Source of the DNA: Escherichia phage AV127
Sequence record: OR352957
Strand: one strand, 5' to 3'
Length of the DNA: 53,045 nucleotides
Positions 1 through 53,045 of this stretch are shown piece by piece. The number at the start of each line of letters is the position of its first letter. Positions within the stretch are counted from its first letter, which is position 1. A program made the translations under genes and the position numbers. The notes below the pieces were generated by a model. That model was not told where the DNA came from. It made no database searches and worked only from the letters and a program-made list of their open reading frames with translations.

Positions 1-227
1 GCGCAAAGTAAGGTATACAATTTCGGCAGTATCATTGTGTACAATTACGCTAATGTCAACGATGTCGCTGGTACGGAAGGTAACAAAGTGCTCTTCAATT
101 ACTTGTTCGTCGGTATTAGGGCTGACGCCCTGAAAGGTCTTGAGTGTGTGAAACATTGGTTGTATCTCCTTAGCAGAATATACGTCTATTATGTATATAA
201 AGGAGGGGAAAGTAAATAGATATAAAT
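1..227. repeat. Terminal redundancy copy 1, identical to 52819-53045; carries the 5' end of the minus-strand gene (1-156) and half of the divergent control region
   Basis: Read directly: bases 1-227 match 52819-53045 base for base. Confidence 0.9.
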
Positions 228-249
228 GTATAAAATACATAAAAGTCTA

Positions 250-279
250 TTTACTCTGGTTTAATAACGTGTATATAAT
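250..279 (+). promoter_or_regulatory. Sigma70-like promoter TTTACT-N18-TATAAT upstream of gene 310
   Basis: TTTACT 250-255, TATAAT 274-279; member of a recurring late promoter family. Confidence 0.45.
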
Positions 280-309
280 GAGAGCCCCACAAACAAGAGG
301 AGAGACTCA

Positions 310-642
310 ATGATAAAGCCAAAACTGTTGCGGCATATTCGCAACGGTATTAAGCTACTCGCTGAAGGCAATGAATATGCCTGCAAGCAACGCGGTATTA
401 CAAAAGTCGGCCTGTTCAATAAAGAGTTACCAACTCGCTACTTTACCAAATCACCACTAACACTCGTACCTGCAGCGGAGTATTATAAAGACCCCGAAGC
501 AGCCCGGGCTAAAATCAAGGAAGGTCTTGACCGACTTGTAGAGGAAGGCTATTTGACAGTACGTCAACACACTGAATCATCTTATTACTACAAGCCAACT
601 TCTAAGGTAACCAGCAATGACAATGACGAGTCAGCCGAGTGA
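310..642 (+). CDS. Hypothetical protein (110 aa)
   Basis: ORF with GAGGAG SD 7 nt upstream of ATG; first gene of the plus-strand block. Confidence 0.5.
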   Translation: MIKPKLLRHIRNGIKLLAEGNEYACKQRGITKVGLFNKELPTRYFTKSPLTLVPAAEYYKDPEAARAKIKEGLDRLVEEGYLTVRQHTESSYYYKPTSKVTSNDNDESAE

Positions 643-3151
643 TATTCTCGGTCTGAAATACTTTAAGCCAGAAGGGATTCCCCAAGTCTTCAAAGATATG
701 AAGCGCTGGGCTATCTTTGAGCTAACGTACGAAGACGAGACTCTTGAAGTTCAATCCAAACCGAAGAAACCTGCAAGAGCGCCATCAGGCCGTTCCTTCA
801 GCACAACAGTGCCTGAAGAGTGGATGACTTTCGACGACGCCCTGACACGTTGTATTCGCAATCGTGAAATGAAGATTAAAGCTGTACAGGGGAATATCAC
901 CTTTGTGCCGGCTTTGGTTGTTCCTCGCCAGTGGTACTTTGTCGACCTGGACAACCATGAAGATAACCCAGACATTGAAGCTACCCACAAAGCGATAATT
1001 GAAGGGACTCGTGGTGCTTATGCCGAGACGTCAATCTCTGGCAAAGGGCAACACATTGCAATCCCTTTACCCTGGACTGCGGCAACATCTAAAGAGAAAG
1101 ACGAACAGCTGGACATCAAAATCCAGAAGGCTGAGATGTTCCTGGTAATGACGGGTAACGTGTTGAGTGAGTTCAATGCTAATCCTGTTTCAGCCCGTGA
1201 ATGGCATGCAGCAATTGAGAAGTTCTTTCTTGAATCAAGCGCACCTGACATTGATGTTGAGTTTGAGCAAGACGAAGACCGTGGCGAAGAGTATGACAAA
1301 GAGCTGTACGAACAGCTAGCCGACAATACTCGCTGGGCTTTAGAACACTATCTGAACGAGCACGCACCCGACGGTGTTGGTGTGAGTAATGACGGTTCTG
1401 AACGTTTAAGCCGTATCTTAAAAGACTTGCTTCGTGTAACCCGTAACTATGAAGTTACACAACGCATCTTCATGGCCAGCAAAGCTGCAGCATACGAAGG
1501 TCGTCGTGCAAGCCGACATAACTTGTCTGTTGACAAGTACCATCAGTGGTTCAGTCGTGTTGGTAAGACTGTGCTGAAAGAGATGCAACGTGATGGCTTA
1601 TTCGTCAAGACCAAGTTTGCTCTTGACATCAACAAAGAGTTAACCAAGAATTCTGGTGTGTCACTGGCTGAGAACGTTGAGTTCAAAGTCAATGACGATA
1701 TTCTGCCATCTGACGTATTTGTCAGGACGGCCCCGTCCGGGTTTAAACGGCTTATTGCTGAGATACAGGATAACATATCTCCGGCTAACAGGGTTAACGA
1801 CTATGCAATTGGCACAGCTCTTAACATCCTGAGCAACTGCGCTGGTCGCAAGTATGTTTGTCCAGTAGGCGGTCATGCTAACTTCCTGGTAACCAACATA
1901 ATTCTTGTGGGTGGTTCATCAATCGGTAAATCGTTGTATACCGAAATGTTCCCACAAATCCAGGCAAGTTTACCTGATACATCACCTATCAGCCTTAATC
2001 GTATTCCAAGGGAGCAGACTTTTGCAACCAGGACGTTTGCTGAACTGATGTCAAACCCGTCATACCATTCAGTCCAGTTGTTCTATCCTGAGTTTGGTCT
2101 GGCTTTAGGTTCAGGCTTACGCATGAATCCTAACAACCCGGACAACTTTCAGAAAGCTCTGATGGACGCTTCAACCAAGCGTAAGGTTGGTGGTATACTG
2201 ACAGGTATCAAACGTGCTAATGCTGACAATGATGTTAAGACAGTAAGCGAACCGTGCTACTCTATCCTGGGCGACTCAACTCAAGAGCTTATTCTTGACA
2301 ACACCCGCAAACAAGACTTCTCAAGTGGCTTTTTGCCCCGCTTCCTGTTCATCCCGAACTATGAGCGAGCGGAGTTTGCCAAACCTGAGAAAGTAGGACG
2401 TCGCCAGCAGATTCGCCGTACATCCTTTTCAAAGGAGCTGATTGAGAAGCTGGAAGCAATCGCTTATGTGAATGCTATCCCGCCTAACGGTAAATTAAGG
2501 CACGACCCGATTCCTATTTACGACGAATCGGATGATGATGACTTCCTGTACGAATACCAGTGCAACATTAATGACATGCGCCAGTATTACAGGGACAACG
2601 AAGTAGCATCCGCCTTTGTGGGCCGAATGGGTGAGTATGTATTCAACATAGCAGCACTGATTGGCTTACTCGACAACTGGGATGCTCCTGTAATGACCAG
2701 GGACAACATCGAATGGGCTTACAAATACGTTCTTCGTTGTATAACCGCCTGGGTCAATAACACAAGCAGGATAGTAGCACCACCAACTACCAACGCCGAA
2801 GTAGTTGATGGCTTCCTCAAAGTCTACAGGGACATTTTGGCCCTTTACACCAAAAGAGGATGGTCTGGCATAGTCAAGCATTATCCTGAGGGTGTTGTGA
2901 GAAGTATCCGAGAAGAACACCTCCAGATGAATGGTTTAAGCATATATGCTATTCGTCAGTCTTTGAGCTGGTTTAAATCAAATTACGGTTTTAATATCAC
3001 AGCTAATAATAAAGTCATTGACGGAATGCTACAGGACATGATTGACCAGGACTATTTAGCGGTTCAAGTATATAAGCCCACAAGAGGCCGAACTGCTAAC
3101 ATTTACTGCCTGACAGAGCGAGGATATGACACTGCTAAGAAACTAAAATAA
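617..3151 (+). CDS. Primase-polymerase (AEP-type) fused to SF3/D5-like helicase
   Basis: 844 aa; FVDLDN acidic motif in N-terminal half; Walker A GGSSIGKS mid-protein; start uncertain (overlaps previous ORF). Confidence 0.6.
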   Translation: MTMTSQPSDILGLKYFKPEGIPQVFKDMKRWAIFELTYEDETLEVQSKPKKPARAPSGRSFSTTVPEEWMTFDDALTRCIRNREMKIKAVQGNITFVPALVVPRQWYFVDLDNHEDNPDIEATHKAIIEGTRGAYAETSISGKGQHIAIPLPWTAATSKEKDEQLDIKIQKAEMFLVMTGNVLSEFNANPVSAREWHAAIEKFFLESSAPDIDVEFEQDEDRGEEYDKELYEQLADNTRWALEHYLNEHAPDGVGVSNDGSERLSRILKDLLRVTRNYEVTQRIFMASKAAAYEGRRASRHNLSVDKYHQWFSRVGKTVLKEMQRDGLFVKTKFALDINKELTKNSGVSLAENVEFKVNDDILPSDVFVRTAPSGFKRLIAEIQDNISPANRVNDYAIGTALNILSNCAGRKYVCPVGGHANFLVTNIILVGGSSIGKSLYTEMFPQIQASLPDTSPISLNRIPREQTFATRTFAELMSNPSYHSVQLFYPEFGLALGSGLRMNPNNPDNFQKALMDASTKRKVGGILTGIKRANADNDVKTVSEPCYSILGDSTQELILDNTRKQDFSSGFLPRFLFIPNYERAEFAKPEKVGRRQQIRRTSFSKELIEKLEAIAYVNAIPPNGKLRHDPIPIYDESDDDDFLYEYQCNINDMRQYYRDNEVASAFVGRMGEYVFNIAALIGLLDNWDAPVMTRDNIEWAYKYVLRCITAWVNNTSRIVAPPTTNAEVVDGFLKVYRDILALYTKRGWSGIVKHYPEGVVRSIREEHLQMNGLSIYAIRQSLSWFKSNYGFNITANNKVIDGMLQDMIDQDYLAVQVYKPTRGRTANIYCLTERGYDTAKKLK

Positions 3152-3162
3152 GTAAGTAAATC

Positions 3163-3204
3163 AAGGGCTTGGGTAATTGTAAAAATCCTAAGCCCTTATT
3201 TTTT
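3163..3204 (+). terminator. Rho-independent terminator after primase-helicase gene
   Basis: AAGGGCTT...AAGCCCTT stem followed by ATTTTTT. Confidence 0.6.
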
Positions 3205-3370
3205 AAGCTTATTTTACAAACTGATTAATATTTAAACTATAATTAAATATATGGGCGATAAGAGTATGATTTTATTACTCTTTTACTAGTCATAATATAT
3301 GGCCTCGATAAATAAAAATAAAGGGGGTAATAAGGGGATACAAGTACCGGATAAAAGGGGGTATATATTT

Positions 3371-3402
3371 ATTTATTATTATTATTATTATTATTTATTA
3401 TT
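3371..3402. repeat. (ATT)n microsatellite in AT-rich intergenic region
   Basis: Read directly: about 10 ATT units with one interruption. Confidence 0.85.
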
Positions 3403-3653
3403 AATTATATTAGAAGTAATAAAAACAGCTACTTAGAGGCGTCTATATGTATGATCCGGTTTATCTCTTTATTAATATCAGAACCGGATGAAAAAAATTT
3501 ACGCCGGTGAAAAATAATAAAAAACCGGACTGATAAATAATTCGTAGGCATGTCTAAAGCCAGGCGTGGCAAGCTTCGGTGATATTTACTATGTTATTGT
3601 ATGTTAGTGTGCGTTATAATATATTTATTATTCAACAGATGAGTTGTGCAACT

Positions 3654-4090
3654 ATGAATCCAATTGTAAAAGTATTTGAAGGTAAAAATATCACATTTTC
3701 ATCAATTAATAGAGGAACCAAAATGGTTCCCCTCATTGTTGTTAAAGGAAGCGATTTAGCTAAAGCGCTAGGTTACAGTCACTCGAAAAAAAACTTTATA
3801 AAAGGTTAGACAGCGATTATAAAATTACTGACGACAAAGGAACAGTATGGGTAACTGAACCAGGTATTTATCAGGCTATATTCGGTTCACATCTTGAATC
3901 AGCTAAAGCATTTCAGCGCTGGGCGTACGAAGAAGTATTCCCAACCATTCGTGGGAATGGTTATTACGTTACACCAGAGCTTCAACCAGCGCTGGATCTA
4001 CTGTCTGATGAAATAGACTTACTCCGTGCGTATGCTACAGCTGACTGTCACGGAAGAGCAAGGCTTAAGTCAAGAATTATGACAGTATGA
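3654..4090 (+). pseudogene. Bro-N domain (antirepressor-like) gene interrupted by a -1 frame change inside an A8 homopolymer (3786-3793)
   Basis: Frame 0 reads ...DLAKALGYSHSKK then stops at 3807; frame -1 continues ...LYKRLDSDYKITDDKGTVWVTEPGIYQAIFGS...AKAFQRWAYEEVFPTIRGNGYYV to stop 4088-4090; together a typical Bro-N domain. Confidence 0.55.
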
Positions 4091-4155
4091 AAAAAACAAG
4101 TAGAAAATGGTAACTCTTTGGACCGCGTAGTCCAGATTTTAAAAGGAAACAGTGC

Positions 4156-4587
4156 ATGGTAAATATTAGAGCGAAGGGCCAAAACTTTGAGCGTAAAATG
4201 GCTAAAAAATTTAATAGCTCGTTCGGATTAACTGTTGAGCGCAATCTTCAACAGTCTATTAATGGCGGGGATGACTTGTTGGGTGTGCCGTTTTTCAGCG
4301 TTGAACTGAAGAAGCACAATACCAAGTCTATCGGAACATGGTGGAGACAGTGTGCGGCATCGGCAAAGGCTCAGAACAAGATGCCAGTGCTTATATACGA
4401 ACTACCAAGAAAACAGCCTACCGTGGTGATGAATAAGGCTGATGTGATTGACTGCTTTCCAAGTGGCACGACTTTTAACGAGGCATCAAATCGCCTCTTT
4501 GTGGGTCTAGTAGAATTAACATGGGAACAATTTTGCCGGGTCTACAACTATTACGTTGCGCCCGGCACTCAGTATCATGTCAATTAA
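4156..4587 (+). CDS. Putative T7 endonuclease I-like Holliday junction resolvase
   Basis: 143 aa; GGDDLLGVPFFSVELKK resembles the PDFLLPNGIFVETK catalytic D...ExK segment of T7 gp3 (recalled, not searched). Confidence 0.4.
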   Translation: MVNIRAKGQNFERKMAKKFNSSFGLTVERNLQQSINGGDDLLGVPFFSVELKKHNTKSIGTWWRQCAASAKAQNKMPVLIYELPRKQPTVVMNKADVIDCFPSGTTFNEASNRLFVGLVELTWEQFCRVYNYYVAPGTQYHVN

Positions 4588-4769
4588 TCTTGTTTCAGCT
4601 CGTCGCAAATAACACGCTGATTTTTGGCAGGTATAATGCCAAGATTTAGCAAGGTGTATGGACTATCGGCGGCACATTGTTCAACGGTAGTCCATTCAGG
4701 TTTGGATTCAACAATTTTGTAACTACAATCATGAGTAGCCACACATGTTGCCAGGATTAAGCCAATCAC
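4584..4769 (-). CDS. Hypothetical small protein (61 aa)
   Basis: ORF track; hydrophobic N-terminus; convergent with 4156-4587. Confidence 0.3.
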   Translation of the reverse strand: MIGLILATCVATHDCSYKIVESKPEWTTVEQCAADSPYTLLNLGIIPAKNQRVICDELKQD

Positions 4770-4944
4770 AAGTAATCACCTTCAACCAGGAACTCAAACA
4801 ACTGGTTGTAAACGTTGCAACCTTTAGCGAAAGAACTTTCAGCAGGTTTACCATCGCGGACGATCATCATATACTCACCGCCATGGATGTCCACCCAGTA
4901 TTGCATGCCACCTTTGACCGGATTACGTTGTAAGAATTTAAACA

Positions 4945-5190
4945 TTATTTGCTCCTTATTCCAAGTTTATTCAATAACCAAATTGTCATGTCAACCCATG
5001 TTAACGGTACAGTTTTCGGGGGTTGATAATCCCAGCAGCTTGCAGTTCTTTGTATTTCTGCTTGGCGCCGCTCCGCTTCGCGTAATACCGCATCGTCAGA
5101 AGTGCCGGCAGAAAAAAGATCGGTAACACCAGATAAATCGCGTTGATTAACACGTCGAGCAATGTCATATAAATCATCCTTAGAAAACAT
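4945..5190 (-). CDS. Hypothetical protein (81 aa)
   Basis: ORF track. Confidence 0.35.
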   Translation of the reverse strand: MFSKDDLYDIARRVNQRDLSGVTDLFSAGTSDDAVLREAERRQAEIQRTASCWDYQPPKTVPLTWVDMTIWLLNKLGIRSK

Positions 5191-5417
5191 AAGCCAATAC
5201 CATAAGAATTATCAGAAAGATCCCAACCAGCTTCCTTATAGCCCGACCTTCAGCATATGCAGGATTCACAACAGAATACTCAACAACATGTTTACAGCGG
5301 ACCATAAGGCCTCCACTTGTGGGTTAATTCAATCATGAGGACTTTTGGCAAATCCTCATTGTTGAATCAATTACCAGCTTTTAATCAAGCCCTGTCAGTA
5401 TCAGGACTTGATTAATA

Positions 5418-5621
5418 TCACTCTATCATTACCTGAACTACTATTATACACTCTTTATTGAAGCGGGTAAACACTTTTCCACCATTGGTGCGTTTAGCCC
5501 CTGCTTTTAGAGCTGACTGGCACCAGATCTGCCACTCCTCAACTGTCAAGAATTTTTGCTCAGCTTTGGGTGGCAATCCATTGGCAAGGTCTACCGTAGT
5601 AAATTTGACTAGTGGCATCAC
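5418..5621 (-). CDS. Hypothetical protein (67 aa)
   Basis: ORF track; 4-nt overlap with upstream ORF suggests coupling. Confidence 0.35.
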   Translation of the reverse strand: MMPLVKFTTVDLANGLPPKAEQKFLTVEEWQIWCQSALKAGAKRTNGGKVFTRFNKECIIVVQVMIE

Positions 5622-6007
5622 TTGACCTCAAATTTTGACTCGTCATATTCCGGATCAGTCACGTCCCGGGTCGCACAATTTTTGATTGCCTCCCAGTAAC
5701 GTTGGGCATCATCGCCATCGACATAAACTGTCCAGTGGCCGTAACCACCTTCAAATCTGTCCCAGGCTTGTTCCCAGACTTTGCCATCTTCCAGCTTGTA
5801 CCAAGTTGGACGACTGTCAAACTCGCGGATTGGATGGTACCCCATCAAAGGATTCATTAGGTCAATAATGTCTTCCCGACTAATCTCCTGGTTCTCCCAC
5901 AACACCATCATGAATTGCTCAAACTTGAAGGCGTTTGGCAGAACTTTGAGGACTTCACCATCACGATATACGGTATAGGTGCCATCTTCGCATTTTGCAC
6001 TATACAT
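5618..6007 (-). CDS. Hypothetical protein (129 aa)
   Basis: ORF track; W/Y/E-rich. Confidence 0.45.
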   Translation of the reverse strand: MYSAKCEDGTYTVYRDGEVLKVLPNAFKFEQFMMVLWENQEISREDIIDLMNPLMGYHPIREFDSRPTWYKLEDGKVWEQAWDRFEGGYGHWTVYVDGDDAQRYWEAIKNCATRDVTDPEYDESKFEVK

Positions 6008-6073
6008 GTTTCTCTCTCCTGTTGATTGTGAATAATTTCAATTGATGGCACTACTTGAGTGCCATCTCAAAAA

Positions 6074-6640
6074 TTACTCAGTTTCTTGTTCTTCAATTTC
6101 AGGTTTTTCTTCAGCTTCAGGTTTTTTGCCTGTTACTGATTTGCCGTCAGTCACTTTACCAGATTTTACATCATTACGGTAGTATGACATATATGATTGG
6201 ACAACACGTTTTGCCCTAATATCATCCGCTTCCATCCCACAGGCTTTCATGGCATCAGCCAGCGCCAATTTGGAATCTTCTTTGTCCATCAAATTGTAAT
6301 CCTTGAATACTGCATAGCAGGTATCTTTGGTTGACGGACCGGATGAAGTTTTGCGGGTGCCACCTGCAGATGCACGTGATGCCGCAACTTTGACCTCTTC
6401 AACTTCCAGTTGGTTAAGCTCATCAAATAGGGCTTTCACCAGCACTTCTTTTGAGTCTTTGACACTTACAGAACTTTCATCATTAAGGGACTTGATCATC
6501 TTAATGATTTGGTTATTGGCAAAGTACTGCAGGCTATCCATCTGCACTACAATAGTCCCAAGGCTTTCAGTAGTCAGACCAGATTTTACAGACTCGACAG
6601 AAAAGGCGGAAGTCAGGTAAACGTAGTTAGTAGCAGTCAT
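6074..6640 (-). CDS. Hypothetical protein (188 aa), acidic C-terminal tail
   Basis: ORF track. Confidence 0.45.
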   Translation of the reverse strand: MTATNYVYLTSAFSVESVKSGLTTESLGTIVVQMDSLQYFANNQIIKMIKSLNDESSVSVKDSKEVLVKALFDELNQLEVEEVKVAASRASAGGTRKTSSGPSTKDTCYAVFKDYNLMDKEDSKLALADAMKACGMEADDIRAKRVVQSYMSYYRNDVKSGKVTDGKSVTGKKPEAEEKPEIEEQETE

Positions 6641-6735
6641 TTTGATGTATCCTCGTCAATAGAATTTTGGTAAGCGCCAATCCCTGGCAAGTAAGTCCAA
6701 ACATGACAACTTTTGTCAAGCTGTCATGATTGAAA

Positions 6736-6915
6736 TCACTTCAATTTGTTAAGTATTTTGGTCAATAGCTCAACTCTTTCTTCCTGGTCAGTAGGGTCAA
6801 AGTTTTCAATTGACTCCTTCCAGTCCTCCAGCAGTTCCTTTTCATTAAATATTGAAATGTCAAGAAATTCAACCAATAACTCAACTTCTTTTTTAGTCAG
6901 TTTCAAATCTTTCAT
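6736..6915 (-). CDS. Small K/E-rich protein (59 aa), missing from the ORF track because it is under 60 aa
   Basis: Hand translation of minus strand: MKDLKLTKKEVELLVEFLDISIFNEKELLEDWKESIENFDPTDQEERVELLTKILNKLK. Confidence 0.35.
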   Translation of the reverse strand: MKDLKLTKKEVELLVEFLDISIFNEKELLEDWKESIENFDPTDQEERVELLTKILNKLK

Positions 6916-6929
6916 CTTGTATGACCCTC

Positions 6930-7079
6930 TTACCCTTGATATTTGACTACTTGCGACTGGATGAAATCAACACAATCTTCCACGTCCATTGATTCAAAGT
7001 CTGGGACTGGTCCATTATTAATGTTGACACACCATAGCCCTTCATTACAATCATACCAAAGCGCGTAGTTGTCTTTCAT
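6930..7079 (-). CDS. Hypothetical small protein (internal ATG start of ORF 6930-7133)
   Basis: AGGAGT SD precedes the internal ATG (MKDNYALWYDCNEG...). Confidence 0.35.
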   Translation of the reverse strand: MKDNYALWYDCNEGLWCVNINNGPVPDFESMDVEDCVDFIQSQVVKYQG

Positions 7080-7296
7080 AATAGTTACTCCTGCTATTAG
7101 TTTCCAGGCGTGGCTACTGCTTCCAATAGCCACTAGTTGAAACTATTACCAGCGTTACTATCAACAAGAAACATGTTACCAAATTGTTAAAGAGCGGTCT
7201 GGTACTATTCGACCAGGTAAAGTTATTATTTGCGCATCTTGACGACGCGCGCCAGACAAGACGCTTGACACATTCATCATTCGTCTTGATGTAATA

Positions 7297-7325
7297 ATTA
7301 TAGGCCAGTCAATCAATGTTGTACA
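7297..7325 (-). promoter_or_regulatory. Sigma70-like promoter TGTACA-N17-TATAAT driving the leftward small-ORF island
   Basis: Minus-strand hexamers read from plus 7320-7325 and 7297-7302. Confidence 0.35.
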
Positions 7326-7370
7326 TAAAAGAATTGCAAGTTTATGCAAGTTTTTAGAAATGATAATCAC

Positions 7371-7889
7371 TTGCGATTGAGAGTGGTTCTCGTATGCAAT
7401 TGATATAGTTTCGCATGTAATTACTCAATCCAAAATGGTCGGCAGGGGTTATAATCACATAGGGGTGCCACTTAAAGGAGCCGGCGAAATTATTTCTAAA
7501 AATATAATTTCAATCTGAATTATAGACGCTTTATGTTATAACGGCCGAAGTAGTTCATACGGTAATTGTATCAATCGCAATAGTTACCATAGTAATCATT
7601 TCAATCGAAATAGGTGCGGCGGGGGGTAATTTCGCAAGGGTGCTACCTGCCAGGAGCCAGCAAAATTTTTTATTTTTTTCTCTATTTTCTCCTTATCAGT
7701 ACCAATCATCATCAGATTGATACGACAGGAGCTAACCTTTTGCCTAACACAATAATAAGTGAAGCCCCTCTAAAATTTTTTTATATTTTTCGGAAATTGT
7801 GTAGACACTCACTAAAAAGTGGTGTACTTTCTCTCCTCCACGCGCTATCATTAATGTGAATCATCAAACGGCCTCACGGTCTCCTACTT
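7371..7889. promoter_or_regulatory. Repeat-rich divergent intergenic region: two ~57-bp direct repeats (7440-7497, 7618-7670) and at least five TCAATYGMAAT-like motifs
   Basis: Read directly; repeats share CGGCRGGGG...GGGTGC...AGGAGCCRGCRAAATT. Confidence 0.5.
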
Positions 7890-8384
7890 GTGGGTAACAT
7901 TATGAAAATTGTTCAATTAGAGCCATATCCGCCTCAATTGGCTATCGTTTGTAGCGAAAAAGAGCACGAAGAGCTCCAAAAACTGATGGATTTGCCTGAT
8001 TTTGGCAACTGGAATGACCGGGAAACGCGTAATGCATCTACCTTTACATTCTCTCGCGTTAACTATCCGTACCTGTTAATCGTCGTCGAACTGTACCACC
8101 CGGACGACCTGAAGTACAACACCATTTCCCACGAAGGCATTCACGTAATGTCGTCGCTGATGAACTATGTAGGACTTAAATACGACCCAGAAAACGACGA
8201 ATGGTACGCATATCAGCATGATTTCATCGTAAATGCCATTTGTAAGGCCCATGATGAGTACCTGGAGCGCAAAAAAGCGCCAAAAACTAAGCCAAAAATC
8301 GAAACAGGTAACCATCCTGCTATACTGCCACAAGACGTTATGAACTCGCTTTTGACTGACACTACTGGGGACTTTTTTAGGTGA
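7890..8384 (+). CDS. Hypothetical protein with HEGIH (HExxH-like) motif
   Basis: ORF track; GTG at 7890 or ATG at 7902, weak SD. Confidence 0.4.
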   Translation: MGNIMKIVQLEPYPPQLAIVCSEKEHEELQKLMDLPDFGNWNDRETRNASTFTFSRVNYPYLLIVVELYHPDDLKYNTISHEGIHVMSSLMNYVGLKYDPENDEWYAYQHDFIVNAICKAHDEYLERKKAPKTKPKIETGNHPAILPQDVMNSLLTDTTGDFFR

Positions 8385-9055
8385 TTAATATTATCTTTGC
8401 AATGGGCCAAAATGGGGAATTCGGGTTATCTCCGGAGTTTATGAAGCATCAGGTTGACTCGTGTAAGACCATGGAAGAGGTTCGTGCGCTTCCTAAGTCG
8501 GGTTTGCCCTGGAAGTGTCCGTCAGATATGCTCTTTTTCAGGACTATGACTAATTCAATTGCGACAGAACCAGGCTATAATGCATATCAGCAACTACGGG
8601 GACAATTCCCGAGCGACCAGTTGCGAAACATGATAGCTGATGTAACGGTAAAAATGGTAGGGCATAGTGTATTGTTAGCCGGTCGTAACACGTATATGAC
8701 TATGAGTCTGCCTATGTCAGCCCACAGAATACTGCTGCCGGTATCTCGACAGATTATGGCTTCAGAAGGCTACAATAATCTGGGTGAGATGGCAGCAGAC
8801 CTTGAGTCCAGAGGTACTGACGTCTGGATTGTAGGCGGTGCCGAGTTGATACTTTCGGCCCTTGAAGAGCATGCAAAAGACTTACTCCGTATCGACAACA
8901 TGTTTATCAGTACAATTAAGCAATCAGGTCCAAGTGATATTTTAATGGATCGTAGCAAATTAATGATGTACATTGATAGCGACTTTACATATAATGATGA
9001 ATATGTTGATAACAAACAAGTTCTGATACAACGATACAGGAGTTTACACAAATGA
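8381..9055 (+). CDS. Dihydrofolate reductase-like protein
   Basis: MINIIFAMGQNGEFG...LPW...GRNTY...IVGGAEL matches DHFR layout; GTG start overlaps upstream stop. Confidence 0.55.
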   Translation: MINIIFAMGQNGEFGLSPEFMKHQVDSCKTMEEVRALPKSGLPWKCPSDMLFFRTMTNSIATEPGYNAYQQLRGQFPSDQLRNMIADVTVKMVGHSVLLAGRNTYMTMSLPMSAHRILLPVSRQIMASEGYNNLGEMAADLESRGTDVWIVGGAELILSALEEHAKDLLRIDNMFISTIKQSGPSDILMDRSKLMMYIDSDFTYNDEYVDNKQVLIQRYRSLHK

Positions 9056-9558
9056 ACATCATAATCGAGGGCCCGGATAATGCTGGTAAAACTACAGTTA
9101 TTGAGTTCCTTAAATCTAGTACTGGCCGCAGTATTATTCATAATACTGTTGACAAAGATCCCGAATCAGTCATGGCTAAACAGGCCAAAGAAAACGCGTT
9201 GGAAGGCGATTGTATTTATGACCGTAGCGCTGTTATATCTGAGTATATCTATTGCCTGGTTCTTCAACGTACGCCTGTCATCAATATTAATATATCACAT
9301 GTAGCAGACATGTGTGACAACGCCATCGTTATCTTTTGTATGCCACCTGTTGAAAAGGTACTGGCAACTACAAAAGAAGAGATGCCTGGTGTTGTGGAAA
9401 ATCTTGAGGCGTTATACAACCAGTATGACAACCTCATTGACGAGCTGGTTATGATGGGCAAGCAGTTTTTTATTTATGACTGGACTGCTGAAGAAAATGG
9501 CCCTGAAGCAGTTCTCGAATACATCAATGAACGTATTAATAAGGAGTGGAACAAATGA
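9052..9558 (+). CDS. P-loop deoxynucleoside monophosphate kinase (thymidylate-kinase-like fold)
   Basis: Walker A GPDNAGKTT near N-terminus, DRS motif; AGGAG SD; ATGA overlap with DHFR stop. Confidence 0.55.
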   Translation: MNIIIEGPDNAGKTTVIEFLKSSTGRSIIHNTVDKDPESVMAKQAKENALEGDCIYDRSAVISEYIYCLVLQRTPVININISHVADMCDNAIVIFCMPPVEKVLATTKEEMPGVVENLEALYNQYDNLIDELVMMGKQFFIYDWTAEENGPEAVLEYINERINKEWNK

Positions 9559-10256
9559 GCCCAGTATACAATACCTCAGTCACGCTGTCCGCAACCGTAG
9601 GGGACGTCAACAAGACAGTTACTGTGGGTTCAACTAACCCGAACCTGTCAGGTGACGACCTGTTACGTCTGGCTAAACGTGCTCTTGAAGATAACGAAGT
9701 GACTGGTACTGAAGGTGTCAGCATTGAGATTAACACCGAGGGGTGTGAAGAAAGCATCAGCATTACTACTTCTGACGATGAAACCAGTGAACAGCTAAAG
9801 TTCAACGACGAACTGGAATATCGCACCGGTGAGATGTTCAGCAGTGCGCTAAACTGGTACTTGTGCAAGGCTTCAAACTATGCTGGCGCTCCTATGTCAG
9901 ACCGTATGTTAGCTGATATGTCAGCTCGCGAAATTGCTAAAGGCTGGGCGCATGTACAGATGCTGCAGGAGCGCATCTGTAAGCTGGAAAGCTGCAATAA
10001 AGATGCGTCTGAGCTTATTACTGCCTATAAGCGACAGATTACTGACCTGCAGCAACTGATGGGCAAACGCGCTGAAGAATATGAGGCTGAGATTCGTAGT
10101 CTTAACGGTACGGCTGTTGCTAACAACCGTGCTTTCAGCGAAGAGCGTAAAGCGCTTATTGCCCAGCGTGACGCTGAAAAACGTCGTGCAGACGACCTGG
10201 CAGACCGTCTTAACTTTATCCGTAAGCACATGGATGCTATGGAAGGGGTAATCTGA
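9555..10256 (+). CDS. Hypothetical protein with coiled-coil C-terminus
   Basis: AAGGAG SD 8 nt upstream of ATG 9555. Confidence 0.5.
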   Translation: MSPVYNTSVTLSATVGDVNKTVTVGSTNPNLSGDDLLRLAKRALEDNEVTGTEGVSIEINTEGCEESISITTSDDETSEQLKFNDELEYRTGEMFSSALNWYLCKASNYAGAPMSDRMLADMSAREIAKGWAHVQMLQERICKLESCNKDASELITAYKRQITDLQQLMGKRAEEYEAEIRSLNGTAVANNRAFSEERKALIAQRDAEKRRADDLADRLNFIRKHMDAMEGVI

Positions 10257-10546
10257 TGGACTTGTTCGATATGGTCGAACATCCTGAAGTAAACGGCTTG
10301 GCGGAAGCTAAGCCTTTTAACTGGGATGAATTCGTAGCAGGCAAACCTGCTGTAACCCACAACGGGCAGATTGCATATTACGGAGGCCATAGCGAACATC
10401 CGATGTGCACTCACCTGTACAACGCTATCACAACCATAGCCGACGAAAACGTTATTAAATACGGAAAAGATGTAATGCCTTTTCTTGTAGATGAGCGCGG
10501 TTACTTCGAAGGTAAATGGTTCCCGTTTCTGGTAGAAATGGCCTAA
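10256..10546 (+). CDS. Hypothetical protein (96 aa)
   Basis: ORF track; ATGA overlap with upstream gene. Confidence 0.45.
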   Translation: MDLFDMVEHPEVNGLAEAKPFNWDEFVAGKPAVTHNGQIAYYGGHSEHPMCTHLYNAITTIADENVIKYGKDVMPFLVDERGYFEGKWFPFLVEMA

Positions 10547-10662
10547 AAACCGGATAAATATAAAGGCGTCTAAGCTAGTTCTTCATCTATATAAGCTACT
10601 TATTCGCCTTTCTACTGTAGACTTTCTCATCATCTCTCTAGACACTTCATTTTTATATTCTG

Positions 10663-10691
10663 TTTACTTACTCCGCGTAACTCGTTATAAT
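10663..10691 (+). promoter_or_regulatory. Late promoter TTTACT-N17-TATAAT upstream of terminase genes
   Basis: TTTACT 10663-10668, TATAAT 10686-10691. Confidence 0.5.
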
Positions 10692-10723
10692 CCCGACTAT
10701 CCGGATTAACGAGGACGATACCC

Positions 10724-11014
10724 ATGGCAAAACCGAAAAAAACCCGTGAGGCAACAGAAGAACTGTTGGCCACGATGCGACGTATCCAGCTGGACCCGTT
10801 GGAAGTTATGCAACGAGCTATCATCCTTGCTGAACGTGAAGACGACTATAAAGCAATGATGGATGGTGCACTGGGCGTTATGCCGTACATGTATCCTAAG
10901 CTGAAAGAGTCCGTTGTCAAAGCAGACATCGACCAGAACTTGTCTGGTAACGGCGTCAACCTGAATATTACAATCGGTGACCAGAAAGTGGTAGATACTA
11001 CTGGGGAAGAGTAA
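10724..11014 (+). CDS. Putative terminase small subunit
   Basis: 96-aa basic N-terminus protein immediately upstream of terminase large subunit. Confidence 0.4.
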   Translation: MAKPKKTREATEELLATMRRIQLDPLEVMQRAIILAEREDDYKAMMDGALGVMPYMYPKLKESVVKADIDQNLSGNGVNLNITIGDQKVVDTTGEE

Positions 11015-11017
11015 TAA

Positions 11018-12466
11018 ATGAATCTTGACTTTCACCTGCATGACAGACAAGGTGCCGCTCTGCAGTCTCAGGCAACTGAGATTCTGTACGGTGGCGCCGC
11101 TGGTGGTGGTAAGTCTCACCTTATGCGGGTAATGTCGATTATCATGTGCTGCATGATACCTGACTTGCAGATTTACCTTTTCCGCCGAAACTATAACGAC
11201 CTTACGGCTAACCACATGGTTGGTCCCACAAGTTATCCTGCCTTGCTGGACGGTATGTGCAAAGCTGGCAAGTGCAAGATTAACTACTCGAGCAACACGA
11301 TTAAATTCTGGAATGGTGCGAACATCAAACTCTGTCACCTCCAGTACGAAAAAGATATTTATACCTACCAGGGTGCGGAGATTCACGTTCTGCTGATGGA
11401 TGAGCTTACTCACTTCACAGAAACGATGTACCGCTTCTTGCGTAACCGTGTCCGACTCGGTGCTCTCAAAGTCCCTGAGAACTTTTTCCGGCCTCTGCCA
11501 CTCATCTTTTGTGGGTCAAACCCCGGTGGTGTAGGTCACAACTGGGTTAAGCGTACTTTCGTAACTGCTGCTCCTCCGATGAAAATCGTTAAGCAGGAAA
11601 AACGCGAAGGTGGTATGGCGCGTCAGTACATACCAGCTAAGATGACTGATAACCCTACGTTGATGGAAAACGACCCTGATTACGGCGACCGTCTTGAAGG
11701 TCTTGGTGACCCGGCTCTTGTTGCGGCGATGAAAGAGGGTGACTGGGATATTGTTGCTGGTGGTGCGCTTGACGACGTATGGTCAACCAAGTGTATTCTG
11801 CCGCGTATGCGTATTCCTAAAGGCTGGACTATCGAACGTTCTCTTGACTGGGGTTCTACTCACCCGTTCTCTGTTGGTATCTGGGCTATCGCAAATGGTG
11901 CGTCGCTTACAGACGACGAAGGCAATGAGTACTTTATTCCGCGTGGTTCCATTATACGTATAGCTGAATGGTATGGGTGCTCTGAAAAAGAAGCTAACAG
12001 GGGCATTAAGTTATCTGCTGCCGAAGTCGCTCAAGGTGTTCTTCGCCTACAGGAAAATCTGCAAGCTGGTGGCTGGATTCAAAGCAACGTTAATCCTGGT
12101 CCGGCTGATAGTCAAATTTATGCGTGCAAGGAAAAAGACGTTGAGACTATCGCGAAGAAAATGGAAGACGAAGGCGTAACCTGGGTCAAGGCCGACAAGT
12201 CACAAGGTTCGAGAATAAATGGCTTAGAGCTATTCCGTCAGCTTCTGAAAAATGTTAAGATGGACGAAACGGAAAAGCCGGGCATTTATTTCATGGAAAA
12301 CTGTCCAGCAGCCATAAACACGTTGCCGGTTCTGCCGCGTGACAAGAACAACACGGAAGATGTCGACACGAACTCTGAAGACCACGTATACGATGACTGT
12401 CGTTACATGGTGTTGCGTGGCATCAACCGTTATACTACCAAGCTCAAAATAAATATGGGACGGTAA
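11018..12466 (+). CDS. terL: Terminase large subunit
   Basis: 482 aa; Walker A GGAAGGGKSH near N-terminus; sits directly before portal. Confidence 0.8.
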   Translation: MNLDFHLHDRQGAALQSQATEILYGGAAGGGKSHLMRVMSIIMCCMIPDLQIYLFRRNYNDLTANHMVGPTSYPALLDGMCKAGKCKINYSSNTIKFWNGANIKLCHLQYEKDIYTYQGAEIHVLLMDELTHFTETMYRFLRNRVRLGALKVPENFFRPLPLIFCGSNPGGVGHNWVKRTFVTAAPPMKIVKQEKREGGMARQYIPAKMTDNPTLMENDPDYGDRLEGLGDPALVAAMKEGDWDIVAGGALDDVWSTKCILPRMRIPKGWTIERSLDWGSTHPFSVGIWAIANGASLTDDEGNEYFIPRGSIIRIAEWYGCSEKEANRGIKLSAAEVAQGVLRLQENLQAGGWIQSNVNPGPADSQIYACKEKDVETIAKKMEDEGVTWVKADKSQGSRINGLELFRQLLKNVKMDETEKPGIYFMENCPAAINTLPVLPRDKNNTEDVDTNSEDHVYDDCRYMVLRGINRYTTKLKINMGR

Positions 12467-12467
12467 A

Positions 12468-14030
12468 ATGTCGATAACCCCAAGCAGCACGCCTAACGTC
12501 GGATACCAGCGTCCTGAGTTGACTAAGAACGCTGGTAAGTACCGAATGATTAAGGACTGCATCGAGGGTCAGGAAGCTGTTAAAGCACGCGGTGATTTTT
12601 ATCTGCCTCGTCCTGACCCTACGAACTGCACAGAAGAAAACCTGATGCGGTACAATTCGTACCTGCGTCGCGCTGTGTTCTATAACGTACTACAGCGAAC
12701 TCTTTCGGGTATGACTGGCCTGGTATTCCAGCAGCAACCTGAGATGCTGATGCCTGATGATATGGAAGTGCTGAAAGTAAATATCGACGGTGCAGGTATC
12801 GGTGCTATTCAGCAAATGCGTAAGTGCTTTAAATCAGTGCTTGCGTTTGGACGAGCAGGATTGCTGACTGATTTTCCAAAAGCACGTATCGGTGAGTTTG
12901 GCGAGTCCATTGGGTTTACCCGTAAAGAACTAATGGATGGAGAAGTGCAGCCGACAGTAACGCTGTACATGCCATGGCAGATTATAAACTGGCGAGAAGA
13001 GTATCGCAACGGTAAAGTGATGCTCACTCAAGTTGTCATTTGCGAGCAAATACCGGGGGTTACTGATGGCTTTCAGCAAGACTACACACCCGTGTGGCGT
13101 CACCTTTACCTGGATGAAGAAGGCAATTGCAACCAGTCTTTGTGGGTCAATAAGGGCGACAAGAACGCGCAGAACGTCTCCGGCGGCGCGGTGTATGTCA
13201 CGCAAGAGAATGTTGTCCTACGCGACTCCAATGGCTTACCGCTGAAGTTTATTCCGTTCCAGTTTATTGGTTCTGAAACAAATAGCGCTGAGATTGACCC
13301 TCCGCCGATGTACGACTTAGCTGTGCTTAATATTGCACACTACCGTAACTCTGCTGACTACGAAGAATCATGCTTCGTAACAGGTCAACCCACAGTATGG
13401 GCTTCTGGACTTACTGAGGCCTGGGTTGAGGATGTGCTTAAAGGTGAACTGCGGCTAGGTTCGTTTGGTGGTATTCCTCTGCCGGCTAATGCTGCTGTAG
13501 GTATCATTCAGACCAGTCCTAATACCCAGCCGTTTGAAGCGATGAAGCAAAAAGAAGCACAGATGATTGCAATCGGTGCTCGACTCATTCGTGAGAATGG
13601 TAAGGTAGAACGACGCGAAGTTGAGATTAAGAACGAAGCTGCATCTGAAGCCTCGCTTATCGTAACTGTTGCGCAGAACGTTGAAGCTGCTTACCGTAAG
13701 GCAATCGAGTGGTGTGGTCTGTTCTACGGACACCCTAAAGAAGAGATTACGATTAACCTCAGCTACAACTTCATCTATAGCCAGTTGACGTATCAAGAAC
13801 GCCAACAGCTGGTTAATGAATGGATTGCTGGCGCTATCACGTTTAGTGAGATGCGTAGTAATCTTAAACAGGCTGGCATTGCTAAACTCACTGACGAAGA
13901 AGCTAAGAAGCTCATTGATGAAGAACTGGCTGAACGTGATGCACGTGAGGTAGCAAAAGAAGCAGAAAAGAACGCTCAAGCAGCTAAGAACAGCGATGGG
14001 CAGGAAAATAATCCAGAAAAAACTGAATAA
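12468..14030 (+). CDS. Portal protein
   Basis: 520 aa between terminase and scaffold; acidic C-terminus. Confidence 0.7.
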   Translation: MSITPSSTPNVGYQRPELTKNAGKYRMIKDCIEGQEAVKARGDFYLPRPDPTNCTEENLMRYNSYLRRAVFYNVLQRTLSGMTGLVFQQQPEMLMPDDMEVLKVNIDGAGIGAIQQMRKCFKSVLAFGRAGLLTDFPKARIGEFGESIGFTRKELMDGEVQPTVTLYMPWQIINWREEYRNGKVMLTQVVICEQIPGVTDGFQQDYTPVWRHLYLDEEGNCNQSLWVNKGDKNAQNVSGGAVYVTQENVVLRDSNGLPLKFIPFQFIGSETNSAEIDPPPMYDLAVLNIAHYRNSADYEESCFVTGQPTVWASGLTEAWVEDVLKGELRLGSFGGIPLPANAAVGIIQTSPNTQPFEAMKQKEAQMIAIGARLIRENGKVERREVEIKNEAASEASLIVTVAQNVEAAYRKAIEWCGLFYGHPKEEITINLSYNFIYSQLTYQERQQLVNEWIAGAITFSEMRSNLKQAGIAKLTDEEAKKLIDEELAERDAREVAKEAEKNAQAAKNSDGQENNPEKTE

Positions 14031-14035
14031 AGCTA

Positions 14036-14064
14036 TTTACTTTCGGTTTACCTGGCTGTATAAT
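14036..14064 (+). promoter_or_regulatory. Late promoter TTTACT-N17-TATAAT upstream of scaffold/capsid genes
   Basis: TTTACT 14036-14041, TATAAT 14059-14064; followed by 140-nt leader. Confidence 0.5.
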
Positions 14065-14207
14065 CCTTCATGTCAACCGCGCAACAGCCGGCCACGAGAG
14101 TCTGCAGGGCTCAGTGGATTTCGGATGGCTGGCTGCGCGGTTTGACCCAAACCTGTTCGGAGCCCACTTGAGTGGATTGAGCCCCTCTCATATAGGATTG
14201 TAAAATT

Positions 14208-14921
14208 ATGGCACTTAAAACAGTTGTAACTGACCTTAACGAAGTTGATGAAGGCTTCCGTGGCCTGTATATCAAAGACGACGCGTCCGGTGCGTTTCGT
14301 TTGGATGTTGAACCAGACGAAAAAACGCTGAAAGAATTAGAAGACCTGCGCAAAGAAAAACAGCGTATGGAGCAGCACACCAAAAAACTTCTCGAAGAGA
14401 AGAAAAAAGAAGCTGAACGTGCTCGCCTCGCTGAAGAAGAACGCGCACGTCGTGAGCGTGATGTTGAATCTCTTGAGCGTTCAATCAAAGAGAAGCATCA
14501 GGCTGAACTGGAACAGTATACCAGTCGTCAGGCACAGCTGCAAGCACAGCTGGAAGCGCAGATGGTTGATAACATCGCGTTGAACCTGGCTAACCAACTC
14601 TCTGACACCCCGGCATTAATTATGCCACACATCAAGGCCCGACTGCGCGCTCAGGAAATTGATGGTAAGTGGCGTACTATCGTCGTGGATGTTATGGGTA
14701 ACCCGACTGCTACAACGCCAGATGAGCTAGTGGAGCATATGCGCGCTGATAAGCAGTTTGCACCTCTTGTGCGTGGAACCAAGGCTGGCGGTGGCGGTGC
14801 CAACGGCGGCGGAGCTAATCCTGGTGGGAACGGCGGTGGCGAACAGCACACTTTCGGAGGCGGGGACGACCGCATAGCACGTGCTCGTGCTAAAATCCAA
14901 AACACACAATGGGGCAAATAA
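14208..14921 (+). CDS. Putative scaffold protein
   Basis: Highly charged coiled-coil ORF (E/K/R/Q-rich) with Gly/Asn-rich tail, immediately before capsid gene. Confidence 0.5.
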   Translation: MALKTVVTDLNEVDEGFRGLYIKDDASGAFRLDVEPDEKTLKELEDLRKEKQRMEQHTKKLLEEKKKEAERARLAEEERARRERDVESLERSIKEKHQAELEQYTSRQAQLQAQLEAQMVDNIALNLANQLSDTPALIMPHIKARLRAQEIDGKWRTIVVDVMGNPTATTPDELVEHMRADKQFAPLVRGTKAGGGGANGGGANPGGNGGGEQHTFGGGDDRIARARAKIQNTQWGK

Positions 14922-14924
14922 TTT

Positions 14925-15902
14925 ATGTCACTGTATATTTTTAACGAACAAGTACGTTCTACCGCCACCGAACTGGTCGACCAGGACGTACAGAAGTTTA
15001 ACGAAGCTTCTGCTGGTACCCTTATCCTGGGTAACCAGTACGTAATCGGTGATTACGTTGAGCAGGCAATGTGGCAGCTGGTTGACGGTATCGCTACCCG
15101 CCGTAACGCTTACGCAGGCACCAACAAAGTTGATGCGCAGACTCTGGGCCAGATTCTGGACCGCTCTGTTAAAATCGACGGCCGTGTTGGTCCTCTGAAC
15201 ATTACCGGTACTATGATGCGTCGCATCGGTGCAGGTGACACTGAACCAGCCGCTGTTGTTGCTGCACAGGCTTCTGCTGCAATGTTCCAGGATTACCTGA
15301 ACACCACTGCTGCTTGTCTGGTAGCTGCTATCGGCGCAAACGCTGATGTTGTTCTGGACGTAACTTCAGGCTCCGGTGCTGCTGCAAATATCACCATGCA
15401 GAACCTGAACAAAGTCAACGCGAAGATGGGTGACCGTTCTCAGCAGATTCGTGCATACATCATGCACTCTACTGCGTTCCACTCCCTCATCGATCAGGCT
15501 ATCAACAACACGGAACACCTGTTCCAGATTGGTGACCTGAACGTGTACAAAGACTTCCTGGGTCGTCGCTATGTCGTTTCCGACATCCCGGCTCTGGTTG
15601 ATGGCTCCGGTGCTTCCGCTAAGTACCGTACTCTGGGTCTGACCCCGTCTGCTGCAATCGTTCAGGTCGGCGGCCTGTACGACATGGTTACCTCCGAGCA
15701 AACCGGTGGTGAAAACATCCTGCGTCAGATGCAGGGTGAATACGACTTCAACGTGTCGCTGAAAGGCTACAGCTGGGTCGGTCACAAAGCTGGTCAGTCT
15801 CCGACTGACGAAGACCTGGCTGCTCAGGCTTCCTGGTCTAAAGTTGCGACTTCCAACAAAGACACCGCTGGTGTTATGTTGCTGGCTAAGTCTGCAATCT
15901 AA
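14925..15902 (+). CDS. Major capsid protein
   Basis: 325 aa after scaffold, followed by strong terminator; position and size. Confidence 0.65.
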   Translation: MSLYIFNEQVRSTATELVDQDVQKFNEASAGTLILGNQYVIGDYVEQAMWQLVDGIATRRNAYAGTNKVDAQTLGQILDRSVKIDGRVGPLNITGTMMRRIGAGDTEPAAVVAAQASAAMFQDYLNTTAACLVAAIGANADVVLDVTSGSGAAANITMQNLNKVNAKMGDRSQQIRAYIMHSTAFHSLIDQAINNTEHLFQIGDLNVYKDFLGRRYVVSDIPALVDGSGASAKYRTLGLTPSAAIVQVGGLYDMVTSEQTGGENILRQMQGEYDFNVSLKGYSWVGHKAGQSPTDEDLAAQASWSKVATSNKDTAGVMLLAKSAI

Positions 15903-15924
15903 CCCACAAACGGGACTAACAAAA

Positions 15925-15950
15925 GGCGAGCTGACGAGCTCGCCTTTTTT
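15925..15950 (+). terminator. Rho-independent terminator after capsid gene
   Basis: GGCGAGC-TGACGA-GCTCGCC then TTTTTT. Confidence 0.75.
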
Positions 15951-15951
15951 A

Positions 15952-15980
15952 TTTACACGTATAAAGTTCTGGTATATAAT
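15952..15980 (+). promoter_or_regulatory. Promoter TTTACA-N17-TATAAT for neck/tail genes
   Basis: TTTACA 15952-15957, TATAAT 15975-15980. Confidence 0.5.
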
Positions 15981-16006
15981 CGGACTAAACTTGCTGGAGG
16001 CTTTGT

Positions 16007-16507
16007 ATGGCATACACACTTGTTGTGGAAGACGGTTCAATCGTTCCGGGTGCTAACTCGTATGTTAGCACTGCAGAAGTAGATGAGTTTATCACTAACG
16101 AAGGTATTCTCATTCAACCAGGAACTGACCCGTACTACCAGGCTGCTAAAGCAGCTATTCGACTGGATAACCAATTTAACTGGTTAGGTCGTAAGGTCAG
16201 CAAAGCACAGAACATGGCCTGGCCGCGTACAGGCCTCGGTGCATGCAATGTTGACATCGCGGAGTCTGTAATTCCGCGAGAAGTTAAGCTGGCACAGCTT
16301 TATATGATGGCCAGTGTATTGAGCTACGACGGTGAAGAAGGTGTGCGTAGCGACCAGGCTTTGCGCCGTAAGAAAGTTGGTAACCTGGAGATTGAATACT
16401 TCGACTCCAAATCAGGTGTTACCGGTGCAACTGACCTTTGGACGTCAGACGTCAAGGTCATGCTCAAGCACCTTGTGGGTGCAGCACTGAGAACGCGGAG
16501 AGTATAA
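16007..16507 (+). CDS. Putative head-tail adaptor
   Basis: Position after capsid gene; 166 aa. Confidence 0.45.
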   Translation: MAYTLVVEDGSIVPGANSYVSTAEVDEFITNEGILIQPGTDPYYQAAKAAIRLDNQFNWLGRKVSKAQNMAWPRTGLGACNVDIAESVIPREVKLAQLYMMASVLSYDGEEGVRSDQALRRKKVGNLEIEYFDSKSGVTGATDLWTSDVKVMLKHLVGAALRTRRV

Positions 16508-16995
16508 TGATTCGCATACGCCTTTACCGTCGTGACAAACAAAAGTTCGAGTTCACCTACCGTGCCTTTAAGTCATTCGAGGGTCAAGGCGTATCAGTAG
16601 GTGTTCACCCAGAACATAACAGACGTGTAAACCCCAGGGACCGTATAACAAACGCCGAGCTAGCAATGGTGCATGAGTACGGTCTTAACGGTCTGCCAGA
16701 ACGAAGCTTTCTTCGTAGTGCTGTTGGTGGCAGGGGTAAAGGCCGACAGGCAATAAACAAAGCTTTCCGCGATAATGTGCCTGCTGTTCTCAGAGGAAGC
16801 ATGACTGCGCATGAGCTCAACGACAAAATAGGTCGTATGCTTGTTGACGCTGTTCACGACAGAATGGACAGTGACGTACCACCTCCTAACACCGAGCTGA
16901 CAGAAGAACGCAAACGCGGGCCAGGTACACTTAGAGAATCTATGCAGTTATATGATTCGATAGGGTACAAGGTCGGCAGAAACTGGAGGCTATAA
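16507..16995 (+). CDS. Putative head closure/neck protein
   Basis: ATG 16507 overlaps upstream stop (TAATG); ORF track 16438 start judged upstream extension. Confidence 0.45.
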   Translation: MIRIRLYRRDKQKFEFTYRAFKSFEGQGVSVGVHPEHNRRVNPRDRITNAELAMVHEYGLNGLPERSFLRSAVGGRGKGRQAINKAFRDNVPAVLRGSMTAHELNDKIGRMLVDAVHDRMDSDVPPPNTELTEERKRGPGTLRESMQLYDSIGYKVGRNWRL

Positions 16996-17372
16996 TGCTC
17001 AAGATAACTTCGCTAATGAAGGATAAAACCTTTGTAGCATTAACAGATGTTCTTCTCCGAAATGATTCGCGCTTACCAAACGGCGACTTCGAAGACGAAT
17101 ATACAGCTGCAAAGTATCTGTGTAACATTCAACCTGGTGCAGCTACCAACCAGCCTAACCTGTTGACTAAAGACGATGGCGAGCATGAGTTCCCACGTAT
17201 TGCGATATACTGTGGACAAGAACTGAAGCTCGGAGACTTCGTTATATACGAAGACCAGCCATACCGTGTATTCCGTATCGACCCATGGAGTCGTCATGGC
17301 CACTACTACGTTACAGCAATTCTACATAAAGGACCTCAGGGAGCTCGTTCAGAAGCTTTTAACATTACCTGA
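16995..17372 (+). CDS. Putative neck/tail completion protein
   Basis: ORF track, position. Confidence 0.4.
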   Translation: MLKITSLMKDKTFVALTDVLLRNDSRLPNGDFEDEYTAAKYLCNIQPGAATNQPNLLTKDDGEHEFPRIAIYCGQELKLGDFVIYEDQPYRVFRIDPWSRHGHYYVTAILHKGPQGARSEAFNIT

Positions 17373-17823
17373 TGGTTCATGCATTATTGGTGAAGAGTCT
17401 GGTACAGTTGATGGTACACCGTATGTTTACTTGCGCCCTGGCGACGCATATGACTTCGGACCTCCTCGAACCAGACAAGGCGCTGACGGCTTTGAGTACG
17501 TCAGCAAGCCAATGATGACAGCTGTACGTATTACAGCTGTCGGTAAGAATGCTGCTGAGCTAATGCGTAAGCTACACATAGCACTAGGTAGTTCACCAGC
17601 TAAGCAGTTTAACCATTTACGACATTATGCAATAACCAAAATATCGAAGATTGATAATGTCGGTGGTGCTATCGGTGCAGGCTATGCACAGAAGTCAATG
17701 ATGACTGTTGACATTAGCTATGTGCATAAAGTTAAAATTGAGCAACCGTACATCTACAAGGCTGACATCACTTGTATGGATGACAACGGTAACAAAGCGA
17801 CTGGTACAGTAGAGGAACCGTAA
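17266..17823 (+). CDS. Putative tail completion protein (start uncertain)
   Basis: ORF track; overlaps previous gene by about 100 nt, true start may be internal. Confidence 0.35.
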   Translation: MYSVSTHGVVMATTTLQQFYIKDLRELVQKLLTLPDGSCIIGEESGTVDGTPYVYLRPGDAYDFGPPRTRQGADGFEYVSKPMMTAVRITAVGKNAAELMRKLHIALGSSPAKQFNHLRHYAITKISKIDNVGGAIGAGYAQKSMMTVDISYVHKVKIEQPYIYKADITCMDDNGNKATGTVEEP

Positions 17824-18446
17824 TGGCAACTGGAGTAGACCCGGAACTGCAAGCGCAGCTGGATAAGCTAACAACTGCTGTCCAGCTCATTCATGACTTC
17901 GGTATGTCAGACGACCCAAACATCCCTAACCCGGAAGGCGGTGTCATACGCACACTCGAAGGCATTAACGCTGCAATCAATGAAGCTATACCAAACTTTG
18001 AAAATGCTAACGAAGCTGCTATCCAGGCGCGCGCTGCTCGTGATGCAGCTATTGCAGCCAAAGAAGCTGCAGAAACCGCAGCTGAACAGGCTACAGTATC
18101 TTCGACGTCAGCAATCTATGAGTACGGCAACGTTGCAAGTGCAGCTACTGTAACTATACCTGCTGCATCTAAAACAATTGTCAGTCTTACTCTTAACCAG
18201 CCAAACACCGTAATTAATATCGGTGGTGTATCTGACCCGTCTACTGTTGCGCGTCAGATTACTATTGCTATTAAGCAAGGCACTGGTTCTAACAAGGTGA
18301 CTGCCTGGGATCCCAGAATAAAATGGGCCAACAACAGAAAGCCCGTTCTGTCATTCCTTGTGGGTTACACAGATGTTGTTACGTTGCTGACCTTTGACTC
18401 AGGAGCAACTTGGATGGGTTTCTTTAACGGTGGATGGATTAAATAA
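17823..18446 (+). CDS. Hypothetical virion protein, Ala-rich helical N-terminal half
   Basis: ORF track; ATGA overlap with neighbours. Confidence 0.4.
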   Translation: MATGVDPELQAQLDKLTTAVQLIHDFGMSDDPNIPNPEGGVIRTLEGINAAINEAIPNFENANEAAIQARAARDAAIAAKEAAETAAEQATVSSTSAIYEYGNVASAATVTIPAASKTIVSLTLNQPNTVINIGGVSDPSTVARQITIAIKQGTGSNKVTAWDPRIKWANNRKPVLSFLVGYTDVVTLLTFDSGATWMGFFNGGWIK

Positions 18447-21403
18447 TGCACACGATGTTGCTTAAAGACGGATCAGACCATCGAGCTAATGTCGAAAGCC
18501 TTATCGAAGGTCACCACCATTTTCTTGAGCGCAATACTGGTAGAACTGACGACGCTACACGTCAGCACTATATCTTCAACCCAGAAGGAGTAGTGTCGAA
18601 CAACCGCCATTTTATTGCGCACACTATGATGGAGTACCAGCCTAACGGTGATGCTCCGTCTGAAAGTCAGTCGCTGCTAATACTCGGCGAAATTCACGCG
18701 TACCTTGCTACTAAGGAACAGCGGTACCTTGATAAAGCAATTGAGTACTTCAATGCTTACGTCAAGTACTATTACGAGGGGGACCCAATCCCTGATACTC
18801 CTCGTCGCTGGATCGCTAACTGGCTTTGTAATGGCAAAGAGCCTGTGCTAGCCAGCTTCCCAATCAACCCTGATTCACCAACACAAGGCGGCTATAAAAA
18901 TGTGCCAGTTAAATTTGTTAACGGCAAAGCACAAATCCCTCATGGTTCTCCTTTCTGGGGCGAGTACCTGGATGTTGCTACTTGGGCCCACAGGGGACAC
19001 ATGGCTTGGCCTGCTATTAATGGTGGTGTCCGTGTTATTAAAAATAAAGTTGACTGGGACGATATTTACAACAATTATCGCATCACTACCATGCCAGCTG
19101 ACCCGTGGAATCAGTTAGCCTGGATTGACTGGCCGAGGTATCTGGGCGAACCAAGCTACACTGTGGACTGGTCAGCTGCTGAACCTCCTGTACATCTCAT
19201 CGAGTATATTGTTGCGTGGACCAATAACAAGATTGGTGTTCTACCTGGCAAAAACGATGAGCTATGGGGAGGCGAGATTCTTGAGTCTGGACTGCCTGAC
19301 TCTCGCAGAGGTGAGATTCAACTCCGTGACCACACTGTCAACGGTGTGTATCTGCTTAACTATGCTGTTAAGCTTCCTGTTGAACACGGTGGTTATTTGC
19401 TTAAGCGAAATGAAGTATGGCACAACAGACCGGTAAACGTTCCATTGTACGGCGAGCTTCAACGCGGTAACGCTGCTGATGCTGAGTTGTGGTTCTGTGA
19501 CTGCTGCTATATGCTGTGGCGAATTACTAACGAGCAAAAGTATTACAACGCTTGGCAAGCTGTCCTGTTTACACTGGAGGAGTATATTGACATCGATAAA
19601 CAAGACCAGTTCTTCCGACAAGACACTCACGCGTCGTCTCCGTTTACTGATGGCATCTCTTATGATTGGTCTTATCCTGAACTGGCACAAGCTATATACT
19701 CACGTGATGAAAATGGTTATATAGTTCTACGTCAGAACCAAAAAGCTCAATCATCTCTGGAGCAACAGGCTGTATGGTTTAAGTGTAAGCCAACAGCTAA
19801 GATACGTACAGAGGTTGGTGGTAAAGACGATGCTGGTCAGAATATCAGTGTCAAAGTGGAAATGTACATGAACCGTGAAAAGGTTGATGTTGAGCAAAAC
19901 ATCTATCGTTTTGTTGCGCAGCTACCTGCACTTGGCGCTTCACCTGCTAACTACGATATTCCGTTAAGCGACTTTGTTGCAGGTACTAAGCCGGACGGTT
20001 CTGAGTATATCTTAGCTGATATTCGTTCATCCACTGAGTATGGTAATGCCACTATTGCGGTGTCTTACCGTACTGACATACTTGACGGCAGACGTGGCAA
20101 CACTGTTCGTATGACAATACCGGATAGTTCGTCAGGTGCCATTATAGGCTTTTGGTTACTGGAATCTTCACAGGCACCTTTAAACTCGCTGACGTATACT
20201 TCTACAGGTCCGTTGTACATCAAAGTAACTGACGCACAGGGCTGGAGTTGGGTACGTGATTTACCTGCCGCACCAGGCTGGGTAACTCGGCAGATTCGTA
20301 CATGGGAGTTCAGGCTGGCGTCATACCAGGAAAACACAGGTACACCACCAGCTAACCCACAATTCGGCGAGATTAAGCAGTTCTCGTTTGTACTGCCTGA
20401 CGGCGTTAATACGTCGACAAGTATTAGCTGGTACTGTGTGAATGATGTTCCGCCTCGCTATAACTGGCCAATTGGTTATACGATTAAGTATCGTCTTACT
20501 TTCTCGGCTGATAACCCGTACACAGCTAAGCTTGGTGACTGTACTGTGCTGGACTATGAGAATGATAACCTTGCTTATACGCCAGGTGTTATTCCGTTCT
20601 CCAACATTTATAACCCTGACTCTCAGCAGTTTGACGGTTGGCACGGTCTACCTTACCCTGGGTATCAGTATCCGTTTGTCTTTACGCATGACGATACTGC
20701 AGCAGGTACAATCAGGCTGAACAACATGGTTAACTTTTTGTACGATTCTCAGCAATGGTACTTTAAGAAGTTTGGTCAGCTAGGTCCTGGTGCATCTGCT
20801 TTTATCTGGAACCGCTGGGATAACTTTAAATACGGTGTACCTGATACATTTACCATGTATCACTGGGGCAACGGTAGTGCATGGTCAGGTTACCAGCCTC
20901 GTGCTTACTTCTCCGCAGCACGTGGATGGTATGAGCTAGTAAACCGTGGTAAGCCGGTTCCGAGTAAGCTTATTGCTTATGTGGATAACTGGTCAAAATG
21001 GTTGCTTGACTTCATGGAAAGGTCAGGAGGTGTGTCACCTTCTAACTTCCCGCAAGAAGGTGTTGCTCTGCCAGTCCCTTCAGACTTCACAGGTCACATG
21101 TGTGGACTATGGCTTGCTGGTGCAGCTATGTCAGCCCTTTGTGGGTCAACAGTATCAGGACTTGATAAGCTGATGGATATGCTTGTCAATGAGCTAGAAG
21201 ACCACTATGACATAACTGGTATTCCGGGACATGTGATGGATGGTGGTTGGTCGCCAGCGTTACGCCTTGAAACTGGTACAGGACCTGAGAGCAACGCCAT
21301 GTACTATGGTTTTTACTCTGGCGAAATATTGCGAGGGTTGGGCTTATACCTGCTGTACAAAAACAAAGGGGCTAAAGCAGATATTTATGATTTAGGCCAG
21401 TAA
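18446..21403 (+). CDS. Large (985 aa) W/Y-rich protein, possible virion-associated carbohydrate-active enzyme
   Basis: Very high Trp/Tyr/Gly/Asn content; sits between neck genes and Ig-like proteins. Confidence 0.45.
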   Translation: MHTMLLKDGSDHRANVESLIEGHHHFLERNTGRTDDATRQHYIFNPEGVVSNNRHFIAHTMMEYQPNGDAPSESQSLLILGEIHAYLATKEQRYLDKAIEYFNAYVKYYYEGDPIPDTPRRWIANWLCNGKEPVLASFPINPDSPTQGGYKNVPVKFVNGKAQIPHGSPFWGEYLDVATWAHRGHMAWPAINGGVRVIKNKVDWDDIYNNYRITTMPADPWNQLAWIDWPRYLGEPSYTVDWSAAEPPVHLIEYIVAWTNNKIGVLPGKNDELWGGEILESGLPDSRRGEIQLRDHTVNGVYLLNYAVKLPVEHGGYLLKRNEVWHNRPVNVPLYGELQRGNAADAELWFCDCCYMLWRITNEQKYYNAWQAVLFTLEEYIDIDKQDQFFRQDTHASSPFTDGISYDWSYPELAQAIYSRDENGYIVLRQNQKAQSSLEQQAVWFKCKPTAKIRTEVGGKDDAGQNISVKVEMYMNREKVDVEQNIYRFVAQLPALGASPANYDIPLSDFVAGTKPDGSEYILADIRSSTEYGNATIAVSYRTDILDGRRGNTVRMTIPDSSSGAIIGFWLLESSQAPLNSLTYTSTGPLYIKVTDAQGWSWVRDLPAAPGWVTRQIRTWEFRLASYQENTGTPPANPQFGEIKQFSFVLPDGVNTSTSISWYCVNDVPPRYNWPIGYTIKYRLTFSADNPYTAKLGDCTVLDYENDNLAYTPGVIPFSNIYNPDSQQFDGWHGLPYPGYQYPFVFTHDDTAAGTIRLNNMVNFLYDSQQWYFKKFGQLGPGASAFIWNRWDNFKYGVPDTFTMYHWGNGSAWSGYQPRAYFSAARGWYELVNRGKPVPSKLIAYVDNWSKWLLDFMERSGGVSPSNFPQEGVALPVPSDFTGHMCGLWLAGAAMSALCGSTVSGLDKLMDMLVNELEDHYDITGIPGHVMDGGWSPALRLETGTGPESNAMYYGFYSGEILRGLGLYLLYKNKGAKADIYDLGQ

Positions 21404-21409
21404 CCACTA

Positions 21410-21438
21410 TTTACTTAACCGAGGCGCCAGCCTATAAT
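21410..21438 (+). promoter_or_regulatory. Promoter TTTACT-N17-TATAAT; -10 lies in the loop of an 8-bp GC palindrome (21424-21448)
   Basis: TTTACT 21410-21415, TATAAT 21433-21438; arms GCGCCAGC / GCTGGCGC. Confidence 0.5.
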
Positions 21439-21470
21439 AAGCTGGCGCACCCAATAAGAGGATTCTCCAG

Positions 21471-22109
21471 ATGGCAAATCGTACTACAGCCAACCGTCCT
21501 GTTAAAGACGCAGACCTGCGTCAAGAGTCGGTTACTCAGTTCCCGTTATCCAAGCCTACCAAGCTTGACGAGAACGGAAAGTTCATTCCAACTCCAGTTA
21601 CTGGTGTAACTGTTACCCCTGATTCTAAGTCAATTGCTGTTGGTGAGTTTACTACTCTGACAGCAGCAGTAGCCCCGGCAGACGCAGATGACGTCACCGT
21701 ATTGTGGGAAAGTGATACACCTGCTAATGCCACTGTTGATGGTTCAGGTCGTGTTCAGGGTATCAAAGTAGGTTCAGCAACTATTACTGCTCGATCCAAG
21801 CTTGACCCTGCCAAAACCGATACTGTAGCAATTACGGTAACTGCTCCACCTGTAGCTGTCACCGGTGTTACGTTAGCACCTAAGTCGCCCAGCGTTGTAG
21901 TAGGCTATACTGTACAACTGACTGCAACTGTGCTGCCTGCTGGCGCTACTAACAAAGCTGTTACTTACGAATCAAACGACCAGGCTAAAGCCACCGTTAG
22001 TGCAACTGGTCTGGTAACCGGTAAAGCAGCTGGTGTCGTCACCATCACTGTCAAAACAGCTGATGGCAGCTTCACTGACACCGCGTCAGTAACTGTTACT
22101 GCCGAGTAA
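21471..22109 (+). CDS. Ig-like (Big_2-type) domain protein
   Basis: Repeats such as VTGVTLAPKSPSVVVGYTVQLTATVLPAGATNKAVTYESND...ATVSATGLVTGKAAG. Confidence 0.6.
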   Translation: MANRTTANRPVKDADLRQESVTQFPLSKPTKLDENGKFIPTPVTGVTVTPDSKSIAVGEFTTLTAAVAPADADDVTVLWESDTPANATVDGSGRVQGIKVGSATITARSKLDPAKTDTVAITVTAPPVAVTGVTLAPKSPSVVVGYTVQLTATVLPAGATNKAVTYESNDQAKATVSATGLVTGKAAGVVTITVKTADGSFTDTASVTVTAE

Positions 22110-22117
22110 GGAGCTGA

Positions 22118-24250
22118 TTGATGTCGCTTCCACTTAATGAGGTTGTCGACGTCCAGTTCAGTAAGAGCAACGGGGGTAAAGGCTTTACCCCCAGTGTTCC
22201 GCTGGAAGGTATAATGCTTTCCAACTACGAGTACTCAATCGTTGCGGGTGATGACCCTGTTCAGCTAGTTGTGCGTTACATTCCAAACAACGCTACTGAG
22301 CGTGGTATGGCATGGAAATCTAGCGACCCAGATGTTATCACTGTTGATGAGCTCGGATTTGTGAAGCCACTGGCGGAAGGTGTTGCATACGTGACTGGTA
22401 CGTCTGTTGACGGCGGTTATACAGTACGGGCAAAGTTTAACATTGCTCGGGCACCTATCCTTGTTGAATCTGTTACAGTGTCTCCCACAAGTGTGACACT
22501 TGAAGAGGGCAAGACTCAACGCCTGACATACACCTATTTACCTGCTAATGCAGACAAACCTGATTTCTACTGGATTTCAGACGATGAGTCTGTTGCTATC
22601 GTTAACGACAGCGGGCTTGTCACTGCCATTGGAGATGGCGAAACAACTGTAAACGTACAGTACGGTGTTGACAGCTCTATATTCGATAGCTGTACTGTAA
22701 CTGTTATTCCGCCTGTTGTACACGTTACAGGAGTTGAGTTTCTTACTCAGTCGCCTCTTAACGTTAATATCGGAAGCACAGCTGGGACTAGTATTCGTAT
22801 ATCGCCAGAATACGCCACTGATAAAACAGTGACATACGAAAGCAGTGCGCCTGATGTAGCAACTGTGGATACTGACGGAAATGTTACTGGTATTATAGCT
22901 GGTAATGCCACTGTTACTGTTAAGACTAATGACGGTGATAAGACTGACACTCTTGACATTATAGTCAGGGTGCCTGCTGTAAATGTTACCGGTGTAAGTA
23001 TTGACGAAGGCGATACAGCTTCCATGGAAGTTGGAGACACTCTTCAGCTGCATGCCACTGTGACTCCTGAAAATGCTACTGACCCATCTGTTGTATGGAG
23101 TGCTCCTGTATCAGAAGTTGCGTCTGTTACTGAAGCTGGTTTGGTAACCGCTAACGCTGCAGGCTTAATTGATGTTACTGTTATCACTAACGACGGGAAC
23201 TTTACTGACAGAATCGAGGTTAAAGTTACAGACCCAAGTATCGCAGTTACGGATGTTGCATGGGCTCCTGACTCTCCGACTAAAGTAAGCGCTGGCCATC
23301 AGGTGCAGACTAAAATTGTTATAACACCTGACAACGCAACCAACAAAAAAGTCAGTTACAATAGCTCAAACCCTGACGCTGTTACTGTTGACACTAACGG
23401 AGTTATATACGGTCAATCCCCTGGAACTTCGACTATTACAGTTACAACAGACGACGGTGGACTTGAGGCTTCATTTGTAGCGACTTGCACGGAGGTGGCT
23501 GTTATTACACCAGATGGTCTTGGTGGTATTCCAATTGGTGGTACTCAGCAGTTCACTTATACTGTTAGCCCGTCTGATGCGGATCTAACTGATATTCGTT
23601 ACGAATCTGCTAACCCAGCTATTGCAACTGTTGATTCGTCTGGCGTTGTAACTGGTGTTGCTGAGGGCGGATGTAATATCTGGATTTACGCAACTAGTAA
23701 TGGCGCTGACATTAGCGTAGCTACGTGGGCACAAATTTCTGAGAGGGTACAGGTCTATCCGCAGTATGCTGAATGGCTTGTGGGTAACACCAAACAGCTT
23801 GATGTTGAGATCTATCCGTCGGACTCTAAGAGCGTTACTGTTACTTATGAATCGTCAAATGACGCTATCATTAGTATAGATGCAAATGGCTTGATGACTG
23901 CTAAGTCTGAAGGTTCAGCAACTATTACTGCTAACGTTGTGATGAACGGTGTTGCTGCTTCTGGTACAACATCTCCTTACGTGTCTGAGCTTTCTGTTAC
24001 TACCGATTCGCTGCCTGCACTTACTGTTGGCAACACGCAGCAGCTGGTTGTAACTGTTAGACCTGAATACGCTAAGACAGACCCAGGCTATAACATTCAG
24101 TATACAACTACAGACGATACTGTCGCTACTGTAAGTAATACCGGTGTTATTACTGGCGTTGGTAACGGTGGATGTCGTATTGGTGCCACAGTAACTGTGA
24201 GAAATGCTACAGCGTCGGACAGCTCTTATCAGTCCGTCGATGCAGCATAA
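22118..24250 (+). CDS. Multi-repeat Ig-like (Big_2-type) domain protein, 710 aa
   Basis: At least six tandem ~90-aa units with the V.VTGV...L.V...L.ATV.P..AT...V.W.S motif. Confidence 0.6.
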   Translation: MMSLPLNEVVDVQFSKSNGGKGFTPSVPLEGIMLSNYEYSIVAGDDPVQLVVRYIPNNATERGMAWKSSDPDVITVDELGFVKPLAEGVAYVTGTSVDGGYTVRAKFNIARAPILVESVTVSPTSVTLEEGKTQRLTYTYLPANADKPDFYWISDDESVAIVNDSGLVTAIGDGETTVNVQYGVDSSIFDSCTVTVIPPVVHVTGVEFLTQSPLNVNIGSTAGTSIRISPEYATDKTVTYESSAPDVATVDTDGNVTGIIAGNATVTVKTNDGDKTDTLDIIVRVPAVNVTGVSIDEGDTASMEVGDTLQLHATVTPENATDPSVVWSAPVSEVASVTEAGLVTANAAGLIDVTVITNDGNFTDRIEVKVTDPSIAVTDVAWAPDSPTKVSAGHQVQTKIVITPDNATNKKVSYNSSNPDAVTVDTNGVIYGQSPGTSTITVTTDDGGLEASFVATCTEVAVITPDGLGGIPIGGTQQFTYTVSPSDADLTDIRYESANPAIATVDSSGVVTGVAEGGCNIWIYATSNGADISVATWAQISERVQVYPQYAEWLVGNTKQLDVEIYPSDSKSVTVTYESSNDAIISIDANGLMTAKSEGSATITANVVMNGVAASGTTSPYVSELSVTTDSLPALTVGNTQQLVVTVRPEYAKTDPGYNIQYTTTDDTVATVSNTGVITGVGNGGCRIGATVTVRNATASDSSYQSVDAA

Positions 24251-24275
24251 AAATTAATTAACTTTGCACTGGCCA

Positions 24276-24304
24276 TTTACTTGGTTAAACTTACTGAGTA
24301 TAAT
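24276..24304 (+). promoter_or_regulatory. Promoter TTTACT-N17-TATAAT bracketed by 7-bp inverted repeat GGCCATT/AATGGCC
   Basis: TTTACT 24276-24281, TATAAT 24299-24304; IR arms 24271-24277 and 24302-24308. Confidence 0.5.
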
Positions 24305-24336
24305 GGCCGGAAAGTCCACCCAAGAGGTAAACAAAA

Positions 24337-25476
24337 ATGCCGTTGAATGTAAACCAGATTGTAAACGTTCAACTGAACAACACTCCAACTGGTATCAGCA
24401 AAGGTGACTTCGGTAAGCTGGCTCTTTTAACTCAGGACCCTGGCACTGCTTTTCCTGACAGCGAAAACGGACACTATGTTGAAATCGGCAGCTACGCTGA
24501 CGCCGAGTCTTATTGGGGTTCTGGTTCAGTTGTACTTGGCGCGTTGAAGATTTTCTTTGCACAATCTCCGCGTCCTCGTTCAGTAGTTATCGCCTCATGG
24601 AACAGCACCTCTACTCTGGATGCGGCTATTAAAGCATTCAACGATGTGTACCCTGACTGGTATGTTCTGCGTCCGCTTCCACCTACTGGTGAGCTGTCTG
24701 ACGCTGACATCGATTTGCTGGCGTCAACTGTTGCTGCTTACGACAAAAAGCGTTGTAGCTATACTACCACTAAAGCAACTCATATTGAAAACAGCGACTC
24801 CAACCCGATTAAAGTTCTGGCTGGTAAAGGCTACAACAATATGTGGCTTCAGTACGATAAGAACAACCAACACTACGCAGATATTTCTGCTATGGCGCGT
24901 GCTCTGTCTGTTAACTTCTCTGGTAACCGCACTACGATTACCATGAAGTTCAAACAAGAGCCTGGTATTACACCGAACAACACTTTAACGCTCACTGAAG
25001 CTAACAAGTGTAAAGCGCTGGGTATTAACTGGTACACCTACTACAGCACCTTTGCTATGCTTGCAGAAGGTACTGTCCTCGGTACGTCCAAGCCGCCGCG
25101 CTTCTGGGATGAAGTACATGGTCTCGACTGGTTCTGTAACGCTGTCCAGACTTATGTCTTCAACTCAATCGCTACGTCACCCACGAAGGTGCCGCAGACG
25201 AACAAAGGTCACGAGCGCCTTACCGGTGCTGCAGCTGTTGCCTGTCAGCAGGCTGTCGACAACGGCTTGGTTGCGCCTGGTATCTGGTACGGTGATGAGT
25301 TTGGTACACTGTCTTATGGCGACCGACTCGAAACAGGTTTCTACATCTACATCCCTGACGTAGATGACCAGCCTCTGGATGAGCGTGAAGCTCGTCAGGC
25401 CGTTGTAATGCAAATCGCGATTAAGCTGGCTGGTGCAATCCACTCCAGCGACATCCTGATTAACTTCACTCGCTAA
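24337..25476 (+). CDS. Putative tail sheath protein
   Basis: 379 aa immediately before a 140-aa tube-like ORF, chaperone and tape measure. Confidence 0.5.
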   Translation: MPLNVNQIVNVQLNNTPTGISKGDFGKLALLTQDPGTAFPDSENGHYVEIGSYADAESYWGSGSVVLGALKIFFAQSPRPRSVVIASWNSTSTLDAAIKAFNDVYPDWYVLRPLPPTGELSDADIDLLASTVAAYDKKRCSYTTTKATHIENSDSNPIKVLAGKGYNNMWLQYDKNNQHYADISAMARALSVNFSGNRTTITMKFKQEPGITPNNTLTLTEANKCKALGINWYTYYSTFAMLAEGTVLGTSKPPRFWDEVHGLDWFCNAVQTYVFNSIATSPTKVPQTNKGHERLTGAAAVACQQAVDNGLVAPGIWYGDEFGTLSYGDRLETGFYIYIPDVDDQPLDEREARQAVVMQIAIKLAGAIHSSDILINFTR

Positions 25477-25487
25477 GGAGCAGATCA

Positions 25488-25910
25488 ATGATCATCGATT
25501 CTTCTGAATGCGTGTTGAGCCTGAATGGTGTTCAGCTGTCCGACTGGGCAGACGGTGCCGATGTCATTGACGTGCAATGGGTGGACCCAGCTTCCACCTA
25601 TCTTGCAGGTGCAGATGGCAATGGCATTCAGATTATGAACCCGTCCAAAGCNNCTATCAAGGTTAAGCAAAATGGTCCGGATGCCAAATGGCTTAACGAC
25701 CAGTACAACCTGCAGCGTAACAACATTCGTGGATTTGTCCCGTTTGTGCTGCAAGCCAAAGACCTGCTAAACCAGGATTTGGCATGGGGCAAAAAAGGTT
25801 ACTTTACCGATGGTTCCCCGTGGACTCGCGGTAACGGCCATAACCCGACTACCTTCGCTATTGTGTTCCACCAAGGTGGTATGCAGTTGACTGAAGGCTT
25901 TGACCAGTAA
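25488..25910 (+). CDS. Putative tail tube protein (contains 2-nt N gap at 25651-25652)
   Basis: 140 aa after sheath-like gene. Confidence 0.5.
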   Translation: MIIDSSECVLSLNGVQLSDWADGADVIDVQWVDPASTYLAGADGNGIQIMNPSKXXIKVKQNGPDAKWLNDQYNLQRNNIRGFVPFVLQAKDLLNQDLAWGKKGYFTDGSPWTRGNGHNPTTFAIVFHQGGMQLTEGFDQ

Positions 25911-25928
25911 CAATAGAGGAAAGCACAA

Positions 25929-26357
25929 ATGACTGAGCCCAAATCATTTGACATCGACGACGTAACGTACAACATGACACTCGCAAACGCGCTACAAGCC
26001 TGGACGGTCCTGAAAAAAGCAGGTAAGCTGTTCAAAGGCATCGGTAACGCTGACATTGTGGGTAAAGACGGCAAAGTGGACGGTAAGAAAGCAATGCTGG
26101 TCCTGTTGGACGCTGTTCTGGAGAACGCAGGTTCTGACGAGATGACAGCTATTGAGGAACTAATCTTCCGCAATACTGTTGTTGTAGTTGATGGCAAACC
26201 GCGTAAGCTGTCTGACTGTAAAGACCAACACTTCAACGCACATCGTAGCCATATCTTCGGTGTGCTCAAGGAGGGATTGGTATATCAGTTCGCGGATTTT
26301 TTCAAAGGGAATGGCCTGTCAGGTCTAGCGGGTCTAGCCACGCCCTTGACGAAATAA
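25929..26357 (+). CDS. Tail assembly chaperone
   Basis: 142 aa directly upstream of tape measure; slippery heptamer near its 3' end. Confidence 0.5.
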   Translation: MTEPKSFDIDDVTYNMTLANALQAWTVLKKAGKLFKGIGNADIVGKDGKVDGKKAMLVLLDAVLENAGSDEMTAIEELIFRNTVVVVDGKPRKLSDCKDQHFNAHRSHIFGVLKEGLVYQFADFFKGNGLSGLAGLATPLTK

Positions 26358-26539
26358 AACGCAAGCAACAGTCAGGGACGCAAGAAACTGACTGGTTCGT
26401 TTGGCTTCCTATTCTCAAGGGTCATGTGACCCTTGCAGAATTAAAGTCGTCTTATAGCTTGTGTGATTTGTGCGACCTGCATATTGCTATTCTGGACTAT
26501 GCCGAGTTAGAGGAAATCCATGGCGACCATAATCGATAG
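26297..26539 (+). other. Candidate -1 programmed frameshift: slippery heptamer T TTT TTC (26297-26303) opens a -1 frame to stop 26537-26539
   Basis: Hand translation: -1 frame from 26300 is stop-free for ~80 codons and ends just inside the tape-measure start. Confidence 0.45.
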
Positions 26540-28202
26540 CTTTCTGGTAACGCTTGAGAGTAAAGCCGATAGTACTGGCTTTGACCTCTTCGACCAGCTG
26601 TCCCGCCGTTTTGTGATTACCCTCGGCGATGTAATCAATCTTGCTGAGCGTGCTGCTGGTGCGCTCGGCAGGATGTTTGCGCCTGCGTTAGAGGCCGACG
26701 TACTCGCTGCCAAGATTAAAGGCTTCGGCTACGACGTCGAATCGACGTGGAAAACGCTGATGGATATGTCTCTGCAAATGGGTACACCATTCCAGGAGGC
26801 ACTAGACGGCTTTACTAAACTTAAATCGTATGGCGTTGACCCATTAAACGGTTCGCTACAAATGCTCAAAACAATCACTGCTGCAACAGGCGGTGATTTG
26901 GCACGTACCATTGTTGCGTATGGCCAGGCGTCTGCGATGGGTTCATTGCAGGGCCAGGAAAAGAACCAGTTCATTAACGCCGGTGTTGACGTCTGGGGCG
27001 CATTGTCCCGCTACACTGGTAAGAAGCTTGGCGAGCTTCAGGATATGATGCGGCAGAAGCAAATCACTGCCGACATACTGACTAGCGCGCTCAAACAAGA
27101 AGCCGAACGTTTAAAACCAATTGCCCACGAAGTGTCTCAGACACTCAAAGCGCAGTTAACTAACCTGAGCACAATTTGGTATGCTGCTCGTTCTAAGATT
27201 GCCCAGACCAGAGTATGGGATGAGGTAACTAAAGGTGCGATAGGTATGGTTAAGTCACTCACAGCAGTGCTTAACGATACCACACTTACTGCGGCATTTA
27301 AAAAGTTCGACGAAGTTGTATTCAATACAATTGAAAACGTAAAACGACTTATCTACGTTATCGGGGATAACTTCCCGTTAATGGTTGCGATAACCTCATA
27401 CGCACTGCTGTCACTTATTCCCGTGCTGGCGGCACTTATTCCCTGGCTAGCTAAGGTCGGCAACGCCTTTGTGGGTTTAGCTACCAAAATGCTTATGAAT
27501 CCGCTCACGTGGTATGCACTGGCTATCGGCACAGTTGTTGCTGTACTCACTGACCTCGACGACGCTCTGGCAGGACGTGAGACAGTTGTTAAGTGGTCAA
27601 AAGATGTTGTAGCCGCATGGGGAATTGTCAAGCAGTATATCGTAGTTATTGCAGACTTTATTCTGTCAATATTTGACGGTCGCTTATGGAACAAACTCGG
27701 TAACTGGTGGCAAGGTTTCCTTGTTGAAGTTAAGCAAGGCATAGAGCAGATAAAGCTTTGGTTGTCTGAAGCACTTTACCAGCTGCCTGGTGGTAAGTTC
27801 CTGATGGCGTTGTTTGGTAAACTCGATTCTACACTAGGCTTTGCGGGCAACAAACTCGTGGCTGGTGCTGAAGCTACTGCTAACGCTGTGTCGCCTACAA
27901 CTGAACGGGGCGGAAGCTTCTGGAGTAGGGCGCTCAACTGGTCCATGCGTAACTTCAACCCTATCACAGGGGAGATGACAGCTGGCGGTCAGGCTATGCA
28001 GTCAGCTATAAATACTGCTAAGCAAAACCAACAGCAGAACGCAACTGTTATCCACCAGGATAATAGCGTTAAAGTTGATGCTACTATTACCGGTGTACAG
28101 AACCCACAAGAAGTAGGTCGTGAGGTCAATGACCAGGTCAAACAGGCGCAGAAAGAGAATGCTACTGTAAGGGCTAACAACAAAACGGCGGTAACACAAT
28201 GA
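26520..28202 (+). CDS. Tail tape measure protein
   Basis: 560 aa, Ala/Leu-rich helical, follows chaperone. Confidence 0.6.
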   Translation: MATIIDSFLVTLESKADSTGFDLFDQLSRRFVITLGDVINLAERAAGALGRMFAPALEADVLAAKIKGFGYDVESTWKTLMDMSLQMGTPFQEALDGFTKLKSYGVDPLNGSLQMLKTITAATGGDLARTIVAYGQASAMGSLQGQEKNQFINAGVDVWGALSRYTGKKLGELQDMMRQKQITADILTSALKQEAERLKPIAHEVSQTLKAQLTNLSTIWYAARSKIAQTRVWDEVTKGAIGMVKSLTAVLNDTTLTAAFKKFDEVVFNTIENVKRLIYVIGDNFPLMVAITSYALLSLIPVLAALIPWLAKVGNAFVGLATKMLMNPLTWYALAIGTVVAVLTDLDDALAGRETVVKWSKDVVAAWGIVKQYIVVIADFILSIFDGRLWNKLGNWWQGFLVEVKQGIEQIKLWLSEALYQLPGGKFLMALFGKLDSTLGFAGNKLVAGAEATANAVSPTTERGGSFWSRALNWSMRNFNPITGEMTAGGQAMQSAINTAKQNQQQNATVIHQDNSVKVDATITGVQNPQEVGREVNDQVKQAQKENATVRANNKTAVTQ

Positions 28203-29095
28203 GTGACATCTTTGCTGGAATTACTGATGCTGCCAACAACTTGTACCAGGACGCCCGTGACAGACTCATGGGCGACGGTACAACCACCTTACGCTTCCGC
28301 AACTGCGGAGGTATTAAGATGGATGCTGTCACAAATGAAGAGCATCAGTCGGACCTTGACATCGCTGACAACGAACTTGAGTCCGGGGCTAAGGCTTCGG
28401 ACCATGCTGCAGTACAACCAAAAGTTATTACTGTAACTGGTGTGGTAGTTGGCTATATTGACGAGTCGATTCAAGAGTCAACAGTTAACGACGTAACCGG
28501 CTTACGGTCTATGGATTTCTTGGATGATATTCAGCTTCCACAGGTAGTGTCTACTGTCCTCGAAGGAACAAGGGACTTTGCTGTTAACAAGCTAGTCTCA
28601 TTCATAGACTGGGGCGGTTTAGACGCTACCATTTCACGCTCTTTAGTTCCATGGCTTCCTGACTTTAGTATAGCTGAACAACTTAAGTCTTCGGACAACA
28701 TGAGGATTGAACAGGTATACCGTACATTGCTGGATTTACAGAAAAACGTTATCTACTGTGACGTTGACACTGGTATCTTCAAGTATACGAATATGCTTTT
28801 GAAGTCTGTTCGTGTTGTACAGGAGAAAGATGGTTCAGCTACGTTTACCCTTACGTTCCGTGAAGTCATTGAAGTGCCGATTGTAGTTACAAACGCTGTA
28901 GCCGCTAAGTCGACAGGTCGCCCTGCTAATAACGGCACTAAGAAAAGCGGACGTGCACAAGGTCAGGGTGATGCCACCAGTAAGAAGGACATAAACACAA
29001 CTACACCGATTAGCGAGAAACGTGTAAACGATAACCGCGGTTTTGGTGTAACACTCGGTGACATGTTTGGCTTTAACTTACGAGGCATATTCTGA
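28199..29095 (+). CDS. Putative tail/baseplate protein (Mu DNA-circulation-like position)
   Basis: Position after tape measure; ATGA overlap. Confidence 0.4.
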   Translation: MSDIFAGITDAANNLYQDARDRLMGDGTTTLRFRNCGGIKMDAVTNEEHQSDLDIADNELESGAKASDHAAVQPKVITVTGVVVGYIDESIQESTVNDVTGLRSMDFLDDIQLPQVVSTVLEGTRDFAVNKLVSFIDWGGLDATISRSLVPWLPDFSIAEQLKSSDNMRIEQVYRTLLDLQKNVIYCDVDTGIFKYTNMLLKSVRVVQEKDGSATFTLTFREVIEVPIVVTNAVAAKSTGRPANNGTKKSGRAQGQGDATSKKDINTTTPISEKRVNDNRGFGVTLGDMFGFNLRGIF

Positions 29096-29511
29096 TGATA
29101 TTTACCACAACNNNNNNNNNNNNNNNNNNNNNNNNNNNNNNNNNNNNNNNNNNNNNNNNNNNNNNNNNNNNTATTTACGACTTGGAACCTACCTCCGAAG
29201 GTAAGCAATCAATATCAATTTCTACCGCTGGATATACGTATAACATTGAGTTGTACTATAACACGGTAGGTCAGCTCTGGCAGGCTACAGTGACTGACAT
29301 ATCAAGTAATGCTGTACTTTGTTCCAGTTATGCTTTACAATATGGGCGTATTGCTTTTGGTAACTGGGACACGCGTATAGCGTTGCTGGTAAGTGACAAA
29401 TCCTCCAGCCGCATCGGTCCTATGACTACAGATGACATGGGAGGACGTTGCAGTGTCTACATCGTCGACAAAACAGCCTACCCGTCAGTTTGGCCGCGCG
29501 TTAAAGCTTGA
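29095..29511 (+). CDS. Hypothetical tail protein interrupted by 60-nt N gap
   Basis: ORF track; N-run 29112-29171 makes frame and length unreliable. Confidence 0.3.
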   Translation: MIFTTXXXXXXXXXXXXXXXXXXXXXIYDLEPTSEGKQSISISTAGYTYNIELYYNTVGQLWQATVTDISSNAVLCSSYALQYGRIAFGNWDTRIALLVSDKSSSRIGPMTTDDMGGRCSVYIVDKTAYPSVWPRVKA

Positions 29512-30412
29512 GGTCAGCAACGGTAAAGATGAAGGCATAATCATCTCAAATCTTCGTGTTACCTTTGACATTCAAAAGGGTAACACGAAGCATCCAAATA
29601 AAGCGACAATCACAGTGTTCAACTTGACTGAATCCAACCGTTATAAGTTGACGTCAGGTACCTGGGATTACGTCCGTCTCTCTGTGGGTTACGGTCTTGA
29701 CAACATAGTTTATCGCTTGATATTCGAAGGCGATATTACTCGGGCTAATGACCAACGGAATGGCCTTGACATTCAGACTGTTCTCGAATGTGGCGATGCC
29801 CGTAAATCTTACAACGATGGCTTTGTTAATACGACGCTAGCTGCTGGTTCTACATATGACAGTGTTGTTGACGTTTGCCTGGCTAGCGTGCCAAACGTTG
29901 AAGAAGGGTACGTCTGCCTTGACAGCAACAAACCAGCTTTCCTGAGAGCACGTACTCTGTTCGGACAAACGCACAGCATACTCGACCAGGTTGCTGCTGC
30001 CAACAAGGCTACCTGGTCTATACAAGACAATAAACTCAATATCATTCCTAATGACTCTGTTACTGACTACGACGTTGTTGTGCTGTCAGAATCGTCTGGT
30101 ATGATTGGTGCTCCTCGCGGCACAGACAAAGGTCTTGAGGTTACTTGCAACCTGAATCCTACTCTGGCCATTGGTGGTCTCGTACAAGTAAATTCTATGT
30201 TTACACAGTACAACGGACAGTATAAAATCGACACTATAAGATTTCGGGGTGACAATAAACCGAAAGGACCGTGGCGTGCTGACTTGACGGTTCTCGGTGG
30301 ACAGTTTGCGAAGAAAGTTCGTCGACTCAAGAAGCCACGCAAGCTGTCGAAGATTGAGTACGACTATGTTACTGAACCCGGTGTTGATCATACAGTAGGC
30401 GGAGGTAGCTGA
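29432..30412 (+). CDS. Putative baseplate hub protein (start uncertain, possibly GTG 29453)
   Basis: Position in Mu/P2-like baseplate order; GGAGG precedes GTG 29453. Confidence 0.4.
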   Translation: MTWEDVAVSTSSTKQPTRQFGRALKLEVSNGKDEGIIISNLRVTFDIQKGNTKHPNKATITVFNLTESNRYKLTSGTWDYVRLSVGYGLDNIVYRLIFEGDITRANDQRNGLDIQTVLECGDARKSYNDGFVNTTLAAGSTYDSVVDVCLASVPNVEEGYVCLDSNKPAFLRARTLFGQTHSILDQVAAANKATWSIQDNKLNIIPNDSVTDYDVVVLSESSGMIGAPRGTDKGLEVTCNLNPTLAIGGLVQVNSMFTQYNGQYKIDTIRFRGDNKPKGPWRADLTVLGGQFAKKVRRLKKPRKLSKIEYDYVTEPGVDHTVGGGS

Positions 30413-31059
30413 TGTCAGCTATTGACTATAACACAGCAACACTTGATGAGGCCATTGAAGCTGCACTGTTTGCTGCAATGATTGGTAAGCGCCACTGTTT
30501 ACCTGGCCGTATAGTATCGTTTAACAGCAAACTACAGACTGTTGTTGTTGAACCTATGGTTAGTGCCGAAAACGAAGATGGTTCAATGAGACCACTACCA
30601 CCAGCAGCTGATGTTCCTTTATTCCAGCTAGGCGGTGGTGATTTTGTTATAACGCTTGAACCAAAGAAAGGCGACCCGTGCTTACTTCTTGTTGCCGACA
30701 GGTGTATTGACGTATGGTATGAGCTGGCTGAAAACGCTATACCAGGTGACTTCCGACAGAATGACCTGTCAGACTGCTTCTGTCTTGTGGGCTTCAGGCC
30801 TAAACCTCTGAAGATAACAAACTGGATGGAAGGTGTAACTATCCGTAAGGTTGATGGTAGCCACTATATCAATATTAATAATGCTGGCAAGGTATCGATA
30901 AAGGCCACAGCAGTAGACTTGCTTGATACACCAACACTTAATGCACCAAACACAGAAGCCAAGTTTAAAGAAGTTAATATTGGCGGCGTTAAGATGTCCA
31001 AACACAGACACCAAGAAAACGGTGACGGTGGCGGTATTACTAACGGCCCGCAAAACTAG
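30412..31059 (+). CDS. Putative baseplate spike protein
   Basis: 215 aa, position; ATGA overlap. Confidence 0.4.
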   Translation: MSAIDYNTATLDEAIEAALFAAMIGKRHCLPGRIVSFNSKLQTVVVEPMVSAENEDGSMRPLPPAADVPLFQLGGGDFVITLEPKKGDPCLLLVADRCIDVWYELAENAIPGDFRQNDLSDCFCLVGFRPKPLKITNWMEGVTIRKVDGSHYININNAGKVSIKATAVDLLDTPTLNAPNTEAKFKEVNIGGVKMSKHRHQENGDGGGITNGPQN

Positions 31060-31069
31060 GTAACCCACA

Positions 31070-31441
31070 ATGCGAACTAGACGACTCGATTCAAACTGGG
31101 ACTGGAATTTTGGGCGTGGCCGACTTGACTACGCCGATACGTCTGAGTCCATTGAACAACGCATCGTGCAGATACTCCGCTGTTATACTATGGACTGGGT
31201 ACACGACCTGGACTATGGCATTGACTGGTTCGGACTAATGGAGAAGCCTGTTCGATGGGCTGACCTGGAAGCTGCAATCAAGACAGCAATACTTGCGGAG
31301 TATGGAGTTAGTTCTATCGAGAGCTTTACATTGAGCTTCGACCCTGACTCACGTCACGCTGTTTATTCGGTTGAGGTTAATGATATTTACCACAACACAA
31401 CCTCTATTAACAGAAGTATTAATTTAACCGGAGAAAACTGA
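31070..31441 (+). CDS. Putative small baseplate protein (gp25/W-like position)
   Basis: 123 aa immediately before the J-like gene. Confidence 0.4.
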   Translation: MRTRRLDSNWDWNFGRGRLDYADTSESIEQRIVQILRCYTMDWVHDLDYGIDWFGLMEKPVRWADLEAAIKTAILAEYGVSSIESFTLSFDPDSRHAVYSVEVNDIYHNTTSINRSINLTGEN

Positions 31442-32613
31442 TGGGCTCTGTAACTAGCACAGGCTATGTTCCCGTCAAGCTAGACGACTGGATCAGCAGA
31501 TTCGAAACGCTCTTCCGTCGTGTGTACGGCGCGGATATTGATTTGTCAGCTAAGTCTGCTGACGGACAAATGGTTGGTATTCTGGCGCAGATGTTTGCAG
31601 ACCAGGACGAGCAAGTTGCAATTCTGTTTTCTATGCTTGACCCTAACCAGGCATCTGGTGTATACGTAGACCAGTTCCTTGCATACGTAGCGCTTCAGCG
31701 TAAAGGTGAGATGTCAACTCTGTTGACCAGGGTTAAGATTGAAGGTGACCGTAACACTATTATACGTACTCCTTACTACGTAACTGACAGCTCGAATAAC
31801 GTGTACCAGCTTAACTCCACTGTTGCGCTGGATGATAACGGTGTAGTCGAAACAAGCTTCAGTTCTGTTAAGACTGGCCGCTTTGTCGTACTTGCAAACG
31901 ATGAGCTTAAACCCCAGACCATCGTTTCTGGTGTGCGTAAAGTTACCAACATGCAAGTGTCGTCTGGCGGTGCGTCCACTGAGCTCGACTCTGAGGCAAT
32001 AGACCGTGCGTATAACTCTTACGGCAAACCTGGCACGAACAGCTTAGACGGTATTGTTGCTGAGATTCGTCAGATGACTGATGTTATCGCGTGTAACGGT
32101 TACGAGAACGAAGAAGATACTCGGGACCCGTTAACTGGCTTACCTCCTCACAGTATGCAGATTGTTGTGGATGGTGGTTCGCCTGCTGCTATTGCTGACT
32201 GTATCTTCCGTCGTAAAACTAATGGCTGTAAGCAGATTGGCACTGTGTCTTATCAGATTACGGATAAGTCAGGTACACAGCGCACAATGAAATGGAGTCA
32301 GCCTACTTATGTTGAGGCTTATGCTTCACTCGTTGTAGCCCGTAAGGAACTGTTTACCGACGTTTCCGAGGAACTTATCAAGAATGCTATTCTGTCCAAG
32401 GTGTACAATATCGGTGAAGAGGTATCAACCTACGAACTGGGTCAGCTAATTCAAGAAGCGAATGGCGTAAGCCCTAACTTCTACATCAAGACTTTCTTTG
32501 TGGGTAAATCAGCTAATCCGTCGACAGATACGATTCTGCGTATCACTGCTCTTGAGCGTGCAATATTCGCTGCAGACCGTATCACTATTGCAGTGGTGAA
32601 TGCTGATGGCTGA
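31441..32613 (+). CDS. Putative baseplate J-like protein
   Basis: 390 aa, position within baseplate cluster. Confidence 0.5.
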   Translation: MGSVTSTGYVPVKLDDWISRFETLFRRVYGADIDLSAKSADGQMVGILAQMFADQDEQVAILFSMLDPNQASGVYVDQFLAYVALQRKGEMSTLLTRVKIEGDRNTIIRTPYYVTDSSNNVYQLNSTVALDDNGVVETSFSSVKTGRFVVLANDELKPQTIVSGVRKVTNMQVSSGGASTELDSEAIDRAYNSYGKPGTNSLDGIVAEIRQMTDVIACNGYENEEDTRDPLTGLPPHSMQIVVDGGSPAAIADCIFRRKTNGCKQIGTVSYQITDKSGTQRTMKWSQPTYVEAYASLVVARKELFTDVSEELIKNAILSKVYNIGEEVSTYELGQLIQEANGVSPNFYIKTFFVGKSANPSTDTILRITALERAIFAADRITIAVVNADG

Positions 32614-33259
32614 ATATCATAAACTACTTATTCAACAGTACGCTGATAAACCAAAAGCTGTTGCAACTATTAAGGGCTTCGATGATGCAATTCAAGGTAT
32701 CTGGGACGGCGCCCAACAAGTTGTTGATAGCCTTAATATCGATAAAGCTTTTGGTAAAGGTCTTGATAATGTTGCAGCCCGCGTTGGCGCATCTCGTGTT
32801 CTCAAGAAAGGCGTAGACCGTAAGTTCTTCGGCTTTACCAACAAAGTACCAGACGTGCTTGGCTTCGGTGGTTCGTCTGGTAATAAAGGCGGTCCGTTCT
32901 ATCGCTACGGTGCATCAGTATGGGACCCGGTAATTCTTGACGACATTGACCTGCGTACTTACATCAAGATGAAAATCTGGAAGAACATGCAAGACGGTAC
33001 TATGCCGTATCTAATTGACTTCCTGATTGAATTCTTCGGAATGAATAACTTCGTTATAACTGACAACGAAGATATGACAATGACTCTGGAGATATACAGT
33101 ACTCTGACTCCGCTTAAACAAGTGTTGATTCAGAACTACGATATTCTTCCGCGCCCCACAGGGGTGAAGATTGAACTTAATACGAGCGTTGACGTTACGG
33201 ATAGTCTGTACCGTTACGCTACTGTAAACTTACCAGCACAGGTGAATGTATATGGCTGA
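32600..33259 (+). CDS. Putative baseplate protein (I-like position)
   Basis: 219 aa between J-like gene and fibre gene. Confidence 0.45.
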   Translation: MLMAEYHKLLIQQYADKPKAVATIKGFDDAIQGIWDGAQQVVDSLNIDKAFGKGLDNVAARVGASRVLKKGVDRKFFGFTNKVPDVLGFGGSSGNKGGPFYRYGASVWDPVILDDIDLRTYIKMKIWKNMQDGTMPYLIDFLIEFFGMNNFVITDNEDMTMTLEIYSTLTPLKQVLIQNYDILPRPTGVKIELNTSVDVTDSLYRYATVNLPAQVNVYG

Positions 33260-34586
33260 TGTACAAACAAGACCCGATAACGACATCTTCGCCAGCTCCG
33301 CGGGTACTGGTGAACTGCTGCCGTTCGGTGACCTTGCTCGTGGCTGGGGTGCAACCCTTGGCTACTCGGAAGGTATTCCTCCGATGGAGTGGTTTAACTT
33401 TATTGGTAACCGTACTGACAAAGGTATCCACTACATCCTTCAGCAGGGTGTTGACGTATGGGTAGAAACTGAGACCTACCCGGTTGGTGCACTGGTTAAA
33501 GTTAACGCCGACAATATGCTATACCGTTGTCTGGTGCAGAACATTAATATGCCACCGTCTGCTAACCCTACGCAGTGGCGCCCTGTACTCGACCTGACTG
33601 CAGCAACTGCTGCAGCACGACAGGTTGGTAAAGCTTCTGGTAACGTAATCCAGGTCGGTGCATTTGGCTTAGGTGGCAACGCTGAGGTAGTTACTAATGT
33701 TAACAGCATTGTAAACGACGGTATCTACCAGCTTCCAGCGTCAGGTACTGGCGGACCTACTAACGGCGTTGAGACTGAGATTCTGCATATCAACTGGGAT
33801 GCGAAAAACGCTTCACAGTGGGGACGCACCAAGGGTAAGCGCGTAATAGCCATGCGCGAGAAGGTTAACAATACCTGGGGCGGATGGTCATACTCTTACG
33901 GGCCTGACAATAAGCCTACTGCCTCTGAGCTGGGTATTAATCAGGACTTCATCCCTATGGATGGTTCTGACTCAATCCGCGGCAACTTAGGTACTGTTGG
34001 CTGGCTGCATATTGCGCGTACTACTTCCGACTTGCTACGCGCTGCTAACTCCGCCGGCGTAGGTACTGTTGAGTACTCCGGTAACATTGCAGGCGGTACT
34101 GCTGTTCAGGAATTGCTGACTTCGGTTTCTGTTGCGGCTAACAGTAACGTTGTCACTGCGGCTCGCTGGGGTTCTGTGCCTATGTCACATATCCAGCACA
34201 TTCTTACGGCAGGTGGTGCCACCCAGATTAACATGGCAGTGTGTCGTCCTGGCGGTATTGCCGACCGTCGTACAGTAGCTTTGCAGGTAGACGGTCTTAA
34301 TAGCAGAGTAACTACCACAAACAGCTTTATTTTATGCGAAAATGGTGTTAGAGTATACTCACCTAACAACCCGCAGCCTATCGATACTTCAGCCGGTAAC
34401 GTTCGGGGTATTCGACTTGGTGCTCGTATTGCTGCTGGCGTATCCGAGTCAACGTTCTACCCGGGGCATGTAATGACTGGCTGGCGCTTCGGTGATAAGA
34501 AAGAGTTGCGTGGTGGCACATACTGGTCAGCGCCGTTACAGTATTACATTAACGGCACTTGGATTAACGTAAGCAACGTATCATAA
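33246..34586 (+). CDS. Putative tail fibre protein
   Basis: 446 aa, Gly/Ser/Thr/Asn-rich, followed by two chaperone-like genes. Confidence 0.5.
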   Translation: MYMADVQTRPDNDIFASSAGTGELLPFGDLARGWGATLGYSEGIPPMEWFNFIGNRTDKGIHYILQQGVDVWVETETYPVGALVKVNADNMLYRCLVQNINMPPSANPTQWRPVLDLTAATAAARQVGKASGNVIQVGAFGLGGNAEVVTNVNSIVNDGIYQLPASGTGGPTNGVETEILHINWDAKNASQWGRTKGKRVIAMREKVNNTWGGWSYSYGPDNKPTASELGINQDFIPMDGSDSIRGNLGTVGWLHIARTTSDLLRAANSAGVGTVEYSGNIAGGTAVQELLTSVSVAANSNVVTAARWGSVPMSHIQHILTAGGATQINMAVCRPGGIADRRTVALQVDGLNSRVTTTNSFILCENGVRVYSPNNPQPIDTSAGNVRGIRLGARIAAGVSESTFYPGHVMTGWRFGDKKELRGGTYWSAPLQYYINGTWINVSNVS

Positions 34587-34594
34587 AGGTTACT

Positions 34595-35137
34595 ATGACT
34601 AAGCATAAAGTGTTCCGTAATTTTACCATGTACCATCCTGAGGTAACAGAAGAGAACGAGAACATTGTAAATGCTGGTGCAATCTTCCTCAAGGATGAGG
34701 AAGGTCGCGACTGGTACGATCTCGCAAAAGAGCTCATTAACGAATATAATGGTGCAACGTTCTTGCAGGTAGATAAGAACGGAGTGGTTGTAGCCGCACA
34801 TACCGACCCAACTATGTTCCATCCTGTGGGCTGCGATATGGTTGTGACTTACGACCCGCCTTTCAACATCTTCGAAACTGTTGGCGAATGGCTGTTTGAC
34901 GGTAAAGAGTTTACGCTTAACGCACCAATGATGAAGGAGATTGCTCGTGAGCGTAAAGAACAAGCTCTGTCCATCGCTTCGACCAAGGTCAGTGTTTTAC
35001 GCGACACAGTTGATAGTGGCAATGCTACCGATGAAGAAAAAGAGCTATTTGCTAAATGGCGTGATTACAGGATTGCTGTCAATCGTCTTGACATTAACCT
35101 TGGTTCCGCTATGGTTGTTCCACCTATGCCGGAGTAA
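34595..35137 (+). CDS. Putative tail fibre assembly protein
   Basis: 180 aa; paralogous to next ORF (shared NDWY.LAKEL and W.DYR motifs). Confidence 0.45.
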   Translation: MTKHKVFRNFTMYHPEVTEENENIVNAGAIFLKDEEGRDWYDLAKELINEYNGATFLQVDKNGVVVAAHTDPTMFHPVGCDMVVTYDPPFNIFETVGEWLFDGKEFTLNAPMMKEIARERKEQALSIASTKVSVLRDTVDSGNATDEEKELFAKWRDYRIAVNRLDINLGSAMVVPPMPE

Positions 35138-35140
35138 GCC

Positions 35141-35644
35141 ATGCAACTGTCATTTTTCAACTTTACAGAATACAACCCACAAAGGACGGCGGAGACCCTT
35201 CCGCTGATTAAGCAAGGCGTTGTATTCATCAAGGATAACAACGGTAATGACTGGCGCAAGCTGGCTAAAGAGCTGGTTAAGAATAAAGAGCTGGTTCATT
35301 ATATTGTTGTGGACAAGTACAATGCTGTTGCCGCGTATGCTAACGATCCTACGTTACTGTTTCCTGTTAACTGTGATTTGCATATTGTTGACTCTGTGCC
35401 TGTTGCTAAGTTTGCGGATTGCTACTACGAGTGGTCTTACGTTAATGGCAAATTCGTTAAGCACTCGGAGCTACAGCTAGCAATTGCAGAAGAGCGCCTG
35501 CAGGAAGAACAGGCTTGGGTTGAAGAGCAACTCGATACTGAAGAGGATGAAGAACGTATCATCGCTTTGCATAAATTCCGTGCTGATTTGATGTTGCTTG
35601 TAATGTCAGATGCGCCGCATATTGACTGGCCTGTACGACCATAA
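35141..35644 (+). CDS. Putative tail fibre assembly protein (paralog)
   Basis: 167 aa; similar N-terminal pattern to 34595-35137. Confidence 0.45.
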   Translation: MQLSFFNFTEYNPQRTAETLPLIKQGVVFIKDNNGNDWRKLAKELVKNKELVHYIVVDKYNAVAAYANDPTLLFPVNCDLHIVDSVPVAKFADCYYEWSYVNGKFVKHSELQLAIAEERLQEEQAWVEEQLDTEEDEERIIALHKFRADLMLLVMSDAPHIDWPVRP

Positions 35645-35650
35645 CTAATT

Positions 35651-35690
35651 GCTACCAGCAAGCTTGTGCAGTTGCTGGTAGTGTTTCTTT
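35651..35690 (+). terminator. Rho-independent terminator after tail genes
   Basis: TACCAGCAA...TTGCTGGTA 9-bp stem followed by GTTTCTTTT. Confidence 0.6.
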
Positions 35691-35712
35691 TATGCTTGAG
35701 TCGTGTTATAAT
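35684..35712 (+). promoter_or_regulatory. Weak promoter TTTCTT-N17-TATAAT upstream of lysis cassette
   Basis: TATAAT 35707-35712 within GTGTTATAATCCCC, same context as 10683-10694. Confidence 0.4.
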
Positions 35713-35746
35713 CCCCTCTGGGTATACAATAAACCGGAGATATGGG

Positions 35747-36007
35747 ATGTTTGACTACAACGACAAGTCTTCCCTTATTGGCCAGTTTGTGGCTTGGGTA
35801 ACAATAACAGTAAGTACTTTATCACTAAGTGATTGGGGTACTCTTATCGGTATACTCAGTTCCTTAGTGATGCTTATTGTTGTTACGTATAACCAAACAC
35901 GGCGAACCAAAATTATGTCGGATTATTACAATCGTAAGAAGCCGGTAGAGGATGAAGTCGCATCGAAAGAAGAGGTGTTGCGTGAGTCTGAAATCAGCAG
36001 CGACTAA
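35747..36007 (+). CDS. Putative holin
   Basis: 86 aa from internal ATG with GGAGA SD; two hydrophobic helices; precedes endolysin. Confidence 0.5.
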   Translation: MFDYNDKSSLIGQFVAWVTITVSTLSLSDWGTLIGILSSLVMLIVVTYNQTRRTKIMSDYYNRKKPVEDEVASKEEVLRESEISSD

Positions 36008-36020
36008 AGGAGGTTGTAGC

Positions 36021-36527
36021 GTGCTCGCTATCATCGGACTTGTTCTGTCGATGACAAGTACGCATGTCCGTACTAATAAAGAAGGCCTTGAGATAATCGG
36101 TAATGCAGAAGGTTGTATGCGCAACCCGTATGTGTGCCCTACTGGTTATTTAACAGTTGGTATTGGTAGCCGCATCTACAGCGATGAGCCCGCTGTACGC
36201 CGCGAAGGCTTGACAGACCAGGAGATTGCTGACCGCTGGGTCAAGAATATTCAAGAGGCTGAAAAGTGTGTTAATGACTGGTTCCACGGTAAAGATATGA
36301 ACACCAATCAGTTCAGTGCCATGACATCTATGGTATTCAACCATGGTTGCACTAGACTCCGTAAGAACAAGGATGGTTCACCTACCAAAATATATACTGC
36401 TGCTCGTAAACAAAACTGGACTGAAATGTGTAACCGCATAACGGACTGGGATATGGGCGGTAAGTACAGGGGCTTGACAATACGTAAGCAAAAGGAAAAG
36501 GCGCTATGTCTAAAACCGGTGCAATAA
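36021..36527 (+). CDS. Endolysin, phage lysozyme (GH24-like), probable signal-anchor-release type
   Basis: AAGGAGG SD then GTG 36021; hydrophobic N-terminus LAIIGLVLSMTS; EG...PTGYLTVGIG catalytic region. Confidence 0.6.
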   Translation: MLAIIGLVLSMTSTHVRTNKEGLEIIGNAEGCMRNPYVCPTGYLTVGIGSRIYSDEPAVRREGLTDQEIADRWVKNIQEAEKCVNDWFHGKDMNTNQFSAMTSMVFNHGCTRLRKNKDGSPTKIYTAARKQNWTEMCNRITDWDMGGKYRGLTIRKQKEKALCLKPVQ

Positions 36528-36835
36528 TTGCAGTTATTCTCGGCATCGCCATTGTATTCTTGTCCTTGTGGGTACGTGAGCTGAAAGATGATGTTGCCGA
36601 CCGCGACTGTACAATCAAACAGCTTAACAAGACTAATGGCGAATTGTCTGCTGCTAATCAAACGCTGATTAATTCCGTAAAGGATGAACGTGAGGCTTCA
36701 GCCAAACGCGCCAGTAAGATAGCTGAGCTTGAGCAACAACTGCGTGACAGGAAAGGTAAATATGACGAAGCTACAAAAGATGATTCGTGCGCTAATACCG
36801 TTGCTCCTTCTGCCGTTCTTGACCTCATGCGCTGA
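36506..36835 (+). CDS. i-spanin (Rz-like)
   Basis: N-terminal TM helix IIAVILGIAIVFLSLWV then coiled coil. Confidence 0.55.
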   Translation: MSKTGAIIAVILGIAIVFLSLWVRELKDDVADRDCTIKQLNKTNGELSAANQTLINSVKDEREASAKRASKIAELEQQLRDRKGKYDEATKDDSCANTVAPSAVLDLMR

Positions 36836-37037
36836 TAAACCTGAAGTTGTTTATGTTGACAGGATAGTCAAGGTTTATCCGCCTGGCGCATACATGGTTA
36901 AATGCCATAAACCTGAATTAACCGGTAATACCTGGAAAGCAATAGGTCAGTTAGCTATTGAACGCGGAACAGCTCTTGATGACTGTGCAGACAAGATGGA
37001 CAGCATAATTGACTGGAGTAACAAAGGGGCCGAGTGA
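36762..37037 (+). CDS. o-spanin (Rz1-like lipoprotein) overlapping the i-spanin 3' end
   Basis: Signal peptide ending in lipobox LTSC; starts inside Rz in +1 frame and extends past it. Confidence 0.55.
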   Translation: MTKLQKMIRALIPLLLLPFLTSCADKPEVVYVDRIVKVYPPGAYMVKCHKPELTGNTWKAIGQLAIERGTALDDCADKMDSIIDWSNKGAE

Positions 37038-37051
37038 AGGCCCCTTTATTT
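37026..37051 (+). terminator. Rho-independent terminator ending the plus-strand late block, at the convergence point with the minus block
   Basis: GGGGCC-GAGTGAA-GGCCCC then TTTATTT. Confidence 0.7.
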
Positions 37052-37066
37052 ATTAGCGTTTACCTT

Positions 37067-37276
37067 TTAGTTCGTTATACTGCGCACACGCCGCACACAA
37101 TACTGTACCAGGTAAAAGCTGACGCCTCTTTTCTTCAATATCATCCCACACTGGTAGCACGTCAGCGGGCTTACGCCTGTATATCTGACACGGTTTGACA
37201 GTGCTGCTTCACGGGCCACTTGTTCAGCTTCTGCCGCCATATCATTAAGGTCTGATGTGCGTGTAGTTTCAATCAT
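37067..37276 (-). CDS. Hypothetical small protein (69 aa)
   Basis: ORF track; last gene of minus-strand block. Confidence 0.35.
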   Translation of the reverse strand: MIETTRTSDLNDMAAEAEQVAREAALSNRVRYTGVSPLTCYQCGMILKKRGVSFYLVQYCVRRVRSITN

Positions 37277-37551
37277 TATTTTCCCTCTTCTTCACAATAC
37301 AGGGTTTCTAATTCATCGCATAGCTGTTGCGTCCAGCAATCATCATCGCCACGTATCTGGAAACACAACACAGGAATATCCTGCCGTAAAATATCACTCT
37401 TGTAAATCTTTTTGGCAACAGCTTCTGGTTCTTCCTGGAATATCTTCATAAACCAGTCCAGGCTTGATATACATCCTGAGGCGTCTAGTATCTCCTTCGC
37501 CCTTAACTTAAGCGTTTCATCTGCCTCATACTCTAAACCTATCTTAGACAT
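37276..37551 (-). CDS. Hypothetical acidic protein (91 aa)
   Basis: ORF track. Confidence 0.45.
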   Translation of the reverse strand: MSKIGLEYEADETLKLRAKEILDASGCISSLDWFMKIFQEEPEAVAKKIYKSDILRQDIPVLCFQIRGDDDCWTQQLCDELETLYCEEEGK

Positions 37552-37566
37552 ACTATAGACCTTTAA

Positions 37567-39534
37567 TTAGTGTGCCTCTGCCCAGTTACTTTCTATCTTA
37601 GCATCAGTAAGAACAGGCACACGAAGCGGTAGCACAGTTTCCATGACCCGTACGAAATCATAGAATCCATCTTCTGCTTGCTTACCAGTTGGTAGAGAGA
37701 AGTTAAGCTCATCGTGTACCGTCAGGCGAGGTACGCCAATCACGTCGAAGTAACCGTCTTCATACCCTTTCAGCATTGCAGACTTCATCTGGTCTGCTGA
37801 CGACCCTTGCAGCACCCGGTTGATTGCCTTGTGGGTGTCTGCCAGCTTAATGTTCGGGCCGTATTCCTGACGAGCTTCTTCAAATGGCAAAGGCATCTTG
37901 CCGAATCCACCACGCTTTGGAACCCATTTGTTGAACCACGTCTTACGGCCCATAAAGGTTTCTACATACCCCTGGCTATAGCATAAATCTTCGTAATGCT
38001 TCATGGTAGCGCCGATAAATGGCGCACCCTGATGATACGCCTTCAGAACAGGTTCTGCTTCTTCAGGCGTCATTGCTAACTTACGGGCAAGAGCATTAAG
38101 CATCATGCCATACAACAAACCAAAGTTAATGGTCTTAGCCGGTTTACGCTCTATAACGTGACCTGAGGCTTCCTTGATAATATCGACCATAACATTGTGG
38201 TAATCTGCTTCCGGGTTAGCCGCGAAAATTGCTCGTAACTCATCAGCGCCCGGGCCGACTGCAAAATGCGCCATGAATCGATATTCAATTTGGGCGTAGT
38301 CTGCTGATCCCCATCTGTGTCCGACATCCGGTACGAAACAAGCACGAAGGAGTGGTCCCAGTATTTTGTGTCTAGACGGTATATTCTGCAGATTAGGGTC
38401 AGATGAGCTAAACCGACCACTAACGGTTCCACCGTCATCACCGCGCATTTGATGGAATTGACCGTGAAGGAAGCCATTTGTATTCATCCCCAATATATAG
38501 CCACGAATAAACGTGGACTGGATTTTTTCATAAGACTTAATCTCAGACACCAGTTCCGCAAACGGATGGTGCAAGCCTGCTAAGAAGTCCGCTGTAAACG
38601 ACGGATTACCCGCCGCTGTTTTGAAGTACTCCAGACCTAAATGGTCAAATGCAAGTGCTAAATCAGGACCAGAGTTAACGTTAATGTTAAAGCCAATCTG
38701 GTCTTTAATCTGCTGGTGCATTTTCCTTATTTCAGCGCTAAGCGTATCATCCGCCTCTTTGGCTTTGTCAAGGTCAACACGCACACCTGCAAAACGCATC
38801 TTAAGCATTAATGGAATGAGCTTGCACTCCATATAGAATACGTCTGTTAAACACCAGCGACTTAACAAAGGCCACTGGGCTTTGATAATGTGTATTGGTA
38901 AGTCGGCGTCAGATTCAGCATAGTAACCCACAAGACGAGGAGGCGTTTTGTAGATGTACTTTCTGGCTTCACCTGTTGGCTTACAGCCATAAGCATCTGA
39001 AATCCATTGGTACATCTCAGCTGAGTCTTTACCTTCGCCTACGTATTTTCGTCCAAGTCCTTCAAGTGCAACACGCGCGCCTGGGTCAAGTAATGCTTCC
39101 GCGAATTGTACATCCATGCACAATCCTTTGACTTCCACGCCTTCTGCTGCAAGCCAGCCCAAGTCATATGTGATGTTAGCACCGACTTTAACTTGGTTAG
39201 GTCGTGAGAGTTCGAGCCGAAGCCAACCAAGTACTTCCTCAGCTGGAAGGTTATCCTCTTCGCCGAGCTCGTGTCTGATTGGGTAGTAAGCCTTGAAGCC
39301 ATTGTCCGTAGCGATACTAACTCCAACGATATGACCTTCCCTCCTGGCCCAACCACTACCATTTGCATCCATCCCTGGGTCATATGTTTCACAGTCAAGA
39401 CCGATAATCTTCGCAGAAGACAAATCCGGGTAATGCGCGCGCGGCCGCCATCCAGTATCCCTGACGTATGGTATAGGACGGTTGATAGGTTTAACATTCT
39501 TTGCACCTTCAAAGCTATCGAATAAAAAGCTCAT
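37567..39534 (-). CDS. DNA polymerase, family A, with 3'-5' exonuclease domain
   Basis: Exo I motif LDCET; motif A DYAQIEYR; motif B RKPAKTINFGLLYG; motif C VHDE. Confidence 0.85.
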   Translation of the reverse strand: MSFLFDSFEGAKNVKPINRPIPYVRDTGWRPRAHYPDLSSAKIIGLDCETYDPGMDANGSGWARREGHIVGVSIATDNGFKAYYPIRHELGEEDNLPAEEVLGWLRLELSRPNQVKVGANITYDLGWLAAEGVEVKGLCMDVQFAEALLDPGARVALEGLGRKYVGEGKDSAEMYQWISDAYGCKPTGEARKYIYKTPPRLVGYYAESDADLPIHIIKAQWPLLSRWCLTDVFYMECKLIPLMLKMRFAGVRVDLDKAKEADDTLSAEIRKMHQQIKDQIGFNINVNSGPDLALAFDHLGLEYFKTAAGNPSFTADFLAGLHHPFAELVSEIKSYEKIQSTFIRGYILGMNTNGFLHGQFHQMRGDDGGTVSGRFSSSDPNLQNIPSRHKILGPLLRACFVPDVGHRWGSADYAQIEYRFMAHFAVGPGADELRAIFAANPEADYHNVMVDIIKEASGHVIERKPAKTINFGLLYGMMLNALARKLAMTPEEAEPVLKAYHQGAPFIGATMKHYEDLCYSQGYVETFMGRKTWFNKWVPKRGGFGKMPLPFEEARQEYGPNIKLADTHKAINRVLQGSSADQMKSAMLKGYEDGYFDVIGVPRLTVHDELNFSLPTGKQAEDGFYDFVRVMETVLPLRVPVLTDAKIESNWAEAH

Positions 39535-40529
39535 CAGTCCCCTCTCACATACGCAATTACAACTGTACGAGTTGAGTTTTCCATTTTGAGCGCCTGACTA
39601 CCAAGCCCTATTCTTTCCATGCCTTTAGCCAGTTTACTCATCTGACTAATAACACAGTTGAACGGTTTACTAAACTTAGTCGACTGGAACTTAATGTCGA
39701 CGGACATCTTAGGAATAATCTTGTCTGGTAAGTCTGCTTTTGCTGTTGACTCGCCAGTTATCTCCAGAATGGCTTGACCTTCGTCATACCCAGTAAGCTG
39801 GTCCATAACCTCCAGGAATTCAGGAGTGATGGCCTGCATATCCATTTCCATATTGAAGAACTTCGATACGTCTGGCCATTTGGCTGCGAGTACCGGAGCA
39901 TCCATCTGTACGCCATCCGCAAAGCCGAAGAACATCTGACCGCGGGCATATCCTACGCTTGTGGGTTCCATCTTCAGCTTAACCAAGGCCTCAAGCATTG
40001 GCTTGGCTATGGCGCATTCAAATTCAAAATCTACGTTCAACTTCTCGCGTATCATATACTTGCCGTTAGTGGCGTAAGCATAACCATCGCGCAAAAGTAA
40101 AGATGTTGCCCATACCTGCGGTGCTTCGTTAGGTACCCATTTGGCCAGGGCAGTTAGCACCGGGAGTAATTCGCCATGCGCTGAATACCAGTTGTTAACT
40201 GTAGCAAGCGGCGGTATTGGTTCATTAAGCGCTTGCATTCTTGTTTTAAGTACGCCTGCTGTGACTGTGAGGTTTCCAGCGGCTGTAATGTTAAAAGTAA
40301 TCTGTTCGGTTCTTGCCGCATTAACGGCCTTACGAAATGATTCAGCATCCACTTGCAGGTCTGGGAATCCTTTACATGGTGCTCGTAGTAATACGTTCTT
40401 GTAGTATGAATGGATTGTTTCGTTTGCAATCCATATTTTGCCCATAAGACCGCTATCAGTATACTTGATGGGACGAGCTTGTTGAACGGCAATCTGTATT
40501 TGTTTGGTGTCATAGTTAAACTTGCTCAT
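39534..40529 (-). CDS. Putative beta-sliding-clamp-like protein
   Basis: 331 aa; recalled resemblance to DnaN layout (N-terminal MSKF...QQ, mid-protein ATNGKYMI versus ATDGHRLA); weak. Confidence 0.35.
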   Translation of the reverse strand: MSKFNYDTKQIQIAVQQARPIKYTDSGLMGKIWIANETIHSYYKNVLLRAPCKGFPDLQVDAESFRKAVNAARTEQITFNITAAGNLTVTAGVLKTRMQALNEPIPPLATVNNWYSAHGELLPVLTALAKWVPNEAPQVWATSLLLRDGYAYATNGKYMIREKLNVDFEFECAIAKPMLEALVKLKMEPTSVGYARGQMFFGFADGVQMDAPVLAAKWPDVSKFFNMEMDMQAITPEFLEVMDQLTGYDEGQAILEITGESTAKADLPDKIIPKMSVDIKFQSTKFSKPFNCVISQMSKLAKGMERIGLGSQALKMENSTRTVVIAYVRGD

Positions 40530-40536
40530 AGTATAA

Positions 40537-40552
40537 CGGGGCCGAAGCCCCG
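40537..40552 (-). promoter_or_regulatory. Intercistronic RNA hairpin CGGGGC-UUCG-GCCCCG, 8 nt upstream of the 40529 start codon
   Basis: Read directly; UUCG tetraloop on the transcribed strand; no SD between hairpin and ATG. Confidence 0.55.
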
Positions 40553-40559
40553 CTCCATC

Positions 40560-41542
40560 TTATACGGCCATTTGGAGTTTGATGTTTGGCATTGGTTTGT
40601 ACTTCTCAACCATTGGCGCAACATCGGTAGGAGTGAAGTCAAATACTGACACGTCATAAATCGCGTTAATGTCAGGACGACCTTCAAAGTTAGTGTCCAG
40701 TGTAGTATCAGAATTGCTTACGATACGTTGCAGGAAAATCTTTGCCGCATCGATATGATTCTGATAGATGTGATAGTCACCCAACGTAACAGTCATATCA
40801 CCTACCCCAGTACCCAGCTCAGCAGCAATGGTAATCTGCAGCATTTGATGCAACAGAATATCGTGAGGCAGACCCAGAATAACATCCGCGCTACGCATGT
40901 GGAACATCAGCTCTAATTCATTACGGTTGTTAATGAACAGCTGAAAACCATGGTAACAAGGCGGAAGGGCCATGGCGTCCATCTCTTGTGGGTTCCACGC
41001 CGTAATGTACGCCCTGCGGTCAGTAGGCTTAACCTTCAGCGTTTCAATAACATCTTTAAGCTGGTTAGTAAGAACACCATTCTTATAGAAAGGCTTAATC
41101 CATTGCACGCCGTATACCGGACCTAAGTCACGGTTGTCTGGTGTACCCCAACGTTTGTTTGCATCCTGCAGGTTACCTTCCCACCAGTTGCAGCCAAAGC
41201 CTTTGAGCGTGTCGACGTTTGAAATGCCGTTGATAAAGCAGTAAAGCTCAGCAGCAACAGCTTTGATGTTAACAGGTTTAAACACCGGCACCATCAGTTT
41301 GTTGTCGTTGAAAGCCAGTTTAAACGCTGTACCAAAACAACGGCGGGTNNNNNNNNNNNNNNNNNNNNNNNNNNNNNNNNNNNNNNNNNNNNNNNNNNNN
41401 NNNNNNNNNNNNNNNNNNNNNNNNNNNNNNNNNNNNNNNNNNNNNNACCAACACCTGTACGGTCTACAACATCCTCACCTTTACGCAGGATAAAAGAAAT
41501 GATGTCGCTGTAAAGAGAATCGACAGTGCTGTATGTTTTCAT
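40560..41542 (-). CDS. Thymidylate-synthase-fold pyrimidine C5-modifying enzyme, predicted dCMP-directed; interrupted by 98-nt N gap
   Basis: DRTGVG, LGPVYGVQW, DRRAYITAWNPQEMDAMALPPCYHGFQ; Asp in GLPHDILL where ThyA has Asn (GLPFNIAS). Confidence 0.65.
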
Positions 41543-42135
41543 TAAAACAGTTCCTTTTGAGCCGGGTTAACGTGTGCATCGATAATTGCCTGGATGTCAG
41601 GTGCTTTCCATCCTTCAGGCTTAACAATATCCTGACTAGACTTATGCTTGCTGTTGCTTGCATCAGGCTTAGCGCGTTCTTTCGCCATGTTAGCAGCCTG
41701 TACCGCATCCCATGCTGCGTCAAGTGGCCAGTTGTTGTTTGCACACCAGGTAATCAGGTGGATAATTAACTGGGCTAGACGGTCGCAATGAGTGTCTTCA
41801 GTATCCTTAACGTATACAATAAGGCCATCAGCATCGAAACGGTCCATAAATCCGCATGGCGTAGTTAACAGAATCGGATACTCAAATTCGTTGGTGAACC
41901 ATGCAGTCTGGTCATACAGGTATAACGTACCTGCAGCAATGTAAATTAAATCTACAATACCATCTAAGAAGCCAGCTTTGTCGCCGTCTTTCTTAGCTTG
42001 TTTAATTTCTTCCATCTCCTCAATAAGACGGTCATAGCGAAGCTTGAACTCAGGTTTACCGCCTTGACTAACAGGCTTGAGGTCAAACTTCTCATGAAAA
42101 GCGGTAACGCCTGCAGCAATTTTACTGAATCGCAT
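41542..42135 (-). CDS. MazG-like (all-alpha) nucleoside triphosphate pyrophosphohydrolase
   Basis: EEMEEIKQA...DGIVDLIYIAAG acidic helix pattern; immediately upstream of the TS-fold gene. Confidence 0.45.
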   Translation of the reverse strand: MRFSKIAAGVTAFHEKFDLKPVSQGGKPEFKLRYDRLIEEMEEIKQAKKDGDKAGFLDGIVDLIYIAAGTLYLYDQTAWFTNEFEYPILLTTPCGFMDRFDADGLIVYVKDTEDTHCDRLAQLIIHLITWCANNNWPLDAAWDAVQAANMAKERAKPDASNSKHKSSQDIVKPEGWKAPDIQAIIDAHVNPAQKELF

Positions 42136-42520
42136 TTCGTAACTCCTTACAAACAGTTTCGATAAACTTACGTTTAATTTCTGTAGACCAGATAATATGA
42201 CGAGCCTGTTCTAAAGTGTCCCAACGTTCTTTACCCACAGGAAAGGGAACAATGAAAAGGCCGGTACGGGATATGCGCTTGATAAACGGGAATTTACAGC
42301 GCATGGTTGTTTCAAACTTGATAAAGTTGGTTTGCACATCGCGTGTAAACTTGACCTTATCAAATTCATGTTCAAGAGTTTGAGCAAGGTTGCATACTTC
42401 CTGGAAAGAAGATGTGGGCAAGTAATCTTCGCGGCCGACGGTGTTCACGTAGTCGATTTGGCCCTCTAGCCGAAGTATCCAAATCCTGTAATAAGCTTCA
42501 GCAACACGTTGTAGGTTCAT
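42122..42520 (-). CDS. Hypothetical protein (132 aa)
   Basis: ORF track; overlaps MazG-like start. Confidence 0.45.
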   Translation of the reverse strand: MNLQRVAEAYYRIWILRLEGQIDYVNTVGREDYLPTSSFQEVCNLAQTLEHEFDKVKFTRDVQTNFIKFETTMRCKFPFIKRISRTGLFIVPFPVGKERWDTLEQARHIIWSTEIKRKFIETVCKELRNAIQ

Positions 42521-42546
42521 TGTATCTCTCCTCTAAAAGATAACTT

Positions 42547-42575
42547 ATTATACCACATCACTCTCTAGTGGTAAA
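42547..42575 (-). promoter_or_regulatory. Early promoter TTTACC-N17-TATAAT with ACCAC...GTGGT inverted repeat overlapping spacer and -10
   Basis: Minus strand reads TTTACCACTAGAGAGTGATGTGGTATAAT. Confidence 0.5.
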
Positions 42576-42601
42576 GCACTTTTTATGCTTCTGGTAAAAA
42601 T

Positions 42602-42630
42602 AAAAAGGACCAGCGTTAACTGGTCCTTTT
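42602..42630 (-). terminator. Bidirectional rho-independent terminator
   Basis: A5-AGGACCA-GCGTTAAC-TGGTCCT-T4. Confidence 0.65.
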
Positions 42631-42639
42631 GGCAGGGTG

Positions 42640-43197
42640 GTGTAAGGAGATACAAGGAATCGCAGTTATGCAACCAGGCAGCGCATATGAGATTGGCTAA
42701 AGGACTGACCGACTTAATCCCCACGACAAGTCAGAAAGGAGGTACCATCAAGTAGCCAATCACATATGCGTTACTTGCTGTGTGCTCTCACCGCGGAAAG
42801 TATAGAGCGTTGCACTTATCATACCGATGGAGTGGCAAAAGCACACAGCAAGTACAACCTTAGTTGTGGTGTCTTAGCACCTGAGTTACTGTGGATAACC
42901 TGCACCCGACGGGTGTCAAAAAGATACGCCAAAACACCACAACTAAAATTGTGACCGCCGTCTACACCAGGCGCCTGGGGTCAAGGTAGCGAGCCAATAC
43001 CCTTTTCAGCGTTGGAGGAATCGAACCTCACACATCACGGCTTTTACCAAATCTCGGTCAGCGAGCAGAATTGAACTGCATTCACTGGACACCCTCACTG
43101 TTTCAACACACCAGGCTTAATTGATTGTTGATAAGAAGAGAGATGTAAGGATGTCCATTGAATGCACCTCCGTAGAGGTGCGTTCAGATCAGCGCTA
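42640..43197 (-). other. Structured noncoding region with three successive long inverted repeats
   Basis: IRs 42681-42698/42754-42770 (17 bp, 1 mismatch), 42772-42786/42840-42854 (15 bp), 42860-42872/42934-42946 (13 bp); palindrome CCAGGCGCCTGG 42967-42978. Confidence 0.5.
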
Positions 43198-43665
43198 TTA
43201 TTCAGCAACTTCTACGTTGTCGCCTTCAATTGCGCCAGCCAGTTTAGCGGCTTCAGCTTTAGCAGCTTCTGCTTTCTGGCGAGCTTTTTCAGCTTTCTCT
43301 TCAGCTTTGCGAATCTGCTCAGCAGCTTTCGCTTCAGCTTTTTCAGCTTTGATGCGTGCACGCTCTTCAGCTTTACGCTGTTTTTCAGCGGCTTTAGCAG
43401 CATCGCGTTCTGCTTTAGCGGTATCAACGCGCTTAGCCAGAACCTTACCAGTGGCTTTACGCCAGTAGGTCAGCTGAGAAGAAACAGTACCACGGGACAT
43501 TTCGGTAGTAGCAACAACTTCGTCCATAACGTCAGAGCTGGACTTGCCTTCTTCGTGGGCTTTGTCAGCCAGGTCCCATACATAACGTGCGCCAGTACCA
43601 GATGCCGGATACAGTACGCCGTTAACTTCTTCTTTACCAGTTACAAAAGTCAGTTTCTCGCTCAT
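43198..43665 (-). CDS. Putative DNA-binding protein with K/A/E-rich histone-H1-like C-terminal tail
   Basis: Internal ATG with GAGGAAAA SD; C-terminal KAAEKQRKAEERARIKAEKAEAKAAEQ repeats. Confidence 0.45.
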   Translation of the reverse strand: MSEKLTFVTGKEEVNGVLYPASGTGARYVWDLADKAHEEGKSSSDVMDEVVATTEMSRGTVSSQLTYWRKATGKVLAKRVDTAKAERDAAKAAEKQRKAEERARIKAEKAEAKAAEQIRKAEEKAEKARQKAEAAKAEAAKLAGAIEGDNVEVAE

Positions 43666-43771
43666 AATTTTTTCCTCGTCTACAGGGCTTAATGTTTGTT
43701 CGTTACGTGAGTTAATATACGTCATTTAAAAGAGAGTGTAAACACCTTTTTTAAACTTTTTTCATTAGTGT

Positions 43772-43993
43772 CTAGAAAGGCACATCATAGTCAAAAAGTT
43801 TACATCCGGAAGACAGGACTGCCGGCGGTGGTGTTTTGCCTCCGGATAATAGACAACCTCCTGCCTGGAAACTACGGCAGTTCGCACAGCTCATATCCTG
43901 CAGGTATATAATAAGCTGCCGGCGGACGTGCCGTGGTAAAGCTTTAGCCTGGGTTGCTACCCGTTCAAATAGTTCTCTGTCATCGAGCGCCAT
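43772..43993 (-). CDS. Hypothetical small Cys-containing protein (73 aa)
   Basis: ORF track; CANC...GGC...GC cysteines; overlaps helicase 3' end. Confidence 0.3.
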   Translation of the reverse strand: MALDDRELFERVATQAKALPRHVRRQLIIYLQDMSCANCRSFQAGGCLLSGGKTPPPAVLSSGCKLFDYDVPF

Positions 43994-45650
43994 ATCCGTT
44001 CCCCCAATCGTAGTTCATGATTTGTGGGTAGGGACGTTTAATCCATACCTTAATACGCTTAGGAATGGCCAGCTCACCCTTACGGCGGATAAACTCGTCG
44101 CATGTTTCAGGTGGTTCGGTTCCTGCAGCATTACGCCACCAGGCATCTGCCATTTGTTTAGCATTACCATGGGCCTCAATATTTACCCAAGTTGTGTACA
44201 CTTCCAGGTTTGAATAATACACAACCTTTATACTGTCAGGCCGTCCTTGCTTCTGGAATAAGGAATAGTTTACCAGCGTAACGTCTTTGTCTACAACACG
44301 AAGCTGGCCATTAGTCATTACCTCTTCTTCTGACGAAGTGAATGCAATAGCCGGTCCGTTAACTGTAAATTCAAATTCATGTCCGCACATCGGATATACA
44401 CCATTCTCGTCTGGCGTACTTCCTTTAGCCGGATGCTTACACGTACGAGCAGCATAGCCACTTACCTGGTGACAGATAGGGCACTCTTTACCACCAGGCG
44501 TTTTCTCTGACCGTTTCTTTTTCTTCTTACCAAGACGTGGCGGAACAGCTGGGTCATCAATAGGACCAAGGTCAATGGTATTAGATGTAAAGTCCATAAC
44601 AAGACAGTCATGCTTGCCAGGCGCTGTACGTAGTCCTCGGCCGAGTATCTGCACCCACAAAGCAACAGACGTGGACGGGCGCAAGATGCCGAGCATATCA
44701 ATCTCAGGATAGTCAAATCCTGTCGTCAATACGTTTACGTTTACACATACCCGTGCTCGTCCGCTTGTAAACTCTTCCAGTGCGGCTTCACGTTCTTTCT
44801 TTGTAAGACCGCCATGTACAACAACAGTCTGCCAGCCTCGCAGATTAAATTCGTCTGCTATGTTGTGGGCGTGTTCAACACTTGTGGCGAATACAAGAAC
44901 GTGGTTCCTGTCTTTACCGTAGTGCATCATCTCACGAATAGCCGCGACTGTTATACTATGCTGGTTGGCTACCTTCTCAAGCTCTGACGGGATATAGTCA
45001 CCCATCCTTTCGCCAACATTACTGGTGTCAATCTTGGTTAACACTTTCTTGTTGACCAGGCGTGACAGGAAGCCTTCATTTACCAGTCTGGTAAATGCGT
45101 CAGGTGTTGTAAGGTCATAGCAGATGTCGGTAAATATACCGCAGTCAAGTAAATGACCCCCTGCCAGGCGATACGGAGTTGCTGTAAGTCCTGTTACTTT
45201 TACCTTAGGATTAAGCTCTTTGAAGTGAGCAATAACCTTACGGTATGTTGTTTCAGACTTCTCAGGAACAAGATGGGCTTCGTCAACGAATATAAGATTG
45301 AACTTACCTGCTTCTTCCAGGTTCTTAATGATTGACTGTACTGACGCTACAACGATACGACCTGAAAAGTCTTTGTGTCCTGCGCCTGAAGAGTAGATAG
45401 ATACTGGGGCTTGTGGCCAGTGACGTACAATCGCTTTGGCGTCTTGTTCTACCAGCTCCTTGACGTGTGTCAATATAAGAATGCGCTGACGGGGATAGCT
45501 GGTAAGAATATCCTTCATCAACATACCAAGCACAGGTGATTTACCTGAACCTGTCGGCATGACAATAAGTGGATTACCACTATAAGAATTGAAGTACGAC
45601 CACCAAGCTGTGACCGCTTCTTGTTGATACCAGCGAGCTTCAAAAGCCAT
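43980..45650 (-). CDS. SF2 DNA helicase (DEAH-type) with C-terminal Cys cluster
   Basis: Walker A MPTGSGKS; Walker B FVDEAHL; CPICHQ...C near C-terminus; GAGGAG SD. Confidence 0.7.
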   Translation of the reverse strand: MAFEARWYQQEAVTAWWSYFNSYSGNPLIVMPTGSGKSPVLGMLMKDILTSYPRQRILILTHVKELVEQDAKAIVRHWPQAPVSIYSSGAGHKDFSGRIVVASVQSIIKNLEEAGKFNLIFVDEAHLVPEKSETTYRKVIAHFKELNPKVKVTGLTATPYRLAGGHLLDCGIFTDICYDLTTPDAFTRLVNEGFLSRLVNKKVLTKIDTSNVGERMGDYIPSELEKVANQHSITVAAIREMMHYGKDRNHVLVFATSVEHAHNIADEFNLRGWQTVVVHGGLTKKEREAALEEFTSGRARVCVNVNVLTTGFDYPEIDMLGILRPSTSVALWVQILGRGLRTAPGKHDCLVMDFTSNTIDLGPIDDPAVPPRLGKKKKKRSEKTPGGKECPICHQVSGYAARTCKHPAKGSTPDENGVYPMCGHEFEFTVNGPAIAFTSSEEEVMTNGQLRVVDKDVTLVNYSLFQKQGRPDSIKVVYYSNLEVYTTWVNIEAHGNAKQMADAWWRNAAGTEPPETCDEFIRRKGELAIPKRIKVWIKRPYPQIMNYDWGNGYGAR

Positions 45651-45671
45651 TTATCATCTCCTCATTAACTT

Positions 45672-45700
45672 TATATATTATACCACTTCCTTGTGGTAAA
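45672..45700 (-). promoter_or_regulatory. Early promoter with ACCAC...GTGGT inverted repeat upstream of helicase
   Basis: Minus strand reads TTTACCACAAGGAAGTGGTATAATATATAA. Confidence 0.5.
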
Positions 45701-45708
45701 GTATACTT

Positions 45709-46587
45709 TTATTTTAAGGAAAGTTTAACGGGCTTCTCATCCTGCGGGAAGACATCAGCAGGTCGATAATCATCACAAGCTGCTAATTGCTCTTCGAGTG
45801 TTTCGAGCTCTTTCTGGTGCTTGTTACAATACCACACTTTGCCCTGAAGCGGTTTACTATAGTGGCAGGTTCTGCAGTTCCTGTCGGGCATTGCTCCTTT
45901 GTGGCATAAGTGGTGGTACGTGCACATTCCTGGCTTGCACTCCCACCAAATAGGCGATTCAGAAATCTTCGGCATATCCAAACCAGATTCCGCATATACG
46001 ACAGCCTCTGCTTTGCTCAGTTGTATGTCGCTTTCCAGTAAGTCAATCTCGACCACTTCAAAATACATCTCATCGGTGTTCTTGTTAATTGCAATATACA
46101 CAGCTTGATTCAGCTTAAGCTTCCGCATGTATACCTGCATTTGAGCATAGTGCACCGGCTTACTGGCTTTAACAGACTTGAGCTTGATTAGCTCTTTAAA
46201 CGACTTATCACCATGCGTTTTGAATTCAGCAAGTGCCCAAACGCCTTTGTATTTGATTACACAGTCACAAGACCCAGAGAAGATGTCATTGAAGTCGTGT
46301 ATGCGCCACTGCTTACCTGTTTTAGGGTTGACGTCCAGCACTTCATCACATACGGAACGAAGCCACTTCACAATTCTGCTTTCTTCAAGGTTACCACGTT
46401 CAAACAGACGAAGTTGCTTAGCGGTAAACTTCTCCTTGAACGACCAATGCAGAACGTGCCAAAGATAGCGATAGCAGTTGTGTCCTATCTGCGATGCTCC
46501 AAGATGCCCGCGTCGTTCTTCTCTTTCGTGGGCTTCGACTATCTTGACATCAATACGTTTCTGCAGGTCGTCAAACGGACTGGGCAT
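45709..46587 (-). CDS. RecB-family (Cas4-like) PD-(D/E)XK nuclease with 4-Cys cluster
   Basis: Start ATG 46587 with GAGGAG SD; D...LAEFK motif; one N-terminal and three C-terminal Cys (CKPGMCTYHHLC). Confidence 0.45.
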   Translation of the reverse strand: MPSPFDDLQKRIDVKIVEAHEREERRGHLGASQIGHNCYRYLWHVLHWSFKEKFTAKQLRLFERGNLEESRIVKWLRSVCDEVLDVNPKTGKQWRIHDFNDIFSGSCDCVIKYKGVWALAEFKTHGDKSFKELIKLKSVKASKPVHYAQMQVYMRKLKLNQAVYIAINKNTDEMYFEVVEIDLLESDIQLSKAEAVVYAESGLDMPKISESPIWWECKPGMCTYHHLCHKGAMPDRNCRTCHYSKPLQGKVWYCNKHQKELETLEEQLAACDDYRPADVFPQDEKPVKLSLK

Positions 46588-47056
46588 CGTTAAACTCCTC
46601 AATGCTGAATTCATCGTATACAATATTATGTGCCCACAAATGAGCGACGGCATTTGCCATGCTATCCTTCCATTTGGATTGTGAAGCTGTATGTGCCAAT
46701 GCAACTACACGTACCAGGTTAAGGTTGGCTATCAGCATGTTAGCACAATGTTCGCACGGCGGGTAGGTTATGTAGATGGTAACCGGGCCTAACGAAGGAG
46801 TGTCTAGCTCTCTCCTTATATTAGCTAAGGTGTTTATCTCGCTATGAATAGTTAGAGCGTTCTTGAGGCTATTAGGCACTATTCTTATAGAGTCTAGCTG
46901 CGTAGGTAAGCCGTTATATCCAGTGGAAATAATACGCTTGTTCTGGTCTACAAGAACGCTACCGACCTGGCGTTTCGGGTCATTCGACCAGCTTGCAACT
47001 TCACAAGCTATGCGCATAAACCGCCTGTCCCACTTGTCCATCTTCTTCTTTTGCAT
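46571..47056 (-). CDS. dCMP deaminase (cytidine/deoxycytidylate deaminase family)
   Basis: Zinc-binding motifs HSE and PCEHC. Confidence 0.7.
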   Translation of the reverse strand: MQKKKMDKWDRRFMRIACEVASWSNDPKRQVGSVLVDQNKRIISTGYNGLPTQLDSIRIVPNSLKNALTIHSEINTLANIRRELDTPSLGPVTIYITYPPCEHCANMLIANLNLVRVVALAHTASQSKWKDSMANAVAHLWAHNIVYDEFSIEEFNDAQSV

Positions 47057-47078
47057 GGTAGTCTCCGTATACGAAAAT

Positions 47079-47094
47079 AGGGGCCGAAGCCCCT
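47079..47094 (-). promoter_or_regulatory. Intercistronic RNA hairpin GGGGC-UUCG-GCCCC between SSB-like gene and dCMP deaminase
   Basis: Same 14-nt core as 40538-40551; lies at the left edge of the tandem duplication. Confidence 0.55.
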
Positions 47095-47769
47095 ATTGAA
47101 TATCTACTCGGCAGGGATTACTCTTCCCAAGGAGCTGCTTCACCGTCATCAGCACCAGGTGCCGTTGCAGTAGCATTCGCCTTCGTTGAAGTACCCGCAC
47201 CTGCACCTACTTTCTTCGTCGTCGATGCAGTTGCTTGAGACTGACCGCCTACTGCAGTAGTTGCTTCAGTTGACGCTTTGTATTCACGAATATCGTTCTG
47301 TGGGTCGTACTCACCGGTCTTGTCAACGCGAATACCTACTTTGCCAGCTACGATACGGTTTTCCAGCATACCAGTAGAAGTCAGTTCAACAATACCCAGA
47401 GCACGGCACAATGCAGACAGTTTGCGCCGAAGCCCCTATTGAATATCTACTCGGCAGGGATTACTCTTCCCAAGGAGCTGCTTCACCGTCATCAGCACCA
47501 GGTGCCGTTGCAGTAGCATTCGCCTTCGTTGAAGTACCCGCACCTGCACCTACTTTCTTCGTCGTCGATGCAGTTGCTTGAGACTGACCGCCTACTGCAG
47601 TAGTTGCTTCAGTTGACGCTTTGTATTCACGAATATCGTTCTGTGGGTCGTACTCACCGGTCTTGTCAACGCGAATACCTACTTTGCCAGCTACGATACG
47701 GTTTTCCAGCATACCAGTAGAAGTCAGTTCAACAATACCCAGAGCACGGCACAATGCAGACAGTTTGCG
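47084..47769. repeat. Tandem direct duplication, two 343-bp units (47084-47426 and 47427-47769)
   Basis: Units read as identical; junction CAGTTTGCG|CCGAAGCCCC. Confidence 0.85.
47118..47411 (-). pseudogene. Truncated duplicate of the SSB-like gene 3' half (97 codons, no proper start)
   Basis: Protein identical to C-terminus of 47461-48006; upstream frame hits a stop at the duplication junction. Confidence 0.55.
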
Positions 47770-48006
47770 ATGACCGATTTCAACAGCTTGTGAGTTAGGG
47801 TTGGAGTAAGTAATCATGTCAAACACAACACGGTTAGCGAACTCACCTTCCTGCACTTTCAAACGCAGGGACAGATAAGAACCGGTGCCTGCTTTAGTCG
47901 GCTTCAGCTCAACCTCTTCAATCATGAAGTTGTACCAGCCTTTCGGGATCGGGTCAAAAGACTGTTGCGGTTCGACGGTAGAGCTGTTGAAGTTTAATTC
48001 AGCCAT
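47461..48006 (-). CDS. Putative ssDNA-binding protein (Sak4-associated type)
   Basis: 181 aa with low-complexity T/A/G linker and acidic-aromatic tail ...DDGEAAPWEE; next to RecA-like ATPase. Confidence 0.4.
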   Translation of the reverse strand: MAELNFNSSTVEPQQSFDPIPKGWYNFMIEEVELKPTKAGTGSYLSLRLKVQEGEFANRVVFDMITYSNPNSQAVEIGHRKLSALCRALGIVELTSTGMLENRIVAGKVGIRVDKTGEYDPQNDIREYKASTEATTAVGGQSQATASTTKKVGAGAGTSTKANATATAPGADDGEAAPWEE

Positions 48007-48113
48007 TGTTTGGTATCCTGTTTAAGTTTAGTTTAATTTCGTTTAACGCTTTACCGGCAGCGTTCGGCCGTGATGCTTATTATACGCCACTTTTTATCAT
48101 GGCGTAAACACTT

Positions 48114-48998
48114 TTATTCGCCGGATTCTTTTTCAGCTTGAGCAGCTTTCTTCGCCATCCAGGCTTGGTGCTTCTCTTTCGATTCGTCTGAACCGATTTT
48201 AGTGAGTTGCACATTCGGGTCGTCGTTCTGCATTTGCTCTGCAGCTCGACCAGTCAGAAGCAGGTAGCTGTCTGACTCCGGATGATAATACCACAGCTGG
48301 TAAGGATGATAGCCTTGTAGCTTATCATAAATCCAGCCCAGATCTGCAGGTTCACGTGCATCCAGTTCACGGCCTGGTGCGTTACGGCACTTAGCTTCCC
48401 ATTGATAGTCAGGTTGTGTCTGAATATAACGTTCGCTGTTACCGTTGGCGTCTGGTGCAGTCATACGCAAAGCAAGTACCGCATCCATAAGATACGGCAA
48501 CTGTTTAGGTAACTGCTGGCCTGGCATAAGAGGTGAGTACAACATTGCACCAGTAACCTCGTCCTTGTTCTTCTCAAGCTTGCACAAGTATGCAACGCTG
48601 AAAGGCAAGTCACGGAACTGGCGCATGATGTACATCATCTTGTCGTTGGTGCTACCATACGCCTGTCGTTTGTCGTTAACCTGCGACTTCTCGTAGTCCA
48701 GACAAACCTCAGCTACATATGACAACGAGTCGAAAATCAGATGCTCATACTTCTGCGCATCCTTACTTTCGGTAAGCCATTTGTATAACGCCAGAATGTC
48801 GTTGAACGTATTGATTGGTGTAGAGTCAATGTCAGCGTCTGCAATTGACATCAAACCGCCTTCAGCATTAATGACAAGAACCTTGTCATGAGGCAAGGTC
48901 TTAGCCAGGGTTGTTTTACCAACACCTGACGCGCCGTAAATAGCGACCTTAGGTCGCTTATTTTCTACGGCTTGTTTAGTAGATACAATCTGAACCAT
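48114..48998 (-). CDS. Sak4-like RecA-fold ATPase
   Basis: Walker A GASGVGKTT near N-terminus, about 290 aa, adjacent to SSB-like gene. Confidence 0.5.
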   Translation of the reverse strand: MVQIVSTKQAVENKRPKVAIYGASGVGKTTLAKTLPHDKVLVINAEGGLMSIADADIDSTPINTFNDILALYKWLTESKDAQKYEHLIFDSLSYVAEVCLDYEKSQVNDKRQAYGSTNDKMMYIMRQFRDLPFSVAYLCKLEKNKDEVTGAMLYSPLMPGQQLPKQLPYLMDAVLALRMTAPDANGNSERYIQTQPDYQWEAKCRNAPGRELDAREPADLGWIYDKLQGYHPYQLWYYHPESDSYLLLTGRAAEQMQNDDPNVQLTKIGSDESKEKHQAWMAKKAAQAEKESGE

Positions 48999-49228
48999 TA
49001 ATGATAGTCCTCGTAAAGTGATTCTTCATCGCAATACATACGATAAAGAGCTTCTTCGGCTTCTTCCAGAGTGTCGAACTCCTCGCCACAGACGGAGTAC
49101 GTTGTGGGTTCATCAAATGACTCGACGATGTGCCAGTCATGATGAACGCCATATGTCAATAAATCGCAGTTATCTTTTGCGACAAGCTTACGTGTTGAAC
49201 GAAATTGCTCGATAGTTTGGATGCTCAT
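48998..49228 (-). CDS. Hypothetical small acidic protein (start at internal ATG)
   Basis: GAGGAG SD precedes ATG 49228 (MSIQTIEQ...). Confidence 0.4.
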   Translation of the reverse strand: MSIQTIEQFRSTRKLVAKDNCDLLTYGVHHDWHIVESFDEPTTYSVCGEEFDTLEEAEEALYRMYCDEESLYEDYH

Positions 49229-49255
49229 ATTCTCTCTCCTCATGTGTATGAGGAT

Positions 49256-49285
49256 ATTATACACCACTTACATGTGATATGTACA
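49256..49285 (-). promoter_or_regulatory. Early promoter TGTACA-N18-TATAAT with GTGGTG upstream of -10
   Basis: Minus strand reads AAGTGGTGTATAAT. Confidence 0.4.
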
Positions 49286-49288
49286 CTA

Positions 49289-49735
49289 CTATTTTACACG
49301 AACAGCTTGACACGATAAACGCGACAAACCGAGATTAGCTATAACGCCATCAAGCAATACGCCTGCATGCTCTTCATTGTATGCTTCTACCCACAAAGGG
49401 ATGGTTACGCCTTTCATATGGTCGCTGTATACGTTGAACGTAAACAATTGTTTGTGTGCTTTGTCAACACGCACAACAGTAAGATTACCATCCTCGCGTG
49501 ACGGAAGCTCAACGCCGTTATTACTCCAGAAGTTACGGAACTCGTCGCTGTTAACAATACCATGCACGACACGTTCTGTAAGTTCTGTTTTGAGGTCAGC
49601 ACGTGCCTTTGTACTGATAAAGAAACGACAAGAGAAGAAGGCATTGACGTTTAGCACATCGACAGCATACACAACGTTATGCTCTTCAGTAGTTGGCGCT
49701 TTATAAACAATATATTTAGTTTTGAACAGGTCCAT
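49289..49735 (-). CDS. Hypothetical protein (148 aa)
   Basis: ORF track. Confidence 0.45.
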   Translation of the reverse strand: MDLFKTKYIVYKAPTTEEHNVVYAVDVLNVNAFFSCRFFISTKARADLKTELTERVVHGIVNSDEFRNFWSNNGVELPSREDGNLTVVRVDKAHKQLFTFNVYSDHMKGVTIPLWVEAYNEEHAGVLLDGVIANLGLSRLSCQAVRVK

Positions 49736-49783
49736 AGTACTCTCCAGGGAGGAAGACTGGCGGGCTTGTACCCGCCAAAGTTA

Positions 49784-50689
49784 TTACAGCAGTTCTGCTT
49801 TAAGTGCAGCGATACCATCGAGCAACGCTTTGATGTCAGGGTTAGATGCTGCCAGGTCTGCAACAACTGACTGACGACGACGTTCCAGCTCTTTCTCAAC
49901 TTCCAGGTCGAGGCGTGCTGATGCTTCACGCAGTAAGTCTTCAACCTGCTGACGACGCTGGTACTTGTTAAAGTCAGGTACATCAACCAGCCATTTGAGA
50001 GTCGCAGTGTTATAGCCAGAAGTATTGGCTGCACTTACAGACACAACATCAACCAGCTTGGTACCGTTCAGCTCCGGATAGTTAACATTGCGAACGTCAA
50101 CAACCGCTTTGTCACCTACACTTACTTTGCCGATGTACTTGTAAGTGTACACACGACCATTCGGTTCAAACTTAACACCGACGAACTTCAGTTTATCGTC
50201 GGCAATAACTTCTTCTTCAACTTTGAAGTTGATTGCTGTGTTCTTGACAGGTGCAGCTGCTTTGAGCTTAGCAACCATGTACTGTTCGGAATGAGCAGGA
50301 CGGCACAGACGGAATACGTCTTCATTGTACGTCAGCCAGTTACCGGTTTCGTCCATGCATGCAATCTGATTAGTGCCATCCAGCGAACGAACGCCAGGGC
50401 GATTCTTCTCAACACGATACAGCTTACCTTTTTTCAGGTTAGCATAAGAACGGCGGGCGATACCCCAGTTGTGTTTTTCAGATTCATACTTAGCGAAACG
50501 GTCAACACTGAAGTTCTGCTTCAGACCGCGGTCGTCAATTACCCATAAGTTATCGTAAGCACCGCCGAAAGAACCCAGGTTGGCATACACTTTGCCCTGC
50601 GTCAGCAGGGAAGTGTTTCCCTCGTCAACACAGATAACAAAACCCAGAGCTTCGTGTGCTTTACCGCTGCGGTCAAATACTGTAGTCAT
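49784..50689 (-). CDS. Hypothetical protein (301 aa)
   Basis: ORF track; coiled-coil C-terminus. Confidence 0.45.
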   Translation of the reverse strand: MTTVFDRSGKAHEALGFVICVDEGNTSLLTQGKVYANLGSFGGAYDNLWVIDDRGLKQNFSVDRFAKYESEKHNWGIARRSYANLKKGKLYRVEKNRPGVRSLDGTNQIACMDETGNWLTYNEDVFRLCRPAHSEQYMVAKLKAAAPVKNTAINFKVEEEVIADDKLKFVGVKFEPNGRVYTYKYIGKVSVGDKAVVDVRNVNYPELNGTKLVDVVSVSAANTSGYNTATLKWLVDVPDFNKYQRRQQVEDLLREASARLDLEVEKELERRRQSVVADLAASNPDIKALLDGIAALKAELL

Positions 50690-50803
50690 TTCTTGTTTCC
50701 TTGTATACCAGTTTGATTGTATGCCAGAGATATTCCCTGCGCATGTGCTTTATTGCTTAACCGTTAAAGACATTATGTCATTAGTGAGTGGTGACGTACA
50801 CAT

Positions 50804-51094
50804 TTATTTTAAGGCAGAAGTGCAAATAGCATCACACAAACAATAATGAGCACGGTCGTAGTCCTCAAACAGGAACACTTCACCATTGGCGACTACTTCT
50901 GTATCGTTAACATGCAGGTCAATACCCGCATGGATGAGTACGTCCATAGCCTGGTCCTTGTTCTTATACGGATCCCAAATAAGCTGGAAGCCTGACCCAC
51001 AAAGGAGACAACCTTTGAGCTCCGGAAGAGATGACTCTTTCACAGTCACATTACAAATCTTAGCCAGCTTAGCGCGAGAATCGAGAGTGCTCAT
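50804..51094 (-). CDS. Hypothetical Cys-containing protein (96 aa)
   Basis: ORF track; 4-nt overlap with upstream gene. Confidence 0.4.
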   Translation of the reverse strand: MSTLDSRAKLAKICNVTVKESSLPELKGCLLCGSGFQLIWDPYKNKDQAMDVLIHAGIDLHVNDTEVVANGEVFLFEDYDRAHYCLCDAICTSALK

Positions 51095-51393
51095 TTACAT
51101 TTACCTTTACATTTGTGTGGAGGTGTATATGTTTTCTTCGGTACGCCGAACATGGCGGCATAGGTACCGACTTCTTTCTTTGTTGGCTTATCCACAATCT
51201 CGTCGGCCACGATAAAGTCTGGTCTGAGGGCACGACCTGTACAGCCAAAGACTTCAGCCGCTCTTTTCTCAACAGGAGTAAAGTCAATAACCAGCTCTTT
51301 GCCTATCAGACTTTCTTTGAACTTGTCAAATAGCCATTTGTCACGCGGACCAAGATTGCCCATAAACATAACATGCATCTGCTTATTGCCCAT
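51091..51393 (-). CDS. Hypothetical protein (100 aa)
   Basis: ORF track. Confidence 0.4.
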   Translation of the reverse strand: MGNKQMHVMFMGNLGPRDKWLFDKFKESLIGKELVIDFTPVEKRAAEVFGCTGRALRPDFIVADEIVDKPTKKEVGTYAAMFGVPKKTYTPPHKCKGKCK

Positions 51394-51461
51394 GGATGAT
51401 ATACCCCGTTATTTGTGTTGCCAGGTACAAGCCGTATACCACACACCCAACTAGTATGGCA

Positions 51462-51761
51462 TCAAGAATCAGATGAGCTATCTTCACGTTTGACTACCAC
51501 GTTACGGCTGTTAACCACTTCCAGGCTAATACCATCATCTTTGTGGGCTACACGAATAAATGCAACACCTTCGAGTTGTGCCTGTTCAATAGCTTTATTC
51601 AGCACGGCATTATCCTGCACCATATGACGTACACGAGGAAGGATATTGCAAAGTGGTTCCATCTCGTCCATTCCTGCAGTACGCATAATTGACTTGAGAA
51701 TGCCGAGGTGGTGACGGTAACGGTCTTCAACATTATACTTCTTGCCGTTATGCTTTAACAT
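51462..51761 (-). CDS. Hypothetical protein (start at internal ATG)
   Basis: GGAGG SD before ATG 51761 (MLKHNGKK...). Confidence 0.45.
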   Translation of the reverse strand: MLKHNGKKYNVEDRYRHHLGILKSIMRTAGMDEMEPLCNILPRVRHMVQDNAVLNKAIEQAQLEGVAFIRVAHKDDGISLEVVNSRNVVVKREDSSSDS

Positions 51762-51769
51762 GAAAGCCT

Positions 51770-51799
51770 CCAAAAGTCAGGGGGCTTGTGCTAAGCCCC
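51770..51799 (-). terminator. Hairpin GGGGCTT-AGCAC-AAGCCCC plus U-tract, possible attenuating terminator
   Basis: Read directly on minus strand; overlaps SD of the next gene. Confidence 0.35.
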
Positions 51800-51814
51800 G
51801 TTTAATTACTCGGC

Positions 51815-52255
51815 TTATTCCGTATCTGCCGGTGTGAATGTTACAGTCGGAATACCTGGTGAAGTCTTCACAACAGGGTCGACGATAGCCAGCTGTTCTG
51901 GTGTCAGGTTACGATACGCAGTAACTGACATTTCGTACTTGGTTTTAAACAGCTTGGCAACAACAGTCTTCGGTAACTTCTTCATTACGTCAGGCACAAG
52001 CTTCTGATCAAGTGAGCGGTTAACCTTCTGCTCAACCTTGAGTTTACCAGGTACGCCATGCATGCTGAACTCAACCGTTTGTGTACCTTCTTTACCGCGG
52101 TTGATAATCATGTCGCGTTCAAGACGAGCCTTAATGGTCCGGCGCAACGTCTCCTGGTCAGCTTTCGCTTGTGCCATCCAGCGGTTCAGATTCGCCAGCT
52201 TGTCGTACAGCTGTTCCGTGTCCATCGATTCCAGTTCTTGTGGGGTCAGTGCCAT
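51815..52255 (-). CDS. Hypothetical protein (start at internal ATG)
   Basis: GAGGAAA SD before ATG 52255 (MALTPQELESMD...). Confidence 0.45.
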   Translation of the reverse strand: MALTPQELESMDTEQLYDKLANLNRWMAQAKADQETLRRTIKARLERDMIINRGKEGTQTVEFSMHGVPGKLKVEQKVNRSLDQKLVPDVMKKLPKTVVAKLFKTKYEMSVTAYRNLTPEQLAIVDPVVKTSPGIPTVTFTPADTE

Positions 52256-52526
52256 CAGTTGTTTCCTCAGGTTGCATGTGTATAGTTGCACCGATCAGTA
52301 AGCAATAGTTATTGAACATTGTACGTAGGGCTTGGCCCGCAGCAATATCCGTTACGTCTATTATACCACTTTTAGTGGTGACGCGTAAAGCTTTTTCTTT
52401 CTTTGTTTTTTCCACGAATGCAATGCTGATGATTTCTTCCGCATGGATTACGTGGATGGTACCTGCAAACTCACCAGTCTTAGCTGGCGCCTGGTACACT
52501 AACGACATAGACGGTTGGTTACTCAC
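52158..52526 (-). CDS. Hypothetical protein (122 aa); its 3' part overlaps the next promoter and gene
   Basis: ORF track; AGGAG before GTG 52526; true extent uncertain. Confidence 0.3.
   Translation of the reverse strand: MSNQPSMSLVYQAPAKTGEFAGTIHVIHAEEIISIAFVEKTKKEKALRVTTKSGIIDVTDIAAGQALRTMFNNYCLLIGATIHMQPEETTDGTDPTRTGIDGHGTAVRQAGESEPLDGTSES
52350..52379 (-). promoter_or_regulatory. Early promoter TTTACG-N18-TATAAT with CACCAC...GTGGT inverted repeat
   Basis: Minus strand reads TTTACGCGTCACCACTAAAAGTGGTATAAT. Confidence 0.45.
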
Positions 52527-52536
52527 TTAATTGCTC

Positions 52537-52974
52537 CTATTTATATAAGTCCATCCAGTTACGATACTCGTCATAAAACCGGTCAAACTCGTTTTTGGTG
52601 AGTGCAATAGCAACACCATTTACCAGATGCATGGTTCGTGTTTTGATGTTGACATACATGACATTGCTGTACGGAAATAAGCTACCGTCATTGTCAGTGA
52701 AATAAGTAGGTGTAATATGAAGCGCATCACGCAATGCAACCAGTGATTCAACAGCTTCAGCGTGCCATTCACGTTTGAAGGTCATGCAAGGCGGTGCACC
52801 GTCTTCGTCCTGGGTACCGCGCAAAGTAAGGTATACAATTTCGGCAGTATCATTGTGTACAATTACGCTAATGTCAACGATGTCGCTGGTACGGAAGGTA
52901 ACAAAGTGCTCTTCAATTACTTGTTCGTCGGTATTAGGGCTGACGCCCTGAAAGGTCTTGAGTGTGTGAAACAT
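52537..52974 (-). CDS. Hypothetical protein (145 aa), first gene of the minus-strand early block
   Basis: AAGGAG SD 8 nt before ATG; 5' end lies in the terminal repeat (also present as 1-156). Confidence 0.5.
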   Translation of the reverse strand: MFHTLKTFQGVSPNTDEQVIEEHFVTFRTSDIVDISVIVHNDTAEIVYLTLRGTQDEDGAPPCMTFKREWHAEAVESLVALRDALHITPTYFTDNDGSLFPYSNVMYVNIKTRTMHLVNGVAIALTKNEFDRFYDEYRNWMDLYK

Positions 52975-53045
52975 TGGTTGTATCTCCTTAGCAGAATATA
53001 CGTCTATTATGTATATAAAGGAGGGGAAAGTAAATAGATATAAAT
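52819..53045. repeat. Terminal redundancy copy 2 (direct repeat of 1-227)
   Basis: Exact identity to window start; unit length 52,818 bp. Confidence 0.9.

Follow-up and report, generated by a model that had tools for sequence, protein, structure and literature searches.

We found that the 227-bp repeat at the ends of the Escherichia phage AV127 record is very probably the untrimmed overlap of a pseudo-circular contig. The contig would come from a phage whose ends are fixed and carry a long direct terminal repeat (DTR), not from one with a short DTR or a permuted headful genome. Judged from the aligned ends of its relatives, the ends of AV127 virion DNA are almost certainly fixed, with a DTR of ~4,153 bp at 3506-7658. 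The coordinates of the main features are given in Table 1.

The window is the whole stretch of DNA that was analysed (OR352957, 53,045 nt). By direct comparison, positions 1-227 and 52819-53045 were identical at 227/227 bases, as the first-pass annotation had reported. The longest prefix equal to a suffix of the window is 227 bp, and a repeat search of the window also recovered this pair. The end repeat does not arise by chance, because an exact 227-mer occurs twice in 53 kb. No standard de Bruijn k equals 227, and this counts against an assembly overlap.

The ORF and GC check agreed with the first-pass description of the repeat as covering the 5' end of a minus-strand gene and part of an AT-rich divergent region. 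The minus-strand ORF (52537-52974) encodes 145 aa, and its ATG at 52974 corresponds to position 156 in the left copy. The intergenic region (157-309) has a GC content of 31% and lies upstream of a plus-strand ORF (310-642). The primase ORF (617-3151; 844 aa) follows. The start of the 227-bp repeat falls within coding sequence. The contig breaks off within a 45-nt palindromic, operator-like element of the divergent control region (211-255 in left-copy coordinates; fold z-score of -3.3). A hairpin near 52831-52860 did not fold significantly (z -0.5). That small hairpins at the contig ends caused the break points is speculation. No conserved terminus-like block was found at window position 1 or 227.

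Table 1. Features of the AV127 window and ends of related records mapped onto it. A caret marks a DTR boundary or predicted cut.
Feature	Position	Strand	Remarks
Left repeat copy	1-227		Minus-strand gene, first 52 codons (1-156); divergent intergenic region, 71 bp
Left-terminus site	3455-3530	+	...AACCGGATGAAAAAAATTTACGCC^GGTGAAAAATAATAAAAAACCGGA; predicted cut between 3505 and 3506
SB2 record, end	3504		
CF2 record, start	15 nt upstream of 3506		
AEV23 record, start	8 nt downstream of 3506		
PEA2-3 record, break	12 nt downstream of 3506		
Predicted virion long DTR	3506-7658	+	4,153 bp, single copy in assembly; from Sz/fHy-Eco03 boundary alignment
PDDEXK endonuclease/resolvase-like gene	4156-4587		Inside predicted DTR; Pfam PDDEXK_15 match
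Block of small genes	4584-7370	-	Inside predicted DTR
Right-terminus site	7620-7690	+	...CCTGCCAGGAGCC^AGCAAAATTTTTTATTTTTTT; 7658 is the predicted last DTR base
Putative small terminase subunit (TerS)	10724-11014	+	96 aa; 84% to annotated S144 TerS, 100% to SB2_0018
Large terminase subunit (TerL)	11018-12466	+	482 aa; 99.8% to SB2, 95.4% to S144, 82.8% to fHy-Eco03 gp19
60-N scaffold gap	29112-29171		Stands for 36 bp in SB2
98-N scaffold gap	41349-41446		Inside thymidylate synthase gene; flanks adjacent in SB2, nothing missing
Exact tandem duplication	47083-47769		Copies 47083-47426 and 47426-47769; period 343 bp
Right repeat copy	52819-53045		Within complete gene 52537-52974 (-) and start of intergenic region

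AV127 belongs to the genus Rosemountvirus by nucleotide identity. In a megablast search against deposited phage genomes, it was 93-98% identical to Rosemountvirus myophages of Salmonella and E. coli. The matching genomes include SB2, SPLA11, BP63, SE13, yarpen and swi3, and identity to SB2, SPLA11 and BP63 was 95-98%. Match coverage was 80-100% over the first 20 kb and 100% over the junction region. The closest relative is SB2 (OP745622; ~98%), which is collinear over its full length. The window had been described as one genome unit, and its collinearity with complete relatives over the whole length confirms this. Scans of the window for tRNAs and for Rfam families found none.

The circular junction was examined with a 3-kb query, which contained the last 1,500 unique bases and the first 1,500. 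It was matched contiguously by 41 relatives, in which the 227-bp region is single copy and internal. Since 41 records are contiguous across it, the junction is ordinary internal sequence in the relatives. Across the genus, the public records have many different start points, and that of SE13 is only 35-45 nt from the window start.

Termini have been studied in several relatives. For fHy-Eco03 (MW602648), PhageTerm returned 3,699-bp direct terminal repeats that contain 11 genes (PMC8145870). According to its authors, the termini were checked with restriction digestion and by comparison to related phages (PMC8145870). They classed fHy-Eco03 with the Rosemountviruses and noted that the BP63 record is without the repeat (PMC8145870). 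Restriction digests of S144, from the sister genus Loughboroughvirus, gave extra defined bands incompatible with a circular map, and mapping placed a physical end between gene clusters E and A (PMC7432712). Fast and slow cooling did not change the patterns, and cohesive ends were excluded (PMC7432712). The S144 authors inferred short, not long, direct repeat ends (PMC7432712). For vB_SenM-1, a Rosemountvirus, the PhageTerm call was "COS" (PMC7503781). The last two reports count against a long DTR. The S144 paper names phage 9g as the nearest outgroup by terminase (PMC7432712), and read pile-ups of 9g gave a direct terminal repeat at a defined physical end (PMC4276943). The AEV23 paper gives a 3,915-bp DTR for that phage.

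Two deposited records contain both copies of a long repeat. The fHy-Eco03 record has an exact, annotated 3,699-bp repeat at both ends. The record of vB_SalM_Sz (Sz; PP236111), a linear Rosemountvirus genome of 57,020 bp, has an exact 4,263-bp end repeat, in which genes 1-13 recur as genes 76-88. The left DTR boundaries of the two records align to one window column, 3506, with the sequence ACGCC^GGTGAAAAA. Their right DTR boundaries also align to one column, 7658, with the sequence GGAGCC^AGCAAAATTTT. Both columns sit inside conserved sequence blocks, and the positions are syntenic.

The left boundary context in the window is ...AAAAAAATTTACGCC^GGTGAAAAATAATAAAAAACCGGA. The predicted cut is flanked by four CCGG-containing blocks, and the site has a fold z-score of -3.3. 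The left block is conserved in Sz, fHy-Eco03, S144, AEV23, CF2, PEA2-3 and SB2. The S144 block is diverged but homologous (CTGCC^GGCGGAAAA); it was recovered by alignment and was missed by a strict regular expression. The Sz and fHy-Eco03 records begin exactly at 3506. With the independent CF2, PEA2-3, AEV23 and SB2 records, six in all have ends within 15 nt of this position. The AEV23 record does not contain two DTR copies, and its far end carries IS5-transposase and methyltransferase genes; only its start point is informative on termini.

The right-terminus site is situated where the minus-strand block and a Ku-like gene at 7890 diverge, in the gap between them. Its motif occurs once in the window. 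The S144 "E/A" gap that contains the mapped physical end is the homologue of window gap 7371-7889, which holds 7658.

The gene order around the predicted DTR is primase, a spacer of ~350 bp (29% GC), left boundary, PDDEXK/resolvase-like gene, minus-strand block, right boundary and Ku-like gene. The terminase genes lie downstream (Table 1). The putative TerS had no Pfam match, and its identity to relatives was 75-100%. TerL had a weak, sub-threshold Pfam match to Terminase_6N, a T4-type family. Because this match is below threshold, the packaging type was judged by identity to characterised relatives and not by terminase family. The homologous terminase, together with conserved, syntenic sequences at both DTR boundaries, points to fixed ends and a long DTR.

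In phages with fixed ends and a DTR, packaging restores the terminal repeat at both ends of the molecule. By analogy with the relatives, AV127 virion DNA would be linear and non-permuted, with fixed ends and a DTR of ~4.15 kb. Its terminase would recognise and cut concatemers at ...GCC^GGYG-A-rich (3505/3506) and at ...GCC^AGC-T-rich (7658/7659). Both predicted cuts fall after GCC and before RGC. Every packaged genome would then have the segment between the cut sites at its two ends. The packaged DNA (~56.5 kb) is predicted to begin GGTGAAAAATAAT, to end CCTGCCAGGAGCC, and to carry 3506-7658 at both ends. Throughout the Rosemountvirus/Loughboroughvirus group, the terminase may cut at the CCGG-flanked site at 3506 (GCC^GGYG) and at the site at 7658 (GCC^AGC, then a T-run). 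This group-wide reading of the aligned boundaries is much more likely than a 227-bp DTR specific to AV127.

A long DTR may also account for the shape of the AV127 assembly. In a scaffolded short-read assembly, two identical DTR copies would collapse into one. The assembly path would then close into a circle, and the contig would close on itself because the DTR had collapsed. The circular contig would be opened at an arbitrary point, with 227 bp of overlap left untrimmed. The 227-bp repeat would therefore be a property of the assembly and not of the DNA molecule. Its distance from the conserved left terminus is 3.5 kb.

The SB2 record contains its own exact end overlap, of 264 bp, at window 3242-3504. 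Because the SB2 overlap lies elsewhere, the end repeats are not conserved in position. A real DTR would hold its position between relatives that are ~98% identical, which argues against a real DTR of 227 bp. An untrimmed overlap is consistent with the exact copies, with the contiguity of relatives across the junction, with similar join errors in the same scaffold, and with an end overlap at a non-conserved position in a relative.

The window is a scaffold and not a finished sequence, because it contains N runs and a tandem duplication. The three N runs are at 25652-25653, 29112-29171 and 41349-41446. Each copy of the tandem duplication comprises the 3'-terminal 309 nt of the SSB gene and 35 nt downstream. 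The SSB locus is single copy in 12/12 listed relatives, including SB2, where a 1,501-bp query spans 1,158-1,161 bp. By translation, the SSB ORF is intact and 100% identical to that of SB2; only its 3' part is repeated. The 343-bp duplication is likely an unmerged contig overlap, an artefact of the same kind as the end repeat. The unique length of 52,818 bp in the first-pass annotation was arithmetically correct, but the figure is inflated by the duplication and by N-run scaffold artefacts. After correction, the unique length is ~52,353 bp. The predicted packaged length is ~56.5 kb, against 57,020 bp in Sz and 57,011 bp in fHy-Eco03.

The first-pass annotation had offered two readings of the repeat. 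One was a true DTR of 227 bp. With such T7-like fixed ends, the window would represent the complete virion DNA. In favour of this, an exact copy of the repeat lies at either end of a genome of full length, short direct repeat ends were proposed by the S144 authors for the sister genus (PMC7432712), and the SE13 record opens very near the window start. The virion ends reported for close relatives map to 3506 and 7658 and not to 1, 227 or 52819, and this holds for phages that are 93-98% identical to AV127. The mapped S144 end also lies elsewhere, in the homologue of 7371-7889. The repeat begins mid-gene and is not a discrete non-coding unit, the positions 1 and 227 have no conserved boundary block and are not homologous to the termini of relatives, 41 relatives are contiguous there, and a second exact unmerged overlap is present in the same scaffold. 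A genuine short DTR is therefore hardly credible. It is just as implausible that AV127 packages its DNA with a 227-bp DTR whose cut falls in an early gene and its control region, unlike its 93-98% relatives. If true, the packaging site and repeat length would have switched within the genus with the terminase unchanged.

The other reading was that a permuted genome had been assembled as a circle and an overlap had remained. Its first part, the assembly overlap, is supported; its second part, permutation through headful (pac) packaging of a terminally redundant genome, is not. Records of the genus that open at many positions and the weak TerL match to Terminase_6N would fit headful packaging. 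The fixed termini of fHy-Eco03, from PhageTerm and restriction digestion (PMC8145870), the extra defined bands of S144 (PMC7432712) and the defined physical end with a DTR in the outgroup 9g (PMC4276943) argue against it. So do the two records with exact long DTRs (3.7-4.3 kb) at the same boundaries and the six record ends clustered at one site. Judged on the relatives, the ends are fixed and not permuted, and headful packaging is very unlikely. Cohesive (cos) ends would leave the overlap an artefact, of a contig circularised via annealed or ligated cos ends. The single "COS" call, for vB_SenM-1, favours them (PMC7503781), but that record starts within a gene close to the DNA polymerase genes, which suggests a weak call. 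The S144 patterns were the same with fast and slow cooling (PMC7432712), and fHy-Eco03 and Sz have documented long DTRs. Cos ends are extremely unlikely. The untrimmed overlap of a fixed-end, long-DTR genome is the reading we retain.

The long-DTR end structure is already published for a relative, the 227-bp feature is very probably an assembly artefact and the genus is known. The agreement of terminus positions at the base level across Rosemountvirus and Loughboroughvirus records is mildly new. Given these shared positions, most deposited genomes of the group, BP63 included, lack their ~4-kb repeat. No new biology follows from the 227-bp repeat itself.

Viral contigs are commonly declared complete on the basis of "DTR" calls made from sequence alone. 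Such a call on AV127 would be right about completeness and wrong about the molecule. The ends would differ, and the predicted repeat is ~4.15 kb and not 227 bp. The predicted sizes are ~56.5 kb packaged and ~52.35 kb unique, not 52.8 kb. Rosemountviruses are under development for biocontrol of Salmonella and E. coli, so correct termini matter. They bear on annotation, the choice of genome origin and the quality control of therapeutic stocks. They also bear on the copy number of roughly 12 small genes in the predicted repeat.

T5/SPO1-class long-DTR phages have fixed ends and a kilobase-scale exact repeat with small genes, and they collapse to a pseudo-circular short-read assembly. The predicted AV127 repeat (~4 kb) is shorter than that of T5 (roughly 10 kb), and the likeness is one of class, with no sequence kinship claimed. 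S144 resembles AV127 in its TerL (95.4%), its conserved left-terminus block and a physical end within the homologue of gap 7371-7889. It differs in belonging to a sister genus (~78% nucleotide identity), and only one end was mapped, with short repeats inferred. SB2 is collinear with AV127 over the whole genome, has a TerL that is 99.8% identical, and also contains an untrimmed exact end overlap. Unlike that of AV127, the 264-bp SB2 overlap ends at the left DTR boundary, and SB2 has neither the SSB tandem duplication nor N gaps.

The closest matches in end structure are Sz and fHy-Eco03. Sz is 81-95% identical to AV127 at the nucleotide level across the aligned ends, with the lowest values towards the right DTR edge. 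Its boundary positions are homologous and its boundary sequences are nearly identical to those of AV127. It lacks ~530 bp of the low-GC segment 3548-4155. Around its ends, fHy-Eco03 shares the gene order of AV127, with a small ORF, a primase, a DTR with a resolvase-like gene and minus-strand small genes, and then a Ku-like gene. Its TerL is 82.8% identical, both of its DTR boundaries align to 3506 and 7658, and the flanking blocks are conserved. It differs from AV127 in nucleotide identity (~73-79%) and in DTR length (3,699 bp versus the predicted 4,153 bp). The fHy-Eco03 record holds both DTR copies, whereas the AV127 window holds one.

The predicted left terminus of the direct terminal repeat (DTR) is flanked by four CCGG-containing blocks. 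These blocks are conserved in the related phages fHy-Eco03 and AEV23 and in S144, a member of the sister genus Loughboroughvirus. They are candidate terminase recognition elements. Within the predicted DTR lies a low-GC segment that contains ORF 3579-3809. It is present in SB2, the closest relative, but is reduced to approximately 76 bp in Sz and is similarly short in PEA2-3. The segment is a variable insertion/deletion region adjoining the left terminus.

Coordinates of sequence features in the AV127 window
Feature	Window position	Sequence
Near-perfect palindrome, 45 nt	211-255	AGTAAATAGA...ATGTATAAAATACAT...TCTATTTACT
Four CCGG-containing blocks	3455-3530	TCCGGTTT, AACCGGATG, CGCCGGTGA, AACCGGACT
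Low-GC segment, ~600 bp, within predicted DTR	3548-4155	
N runs	25652-25653, 29112-29171, 41349-41446	
Inverted repeat, 25 nt, in ORF-free gap	42854-42878 + 42928-42952	
Three imperfect repeats, 54 nt each, inside ORF 43198-43725	43222-43416	
Exact tandem duplication, 343-bp period	47083-47769	

The ends of the relatives' records were placed on the window. SB2 (OP745622) was deposited as a "complete genome" and carries its own exact 264-bp end overlap, which corresponds to window 3242-3504. The final base of that record is 1 to 2 nt upstream of the predicted left DTR boundary. The ends of the SE13 record (MK770411) correspond to window 52774-52784, which is 35 to 45 nt from the window's own opening point. 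The closeness of these two points may be a coincidence, or it may mark a reproducible assembly break point. No sequence feature that would account for this closeness was found. The palindrome sits in the control region from which the minus-strand gene and ORF 310-642 diverge. It has a fold z-score of -3.3 and looks like an operator. The right end of the contig (227) falls inside it.

The tandem duplication was found at the SSB gene. Its unit consists of 309 nt from the 3' end of the gene and the hairpin downstream, and it is single copy in all relatives examined. The SSB gene (ORF 47461-48006) is intact, and the extra ORF 47118-47411 is the repeated fragment of it. The duplication is probably an unmerged join of two contig ends. 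The gap sizes in the scaffold are unreliable. The second N run uses 60 N for 36 bp. The third (98 N) breaks the thymidylate synthase gene, although in SB2 its two flanks abut with nothing between them.

The minus-strand replication cluster contains an ORF-free gap of approximately 680 bp (42521-43197), which the three 54-nt repeats adjoin.

Three public records (PP583539, KY608966, and OR810919) appear to be mislabelled or chimeric. The one named "Listeria phage 220426122051" has 95% identity to the Rosemountvirus of the window, and the record of CF2 places it in Tequatrovirus. In the AEV23 record, the far end has genes for an IS5 transposase and a methyltransferase, which look like host DNA.

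A published PhageTerm analysis assigned the Rosemountvirus vB_SenM-1 to "COS" (PMC7503781). The record of this phage was opened inside a gene. The assignment is at odds with the evidence for a long DTR in fHy-Eco03 and Sz. It also disagrees with the S144 cooling test, in which restriction patterns were compared after fast and slow cooling.

Follow-up and report, generated by a model that had tools for sequence, protein, structure and literature searches.

In Escherichia phage AV127, the gene for a Bro-N-domain protein carries two disabling changes, a lengthened A tract that breaks the reading frame within the domain and a substitution that turns a conserved tryptophan codon into a stop, and both lesions are unique to this genome. 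We interpret this gene as a recently inactivated copy (a pseudogene) of a dispensable Rosemountvirus early gene and assign a probability of roughly 0.5 to this reading. The window analysed here is the whole AV127 stretch of 53,045 nt (sequence record OR352957), and all positions refer to it.

The Bro-N frame is opened by an ATG at 3654 and runs into exactly eight A residues at 3786-3793. Translated without a shift, frame 0 begins with MNPIV, ends with GYSHSKKNFIKG and stops at TAG 3807-3809 after 51 aa; in its fuller reading it gives MNPIVKVFEGKNITFSSINRGTKMVPLIVVKGSDLAKALGYSHSKK, then NFIKG, then the TAG. Up to the break, this remnant corresponds by orthology to codons 1-46 of birk gp22 and of SPLA11 Ant. 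Past the A8 run, the -1 frame continues from KKLYKRLDSDYKITDDKG to RIMTV and the stop codon TGA 4088-4090, and when it is read directly from the run, it gives KKLYKRLDSDYKITDDKGTVWVTEPGIYQAIFGSHLESAKAFQRWAYEEVFPTIRGNGYY...RIMTV. No ATG, GTG or TTG is present in the -1 frame between 3794 and 4078, start codons being absent until the last three codons of 3794-4090, and the program-made list of open reading frames holds no ORF in this frame of that segment. The features of the region are the following:

3654..3809, + strand: 51-aa frame-0 remnant ORF, consisting of 46 native Bro-N residues, five out-of-frame residues (NFIKG) and TAG
3786..3793, + strand: A8 tract, ancestrally A6 (Lys45-Lys46), with a +2 insertion that causes the frame break, as judged by ortholog comparison
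3794..4090, + strand: continuation in the -1 frame, with the remainder of Bro-N (Pfam) and the beginning of the C-terminal module
4088..4090, + strand: nonsense TGA in place of the invariant TGG (W145*), an AV127-unique codon 145 in the ortholog alignment
4091..4162, + strand: untranslatable remnant with the last 23 sense codons (KKQVENGNSLDRVVQILKGNSAW) and the ancestral TAA 4160-4162, as placed by the orthologs
4156..4587, + strand: intact next gene of 143 aa, with 100% identity to its birk counterpart; Pfam PDDEXK_15 (PF24608), E 7e-18

An earlier note, made from the letters alone, had proposed a split Bro-N gene whose parts are joined by a -1 shift within the A8 run, and the Pfam searches confirmed this proposal. 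The N-terminal piece matched profile positions 14-33 of Bro-N (PF02498; E 0.095, 13.8 bits, below the cutoff of 25.6), the C-terminal piece matched positions 32-96 (E 2.9e-8, 34.6 bits, cutoff 25.6), and an intact ortholog matched positions 14-96 (E 1.3e-12, 48.6 bits). Because the two pieces adjoin on the profile, the break falls inside the domain, at about position 32 of 96, and the domain is not encoded in one uninterrupted frame in AV127 (frame change at 3786-3793). The PHROGs families named "anti-repressor Ant" match the same region as Bro-N. Searches of PDB sequences and NCBIfam returned nothing significant, and an AlphaFold2 model built on a 3-sequence alignment had a mean pLDDT of 50.8, with values above 75 only in a helical hairpin at about residues 110-150. 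The frame-repaired AV127 protein significantly matches the Bro-N family, which includes baculovirus BRO proteins and the N-termini of many phage Ant/KilAC-type proteins, at positions 14-96; unlike other members of that family, it is short and carries a small helical module instead of a KilAC/ANT C-terminal domain.

By megablast against GenBank phages, AV127 belongs to the genus Rosemountvirus, whose members are BP63-like virulent myoviruses of Salmonella and E. coli; it is 92-98% identical to many Rosemountvirus records, none of which is the same genome. The region was fully aligned in 15 GenBank records, most of which annotate a 507-nt CDS as "anti-repressor Ant" or "hypothetical protein". 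In total, we read 21 orthologs, comprising 14 from GenBank, 3 from ENA/Logan that were reached via a protein database and 4 from Logan assemblies that were reached via the neighbouring gene. In 20 of these 21 orthologs the tract is A6 (AAA AAA, Lys45-Lys46) or GA5 (Glu-Lys), together with the TGG codon and an uninterrupted ORF of 163-168 codons. The remaining one, from phage SB2, has an A7 tract and is frameshifted, and its depositors annotated the downstream part only. Because A6 or GA5 is nearly universal among the orthologs, the AV127 tract has gained two A residues (+2 insertion), and six or nine A residues restore the frame. The earlier note had named seven or ten, which is wrong: A7 reads TCG AAA AAA ACT TTA TAA, the state of SB2.

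The second lesion lies at codon 145, where TGG is invariant in all 21 orthologs and where Trp is also kept in a stand-alone homolog of the phage nenneke. In AV127 it is replaced by TGA 4088-4090, and position 4090, previously taken as the end of the gene, is thus the site of a mutation, the true end being TAA 4160-4162. The same G to A change converts GA6 into an A7 run (4090-4096). Judged from the aligned relatives, the ancestral gene is 3654-4162 (509 nt in AV127), and its TAA overlaps the ATG of the next gene (4156) as ATGGTAA; a full-length ORF reaching this TAA is no longer present in AV127 (+2 frameshift and W145*). The orthologs annotated as Ant or as hypothetical protein, for example those of birk (gp22, YP_009857682.1), SPLA11 (WNT47310.1) and triss (triss_22, QIN99042.1), occupy the same locus with a nucleotide identity of 92-98%, between the AT-rich intergenic region on the primase side and the PDDEXK ('RusA-like') gene. 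Unlike the AV127 gene, they are uninterrupted, with A6 or GA5, TGG, a product of 168 aa and a stop codon overlapping the next ATG.

The intergenic region between the primase gene and the Bro-N gene contains an AT-only microsatellite, (TTA) x13 at 3362-3412, which is annotated as a repeat_region in several relatives, and AACCGGA-type motifs recur at 3440-3530 in AV127. A promoter and terminator consensus scan found fewer promoter-like sites than in shuffled sequences and nothing convincing upstream of 3654.

After repair of both lesions, the AV127 protein is 100% identical to that of SPLA11, with 0 nonsynonymous and 8 synonymous differences between the genes, and apart from the lesions only one synonymous site in the gene is unique to AV127. 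Purifying selection acts on the intact copies, whose 120 pairwise comparisons give a mean dN/dS of about 0.33. Because the repaired protein is identical to that of SPLA11, the lesions are either recent or artefactual, and together with the purifying selection this means that the gene was functional until very recently in this lineage, or that it still is and the lesions are errors. The same identity is also a point against a pseudogene, as it gives no sign of prolonged relaxed selection, and two lesions against one other unique substitution in the gene are somewhat unexpected under inactivation.

The SB2 allele is 92.9% identical to that of AV127 and 98% identical to that of Lis2204; because the SB2 and AV127 alleles differ, the tract changed twice independently. 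In SB2, the Bro-N gene is the sole broken conserved gene. The simplest explanation for the A7 of SB2 and the A8 of AV127 is that the tract is prone to mutation and that the phages tolerate the loss of the gene. Exact-pattern scans with a 35-38-nt invariant stretch beside the tract found no match in IMG/VR, JGI metagenomes or GTDB genomes, and exact-protein look-ups returned none for the 51-aa and 56-aa fragments of AV127, its frameshifted DksA-like product or its primase; neither raw reads nor a second assembly of AV127 turned up.

The A8 tract at 3786-3793 is the only homopolymer of at least 8 nt in the 53 kb, and it coincides exactly with the frame junction. Composition alone makes such a run unsurprising, with one 8-nt run observed against 4.0 in shuffled sequences; long A/T runs are under-represented, 7-mers numbering 7 against 13.6 expected from the shuffles.

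If the gene was truly inactivated, replication slippage would have extended A6 (Lys45-Lys46) to A8, and ribosomes would stop at TAG 3807-3809 after 51 aa. The Trp145 codon TGG would have become TGA when the G that borders a second A6 run on its 5′ side changed to A, and a dislocation-type misalignment at the edge of the run would yield such a change. Because the downstream piece has no start codon, normal decoding is expected to yield the 51-aa fragment only. A few percent of full-frame product may arise from an extra transcribed A or from a -1 ribosomal slip on A_AAA_AAA/C, and it would still end at the TGA, without the last 24 residues. The preferred reading further draws on the fact that two independent disabling changes occur in one 509-nt gene and that the second is a substitution, not a change in run length.

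A less probable explanation, next after inactivation, is that sequencing, assembly or polishing created both lesions and that the real phage has A6 (or A9), TGG and an intact gene. Both lesions sit at A runs and lengthen them, as some sequencing and polishing errors do, and the otherwise complete identity of the repaired protein to that of SPLA11 also speaks for errors. The integrity of the remaining genome was considered as well: all 74 annotated birk proteins were searched against AV127, and every indel relative to the complete genomes of birk and SB2 was listed. Among the conserved genes of AV127, just two have a broken frame, the Bro-N gene and a DksA-like gene, and the latter is again broken by an AV127-unique homopolymer change (G4 to G3), which speaks for an artefact, as does the end of the gp08 homolog, where T5 has become T6. 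The N runs (25652-3, 29112-29171 and 41349-41446), the identical ends of 227 nt and an exact 343-nt tandem duplication likewise suggest a draft-grade assembly. Against errors, the tract changed by +2 rather than by +/-1, and the other lesion is the substitution of a base. Moreover, 39 of 42 homopolymers (A/T of at least 6 nt and G/C of at least 5 nt, including A7, T7 and G6) are as long in AV127 as in SB2 or birk, and all large genes (primase, polymerase, terminase, portal and tail proteins) are intact, whereas an error-prone platform would be expected to break more. The independent SB2 record is altered at the same tract with no other conserved gene broken, which looks more like biology than random error. 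The other AV127 indels that are not multiples of three are intergenic or occur as compensated pairs in divergent stretches.

Several further peculiarities of the AV127 record were noted during this comparison. The DksA-like zinc-finger gene (37067-37276, - strand), an ortholog of birk gp47 and of the 'transcriptional regulator' of SB2, is frameshifted at about 37145, where the loss of one G changes TGTGGGGATG to TGTGGGATG and replaces the second CxxC with unrelated residues. At 8373-8378, T6 in AV127 corresponds to T5 in birk and SB2, so that the gp08 homolog ends in …GDFFR* instead of …GDFLGD*, with no effect on the GTG start that overlaps it downstream. Relative to birk, a single stop is present in each of the gp26 and gp27 homologs (52134-52526 and 51809-52177, - strand), the one in gp27 (TAA for GAA) lying three sense codons (EAE) before the stop of birk; because both stops are also found in SB2, they are inherited allele differences and not errors.

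A 100% identical tandem duplication of 343-344 nt (47083-47426 and 47426-47769) spans the 3′ third of the SSB gene together with the spacer that follows it and makes a duplicate ORF of 97 aa; it is absent from birk and SB2 and may be either real or an artefact of assembly or circularisation. The first 227 nt (1-227) are identical to the last 227 (52819-53045), leaving a unique length of 52,818 nt, and this overlap may represent either direct terminal repeats or a circular-assembly overlap. Of the three N runs (25652-25653, 29112-29171 and 41349-41446), the 98-N run lies inside thyA, and because birk has no intervening bases there, it represents a scaffold gap of the wrong size or else a masked AV127-specific insertion.

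We also weighed whether the A8 run could make expression slippage-dependent, leaky or switchable, the frame being restored when RNA polymerase stutters to A9, when ribosomes shift by -1 or when replication slips in a fraction of the phage population, and we regard this as improbable. The frame-0 codons TCG AAA AAA AAC do contain the slippery heptamer of the X_XXY_YYZ type as A_AAA_AAC (and G_AAA_AAA), and in this phase A_AAA_AAA/A_AAA_AAC counts among the classical motifs for -1 slippage. E. coli dnaX and IS3-family transposases use A_AAA_AAG-type sites for programmed -1 ribosomal frameshifting. The AV127 site resembles these sites in having an A-rich slippery heptamer in the correct phase, but it differs in that its A-site codon is AAC/AAA and not AAG, the downstream stem-loop and the conservation are missing, and the ancestral gene needs no frameshift; in the 70 nt downstream of the tract, no stimulatory RNA structure exceeded the shuffled sequences (-7.1 kcal/mol, z = -0.38). 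A conserved programmed frameshift was rejected because the ancestral state is in frame.

With respect to transcription, an A8 run in human apoB is reported to give a frame restoration of about 10% by transcriptional slippage (PMC1088944), so that weak slippage may occur at the A8 of AV127 as well. The run of 8 nt is nevertheless shorter than the A or T runs of about 9 nt or more at which slippage is taken to matter, and in many bacterial genomes selection against A/T runs is evident only from about 9 nt (Baranov et al. 2005, PMC1088944). Slippage-rescued bacterial genes (Baranov et al. 2005, PMC1088944; Citrobacter tssM, PMC4256274; Shigella mxiE) are frameshift-interrupted at A/T runs. AV127 is similar in that an A run lies precisely at the junction of two overlapping frames, which one extra A in the mRNA would fuse; it differs in that the run is 8 and not 9 or more, the arrangement occurs in one genome only, and a second stop truncates the rescued product. 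Even a restored product would stop at TGA 4088-4090 and lose the conserved Trp and 23 further residues, which are part of a module that is kept as a separate gene in nenneke, and 20 of 21 orthologs read the gene in a single frame, so that the split arrangement is not conserved.

Homopolymer contingency (phase-variable) loci are known in bacteria, and poly-G tracts of this kind are known in Campylobacter phages. The tract may resemble such loci in that it sets the reading frame and differs in length among close relatives (6, 7 and 8); it was expanded twice independently, and one more A (A9) would restore the frame. Dissimilar to them, it is short and A-rich, and it is accompanied by a second, non-reversible lesion. 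Across the 22 copies including AV127, the length is 6 in 20 (counting GA5), 7 in SB2 and 8 in AV127, and because both deviating copies are out of frame, the pattern looks like drift and not like toggling. The earlier note had left a sequencing error, a pseudogene and a slippage switch side by side without a choice. All three are formally possible, but the comparison makes a copy that is dead or mis-sequenced more likely than a designed on/off switch because the frameshift is unconserved (20 of 21 orthologs in frame) and the gene carries the second lesion W145*.

The idea that the two parts have become separately functional polypeptides, an N-terminal peptide of 51 aa and an independently translated C-terminal protein, is very improbable. 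The stand-alone gene of nenneke for the C-terminal module indicates that sub-fragments of the Bro-N protein can exist as genes; however, the AV127 break lies within the Bro-N domain and not between modules, and the C-terminal module is itself cut by the TGA. Independent translation of the downstream piece was rejected because the -1 frame lacks a start codon over 3794-4078.

That the gene is accessory further favours the inactivation reading. In about two thirds of the Rosemountvirus records matched, the alignment is confined to the flanks of the Bro-N slot, which lies upstream of the PDDEXK gene. The slot is empty in yarpen and PA13076, contains an annotated homing endonuclease in LPSEYT (MH181876; 1013-1513 of the examined piece) and in nenneke (MT074437) holds a 68-aa ORF (1027-1233 of the examined piece) that overlaps the start of the PDDEXK gene. 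The slot is a swap site, and because its content varies among Rosemountvirus genomes, the Bro-N gene is dispensable and accessory. In nenneke, the 68-aa ORF stands alone and is homologous to the final ~60 residues of the Bro-N protein (…DLLRAYA…GRARL…W..Q.ENG.S…), and the protein thus consists of two modules, an N-terminal Bro-N domain and a helical C-terminal module of about 60 aa. The neighbour at 4156-4587 is called a 'RusA-like (Holliday junction) resolvase' in the annotation of relatives, but Pfam assigns it to PDDEXK_15 and not to RusA, and the inherited name is probably wrong. Because the Bro-N stop overlaps the start of the PDDEXK gene in intact relatives, translational coupling of the two genes is likely.

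The 'Ant' label on the Rosemountvirus protein is a transfer from PHROG and annotation names, and the anti-repressor role is putative. The genus has been described as virulent (PMC13097653), so that a cognate repressor is not to be expected, and the protein would have no obvious anti-repressor target.

A further reading, that the A tract at Lys45-Lys46 is a recurrent and selected off-switch, starts from the observation that the Bro-N gene is the sole broken conserved gene in SB2 and one of two in AV127. Silencing of the Bro-N protein could benefit the phage on some hosts, for example because a host defence senses it or because of its toxicity during laboratory propagation, and A8 would allow a trickle of product by transcriptional slippage while being one step (A9) from reversion. 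We consider such a switch improbable, and the loss of a dispensable gene by ordinary mutation remains our preferred reading.

For annotation, 3654-4162 should be recorded as the Rosemountvirus Bro-N gene in disrupted form, either a pseudogene or a candidate sequencing error, and neither as a 51-aa ORF followed by non-coding DNA nor as a recoding site. The gene family, the locus and the type of lesion are all known already, and the finding is an ordinary one whose value lies in annotation; of mild interest is the independent breakage of this one short tract in two genomes whose conserved genes are otherwise all, or nearly all, unbroken. For Salmonella phages that are therapeutic candidates, it means that the Bro-N gene is dispensable and that the A6 tract is where this gene tends to break. 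If this recurrent breakage is in fact selected, the implication would be a host factor acting on Bro-N proteins.

Follow-up and report, generated by a model that had tools for sequence, protein, structure and literature searches.

Conserved duplicated elements at the predicted right boundary of a long direct terminal repeat in Escherichia phage AV127

The non-coding DNA at positions 7371–7889 of Escherichia phage AV127 (OR352957) is probably the junction between the right edge of a long direct terminal repeat and the unique part of the genome. Two related G-rich elements of ~85 bp lie in this region, and the second would hold the cut site that generates the right terminus. In this reading AV127 has a Rosemountvirus-type (BP63-like) genome whose long direct terminal repeat was collapsed to a single copy in the assembly, and we place the probability of the two propositions together at roughly 0.7. 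The window referred to below is the whole stretch of AV127 DNA that was analysed (53,045 nt, one strand).

Element 1 (7414–7495, plus strand) is the copy internal to the repeat. It is made up of GTCGGC, a run of G, GGGGTGC and a palindromic core, GCC/GGCGAAA (7480–7489; a slash marks a cut, actual or predicted, or in element 1 the corresponding point of the core). Element 2 (7588–7671, plus strand) is the boundary copy. It has a GGGGGG run at 7621–7626, the only such run in the window, followed by GGGTGC and the core GCC/AGCAAAA (7656–7665); the predicted right-terminus cut, GGAGCC/AGCAAAA, falls between 7658 and 7659. The initial annotation had described two direct repeats of ~57 bp, and their existence is borne out: the pattern CGGCRGGGG-N(8–20)-GGGTGC occurs at 7440 and 7617 and nowhere else in the 53 kb, and in none of 100 shuffles. 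The repeats are longer than had been proposed, as the local alignment spans ~85 columns (7414–7495 to 7588–7671) with a score of 40, compared with 13.9 ± 2.3 for shuffled sequences (0 of 1000 as high), and the two copies share a 3′ block, AGGAGCCRGCRAAA, at 7476 and 7652.

The degenerate core GCCRGYRAAA has three matches in the 53 kb, all on the plus strand: (i) 3503, at the predicted left end of the repeat; (ii) 7480, in element 1 and (iii) 7656, in element 2. Its consensus is the palindrome GCC/GGC, with the cut in the middle and an A/T tract after it, and a centrally cut palindrome fits a symmetric terminase nuclease, which would leave blunt ends. The palindrome is imperfect in AV127, where the right core is GCCAGC and the left core GCCGGT.

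Ends have been determined for three phages of this family, one per clade (fHy-Eco03, AEV23 and vB_SalM_Sz), and the determinations agree at the nucleotide level. The ends of fHy-Eco03 were found by PhageTerm and confirmed with restriction digests, with a repeat of 3,699 bp (PMC8145870); its record carries a repeat_region at 1–3699 annotated 'left terminal repeat region', and the AV127 query aligned over the right edge of that feature. The right repeat end of this phage is ...TTTAAGCCCC/GGCAAATTTTTT, inside its own element 2, and the left repeat end is ...GTTATTGCC/GGCGCAAAAAG (in short form ...TTGCC/GGCGCAAAAA). The record of vB_SalM_Sz (Rosemountvirus; linear, 57,020 bp) has an exact terminal duplication of 4,263 bp. 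Here the right end is ...CCTGCCAGGAGCC/AGCGGAATTTTT (short form ...CCAGGAGCC/AGCGGAATTTTT), also inside element 2, and the left end is ...TTTACGCT/GGCGAAAAAAAT (short form ...ACGCT/GGCGAAAAAA). For AEV23 (Loughboroughvirus), the PhageTerm repeat is 3,915 bp (PMC12918118), and the distance from the left core (/GGCGGAAAATTT) to the element 2 core (GCGCC/GACGG) is exactly 3,915 bp. In the AEV23 record, phage sequence gives way to foreign E. coli/IS5 DNA precisely at the left core, the pattern that mis-joining of a physical DNA end would produce. The DNA concerned, ~1.7 kb at the left physical end (OR810919.1, 1–1744), is E. coli-like, encodes an IS5 transposase and a methyltransferase, and is probably an assembly chimera rather than phage sequence.

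The right repeat end thus lies inside element 2, to the nucleotide, in 3 of 3 phages with determined ends, at GCC/RRC followed by an A/T tract, and the left repeat end in these phages lies at GCC/GGCG. Assemblies of LPSEYT (at 7665), PEA2-3 (~3517) and AEV23 (~3513) were opened no more than 12 nt from the boundaries. Placed by homology to fHy-Eco03, vB_SalM_Sz and AEV23, through which its coincidence with a physical virion end is also drawn, the repeat of AV127 would occupy 3506–7658 (4,153 bp), with cuts between 3505 and 3506 and between 7658 and 7659. This segment stands once in the collapsed assembly and would be present twice in virion DNA. Related sequence, GCCRGYRAAA, is found at both of its boundaries, and the left and right cores align across clades. 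About a dozen genes lie inside the repeat. The product of one of them (4156–4587) matches the Pfam family PF24608, 'Phage putative PDDEXK endonuclease' (E 7e-18), and is annotated in relatives as a RusA-like resolvase; a junction-processing nuclease encoded there may have a bearing on how the repeat is duplicated.

About 45 Rosemountvirus genomes, including BP63, UPF_BP2, SPLA2 and the 'Witcher' phages, are 95–98% identical to AV127 over this region. Nucleotide identity is 71–77% both to Loughboroughvirus (ZCSE2, S144, SE4 and AEV23) and to a third clade, clade C, comprising fHy-Eco03, vB_SE1_KM, KE25/26 and Erwinia SOI901. The protein encoded by the adjoining gene (7902–8384) is only 37–41% identical in amino-acid sequence to its counterparts in the third clade, whereas the non-coding DNA beside it retains 71–77% nucleotide identity, indicating an unusually strong constraint on the non-coding DNA. 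An origin of the elements in the host was considered and discarded, as E. coli chromosomes carry no copies. The sole matches there are two E. coli 'plasmid' records of ~53 kb (NZ_CP067310.1, 53,474 bp, and NZ_JBVNBN010000003.1, 52,771 bp) with 94–95% identity to the region; these evidently represent Rosemountvirus genomes that were assembled along with their host, whether from a carrier state or from contamination. A scan of IMG/VR with the protein neighbouring the region returned already known phages only. Runs of N at 25652–25653, 29112–29171 and 41349–41446 (160 bases in total) indicate that the AV127 record is itself an assembly with gaps or masked stretches.

Elements 1 and 2 are present in all 18 related loci that we aligned, which represent all three clades (Rosemountvirus, Loughboroughvirus and the fHy-Eco03 clade), with SPHG1 as a partial exception; with the same exception, the elements and the left core are conserved in three clades among the relatives that share the terminase. 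In SPHG1 (MW413353.1, a 47-kb record) a rearrangement has removed the 5′ part of element 1. The left intergenic part of that record appears inverted or rearranged at ~5200–5560, with a breakpoint inside element 1 right before GGGGTGCC, and may reflect either a real rearrangement or a misassembly. Across the 18 loci the two elements share a layout of a core-like hexamer, a G run with TA after it, and CAC and GGTG(C), followed in the 3′ part by an A/T-rich stretch, the core and an A/T tract. Element 1 is the better conserved of the two (60/35/65% invariant columns in successive 20-nt windows, compared with 35/25/55% for element 2), and its perfect core is near-invariant among relatives, vB_SE1_KM alone departing from it.

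The spacing of the elements is also conserved. From core to core the distance is 175–177 bp in 12 of the 12 relatives measured, and 176 bp in AV127, although only 25–35% of the columns between the two cores are invariant. Three GTAAT/GCAAT motifs lie between the elements on the plus strand (7561–7596; at 7562, 7577 and 7592) with a spacing of 15–16 bp, and in the alignment their GTAAT/TAAT cores are kept in relatives and the spacers vary. Just outside the repeat, a T tract, TTTTTTATTTTTTT (7666–7679, plus strand), is kept in every clade and may represent bent DNA or a point where transcription stops at the boundary. The best core is that of element 1, but apparently no terminus is formed there in the three phages with mapped ends. 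We considered whether element 1 could be a fossil of a right-end/left-end junction and rejected the idea, since the likeness of its downstream flank to the left-end flank is significant in ZCSE2 alone (5 of 500 shuffles) and not in AV127 or SE13.

Most likely, then, the elements are cut and recognition sites of the packaging enzyme rather than small-RNA genes. Acting on concatemers, terminase would start the genome with a cut at the left core and finish it with a cut at the element 2 core, placing 3506–7658 at both ends of the virion DNA. The DNA would end with ...CCAGGAGCC (7658), and sequence from AGCAAAATTTTTT onward would be unique. The 250 bp upstream of the right cut contain element 1, the G runs and the GTAAT repeats, which together could constitute a terminase recognition or assembly platform, with terminase binding the G-rich part. 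By analogy with a pac or cosB-type site, this platform would direct the cut at element 2. The strong conservation and fixed spacing of its parts support a protein–DNA architecture; the binding protein, the packaging polarity and the role of element 1 are what we infer.

The enzyme expected to cut both boundaries is the terminase large subunit, encoded at 11018–12466 (plus strand). No small subunit was recognised in the window, and the small terminase of relatives outside the family has no homologue there; a 96-aa ORF at 10724–11014 is a candidate by position. The closest outside relatives of the terminase (Acinetobacter Bhz20 and Klebsiella K21lambda1) were set aside as a source of evidence on ends, their records having been re-opened at the small terminase gene.

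At the left terminus, the core GCC/GGTGAAA (3503–3512, plus strand) would be cut between 3505 and 3506, as ACGCC/GGTGAAAA. It is flanked by A-rich tracts and by inverted repeats containing CCGG. The features that it has in common with the elements are the core and the A/T tracts; the G-rich upstream part is absent, which implies that the whole element is not needed for cutting at both ends. A search for a third full element copy upstream of the left terminus (3300–3420) yielded a single common 9-mer, GGGGGTAAT, at 3323 (182 bp upstream of the terminus), which is not significant. The DNA just outside the left terminus (3283–3505) is a conserved stretch of low GC content (22–27%). Its G runs comprise the 9-mer at 3323, GGGG at 3334 and GGGGG at 3357, and it also contains a (TTA)n/22-bp tandem array at 3362–3412, a repeat_region in several 'Witcher' phage records, and an inverted repeat, ATCCGGTT...AACCGGAT, at 3453–3490. 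This stretch could serve in unwinding or belong to a left-end packaging signal. On the other side of the cut, most relatives have a strong extended −10 promoter (GTAGACGTTTACA-17-TGnTACAAT) that lies ~45 nt after the left end and reads into the repeat. AV127 (3506–3660), birk and SPLA11 have a different sequence after the left end and an extra gene, annotated as an anti-repressor in SPLA11; the matching AV127 ORF seems shortened (3579–3809).

The initial annotation had taken the region for a control region separating a leftward island from a rightward block, and had offered a regulator-binding array, a second iteron region or small-RNA genes as its content. The first part stands. Leftward ORFs end near 7133–7370, the rightward block starts at 7902, and the DNA between them is conserved and non-coding, as would fit divergent promoters serving leftward genes inside the repeat and rightward genes outside it. 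Two mechanical ORFs, 7176–7370 (minus strand) and 7614–7859 (plus strand), were rejected as genes, as the relatives have indels of 7 nt and 20 nt in these stretches. The interpretation of the elements themselves was mostly wrong: element 2 is a nucleotide-exact repeat end in three relatives and its core recurs at the left end.

The alternative that survives best makes the region an array of regulator-binding sites amid divergent promoters. A DNA-binding protein of the phage or the host would recognise the TGCRRTTGAKA/TCAATCG motifs, and possibly the ~85-bp elements too, and in this way control the early operons on either side, leftward and rightward. We regard this as possible though on balance improbable as an account of the region. 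All five of the TCAATCG-type motifs noted initially are present, within a few bases of their reported positions. TCAATCGMAAT has four matches in the 53 kb when up to one mismatch is allowed, three of them inside 7370–7611. A refined motif, TGCRRTTGAKA, has three perfect matches in the window, all in the region and in both orientations (7372 and 7395 on the plus strand, 7569 on the minus strand). The pair at 7372 and 7395 is conserved in every clade. The copies at 7571 and 7601 are mostly limited to Rosemountvirus, which weakens the case for an array; KE26 of clade C keeps the motif at 7571 with one mismatch.

The two family-wide motifs (7372–7382 and 7395–7405) lie in the most conserved non-coding block (7320–7419; 60–80% invariant columns among 8 diverse phages), together with a tandem TGCAAGTTTA repeat at 7335–7353. 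They are 50–80 bp from a candidate sigma-70 promoter for the leftward early genes (7297–7325, minus strand; TGTACA-17-TATAAT), which was identified by promoter scan and alignment and whose TTGTACA −35 region is invariant in relatives. The TCAATCG-type motifs plausibly belong to this divergent promoter region, and candidate functions for the block are a regulator or host-factor site or a part of the packaging signal. For the motifs and the promoter-like blocks, then, regulation is possible; what it leaves unexplained is that element 2 is the genome end in three phages and that its core recurs at the other end, and no regulator gene has been identified. As an explanation for 7320–7419 it is compatible with the packaging reading, which it partly complements and does not truly oppose.

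On the rightward side, the DNA upstream of the gene block is conserved in the alignment at 7761–7851 (plus strand), with an A/T tract at 7773–7791 like that after element 2. A block at 7801–7855 is invariant in all clades and occurs once in the window; it includes GTAGACA (7801–7807), TAAAAAGTGGTGTACTTT (7813–7830) and GCTATCATTA. Within it we read a candidate promoter, TGTACT (7823–7828)-17-TATCAT (7846–7851), which the consensus scan did not call. The stretch GAAGCCCCTCTAAAATTTTTTTATATTTTTC (7761–7791), ~110 bp beyond the repeat and kept in every clade, resembles the core and T tract of element 2 (repeat D2, 89% over 19 nt). It may be a third core in degenerate form, or else an UP-like element belonging to the rightward promoter. 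The first rightward gene (7902–8384, plus strand) encodes a 160-aa protein of phrog_1365 (function unknown), annotated as 'putative Ku protein' in S144, for which a Pfam search gave no match. Its fHy-Eco03 homologue was found in virions by mass spectrometry, according to a note in the record. In JEP7 a homing endonuclease gene (6572–6988) that is absent in AV127 directly follows the first rightward gene.

A more elaborate form of the packaging reading treats the two elements as a two-site device, with the invariant element 1 and its perfect GCCGGC core as the true recognition or loading site and the cut placed a fixed 175–177 bp downstream at the more variable element 2. We consider this doubtful. 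The distance would correspond to about one wrap of DNA around an oligomeric small terminase, and what sets the right boundary would then be a distance measured from the recognition site, not just the sequence that is cut. In a variant of this scheme, element 1 would serve as an alternative terminus in part of the virion population.

A replication origin within or coextensive with the region, built on short iterated motifs (the GTAAT cores and the TGCRRTTGA repeats) and A/T tracts at a point of divergent transcription, seems to us unlikely. Regularly spaced, conserved motifs are present (three 5-nt GTAAT/GCAAT cores at 15–16 bp), as are A/T tracts, and the cumulative GC skew has its minimum at ~7,000–8,400. 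That minimum falls where gene orientation switches, however, and the skew simply tracks the direction of the genes. No initiator gene lies next to the region, by-eye reading of the region for the IHF and DnaA-box consensus sequences gave no match, and the coincidence with the termini would go unexplained. The elements themselves, being just two copies 176 bp apart, do not make a second iteron region. An origin function could coexist with the packaging function.

It is equally unlikely that element 2 and its T tract act mainly as a transcription stop or insulator at the boundary, blocking rightward read-through from the repeat into the unique region. The T7 concatemer junction has an RNA polymerase pause signal, which is a loose precedent, TTTTTTATTTTTTT right after the core is conserved, and a weak stem is possible. 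That stem, which encloses over 30 nt, is not conserved, however; there is no canonical short GC-rich hairpin, the terminator scan was negative, and the part of the repeat upstream of the element yielded no rightward promoter.

Small-RNA genes or structured RNA motifs, with a GTCGGC/GCCGGC-type stem and the T tract after element 2 as terminator, are very unlikely: the element 1 consensus does fold (GTCGGC...GCCGGC; alifold −9.7 compared with −2.1 for column shuffles), the T tract is present in all clades and a perfect 7-bp stem (GCCGGGG/CCCCGGC) exists in element 2 of fHy-Eco03, but in clade C a G-to-A change with no compensation disrupts the element 1 stem, the element 2 consensus fold energy is close to zero (−0.18 and −1.7 kcal/mol), neither element, on either strand, folds better as a single sequence than its shuffles do (z +0.3 to +0.5), Rfam gave no credible match (best E-value 0.24, far below the gathering score), ARAGORN found no tRNA or tmRNA, the terminator scan was empty and no convincing upstream promoter was found.

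Sequence-defined ends are a known property of phages with exact terminal repeats, and the repeat in relatives has already been published. The passages on the repeat in the fHy-Eco03 and AEV23 papers give its length alone and make no mention of a cut-site motif, of a duplicated element or of the presence of the same sites in the many family genomes deposited without the repeat (PMC8145870, PMC12918118). Our literature search found no description of a GCC/GGC core shared by both boundaries, of a duplicated ~85-bp element at fixed spacing, or of the possibility of predicting ends in collapsed family assemblies from them. Both the core common to the cut sites and the element duplication appear to be undescribed.

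These features have a practical use. Most of the ~60 deposited Rosemountvirus, Loughboroughvirus and related genomes are collapsed and arbitrarily opened, without the terminal repeat of ~3.7–4.8 kb, and many of these phages have been proposed for biocontrol of Salmonella or E. coli. With the left core (GCC/GGYG plus an A tract) and the right core in element 2 (SCC/RRC plus AAATTTTTT), ends and repeat length become predictable from sequence, giving predicted repeats of 4,153 bp for AV127, 4,108 bp for ZCSE2 and 4,770 bp for birk. Such predictions would be useful for genome rebooting and engineering and for the correct dosage of the dozen repeat genes. The region also offers a candidate, testable packaging signal for a myovirus with a long terminal repeat, including a second copy that is strongly conserved and keeps a constant distance. 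To our knowledge, the cutting and duplication of long exact terminal repeats are poorly understood outside T7 and T3.

The closest known systems include fHy-Eco03, AEV23 and vB_SalM_Sz, which belong to the same phage family and have boundaries homologous at nucleotide resolution. Other parallels are found in two-part sites bound by the small terminase: in SPP1, pacL and pacR flank pacC, and in lambda, cosB and cosQ lie around cosN. As in those sites, the AV127 region has repeated sequences at a fixed distance from the cut, A/T tracts suited to bending and a partly symmetric cut. SPP1 and lambda are headful and cos systems, respectively, whereas AV127 is predicted to have an exact terminal repeat, and in it neither a small terminase was identified nor an IHF-type site seen. 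In Kayvirus and other Twort-like Staphylococcus phages, short repeats bracket the borders of long terminal repeats. AV127 similarly has conserved short sequences at both borders of its predicted multi-kilobase terminal repeat, but sequence, host and phage lineage are all different.

In T7 and T3, the concatemer junction carries pacC cut sites and a pacB recognition site, and the terminal repeats are 160–230 bp of non-coding DNA. The predicted AV127 repeat differs in being ~4.15 kb long with about a dozen genes, and in having a GCC/GGC palindrome at the core of the cut site together with a duplicated ~85-bp G-rich element; similarity in sequence to the T7 and T3 sites was not seen. The organisation is nonetheless alike. 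In both cases the direct terminal repeat has sequence-defined ends on both sides with mutually related cut sites at the boundaries, conserved non-coding DNA beside a boundary provides a candidate recognition site, and the terminase large subunit is encoded nearby.

Follow-up and report, generated by a model that had tools for sequence, protein, structure and literature searches.

The gene directly upstream of the family A DNA polymerase in the analyzed stretch of DNA (53,045 nucleotides of Escherichia phage AV127, sequence record OR352957; below, the window) most probably encodes a phage-specific, highly diverged clamp of the bacterial beta (DnaN) type, which gives processivity, as a subunit, to the family A replicase that the phage itself encodes. 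We assign this reading a probability of about 0.75. The identity of the gene product as a clamp is already known from public annotation, and in this respect the result is mostly confirmatory. A plausible further detail, suggested by sequence comparison and not described in the literature searched, is a clamp tether at the N-terminus of the polymerase.

Identification of the clamp gene

As the first-pass annotation had stated, a 331-aa ORF (ATG start in the ORF listing of the window) directly precedes the polymerase gene:

39534..40529, minus strand: clamp gene, 331 aa, three-domain beta clamp (DnaN fold); approximate domains, residues 1–110, 111–225 and 226–331
37567..39534, minus strand: family A DNA polymerase of 655 aa that resembles Klenow and has a 3'-5' exonuclease domain (Pfam, Klenow alignment)

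The window comes from a Rosemountvirus similar to Salmonella phage BP63 (96–98% identity). GenBank records of BP63-like phages list the gene as "DNA polymerase beta subunit" or "processivity factor", and an identical protein is found in UniRef and GenBank under the first of these names. Since the database relatives of the ORF range from 100%-identical entries to homologs with about 20% identity, it is not a chance reading frame. An exhaustive HMMER search for the clamp family yielded, at E ≤ 1e-3, 2716 cluster representatives, almost all with a length of 310–330 aa.

A DnaN-like clamp beside the polymerase had been proposed earlier from the sequence alone, with a comparison of profiles or structures as the suggested check; this comparison, now made, favors such a clamp. 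The protein matched PHROG 947, 'DNA polymerase processivity factor', almost over its entire length (E = 1.8e-45, residues 1–328 versus profile positions 2–351 of 368), and the family profile matched the solved beta clamps 8xla and 4trt with E of about 7e-4 to 9e-4. One relative (L040) matched TIGR00663 dnaN at E = 8.9e-6 and 24.9 bits, the cutoff of the model being 137.65. None of the profiles searched assigned the protein to another family. The window clamp was not recognized by the curated DnaN models (the Pfam DNA_pol3_beta domains and NCBIfam TIGR00663), having no match in Pfam at E ≤ 1 and none in NCBIfam, TIGR00663 included, at E ≤ 0.1; a phmmer search of PDB with the single clamp sequence found nothing. 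The signal came only from profiles and structure, single-sequence searches being uninformative. The hhalign alignment of the family with the single E. coli DnaN sequence was colinear (residues 3–293 versus 2–322) and, at E = 0.067, not significant alone, so that it served residue mapping only and not as evidence of homology. Identity of the clamp to DnaN is about 10–14%.

At the level of the predicted fold, the clamp protein is shown to be the three-domain half ring of a DnaN protomer, with the three tandem clamp-fold domains that characterize the bacterial beta-clamp class. It has neither the two-domain protomer of trimeric clamps (PCNA, T4 gp45) nor the organization of the UL42/UL44 type, in which a two-domain clamp fold binds DNA through a strongly basic face and does not close into a ring. 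The literature searched contains no binding, oligomer or processivity data for any member of the clamp family.

Operon organization

The layout of the region shows that the clamp and polymerase genes are co-transcribed. The following signals were found:

42547..42575, minus strand: sigma-70-like promoter, TTTACC-17-TATAAT with TG; a BP63 promoter is annotated at the homologous site
40537..40556, minus strand: GGAG followed by a G+C hairpin of 8 bp and a UUCG loop, 7 nt upstream of the clamp ATG
39532..39546, minus strand: coupling junction, Shine-Dalgarno-like run GAGAGGGG (39546–39539) and TGATG
37023..37047: bidirectional intrinsic terminator; terminators are annotated at the homologous BP63 site

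From the promoter, the operon contains a gp57-like gene, a MazG-like pyrophosphohydrolase gene, thyA, the clamp gene and the polymerase gene (PolA), and the terminator separates it from the lysis genes. The stop codon of the clamp gene (TGA, 39536–39534) and the start codon of the polymerase gene (ATG, 39534–39532) overlap by one base, and the Shine-Dalgarno-like run sits within the 3' end of the clamp gene. The GGAG/UUCG hairpin element, in the interval that separates thyA from the clamp gene, may serve as a ribosome-binding site bridged by a hairpin, as an attenuator, or as both; its stem pairing is kept in three related loci (L006, L007 and L008), the sequences differing.

Conservation of the clamp-polymerase pair

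We analyzed about 140 related viral loci, and every complete one has a clamp homolog directly upstream of the polymerase, which belongs to family A in some phages and to family B in others. Among the loci found by the clamp, the next gene downstream encodes a polymerase of at least 550 aa in 62 of 67, and the remaining five loci are truncated; among those found by PolA, a clamp homolog lies upstream in 79 of 80, and the other one has just 28 nt of upstream sequence. Thus, in the two sets the clamp directly precedes the replicative polymerase in 62/62 and 79/79 complete loci. Of 112 distinct junctions between clamp and polymerase genes, 45 are overlaps (-4 or -1), and in a further 15 the genes are within 10 nt of each other. 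Helicase and primase genes are also present in all loci sampled. In the more distant phages M6, CN2, HTVC023P, VP5 and K21lambda1 there is no clamp homolog near PolA, and a search of the whole genomes of M6 and HTVC023P found none either.

The polymerase and its N-terminal extension

The polymerase matched Pfam DNA_pol_A (1.5e-63) and DNA_pol_A_exo1, the 3'-5' exonuclease, and residues 66–655 matched residues 42–605 of the Klenow fragment (1.7e-50); a 5'-3' exonuclease domain is absent. Over the aligned span it has net 26 extra residues compared to Klenow, too few to accommodate a large thumb insertion. Two features lie at its N-terminus:

39400..39534, minus strand: extension at the polymerase N-terminus, about the first 45 residues (MSFLFDSFEGAKNVKPINRPIPYVRDTGWRPRAHYPDLSSAKIIG), preceding the ExoI motif DCET
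39511..39534, minus strand: MSFLFDSF, candidate clamp-binding motif, a lineage variant of hydrophobic-F-[W/D]-acidic

The extension has no counterpart in Klenow, where the alignment starts from residue 66, or in NCBIfam DpoZ_1 (from residue 44). It is homologous to the N-termini of the family B partner polymerases (hhalign probability 90.6, E = 1.3e-6), and detectable homology between PolA-type and PolB-type partners is confined to the first ~120 residues. Both kinds of partners begin with the same motif, carried on a Pro/Lys-rich N-terminal extension.

Among the 118 distinct partner polymerases, 116–118 have a hydrophobic-F-[W/D] peptide at the N-terminus, the variants being LFW (55), MFW (28), FFW (10), FFD (10) and LFD (8); in 101 of them the next residue is E, D, Q or N. 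The form phi-x-G-[LMF]-F-W-[ED]-D is seen at the polymerase start in relatives, and MSFLFDSF of the window phage is the minority 'LFD' variant. Whether the motif has W or D goes with the clade. The motif G[LMFI]FW is nearly exclusive to the partner polymerases: among 2405 ORFs, 53 of its 55 occurrences are in these proteins and one more is in a truncated polymerase.

The first-pass annotation had suggested looking for a clamp-binding motif at the C-terminus of the polymerase. There is none in ...DAKIESNWAEAH, and the candidate was found instead at the opposite, extreme N-terminal end; the C-terminus (...VLTDAKIESNWAEAH) is variable across relatives and has no LF-type motif, and we rejected it as a clamp-binding site. 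We also rejected the Cas4-like exonuclease, which starts with MPSPFDDL, as a second clamp client: its N-terminus is not conserved (MGLLDK, MSITAE and others), and the similarity is attributed to chance.

By sequence, MSFLFDSF is similar to the LF core found in the clamp-binding motif of bacteria. Compared with the consensus Q-phi-x-[LM]-[FL], the polymerase motif has the L/M-F core and the acidic flank and lacks the Gln. For binding to subsite I of the beta clamp the LF moiety is sufficient, and clamp-binding motifs typically have acidic flanks (PMC11139829). The same source provides precedents for both odd features of the phage motif: in Hda the clamp-binding motif is in the disordered N-terminus, and the motif of the delta subunit, AMSLF, has no Gln, yet binds the same cleft; neither protein is a polymerase.

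The motif could instead be a docking site for the helicase or primase, or an element for folding of the exonuclease domain, with the clamp contacted elsewhere, and the presence of helicase and primase genes in all sampled loci would fit this. Its assignment to the clamp is based on co-occurrence and resemblance, there is no Gln in it, and Trp or Asp is foreign to canonical clamp-binding motifs. We nevertheless consider this explanation rather doubtful, since the motif is seen only where the clamp gene is present, no F-W/D-acidic motif being found in the polymerases of M6, CN2, HTVC023P, VP5 and K21lambda1, and is kept when the catalytic core is of family B instead of family A. Moreover, the clamp-less relatives have canonical motifs (Q-x-x-L-F or QLxLxF) at the same N-terminal position: QPPLF in M6, QFPLF in CN2 and QLTLTF in HTVC023P.

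Conserved clamp residues and a putative peptide-binding cleft

Returning to the clamp, two segments are of interest:

40050..40118, minus strand: residues 138–160 (QVWATSLLLRDGYAYATNGKYMI), the most conserved segment of the family, aligned with E. coli beta R152–L177
39855..39878, minus strand: residues 218–225 (WPDVSKFF), aligned with E. coli beta F241-P242-D243...R246-V247, subsite I

In E. coli beta, the residues of subsite I include R152, L155, T172, G174, H175, R176, L177, P242, R246 and V247 (PMC11139829), and the R152–L177 region, with which residues 138–160 align, contributes this subsite to the peptide-binding cleft. The same clamp segment was aligned by the HMM to 'VATDGHRLA' of 8xla and 4trt. 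Invariant or near-invariant in the clamp family are W140, A141, L145, L146, A151 and A153; W218 and P219 are invariant. W140/A141, A153–M159 and W218/P219 align with E. coli Y154/L155, A171–L177 and F241/P242, respectively. In the hhalign alignment to E. coli DnaN (E = 0.067), T154 corresponds to T172, G156 to G174, K157 to H175, Y158 to R176 and M159 to L177; T154, G156 and P219 are identical to their counterparts in this E. coli-only alignment, and M159, K223 and F224 are conservative substitutions. In these alignments, the best-conserved segments of the clamp fall on the residues that make up subsite I in E. coli beta.

The similarity of the putative cleft-forming segments to host beta would also be expected if the clamp acted mainly on the host, titrating clamp-binding proteins, poisoning beta as a heterodimer, or recruiting Pol I and ligase. 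Phage proteins targeting the host clamp are known, for example Gp168 in complex with the beta clamp (PDB 7evp), and the polymerase has no 5'-3' exonuclease and no ligase is annotated in BP63, so that maturation would have to rely on host enzymes that bind beta. We find such a role as the main function highly improbable. The strict and ancient coupling to the polymerase and the partner-specific N-terminal motif indicate that the clamp primarily serves the phage polymerase, the low identity to DnaN (only ~10–14%) makes a heterodimer with host beta unlikely, and a tool-belt role would supplement the processivity function, not take its place.

Proposed ring closure and possible modes of clamp loading

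No clamp-loader gene was found in the window or in BP63, the early genes having been searched as well. The sole loader-related signal was a match of the Sak4-like ATPase to PHROG 168, restricted to Walker A (E = 4.8e-4), and a 301-aa hypothetical protein (49784..50689) matched only families of unknown function.

A subunit that has the clamp fold and does not close into a ring, its basic face binding DNA and holding the polymerase as in the UL42 monomer or the C-shaped UL44 dimer, would need no loader. Raised pI values tend to be found in viral clamp homologs from loader-less genomes, and direct DNA binding has been proposed for them (Kazlauskas and Venclovas, PMC3201878); the pI of the window clamp is 7.6 and that of its domain I is 9.6, which is above typical ring clamps. 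This argument is weak for the window protein with its 7.6 and fails for the clamp family, where the median pI is 5.7, and we consider a non-ring subunit unlikely. The acidic median of the family is compatible with a ring, which it does not prove.

In the preferred reading, that of a DnaN-type ring, two clamp protomers would close head-to-tail around duplex DNA. MSFLFDSF would insert into the domain II/III cleft in the manner of QLxLF motifs bound to cellular clamps, and the docked N-terminal peptide would tether the polymerase to the primer-template DNA. As no AAA+ loader is encoded, opening and loading of the ring would fall to the host DnaX complex or proceed without a loader.

Comparison with known systems

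Compared with bacterial DnaN (E. coli 2pol/3d1f; identity as given above), the phage clamp is shorter, 331 aa versus about 366, and has no cognate loader gene. Its probable client is a polymerase of family A, or of family B in relatives, and not Pol III alpha, and the candidate motif of this client lacks Gln and is at the polymerase N-terminus.

The pairing of a family A polymerase with its own clamp, considered unusual in the first-pass annotation, is less so in view of the BP63-like annotation and of the pairings in Ma-LMM01 and RSL1, which have sets of PolA, PolIII-beta and PolIII-gamma (Kazlauskas & Venclovas 2011, PMC3201878). There, too, a family A polymerase is encoded together with a DnaN homolog, proposed as its processivity factor; those genomes exceed 150 kb and have a gamma-like loader subunit, whereas the window genome has 53 kb and no loader. 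The 53-kb size class has been described as typically without clamps (PMC3201878).

Members of the same family, at the same site upstream of the polymerase, are annotated as 'DNA polymerase III beta subunit' in Seurat/9g-like, Loki, MMDA13 and R3 phages (PMC5313236, PMC7472734; BFVD matches), where the clamp assignments are known by annotation alone. Many of these relatives have a family B polymerase as the partner and, as the upstream neighbor, DpdA, a 7-deazaguanine DNA modification enzyme.

T4/RB69 gp45–gp43 and herpesvirus UL42/UL44–UL30/UL54 also feature a viral clamp-fold factor, on which a terminal peptide of the polymerase docks. T7 gp5 with thioredoxin is likewise a phage family A polymerase with an accessory processivity protein; however, in gp5 a host protein binds a thumb insertion, whereas the window polymerase has only the small net excess over Klenow noted above, and its partner is a phage-encoded clamp-fold protein.

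Implications for the clamp family

From these sequence comparisons we would give about an even chance to a broader scheme, in which one widespread phage family of beta-type clamps of ~320 aa (2700 or more clusters at 50% identity) is combined with a portable N-terminal tether, the polymerase cores of families A and B being exchanged behind the tether and the clamps being host-loaded or self-loading. The tether module would consist of the hydrophobic-F-W/D-acidic peptide, the Pro/Lys linker and a PPxPxxW...YLPxL element. Clamp-less sister phages (YuA-like phages and HTVC023P), having QxxLF or QLxLxF, presumably ride the host clamp, and in loader-less phages of 40–70 kb the clamp-polymerase pair would be orthogonal and insulated from host clamp traffic.

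The conserved N-terminal LF-type peptide offers a concrete hypothesis, cheap to test, for the coupling of a Klenow-like polymerase to a beta-type ring. If it is true, polymerase cores would have been exchanged modularly behind a fixed clamp tether, the motif would be a marker for annotating phage replicases, and the orthogonal clamp-polymerase pair may be of use as a tool.

The clamp gene and its operon

The 331-aa ORF that the first-pass annotation had described next to the polymerase gene was located in the ORF listing. It shares one operon with the polymerase gene:

39534..40529, minus strand: clamp gene, 331 aa, ATG start
37567..39534, minus strand: family A polymerase gene, 655 aa, next gene downstream of the clamp
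42575-42547, minus strand: sigma-70-like promoter, operon start
37023-37047, both directions: bidirectional terminator, operon end

The polymerase matches Pfam DNA_pol_A (1.5e-63) and carries a 3'-5' exonuclease domain; the Klenow fragment aligns to residues 66-655 (E 1.7e-50). The clamp stop codon (TGA, 39536-39534) and the polymerase ATG (39534-39532) overlap by one base, and a Shine-Dalgarno-like run, GAGAGGGG, lies within the 3' end of the clamp gene; judged from the sequence, this layout is typical of translational coupling. The operon also contains genes for a gp57-like protein, a MazG-like pyrophosphohydrolase and thymidylate synthase (Pfam, PHROG).

Between thyA and the clamp (40537-40556, minus strand), GGAG precedes a hairpin with an 8-bp stem (CGGGGC/GCCCCG) and a UUCG loop, and 7 nt separate the hairpin from the clamp ATG. 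If the hairpin is disregarded, the distance from the Shine-Dalgarno sequence to the start codon is about 23 nt. In the related loci L006-L008 the stem is kept with different sequences and is followed by a T-run. The hairpin may act as an attenuator, as part of a hairpin-bridged ribosome-binding site, or in both ways. The window also contains three N runs with lengths unequal to the sequence they replace in the related Salmonella phage BP63: 98 N for about 0-3 nt (41349-41446), 60 N for 36 nt (29112-29171) and 2 N for 11 nt (25652-25653). They resemble gaps left by assembly or scaffolding. The 98-N run splits the thymidylate synthase gene (40560..41542) and breaks its frame; this interruption is probably artefactual, not genuine.

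Identity of the clamp

Single-sequence methods were silent: the clamp had no match in Pfam at E <= 1, in NCBIfam, or in the PDB by phmmer. Profile and structure methods agree on a clamp. PHROG 947 ("DNA polymerase processivity factor") matches the full length (E 1.8e-45), the profile of 18 homologues (A1) matches solved beta clamps (8xla, 7e-4; 4trt, 9e-4), and the distant member from locus L040 matches TIGR00663 dnaN at 8.9e-6, far under the curated cutoff. The confident AlphaFold2 model built from A1 (mean pLDDT 90.3, pTM 0.82) shows the clamp-domain pattern three times; all of its top 50 Foldseek matches in the PDB are bacterial DnaN (E about 1e-18, TM 0.72-0.79), and in BFVD it matches phage proteins with a beta-clamp annotation, among them those of Seurat, Halfdan, Suba and rivia. 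On these grounds the protein is predicted to be a three-domain, DnaN-type clamp protomer, as the first-pass annotation had guessed. It belongs to the beta-clamp class by structure and lies outside the curated DnaN families by sequence. Its 331 aa make it shorter than cellular DnaN (about 366 aa), with which it shares only 10-14% identity.

The family is large: with E <= 1e-3 as threshold, an exhaustive HMMER search gave 2716 cluster representatives (clusters at 50% identity), nearly all of them 310-330 aa long. One protein from this search, P0062 (497 aa), has its clamp region at 179-495, preceded by about 178 extra N-terminal residues, which could be a fusion informative on partners or a gene-calling artefact.

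Conservation of the clamp-polymerase pair

The clamp profile gathered 67 viral contigs. The locus is complete in 62 of them, and in each of these the clamp gene is succeeded, in its own orientation, by a polymerase gene of 550 aa or more. Some 26 of the enzymes are of family A and related to the window polymerase; the remaining 36 fall into PHROG 1252 and have no Pfam match. The latter resemble Sulfolobus PolB1 and E. coli Pol II over motifs B and C (8e-6 and 7.5e-5, respectively) and are, by this similarity and by NCBIfam, family B polymerases. Examples lie at L040:11106-13142, L015:10876-13047 and L012:5625-7727, with 33 further loci in L012-L070; PDB 1s5j and Pol II are matched by these partners at 8e-6 to 7.5e-5.

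The reverse search, from the polymerase alignment, yielded 522 relatives, and in the best 80 loci a clamp homologue lies upstream in 79, the exception having 28 nt of upstream sequence. Overlaps were found at 45 of 112 distinct clamp-polymerase junctions (31 at -4, 12 at -1 and two at -11), and 15 more junctions are within 10 nt.

In all five family B loci that were scanned, the gene directly upstream of the clamp encodes a DpdA homologue of about 305 aa, which matches PHROG 887 (queuine tRNA-ribosyltransferase) and has no Pfam match:

L040:9014-9940, DpdA homologue
L015:8872-9792, DpdA homologue
L012:3745-4662, DpdA homologue
L063:8860-9819, DpdA homologue
L052:8813-9736, DpdA homologue

The remaining family B loci have an ORF of similar size at this position, whereas the window phage has thyA there. 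DpdA connects the clamp-polymerase pair with gene clusters for 7-deazaguanine modification of DNA.

A common N-terminal peptide in the partner polymerases

The first-pass annotation had proposed looking for a clamp-binding motif at the polymerase C-terminus, where we found none; this end (...NWAEAH) is variable. Instead, all partner polymerases examined have a common N-terminal peptide. Its majority form is M-x-x-D-x-phi-G-[L/M/F]-F-W-[E/D/Q/N]-D (for example, MRADALGLFWED) and its minority form is M-[F/L]-F-D-[D/E], the window phage having MSFLFDSF. Of 118 distinct polymerases (81 from family A and 35 from family B), 116-118 have the motif, with the core tripeptides LFW (55), MFW (28), FFW (10), FFD (10) and LFD (8), and E, D, Q or N directly follows the core in 101 of them. 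When the first 70 residues of 2405 ORFs were scanned for G[LMFI]FW, 55 cases were found, 53 of them partner polymerases and one a truncated polymerase.

The motif is followed by a Pro/Lys-rich linker, a conserved PPxPxxW...YLPxL element and the ExoI motif. Family A and family B partners are homologous only in the first 120 or so residues (hhalign, probability 90.6, E 1.3e-6), which comprise the motif, the linker and the beginning of the exonuclease domain. Such a pattern suggests that the clamp-tether module stayed fixed while the catalytic core behind it was exchanged. The extension covers residues 1 to about 45 of the window enzyme, outside both the Klenow alignment and the DpoZ model. The best NCBIfam match of this polymerase (37567-39534, minus strand) is the aminoadenine-incorporating DpoZ_1 (6.6e-91), with a score of 305 bits that is well below the 500-bit cutoff. 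No PurZ-like gene was found among the window proteins scanned, so DpoZ_1 is probably just the nearest named PolA subfamily.

The bacterial clamp-binding consensus is Q-phi-x-[L/M]-[F/L]; an LF pair by itself binds subsite I, the delta subunit motif AMSLF has no Gln, Hda carries its motif at the N-terminus, and acidic flanks are usual (PMC11139829). The polymerase peptide, although it too lacks the Gln, fits this picture and is a candidate clamp-docking peptide. A similar peptide, MPSPFDDL, was considered in the Cas4-domain exonuclease but rejected, its N-terminus being unconserved in relatives. That ORF (45709-46704, minus strand, 331 aa) starts from TTG as mechanically called; starting instead from the ATG at 46587, which has GAGGAG in front of it, yields the 292-aa protein of the BP63 annotation.

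On the clamp side, the invariant or near-invariant positions in A1 (W140, A141, L145, L146, A151, A153, W218 and P219) map to Y154/L155, the VATDGHRL strand (A171-L177) and F241/P242 of E. coli DnaN (HMM alignment to clamps; hhalign). For the subsite I residues R152, L155, T172, G174, H175, R176, L177, P242, R246 and V247 (PMC11139829), the phage counterparts are Q138, A141, T154, G156, K157, Y158, M159, P219, K223 and F224, three identical and several conservatively substituted. Mapped by remote alignment, the conserved segments are suggestive of a putative subsite I cleft.

For more distant PolA phages, the alignment with the window enzyme begins only at about residue 29-46. In five of them (M6, CN2, HTVC023P, VP5 and K21lambda1) the F-W/D-acidic motif is absent, and a search up to 6 kb from the polymerase gave no clamp homologue; for M6 and HTVC023P a search of the whole genome gave none either (HMM, filters off, E <= 1). 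Three of the five, from two lineages, have canonical host-type clamp-binding motifs at the matching N-terminal place:

L153:5947-7941, Pseudomonas phage M6 polymerase, N-terminus MSYLQPPLF
L154:5938-7920, Bordetella phage CN2 polymerase, N-terminus MQFPLF
L152:4988-6862, Pelagibacter phage HTVC023P polymerase, N-terminus LQLTLTF

Because of these motifs and the absence of a clamp homologue (for CN2, within 6 kb), the three polymerases may ride the host beta clamp. In Paracoccus phage R3, a positive control with a 43% identical polymerase, the motif is present as LFFDD and a processivity factor is annotated. In this small control sample, motif and clamp co-occur as a clamp tether would predict.

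Clamp loading and other replisome genes

The BP63 annotation has no AAA+ clamp loader, and Pfam and PHROG scans gave none among the window's unassigned early proteins, unlike in the >150-kb phages Ma-LMM01 and RSL1, which have PolA, a PolIII-beta homologue and a loader (PMC3201878). For viral clamps that lack a loader, Kazlauskas and Venclovas put forward direct binding to DNA, together with a raised pI (PMC3201878). An open, DNA-binding form is the main rival here, and the pI of the window clamp (7.6; domain I, 9.6) agrees weakly with it; however, the family median of 5.7, equal for family A-linked and family B-linked members, is like that of ring clamps and therefore favours a ring, which would be put on DNA by the host DnaX complex or spontaneously.

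Other replisome parts are an SSB, a Sak4-like ATPase, the Cas4-like exonuclease and the following:

617-3151, plus strand: primase, 844 aa (PHROG 3022, DUF3987 region)
43980-45650, minus strand: SF2 DEAD/ResIII helicase

The window showed neither a ligase nor a 5'-3' exonuclease nor a clamp loader; therefore Okazaki-fragment maturation must depend on host factors.

Relation to existing annotation

About 45 Salmonella and Escherichia phages share 96-98% identity with the window region; they belong to the genus Rosemountvirus, typified by BP63 (database records). Many Rosemountvirus records name the clamp gene "DNA polymerase beta subunit" or "DNA polymerase processivity factor", and a 100%-identical protein stands under that name in NCBI and UniRef. 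The clamp identification is correct, but already known through annotation. The general idea of a phage polymerase with a beta homologue is likewise already in the literature and databases, including PHROG 947: besides Ma-LMM01 and RSL1 (PMC3201878), Acinetobacter phage Loki has "Family B polymerase gp22 + Pol III beta gp23" (PMC5313236), and in MMDA13 "DNA pol III beta" adjoins DpdA (PMC7472734). In the literature searched we found no experimental work on the clamp family and no description of the polymerase N-terminal motif or of its sharing between families A and B; the 2011 survey by Kazlauskas and Venclovas confined its motif hunt to C-termini. The observations on the tether and on modularity are new leads of moderate interest.

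Follow-up and report, generated by a model that had tools for sequence, protein, structure and literature searches.

Split ribosome-binding sites (RBSs) have been experimentally established for genes 38 and 25 of bacteriophage T4, as summarised in the review PMC3014915, which gives changes in spacing from 22 to 5 nt and from 27 to 11 nt with mutational support. The gene 38 element is a split Shine-Dalgarno (SD) sequence bridged by a C(UUCG)G hairpin (Nivinskas et al. 1999, as cited in PMC3014915), and the gene 26-25 junction carries an 'accommodated' split RBS (Malys and Nivinskas 2009, as cited in the same review). A 'split ribosome binding site' has also been described for Escherichia coli thrS (Sacerdot et al., as cited in PMC3936740), and intergenic C(UUCG)G hairpins of phages were reported by Tuerk et al. 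(1988, PNAS 85:1364, as cited in PMC8948821 and PMC4371310). Within the searchable literature, the junction formed by a stop codon, an SD, a hairpin, and an AUG was found to be studied in T-even phages only. No description of the hairpins considered below was found in the literature on Rosemountvirus or Loughboroughvirus, and promoters in the published genome papers of this phage group are software-predicted only.

We analysed a 53,045-nt stretch of Escherichia phage AV127 (OR352957; hereafter, the window), the genome of a Rosemountvirus-type myophage. Exact copies of GGGGCUUCGGCCCC were present twice on the minus (coding) strand, at 40551-40538 (site 1) and 47093-47080 (site 2), confirming the preliminary description of one 14-nt UUCG-loop hairpin at both places, exact and stable as RNA. 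A minus-strand search with GGGGCTTCGGCCCC gave perfect matches at 40538-40551 and 47080-47093 and a partial match with two mismatches at 47423-47436, against a chance expectation of approximately 0.13 matches for a 14-mer; three or more matches occurred in none of 100 shuffles. The RNA folds had energies of -15.7 and -15.1 kcal/mol (z = -2.9 and -4.7) at sites 1 and 2, respectively, and among the 29 CTTCGG hexamers in the window, true flanking stems were present at only these two sites. Both combine a UUCG loop, a C-G closing pair, a flanking helix, and a phage intergenic location, as in the hairpins of Tuerk et al. As the preliminary description also stated, both lie in short gaps between minus-strand genes, i.e., thyA and gp40 (site 1) and the SSB-like and dCMP deaminase genes (site 2). 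Identity between the two full copies is confined to the 14-mer, with none in the flanks, and their layouts relative to the downstream SD are opposite (SD, hairpin, AUG at site 1; hairpin, U tract, SD, AUG at site 2). Rfam covariance models gave no family match at the gathering score over the whole window. A consensus terminator scan of the window listed neither site, probably because maximal stem extension consumes the first U's of the tail; the same scan lists site 1 in S144. The 14-mer was present in more than 120 viral contigs of IMG/VR and is a generic hairpin in phage DNA.

A truncated third copy had been reported near 47427. It is present at the junction of an exact tandem duplication (2 × 343 bp, 47083-47768; units 47083-47425 and 47426-47768), but it comprises the first 10 nt only (GGGGCUUCGG, 47427-47436, minus strand) and does not fold (-3.4 kcal/mol, z = +0.3). 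Each unit carries the final 97 codons of the SSB-like gene together with the intergenic spacer and the initial 10-11 nt of the hairpin, and the two units meet inside the hairpin. This junction was found in no other phage record, and yarpen lacks it; the duplication itself produced the 'third copy' as a by-product.

At site 1, the minus strand reads from the UAA stop codon (40560-40562) of thyA (thymidylate synthase, gp39 homologue) through GGAG (40553-40556), 1 nt, and the predicted hairpin core GGGGC-UUCG-GCCCC (40538-40551), whose stem is extendable to 8 bp (AGCGGGGC/GCCCCGUU, 40554-40535), to the 8-nt spacer GUUAUACU (40530-40537), which holds a weak U-tract only, and the AUG (40529-40527) of gp40 (39534-40529). 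The hairpin thus occupies the place where an SD was expected, as initially described: the 8 nt before the AUG contain no SD, and the sole SD core upstream of gp40 is the GGAG 5' of the hairpin, at a linear distance of 23 nt. An SD core was located at 3-13 nt in 42 of the 62 mapped genes, whereas gp40 has GGAG at 23 nt only. In relatives, gp40 is annotated as 'DNA polymerase beta subunit / processivity factor', and its N-terminus is conserved, with M1, F4, and T8 invariant. The 66 nt around the hairpin were 100% identical in 38 of 44 close genomes. The S144 record annotates the RBS within the loop of the hairpin and a 'promoter' that covers the hairpin.

The order of stop codon, GGAG, hairpin, 8-9 nt without an SD, and AUG was observed in every ingroup lineage. 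All eight ingroup lineages place GGAG 1-2 nt before the stem and the AUG 8-9 nt after it, while the stop-to-GGAG spacer, the stem, and the loop vary; no SD-like triplet (GGA, GAG, or AGG) was found in the 8-9-nt spacer 3' of the hairpin in any lineage. The hairpins (-12.9 to -15.7 kcal/mol across lineages) lie wholly between SD and AUG. The linear SD-AUG spacing is 23 nt in the window and 26-28 nt in relatives, and folding gives 7-12 nt when counted from the G-C-bounded core (10 in most lineages and 12 in SE4); the effective spacing in the window is 5-9 nt, reaching 5 nt after maximal stem extension. Site 1 accordingly shows the traits of a split RBS, namely an SD beyond approximately 15 nt, no alternative SD, a spacing-restoring hairpin, and compensatory conservation. 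In the predicted folds, the final 2-3 nt of GGAG also form weak pairs (G·U, A-U) with the spacer 3' of the hairpin, which could mask the SD, though the fold of the validated T4 gene 38 RBS predicts like pairing of its last SD bases. Several folds also contained an outer helix between the end of thyA and the gp40 AUG; this helix was discarded because L026 and L020 do not retain it and because it involves bases under coding constraint. The entire site-1 module is missing from the outgroup, in which thyA and gp40 are joined as UAAUUAUG, with a 2-nt gap and no obvious SD.

Hairpins occur at the same positions in relatives down to approximately 42% protein identity, with stems that differ, compensate, and contain many G·U pairs. 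Scans of metagenome, genome, and IMG/VR collections for further relatives added five new loci. Because MAFFT alignments of the spacers were out of structural register, a loop-anchored comparison of the arms was used in their place. Among 5 (site 1) and 10 (site 2) distinct hairpins across relatives, arms paired fully with their own partners (8.2 and 10.3 contiguous bp, respectively) and over 2.0 bp with the arms of other lineages. In S144, the stems at sites 1 (GGGCGGC-UUAG-GUCGCCC) and 2 (ACAGGAGC-UUCG-GCUCCUGU) are unrelated. Judged from these arm comparisons, each site evolves independently by compensatory change. The many G·U pairs become A·C mismatches on the opposite strand; the compensating stems together with these pairs therefore indicate that the structures act in sense RNA. 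The motif search in related phages proposed earlier thus found hairpins at both positions, but the 14-mer common to both sites is, among relatives, specific to this genus.

The site-2 hairpin (AAUAGGGGC-UUCG-GCCCCUAUU, 47076-47097, minus strand; core 47093-47080) starts 20 nt past the stop codon (47120-47118) in the duplicated 3' segment of SSB. Its predicted stem of 9 bp with five G-C pairs and its UUCG loop lie within the terminator range (at least 5 bp and a 3-8-nt loop), and the stems of relatives have 10-11 bp. The U-rich tract UAUUUUCGU (47071-47079) follows the G-C core, partly within the extended stem, and precedes the ordinary RBS of the dCMP deaminase gene itself (47054-47066; GGAG 47066-47063, 6-nt spacer, AUG 47056-47054). 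The order of hairpin, U-tract, own SD, and AUG was kept in every lineage including the outgroup; the ~42% outgroup (RF1, L021, and L022) and all other lineages show an A-tract, a GC stem, UUUUU, an own SD, and an AUG. The U-tract of the window is interrupted (five of the 8 nt that follow the G-C core are U), whereas other lineages have UUUUU. Termination efficiency in the window lineage is probably low because of this interruption and the presence of only five G-C stem pairs. A promoter-like sequence (TTTACG-18-TATAAT, 48079-48108, minus strand) lies directly upstream of the SSB gene, at the same site in KE25 and S144, and with site 2 brackets this gene as a putative small high-expression unit. 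Immediately upstream of the site-2 hairpin, a -10 element can be clearly recognised in the outgroup (TGTGATATAAT) and S144 (TTGGGA-18-TATAAT) and is weak in the window. Separately, a promoter-coupled terminator (preprint 10.64898/2026.08.19.745784) was ruled out by the position of the required -10, which would lie just 3' of the U-tract, so that transcription would begin at the start codon or beyond it.

Other signals were located along the replication operon. A third conserved UNCG-tetraloop hairpin, GCACCUC-UACG-GAGGUGC (43164-43181, minus strand), follows gp36; its 3' arm contains GGAGGU, and AUUCA-AUG (43158) and a tiny ORF come after it. A strong terminator (42630-42603) followed by the promoter-like TTTACC-17-TATAAT (42575-42547), together spanning 42547-42630 on the minus strand, is conserved in S144 and KE25, and this region is the start of the gp37-gp38-thyA-[site 1]-gp40-pol unit. 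A bidirectional terminator (37020-37050) between the convergent gp43 and gp44 marks the end of the replication operon.

The observations made here comprise the hairpin structures and their covariation-supported conservation, their geometry, and a statistical association of GGAG and hairpin with gene starts; from these we infer termination, mRNA stabilisation, and translational enhancement. We consider it reasonably probable that the identical hairpins are independent sense-mRNA structures, site 2 serving as a terminator or attenuator and site 1 as part of a split RBS of gp40. Site 2 (47097-47076) would be a Rho-independent terminator or attenuator directly after the SSB gene, ending or thinning transcription and leaving a 3' hairpin that guards an abundant SSB message; on read-through, the dCMP deaminase would be translated from its own normal SD. 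Site 1 (40551-40538) would lie inside the gp40 RBS, where GGAG, too far from the AUG in linear distance at 23 nt, would be brought to approximately 5-9 nt by folding of the C(UUCG)G hairpin, so that the 30S subunit engages both. For thyA mRNA, this hairpin may in addition provide weak termination or block 3' exonucleases. Among the functions initially suggested, translational control fits site 1 and 3'-end formation or stability fits site 2, but nothing supports a specific RNA-processing site.

The geometry of site 1 was also surveyed in IMG/VR; the figures given here and below are among the matches listed, and the allowed spacings were set by the search pattern itself. With GGAG abutting the hairpin, the ATG 4-10 nt downstream began an ORF of 60 aa or longer in 64 of 80 listed matches, compared with 28 of 80 when no SD was required (p = 1e-8). 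Counted by family, the proportions were 19/30 with GGAG and 18/57 for ORFs of at least 60 aa (p = 0.006) and 27/30 and 23/57 for at least 30 aa (p = 8e-6). The site-1-type module was found in at least 19 unrelated viral-contig families.

Alternatively, both hairpins might do no more than adjust mRNA levels along the operon, as leaky intrinsic terminators or as barriers to 3' exonucleases, and gp40 would be translated without help from GGAG, for instance by ribosomes that terminate on thyA and reinitiate, or by initiation on the AU-rich spacer without an SD; we regard this as unlikely. UUUU follows the site-1 hairpin in S144, SE4, KE25, KM, and SOI901, so that termination alone might explain the hairpin there, and a terminator-like call was obtained in S144. 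The window tail, (G)UUAUACU, has 4 U in 8 nt, too few for a terminator U-tract, which is seen in S144, SE4, and KE25 (UUUU...); the lineages do not all keep the U-tract (GUUAUACU in the window, UUAGCUUU in L020), and U-rich spacers occurred in approximately 6 of the 19 module families among the IMG/VR matches listed. GAG(A) could pair with the U's where present, as in terminators with complementary flanks, but GGAG is invariant at 1-2 nt from the stem while the flanks change, and an A-tract would be better for such pairing. The coupled outgroup genes, with their 2-nt gap, suit translation without GGAG, as does the lack of a canonical SD core upstream at 25 of 28 candidate gene starts 3' of the hairpin (unbiased IMG/VR sample, matches listed), yet a stem-adjacent GGAG strongly predicts a real gene start among those listed. 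Essential polymerase genes lie downstream with no strong promoter between, and site-1 termination must therefore be weak.

The preliminary description had treated the hairpins as one reused element, e.g., an RNA-processing site (RNase E/III or a phage endonuclease) or a protein-bound stability element served by a common factor. The identity of the 14-mer at two sites of one operon system and the AU-rich single-stranded stretches 3' of both hairpins, which may resemble RNase E-type substrates, agree with it. The opposite layouts and the unrelated stems of sister genera, sometimes with different loops (UUAG, UCAC, CUAAUAA, and AAU), mean that no shared sequence is kept between the sites, and the 14-mer is generic and without an Rfam match. 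At 5-9 bp, the stems fall short of the length that RNase III requires. An RNA perspective (PMC4371310) states that the CUUCGG tetraloop is bound by no proteins, and we consider a single reused element improbable. A relay confined to this clade is very unlikely: ribosomes leaving thyA at UAA would restart 1 nt on at the AUG (40558) of a 10-codon mini-ORF (AUG GAG CGG GGC UUC GGC CCC GUU AUA CUA UGA, 40526-40558, minus strand), melt the hairpin that it spans, stop at the UGA overlapping the gp40 start as AUGA, and reinitiate on gp40. The mini-ORF and its overlap lie inside the 66 nt identical among most close genomes, but the mini-ORF has no SD of its own and is missing from all other clades keeping the GGAG-hairpin-AUG layout (S144, KE25, SOI901, and L020). 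A DNA-level cruciform or single-strand hairpin for replication, recombination, or packaging is hardly credible, for although the duplication junction inside the hairpin fits hairpin-promoted template switching as a side effect, the G·U pairs of relatives are mismatched in DNA, the coding strand always carries the UUCG loop, and the positions are tied to stop and start codons.

Under the split-RBS and terminator reading, the arrangement suggests graded expression along the replication operon, in which SSB would be made in large amounts and the enzymes encoded downstream in smaller ones, gp40 being translated from a hairpin-bridged site. The module appears to have arisen independently in many unrelated lineages, including the IMG/VR families, T4 gene 38, and the Rosemountvirus/Loughboroughvirus group, which suggests that the gene 38 mechanism is a common design rather than a T-even curiosity. 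More tentatively, a stop codon, an SD, a C(UUCG)G hairpin, 7-9 nt, and an AUG might form a general dual-purpose punctuation mark of phage operons, one hairpin protecting or ending the upstream message and assembling the RBS of the next gene. Gene finders and RBS models with an SD limit of approximately 15 nt would call gp40-type genes SD-less or mis-assign their RBSs, and the junction would, if the reading is true, offer synthetic biologists a very compact intercistronic part.

The closest counterpart of site 1 is T4 gene 38 (GGAG-A-GGGGCUUCGGCCC...AUG), which likewise has an upstream stop, GGAG, 1 nt, a GGGGC-UUCG-GCCC hairpin, an AU-rich spacer, and an AUG, matching at approximately 17 of 19 nt over the SD and hairpin. 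Linear SD-AUG distances are 22 and 23 nt, and those after maximal stem formation 4-5 and 5 nt, for gene 38 and site 1, respectively, and the last SD bases are predicted in the helix base in both. Gene 38 belongs to an unrelated phage group and encodes a tail-fibre assembly protein downstream, in contrast to the clamp-like replication protein here, and the similarity is probably convergent; gene 38 has mutational support, whereas site 1 is known here from sequence and folding. T4 gene 25 resembles the 5-bp core of site 1 in its order of SD, 1 nt, hairpin, 8 nt, and AUG at an intercistronic junction, and its structure is, as summarised in PMC3014915, kept in close relatives and absent in distant ones, the ingroup/outgroup pattern of site 1; its SD is GAGG, and its hairpin (approximately -6 kcal/mol) is AU-rich and has an AGUU loop, unlike the GC-rich UUCG hairpin here. 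In thrS, as described in PMC3936740, the 30S subunit also takes a folded hairpin between two single-stranded contact regions, but that hairpin is a ThrRS-bound regulatory operator upstream of the SD region, and no regulator is implied at site 1. With the class of Tuerk et al., as characterised in the papers citing it, both sites share the UUCG loop closed by a C-G pair, an exceptional stability, and a place between phage genes, the class being defined by structure, not function. Site 2 resembles intrinsic terminators and attenuators of phage operons in its GC-rich stem, 4-nt loop, U-rich 3' tract, and 5' A-rich flank, and in its covariation-conserved setting downstream of a highly expressed gene, differing from typical ones in its few G-C pairs and the interrupted U-tract of the window lineage. 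Overall, both sites belong to already known kinds of element, and the proposed roles of the hairpins are in kind nothing surprising.

Two exact minus-strand copies of the 14-mer GGGGCTTCGGCCCC were found at 40551-40538 (site 1, in the gap between thyA and the clamp-like gene gp40) and 47093-47080 (site 2, between the SSB and dCMP deaminase genes), where ~0.13 such matches would be expected by chance. Both lie in the minus-strand gene cluster for replication and nucleotide metabolism (gp23-gp43). On the mRNA strand, site 1 reads thyA-UAA GAU GGAG C [GGGGC UUCG GCCCC] GUUAUACU AUG-gp40, and site 2 reads (SSB)-UAA ...UUC AAUA[GGGGC UUCG GCCCC]UAUU UUCGUAUAC GGAG ACUACC AUG-dCMP deaminase. Stable folds were predicted for both sites (-15.7 kcal/mol, z = -2.9, and -15.1 kcal/mol, z = -4.7, respectively), confirming the recurrence reported in the preliminary description, and they were the only 2 of the 29 CTTCGG hexamers genome-wide to form real stems.

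A further partial match with two mismatches (47436-47423, minus strand) was located where the two units of an exact 343-bp tandem duplication (47083-47425/47426-47768) meet, each unit covering the 3' portion of the SSB-like gene and the spacer. The junction falls inside the hairpin (GGGGCTTCGG joined to CGCAAACTG, with 1-nt microhomology); the truncated third copy described earlier is a real partial, but only the hairpin's initial 10 nt remain and they do not fold. The duplication leaves an intact SSB gene followed by this remnant, together with a new 97-codon partial ORF. The junction was absent from every other phage record, including all 44 close ones, and relatives matched it only as two pieces ~344 nt apart. 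The duplication either arose recently, possibly with the hairpin's help, or is an artefact of assembly.

The 53-kb window spans the complete genome of a Rosemountvirus-type myophage with ~97% identity to Salmonella phages SB2 and yarpen, and of the 69 genes annotated in yarpen, 62 were mapped onto it. Its ends are identical over 227 nt (1-227 = 52819-53045), reflecting a circular-assembly overlap or a terminal repeat. A run of 98 N at 41349-41446, inserted between bases contiguous in yarpen, disrupts the thyA reading frame (983 nt in the window vs 885 nt in yarpen); a run of 60 N at 29112-29171 stands in place of 36 nt, and another run lies at 25652-25653. The comparison set comprised 44 close genomes, the Loughboroughvirus group at ~70% identity (S144, ZCSE2, SE4, and Klebsiella AEV23), the KE25/KM/fHy-Eco03 group, Erwinia SOI901, the metagenomic or IMG/VR contigs L020 and L026, and an outgroup at ~42% protein identity (Erwinia RF1, L021, and L022).

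In these relatives, the hairpin was kept at both positions, but its stem sequence differed between lineages. Five distinct hairpins were observed at site 1 (GGGGC/GCCCC, GGGCGGC/GUCGCCC, AGGCGGC/GCCGCCU, GGGGCC/GGUCCC, and AAGGGACCU/GGGUCCCUU) and ten at site 2. In an arm comparison, pairing of each 5' arm with its own 3' arm was complete (mean contiguous 8.2 and 10.3 bp at sites 1 and 2, respectively), while arms paired across lineages gave only 2.0 contiguous bp. The stems contain many G·U pairs, whose counterparts on the opposite strand would be A·C, and it is always the coding strand that carries the UUCG loop; together with the own-arm pairing, this indicates that the hairpins form in the sense RNA. 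In S144, no stem sequence is common to the two sites, so the sharing of one 14-mer by both sites is a Rosemountvirus-specific trait; the 14-mer itself is a generic hairpin present in >120 viral contigs. Judged from these sequences, the 14-mer is not a reused element. The earlier interpretation was partly right as to the class of function (translation, stability or termination), but the idea of one reused element was wrong.

At site 2, every lineage, including the outgroup, presented the same order of A-rich flank, GC stem, loop, 3' arm, U-tract (UUUUU in all lineages other than the window's), normal SD, and start codon, a layout that, as read from sequence, corresponds to that of an intrinsic terminator. 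The window carries the weakest version (5 G-C pairs, with the U-tract UAUUUUCGU), and a simple terminator scan did not list it. In the window, S144, and KE25, the SSB gene is directly preceded by a promoter-like TTTACG-18-TATAAT, so that SSB is bracketed between this site and the hairpin. We consider it probable that site 2 is an intrinsic terminator or attenuator combined with a 3' stabiliser; SSB would then form a high-output unit, and read-through past site 2 would supply the downstream enzymes.

The promoter-like site (48079-48108, minus strand) also contains the palindrome TACGCCA-N10-TGGCGTA, which is conserved in KE25 and S144 (with one left-half substitution in S144), is symmetrically altered in L020 (TACACCA...TGGTGTA), and may be an operator. 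An extended -10 (TGTGATATAAT) adjoins the 5' side of the site-2 hairpin in the outgroup (L019:7537-7560, L021:2790-2810, and L022:1500-1520), as does a TTGGGA-18-TATAAT match in S144 (L001:2899-2928); the window has only a weak site at the equivalent place. If transcription started within the 5' arm, the transcripts would escape their own terminator.

A third conserved UNCG-tetraloop hairpin, GCACCUC-UACG-GAGGUGC, lies at 43164-43181 (minus strand), and its loop is UUCG in S144, KE25, fHy-Eco03, KM, and the Klebsiella phage. An SD-like GGAGGU inside its 3' arm is followed by AUUCA-AUG (ATG at 43158) and a tiny unannotated ORF of 13 aa in the window, 18-25 aa in relatives, and 3 aa in L026. This arrangement could represent an SD-sequestering structure or a leader peptide.

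Site 1 is organised differently from other sense-strand operon hairpins (e.g., 51799-51781 and 49778-49757), where the SD of the gene follows the hairpin rather than preceding it. In all eight lineages keeping the site-1 module (the ingroup), GGAG precedes the stem by 1-2 nt and AUG follows it by 8-9 nt, while the distance from stop codon to GGAG (0-5 nt) and the sequences of the stem and even of the loop vary. As described earlier, the hairpin occupies the place where the gp40 SD would be expected: no SD-like triplet was present in the 3' spacer of any of the eight lineages, and the only GGAG of gp40 is at 23 nt, whereas an SD core was present at 3-13 nt for 42 of 62 window genes. The linear SD-AUG distance of 23-28 nt across the ingroup falls to ~7-12 nt (10 in most lineages) with the hairpin closed, counted from the G-C-bounded core, or to 5 nt in the window by maximal-stem counting. 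The module is missing entirely from the outgroup, where thyA is joined to the next gene as UAAUUAUG. With moderate confidence, our preferred reading of site 1 is a split RBS of the T4 gene 38 type, bridged by the hairpin, which may also act as a weak terminator or stabiliser.

A 10-codon mini-ORF (40526-40558, minus strand), found only in the Rosemountvirus clade, runs from 1 nt past the thyA stop across the hairpin to a stop codon that overlaps the start of gp40 as AUGA. The S144 GenBank record annotates a 'promoter' over each hairpin (L001:9298-9319 and L001:2933-2957) and assigns the RBS of the gp40 homologue to the hairpin loop and 3' arm (AGGT, L001:9307-9310); these annotations appear to be artefacts that the hairpins induced in the software.

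The module was also sought in IMG/VR using the pattern GGAG, 0-2 nt, GGGGCTTCGGCCC, 4-10 nt, ATG, which matched at least 120 stretches. Among the matches listed, 80 stretches were examined; in 64 of them the ATG was the start of an ORF reaching 60 aa or more, and a long upstream ORF almost always ended 0-12 nt before GGAG. A control scan without the SD requirement gave 28 of 80, the remaining control stretches being mostly chance ATGs within terminator U-tracts. After merging related contigs into families, the ratios among the matches listed, at spacings preset by the search pattern itself, were 19/30 vs 18/57 for ORFs of at least 60 aa (p = 0.006) and 27/30 vs 23/57 for at least 30 aa (p = 8e-6). 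U-rich spacers occurred in only ~6 of the 19 families with an ORF of that longer class among the matches listed, arguing that the module hairpin is not mainly a terminator. Flanking genes differ between families, one being Rosemountvirus and one a T4-like gene 37-38 junction.

In T4, intervening hairpins shorten the SD-AUG spacing from 22 to 5 nt for gene 38 and from 27 to 11 nt for gene 25, as supported by mutational and probing data (PMC3014915). At site 1, the last SD bases were predicted to pair weakly with the 3' spacer; the same pairing was predicted for the validated gene 38, and this caveat is thus not strong against a split RBS. The gene 25 region, GAGG-C-[CUCAAAG AGUU CUUUGAG]-UUACUAUA-AUG, is laid out like site 1, with 1 nt separating the SD from the hairpin core and 8 nt separating the core from the AUG. 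The gene 38 region, UAAGGAG-A-[GGGGC UUCG GCCC]U UCUAAAU-AUG, closely resembles site 1 in both sequence and geometry, with spacings of 22 vs 23 nt linearly and 4-5 vs 5 nt past the maximal stem, respectively.
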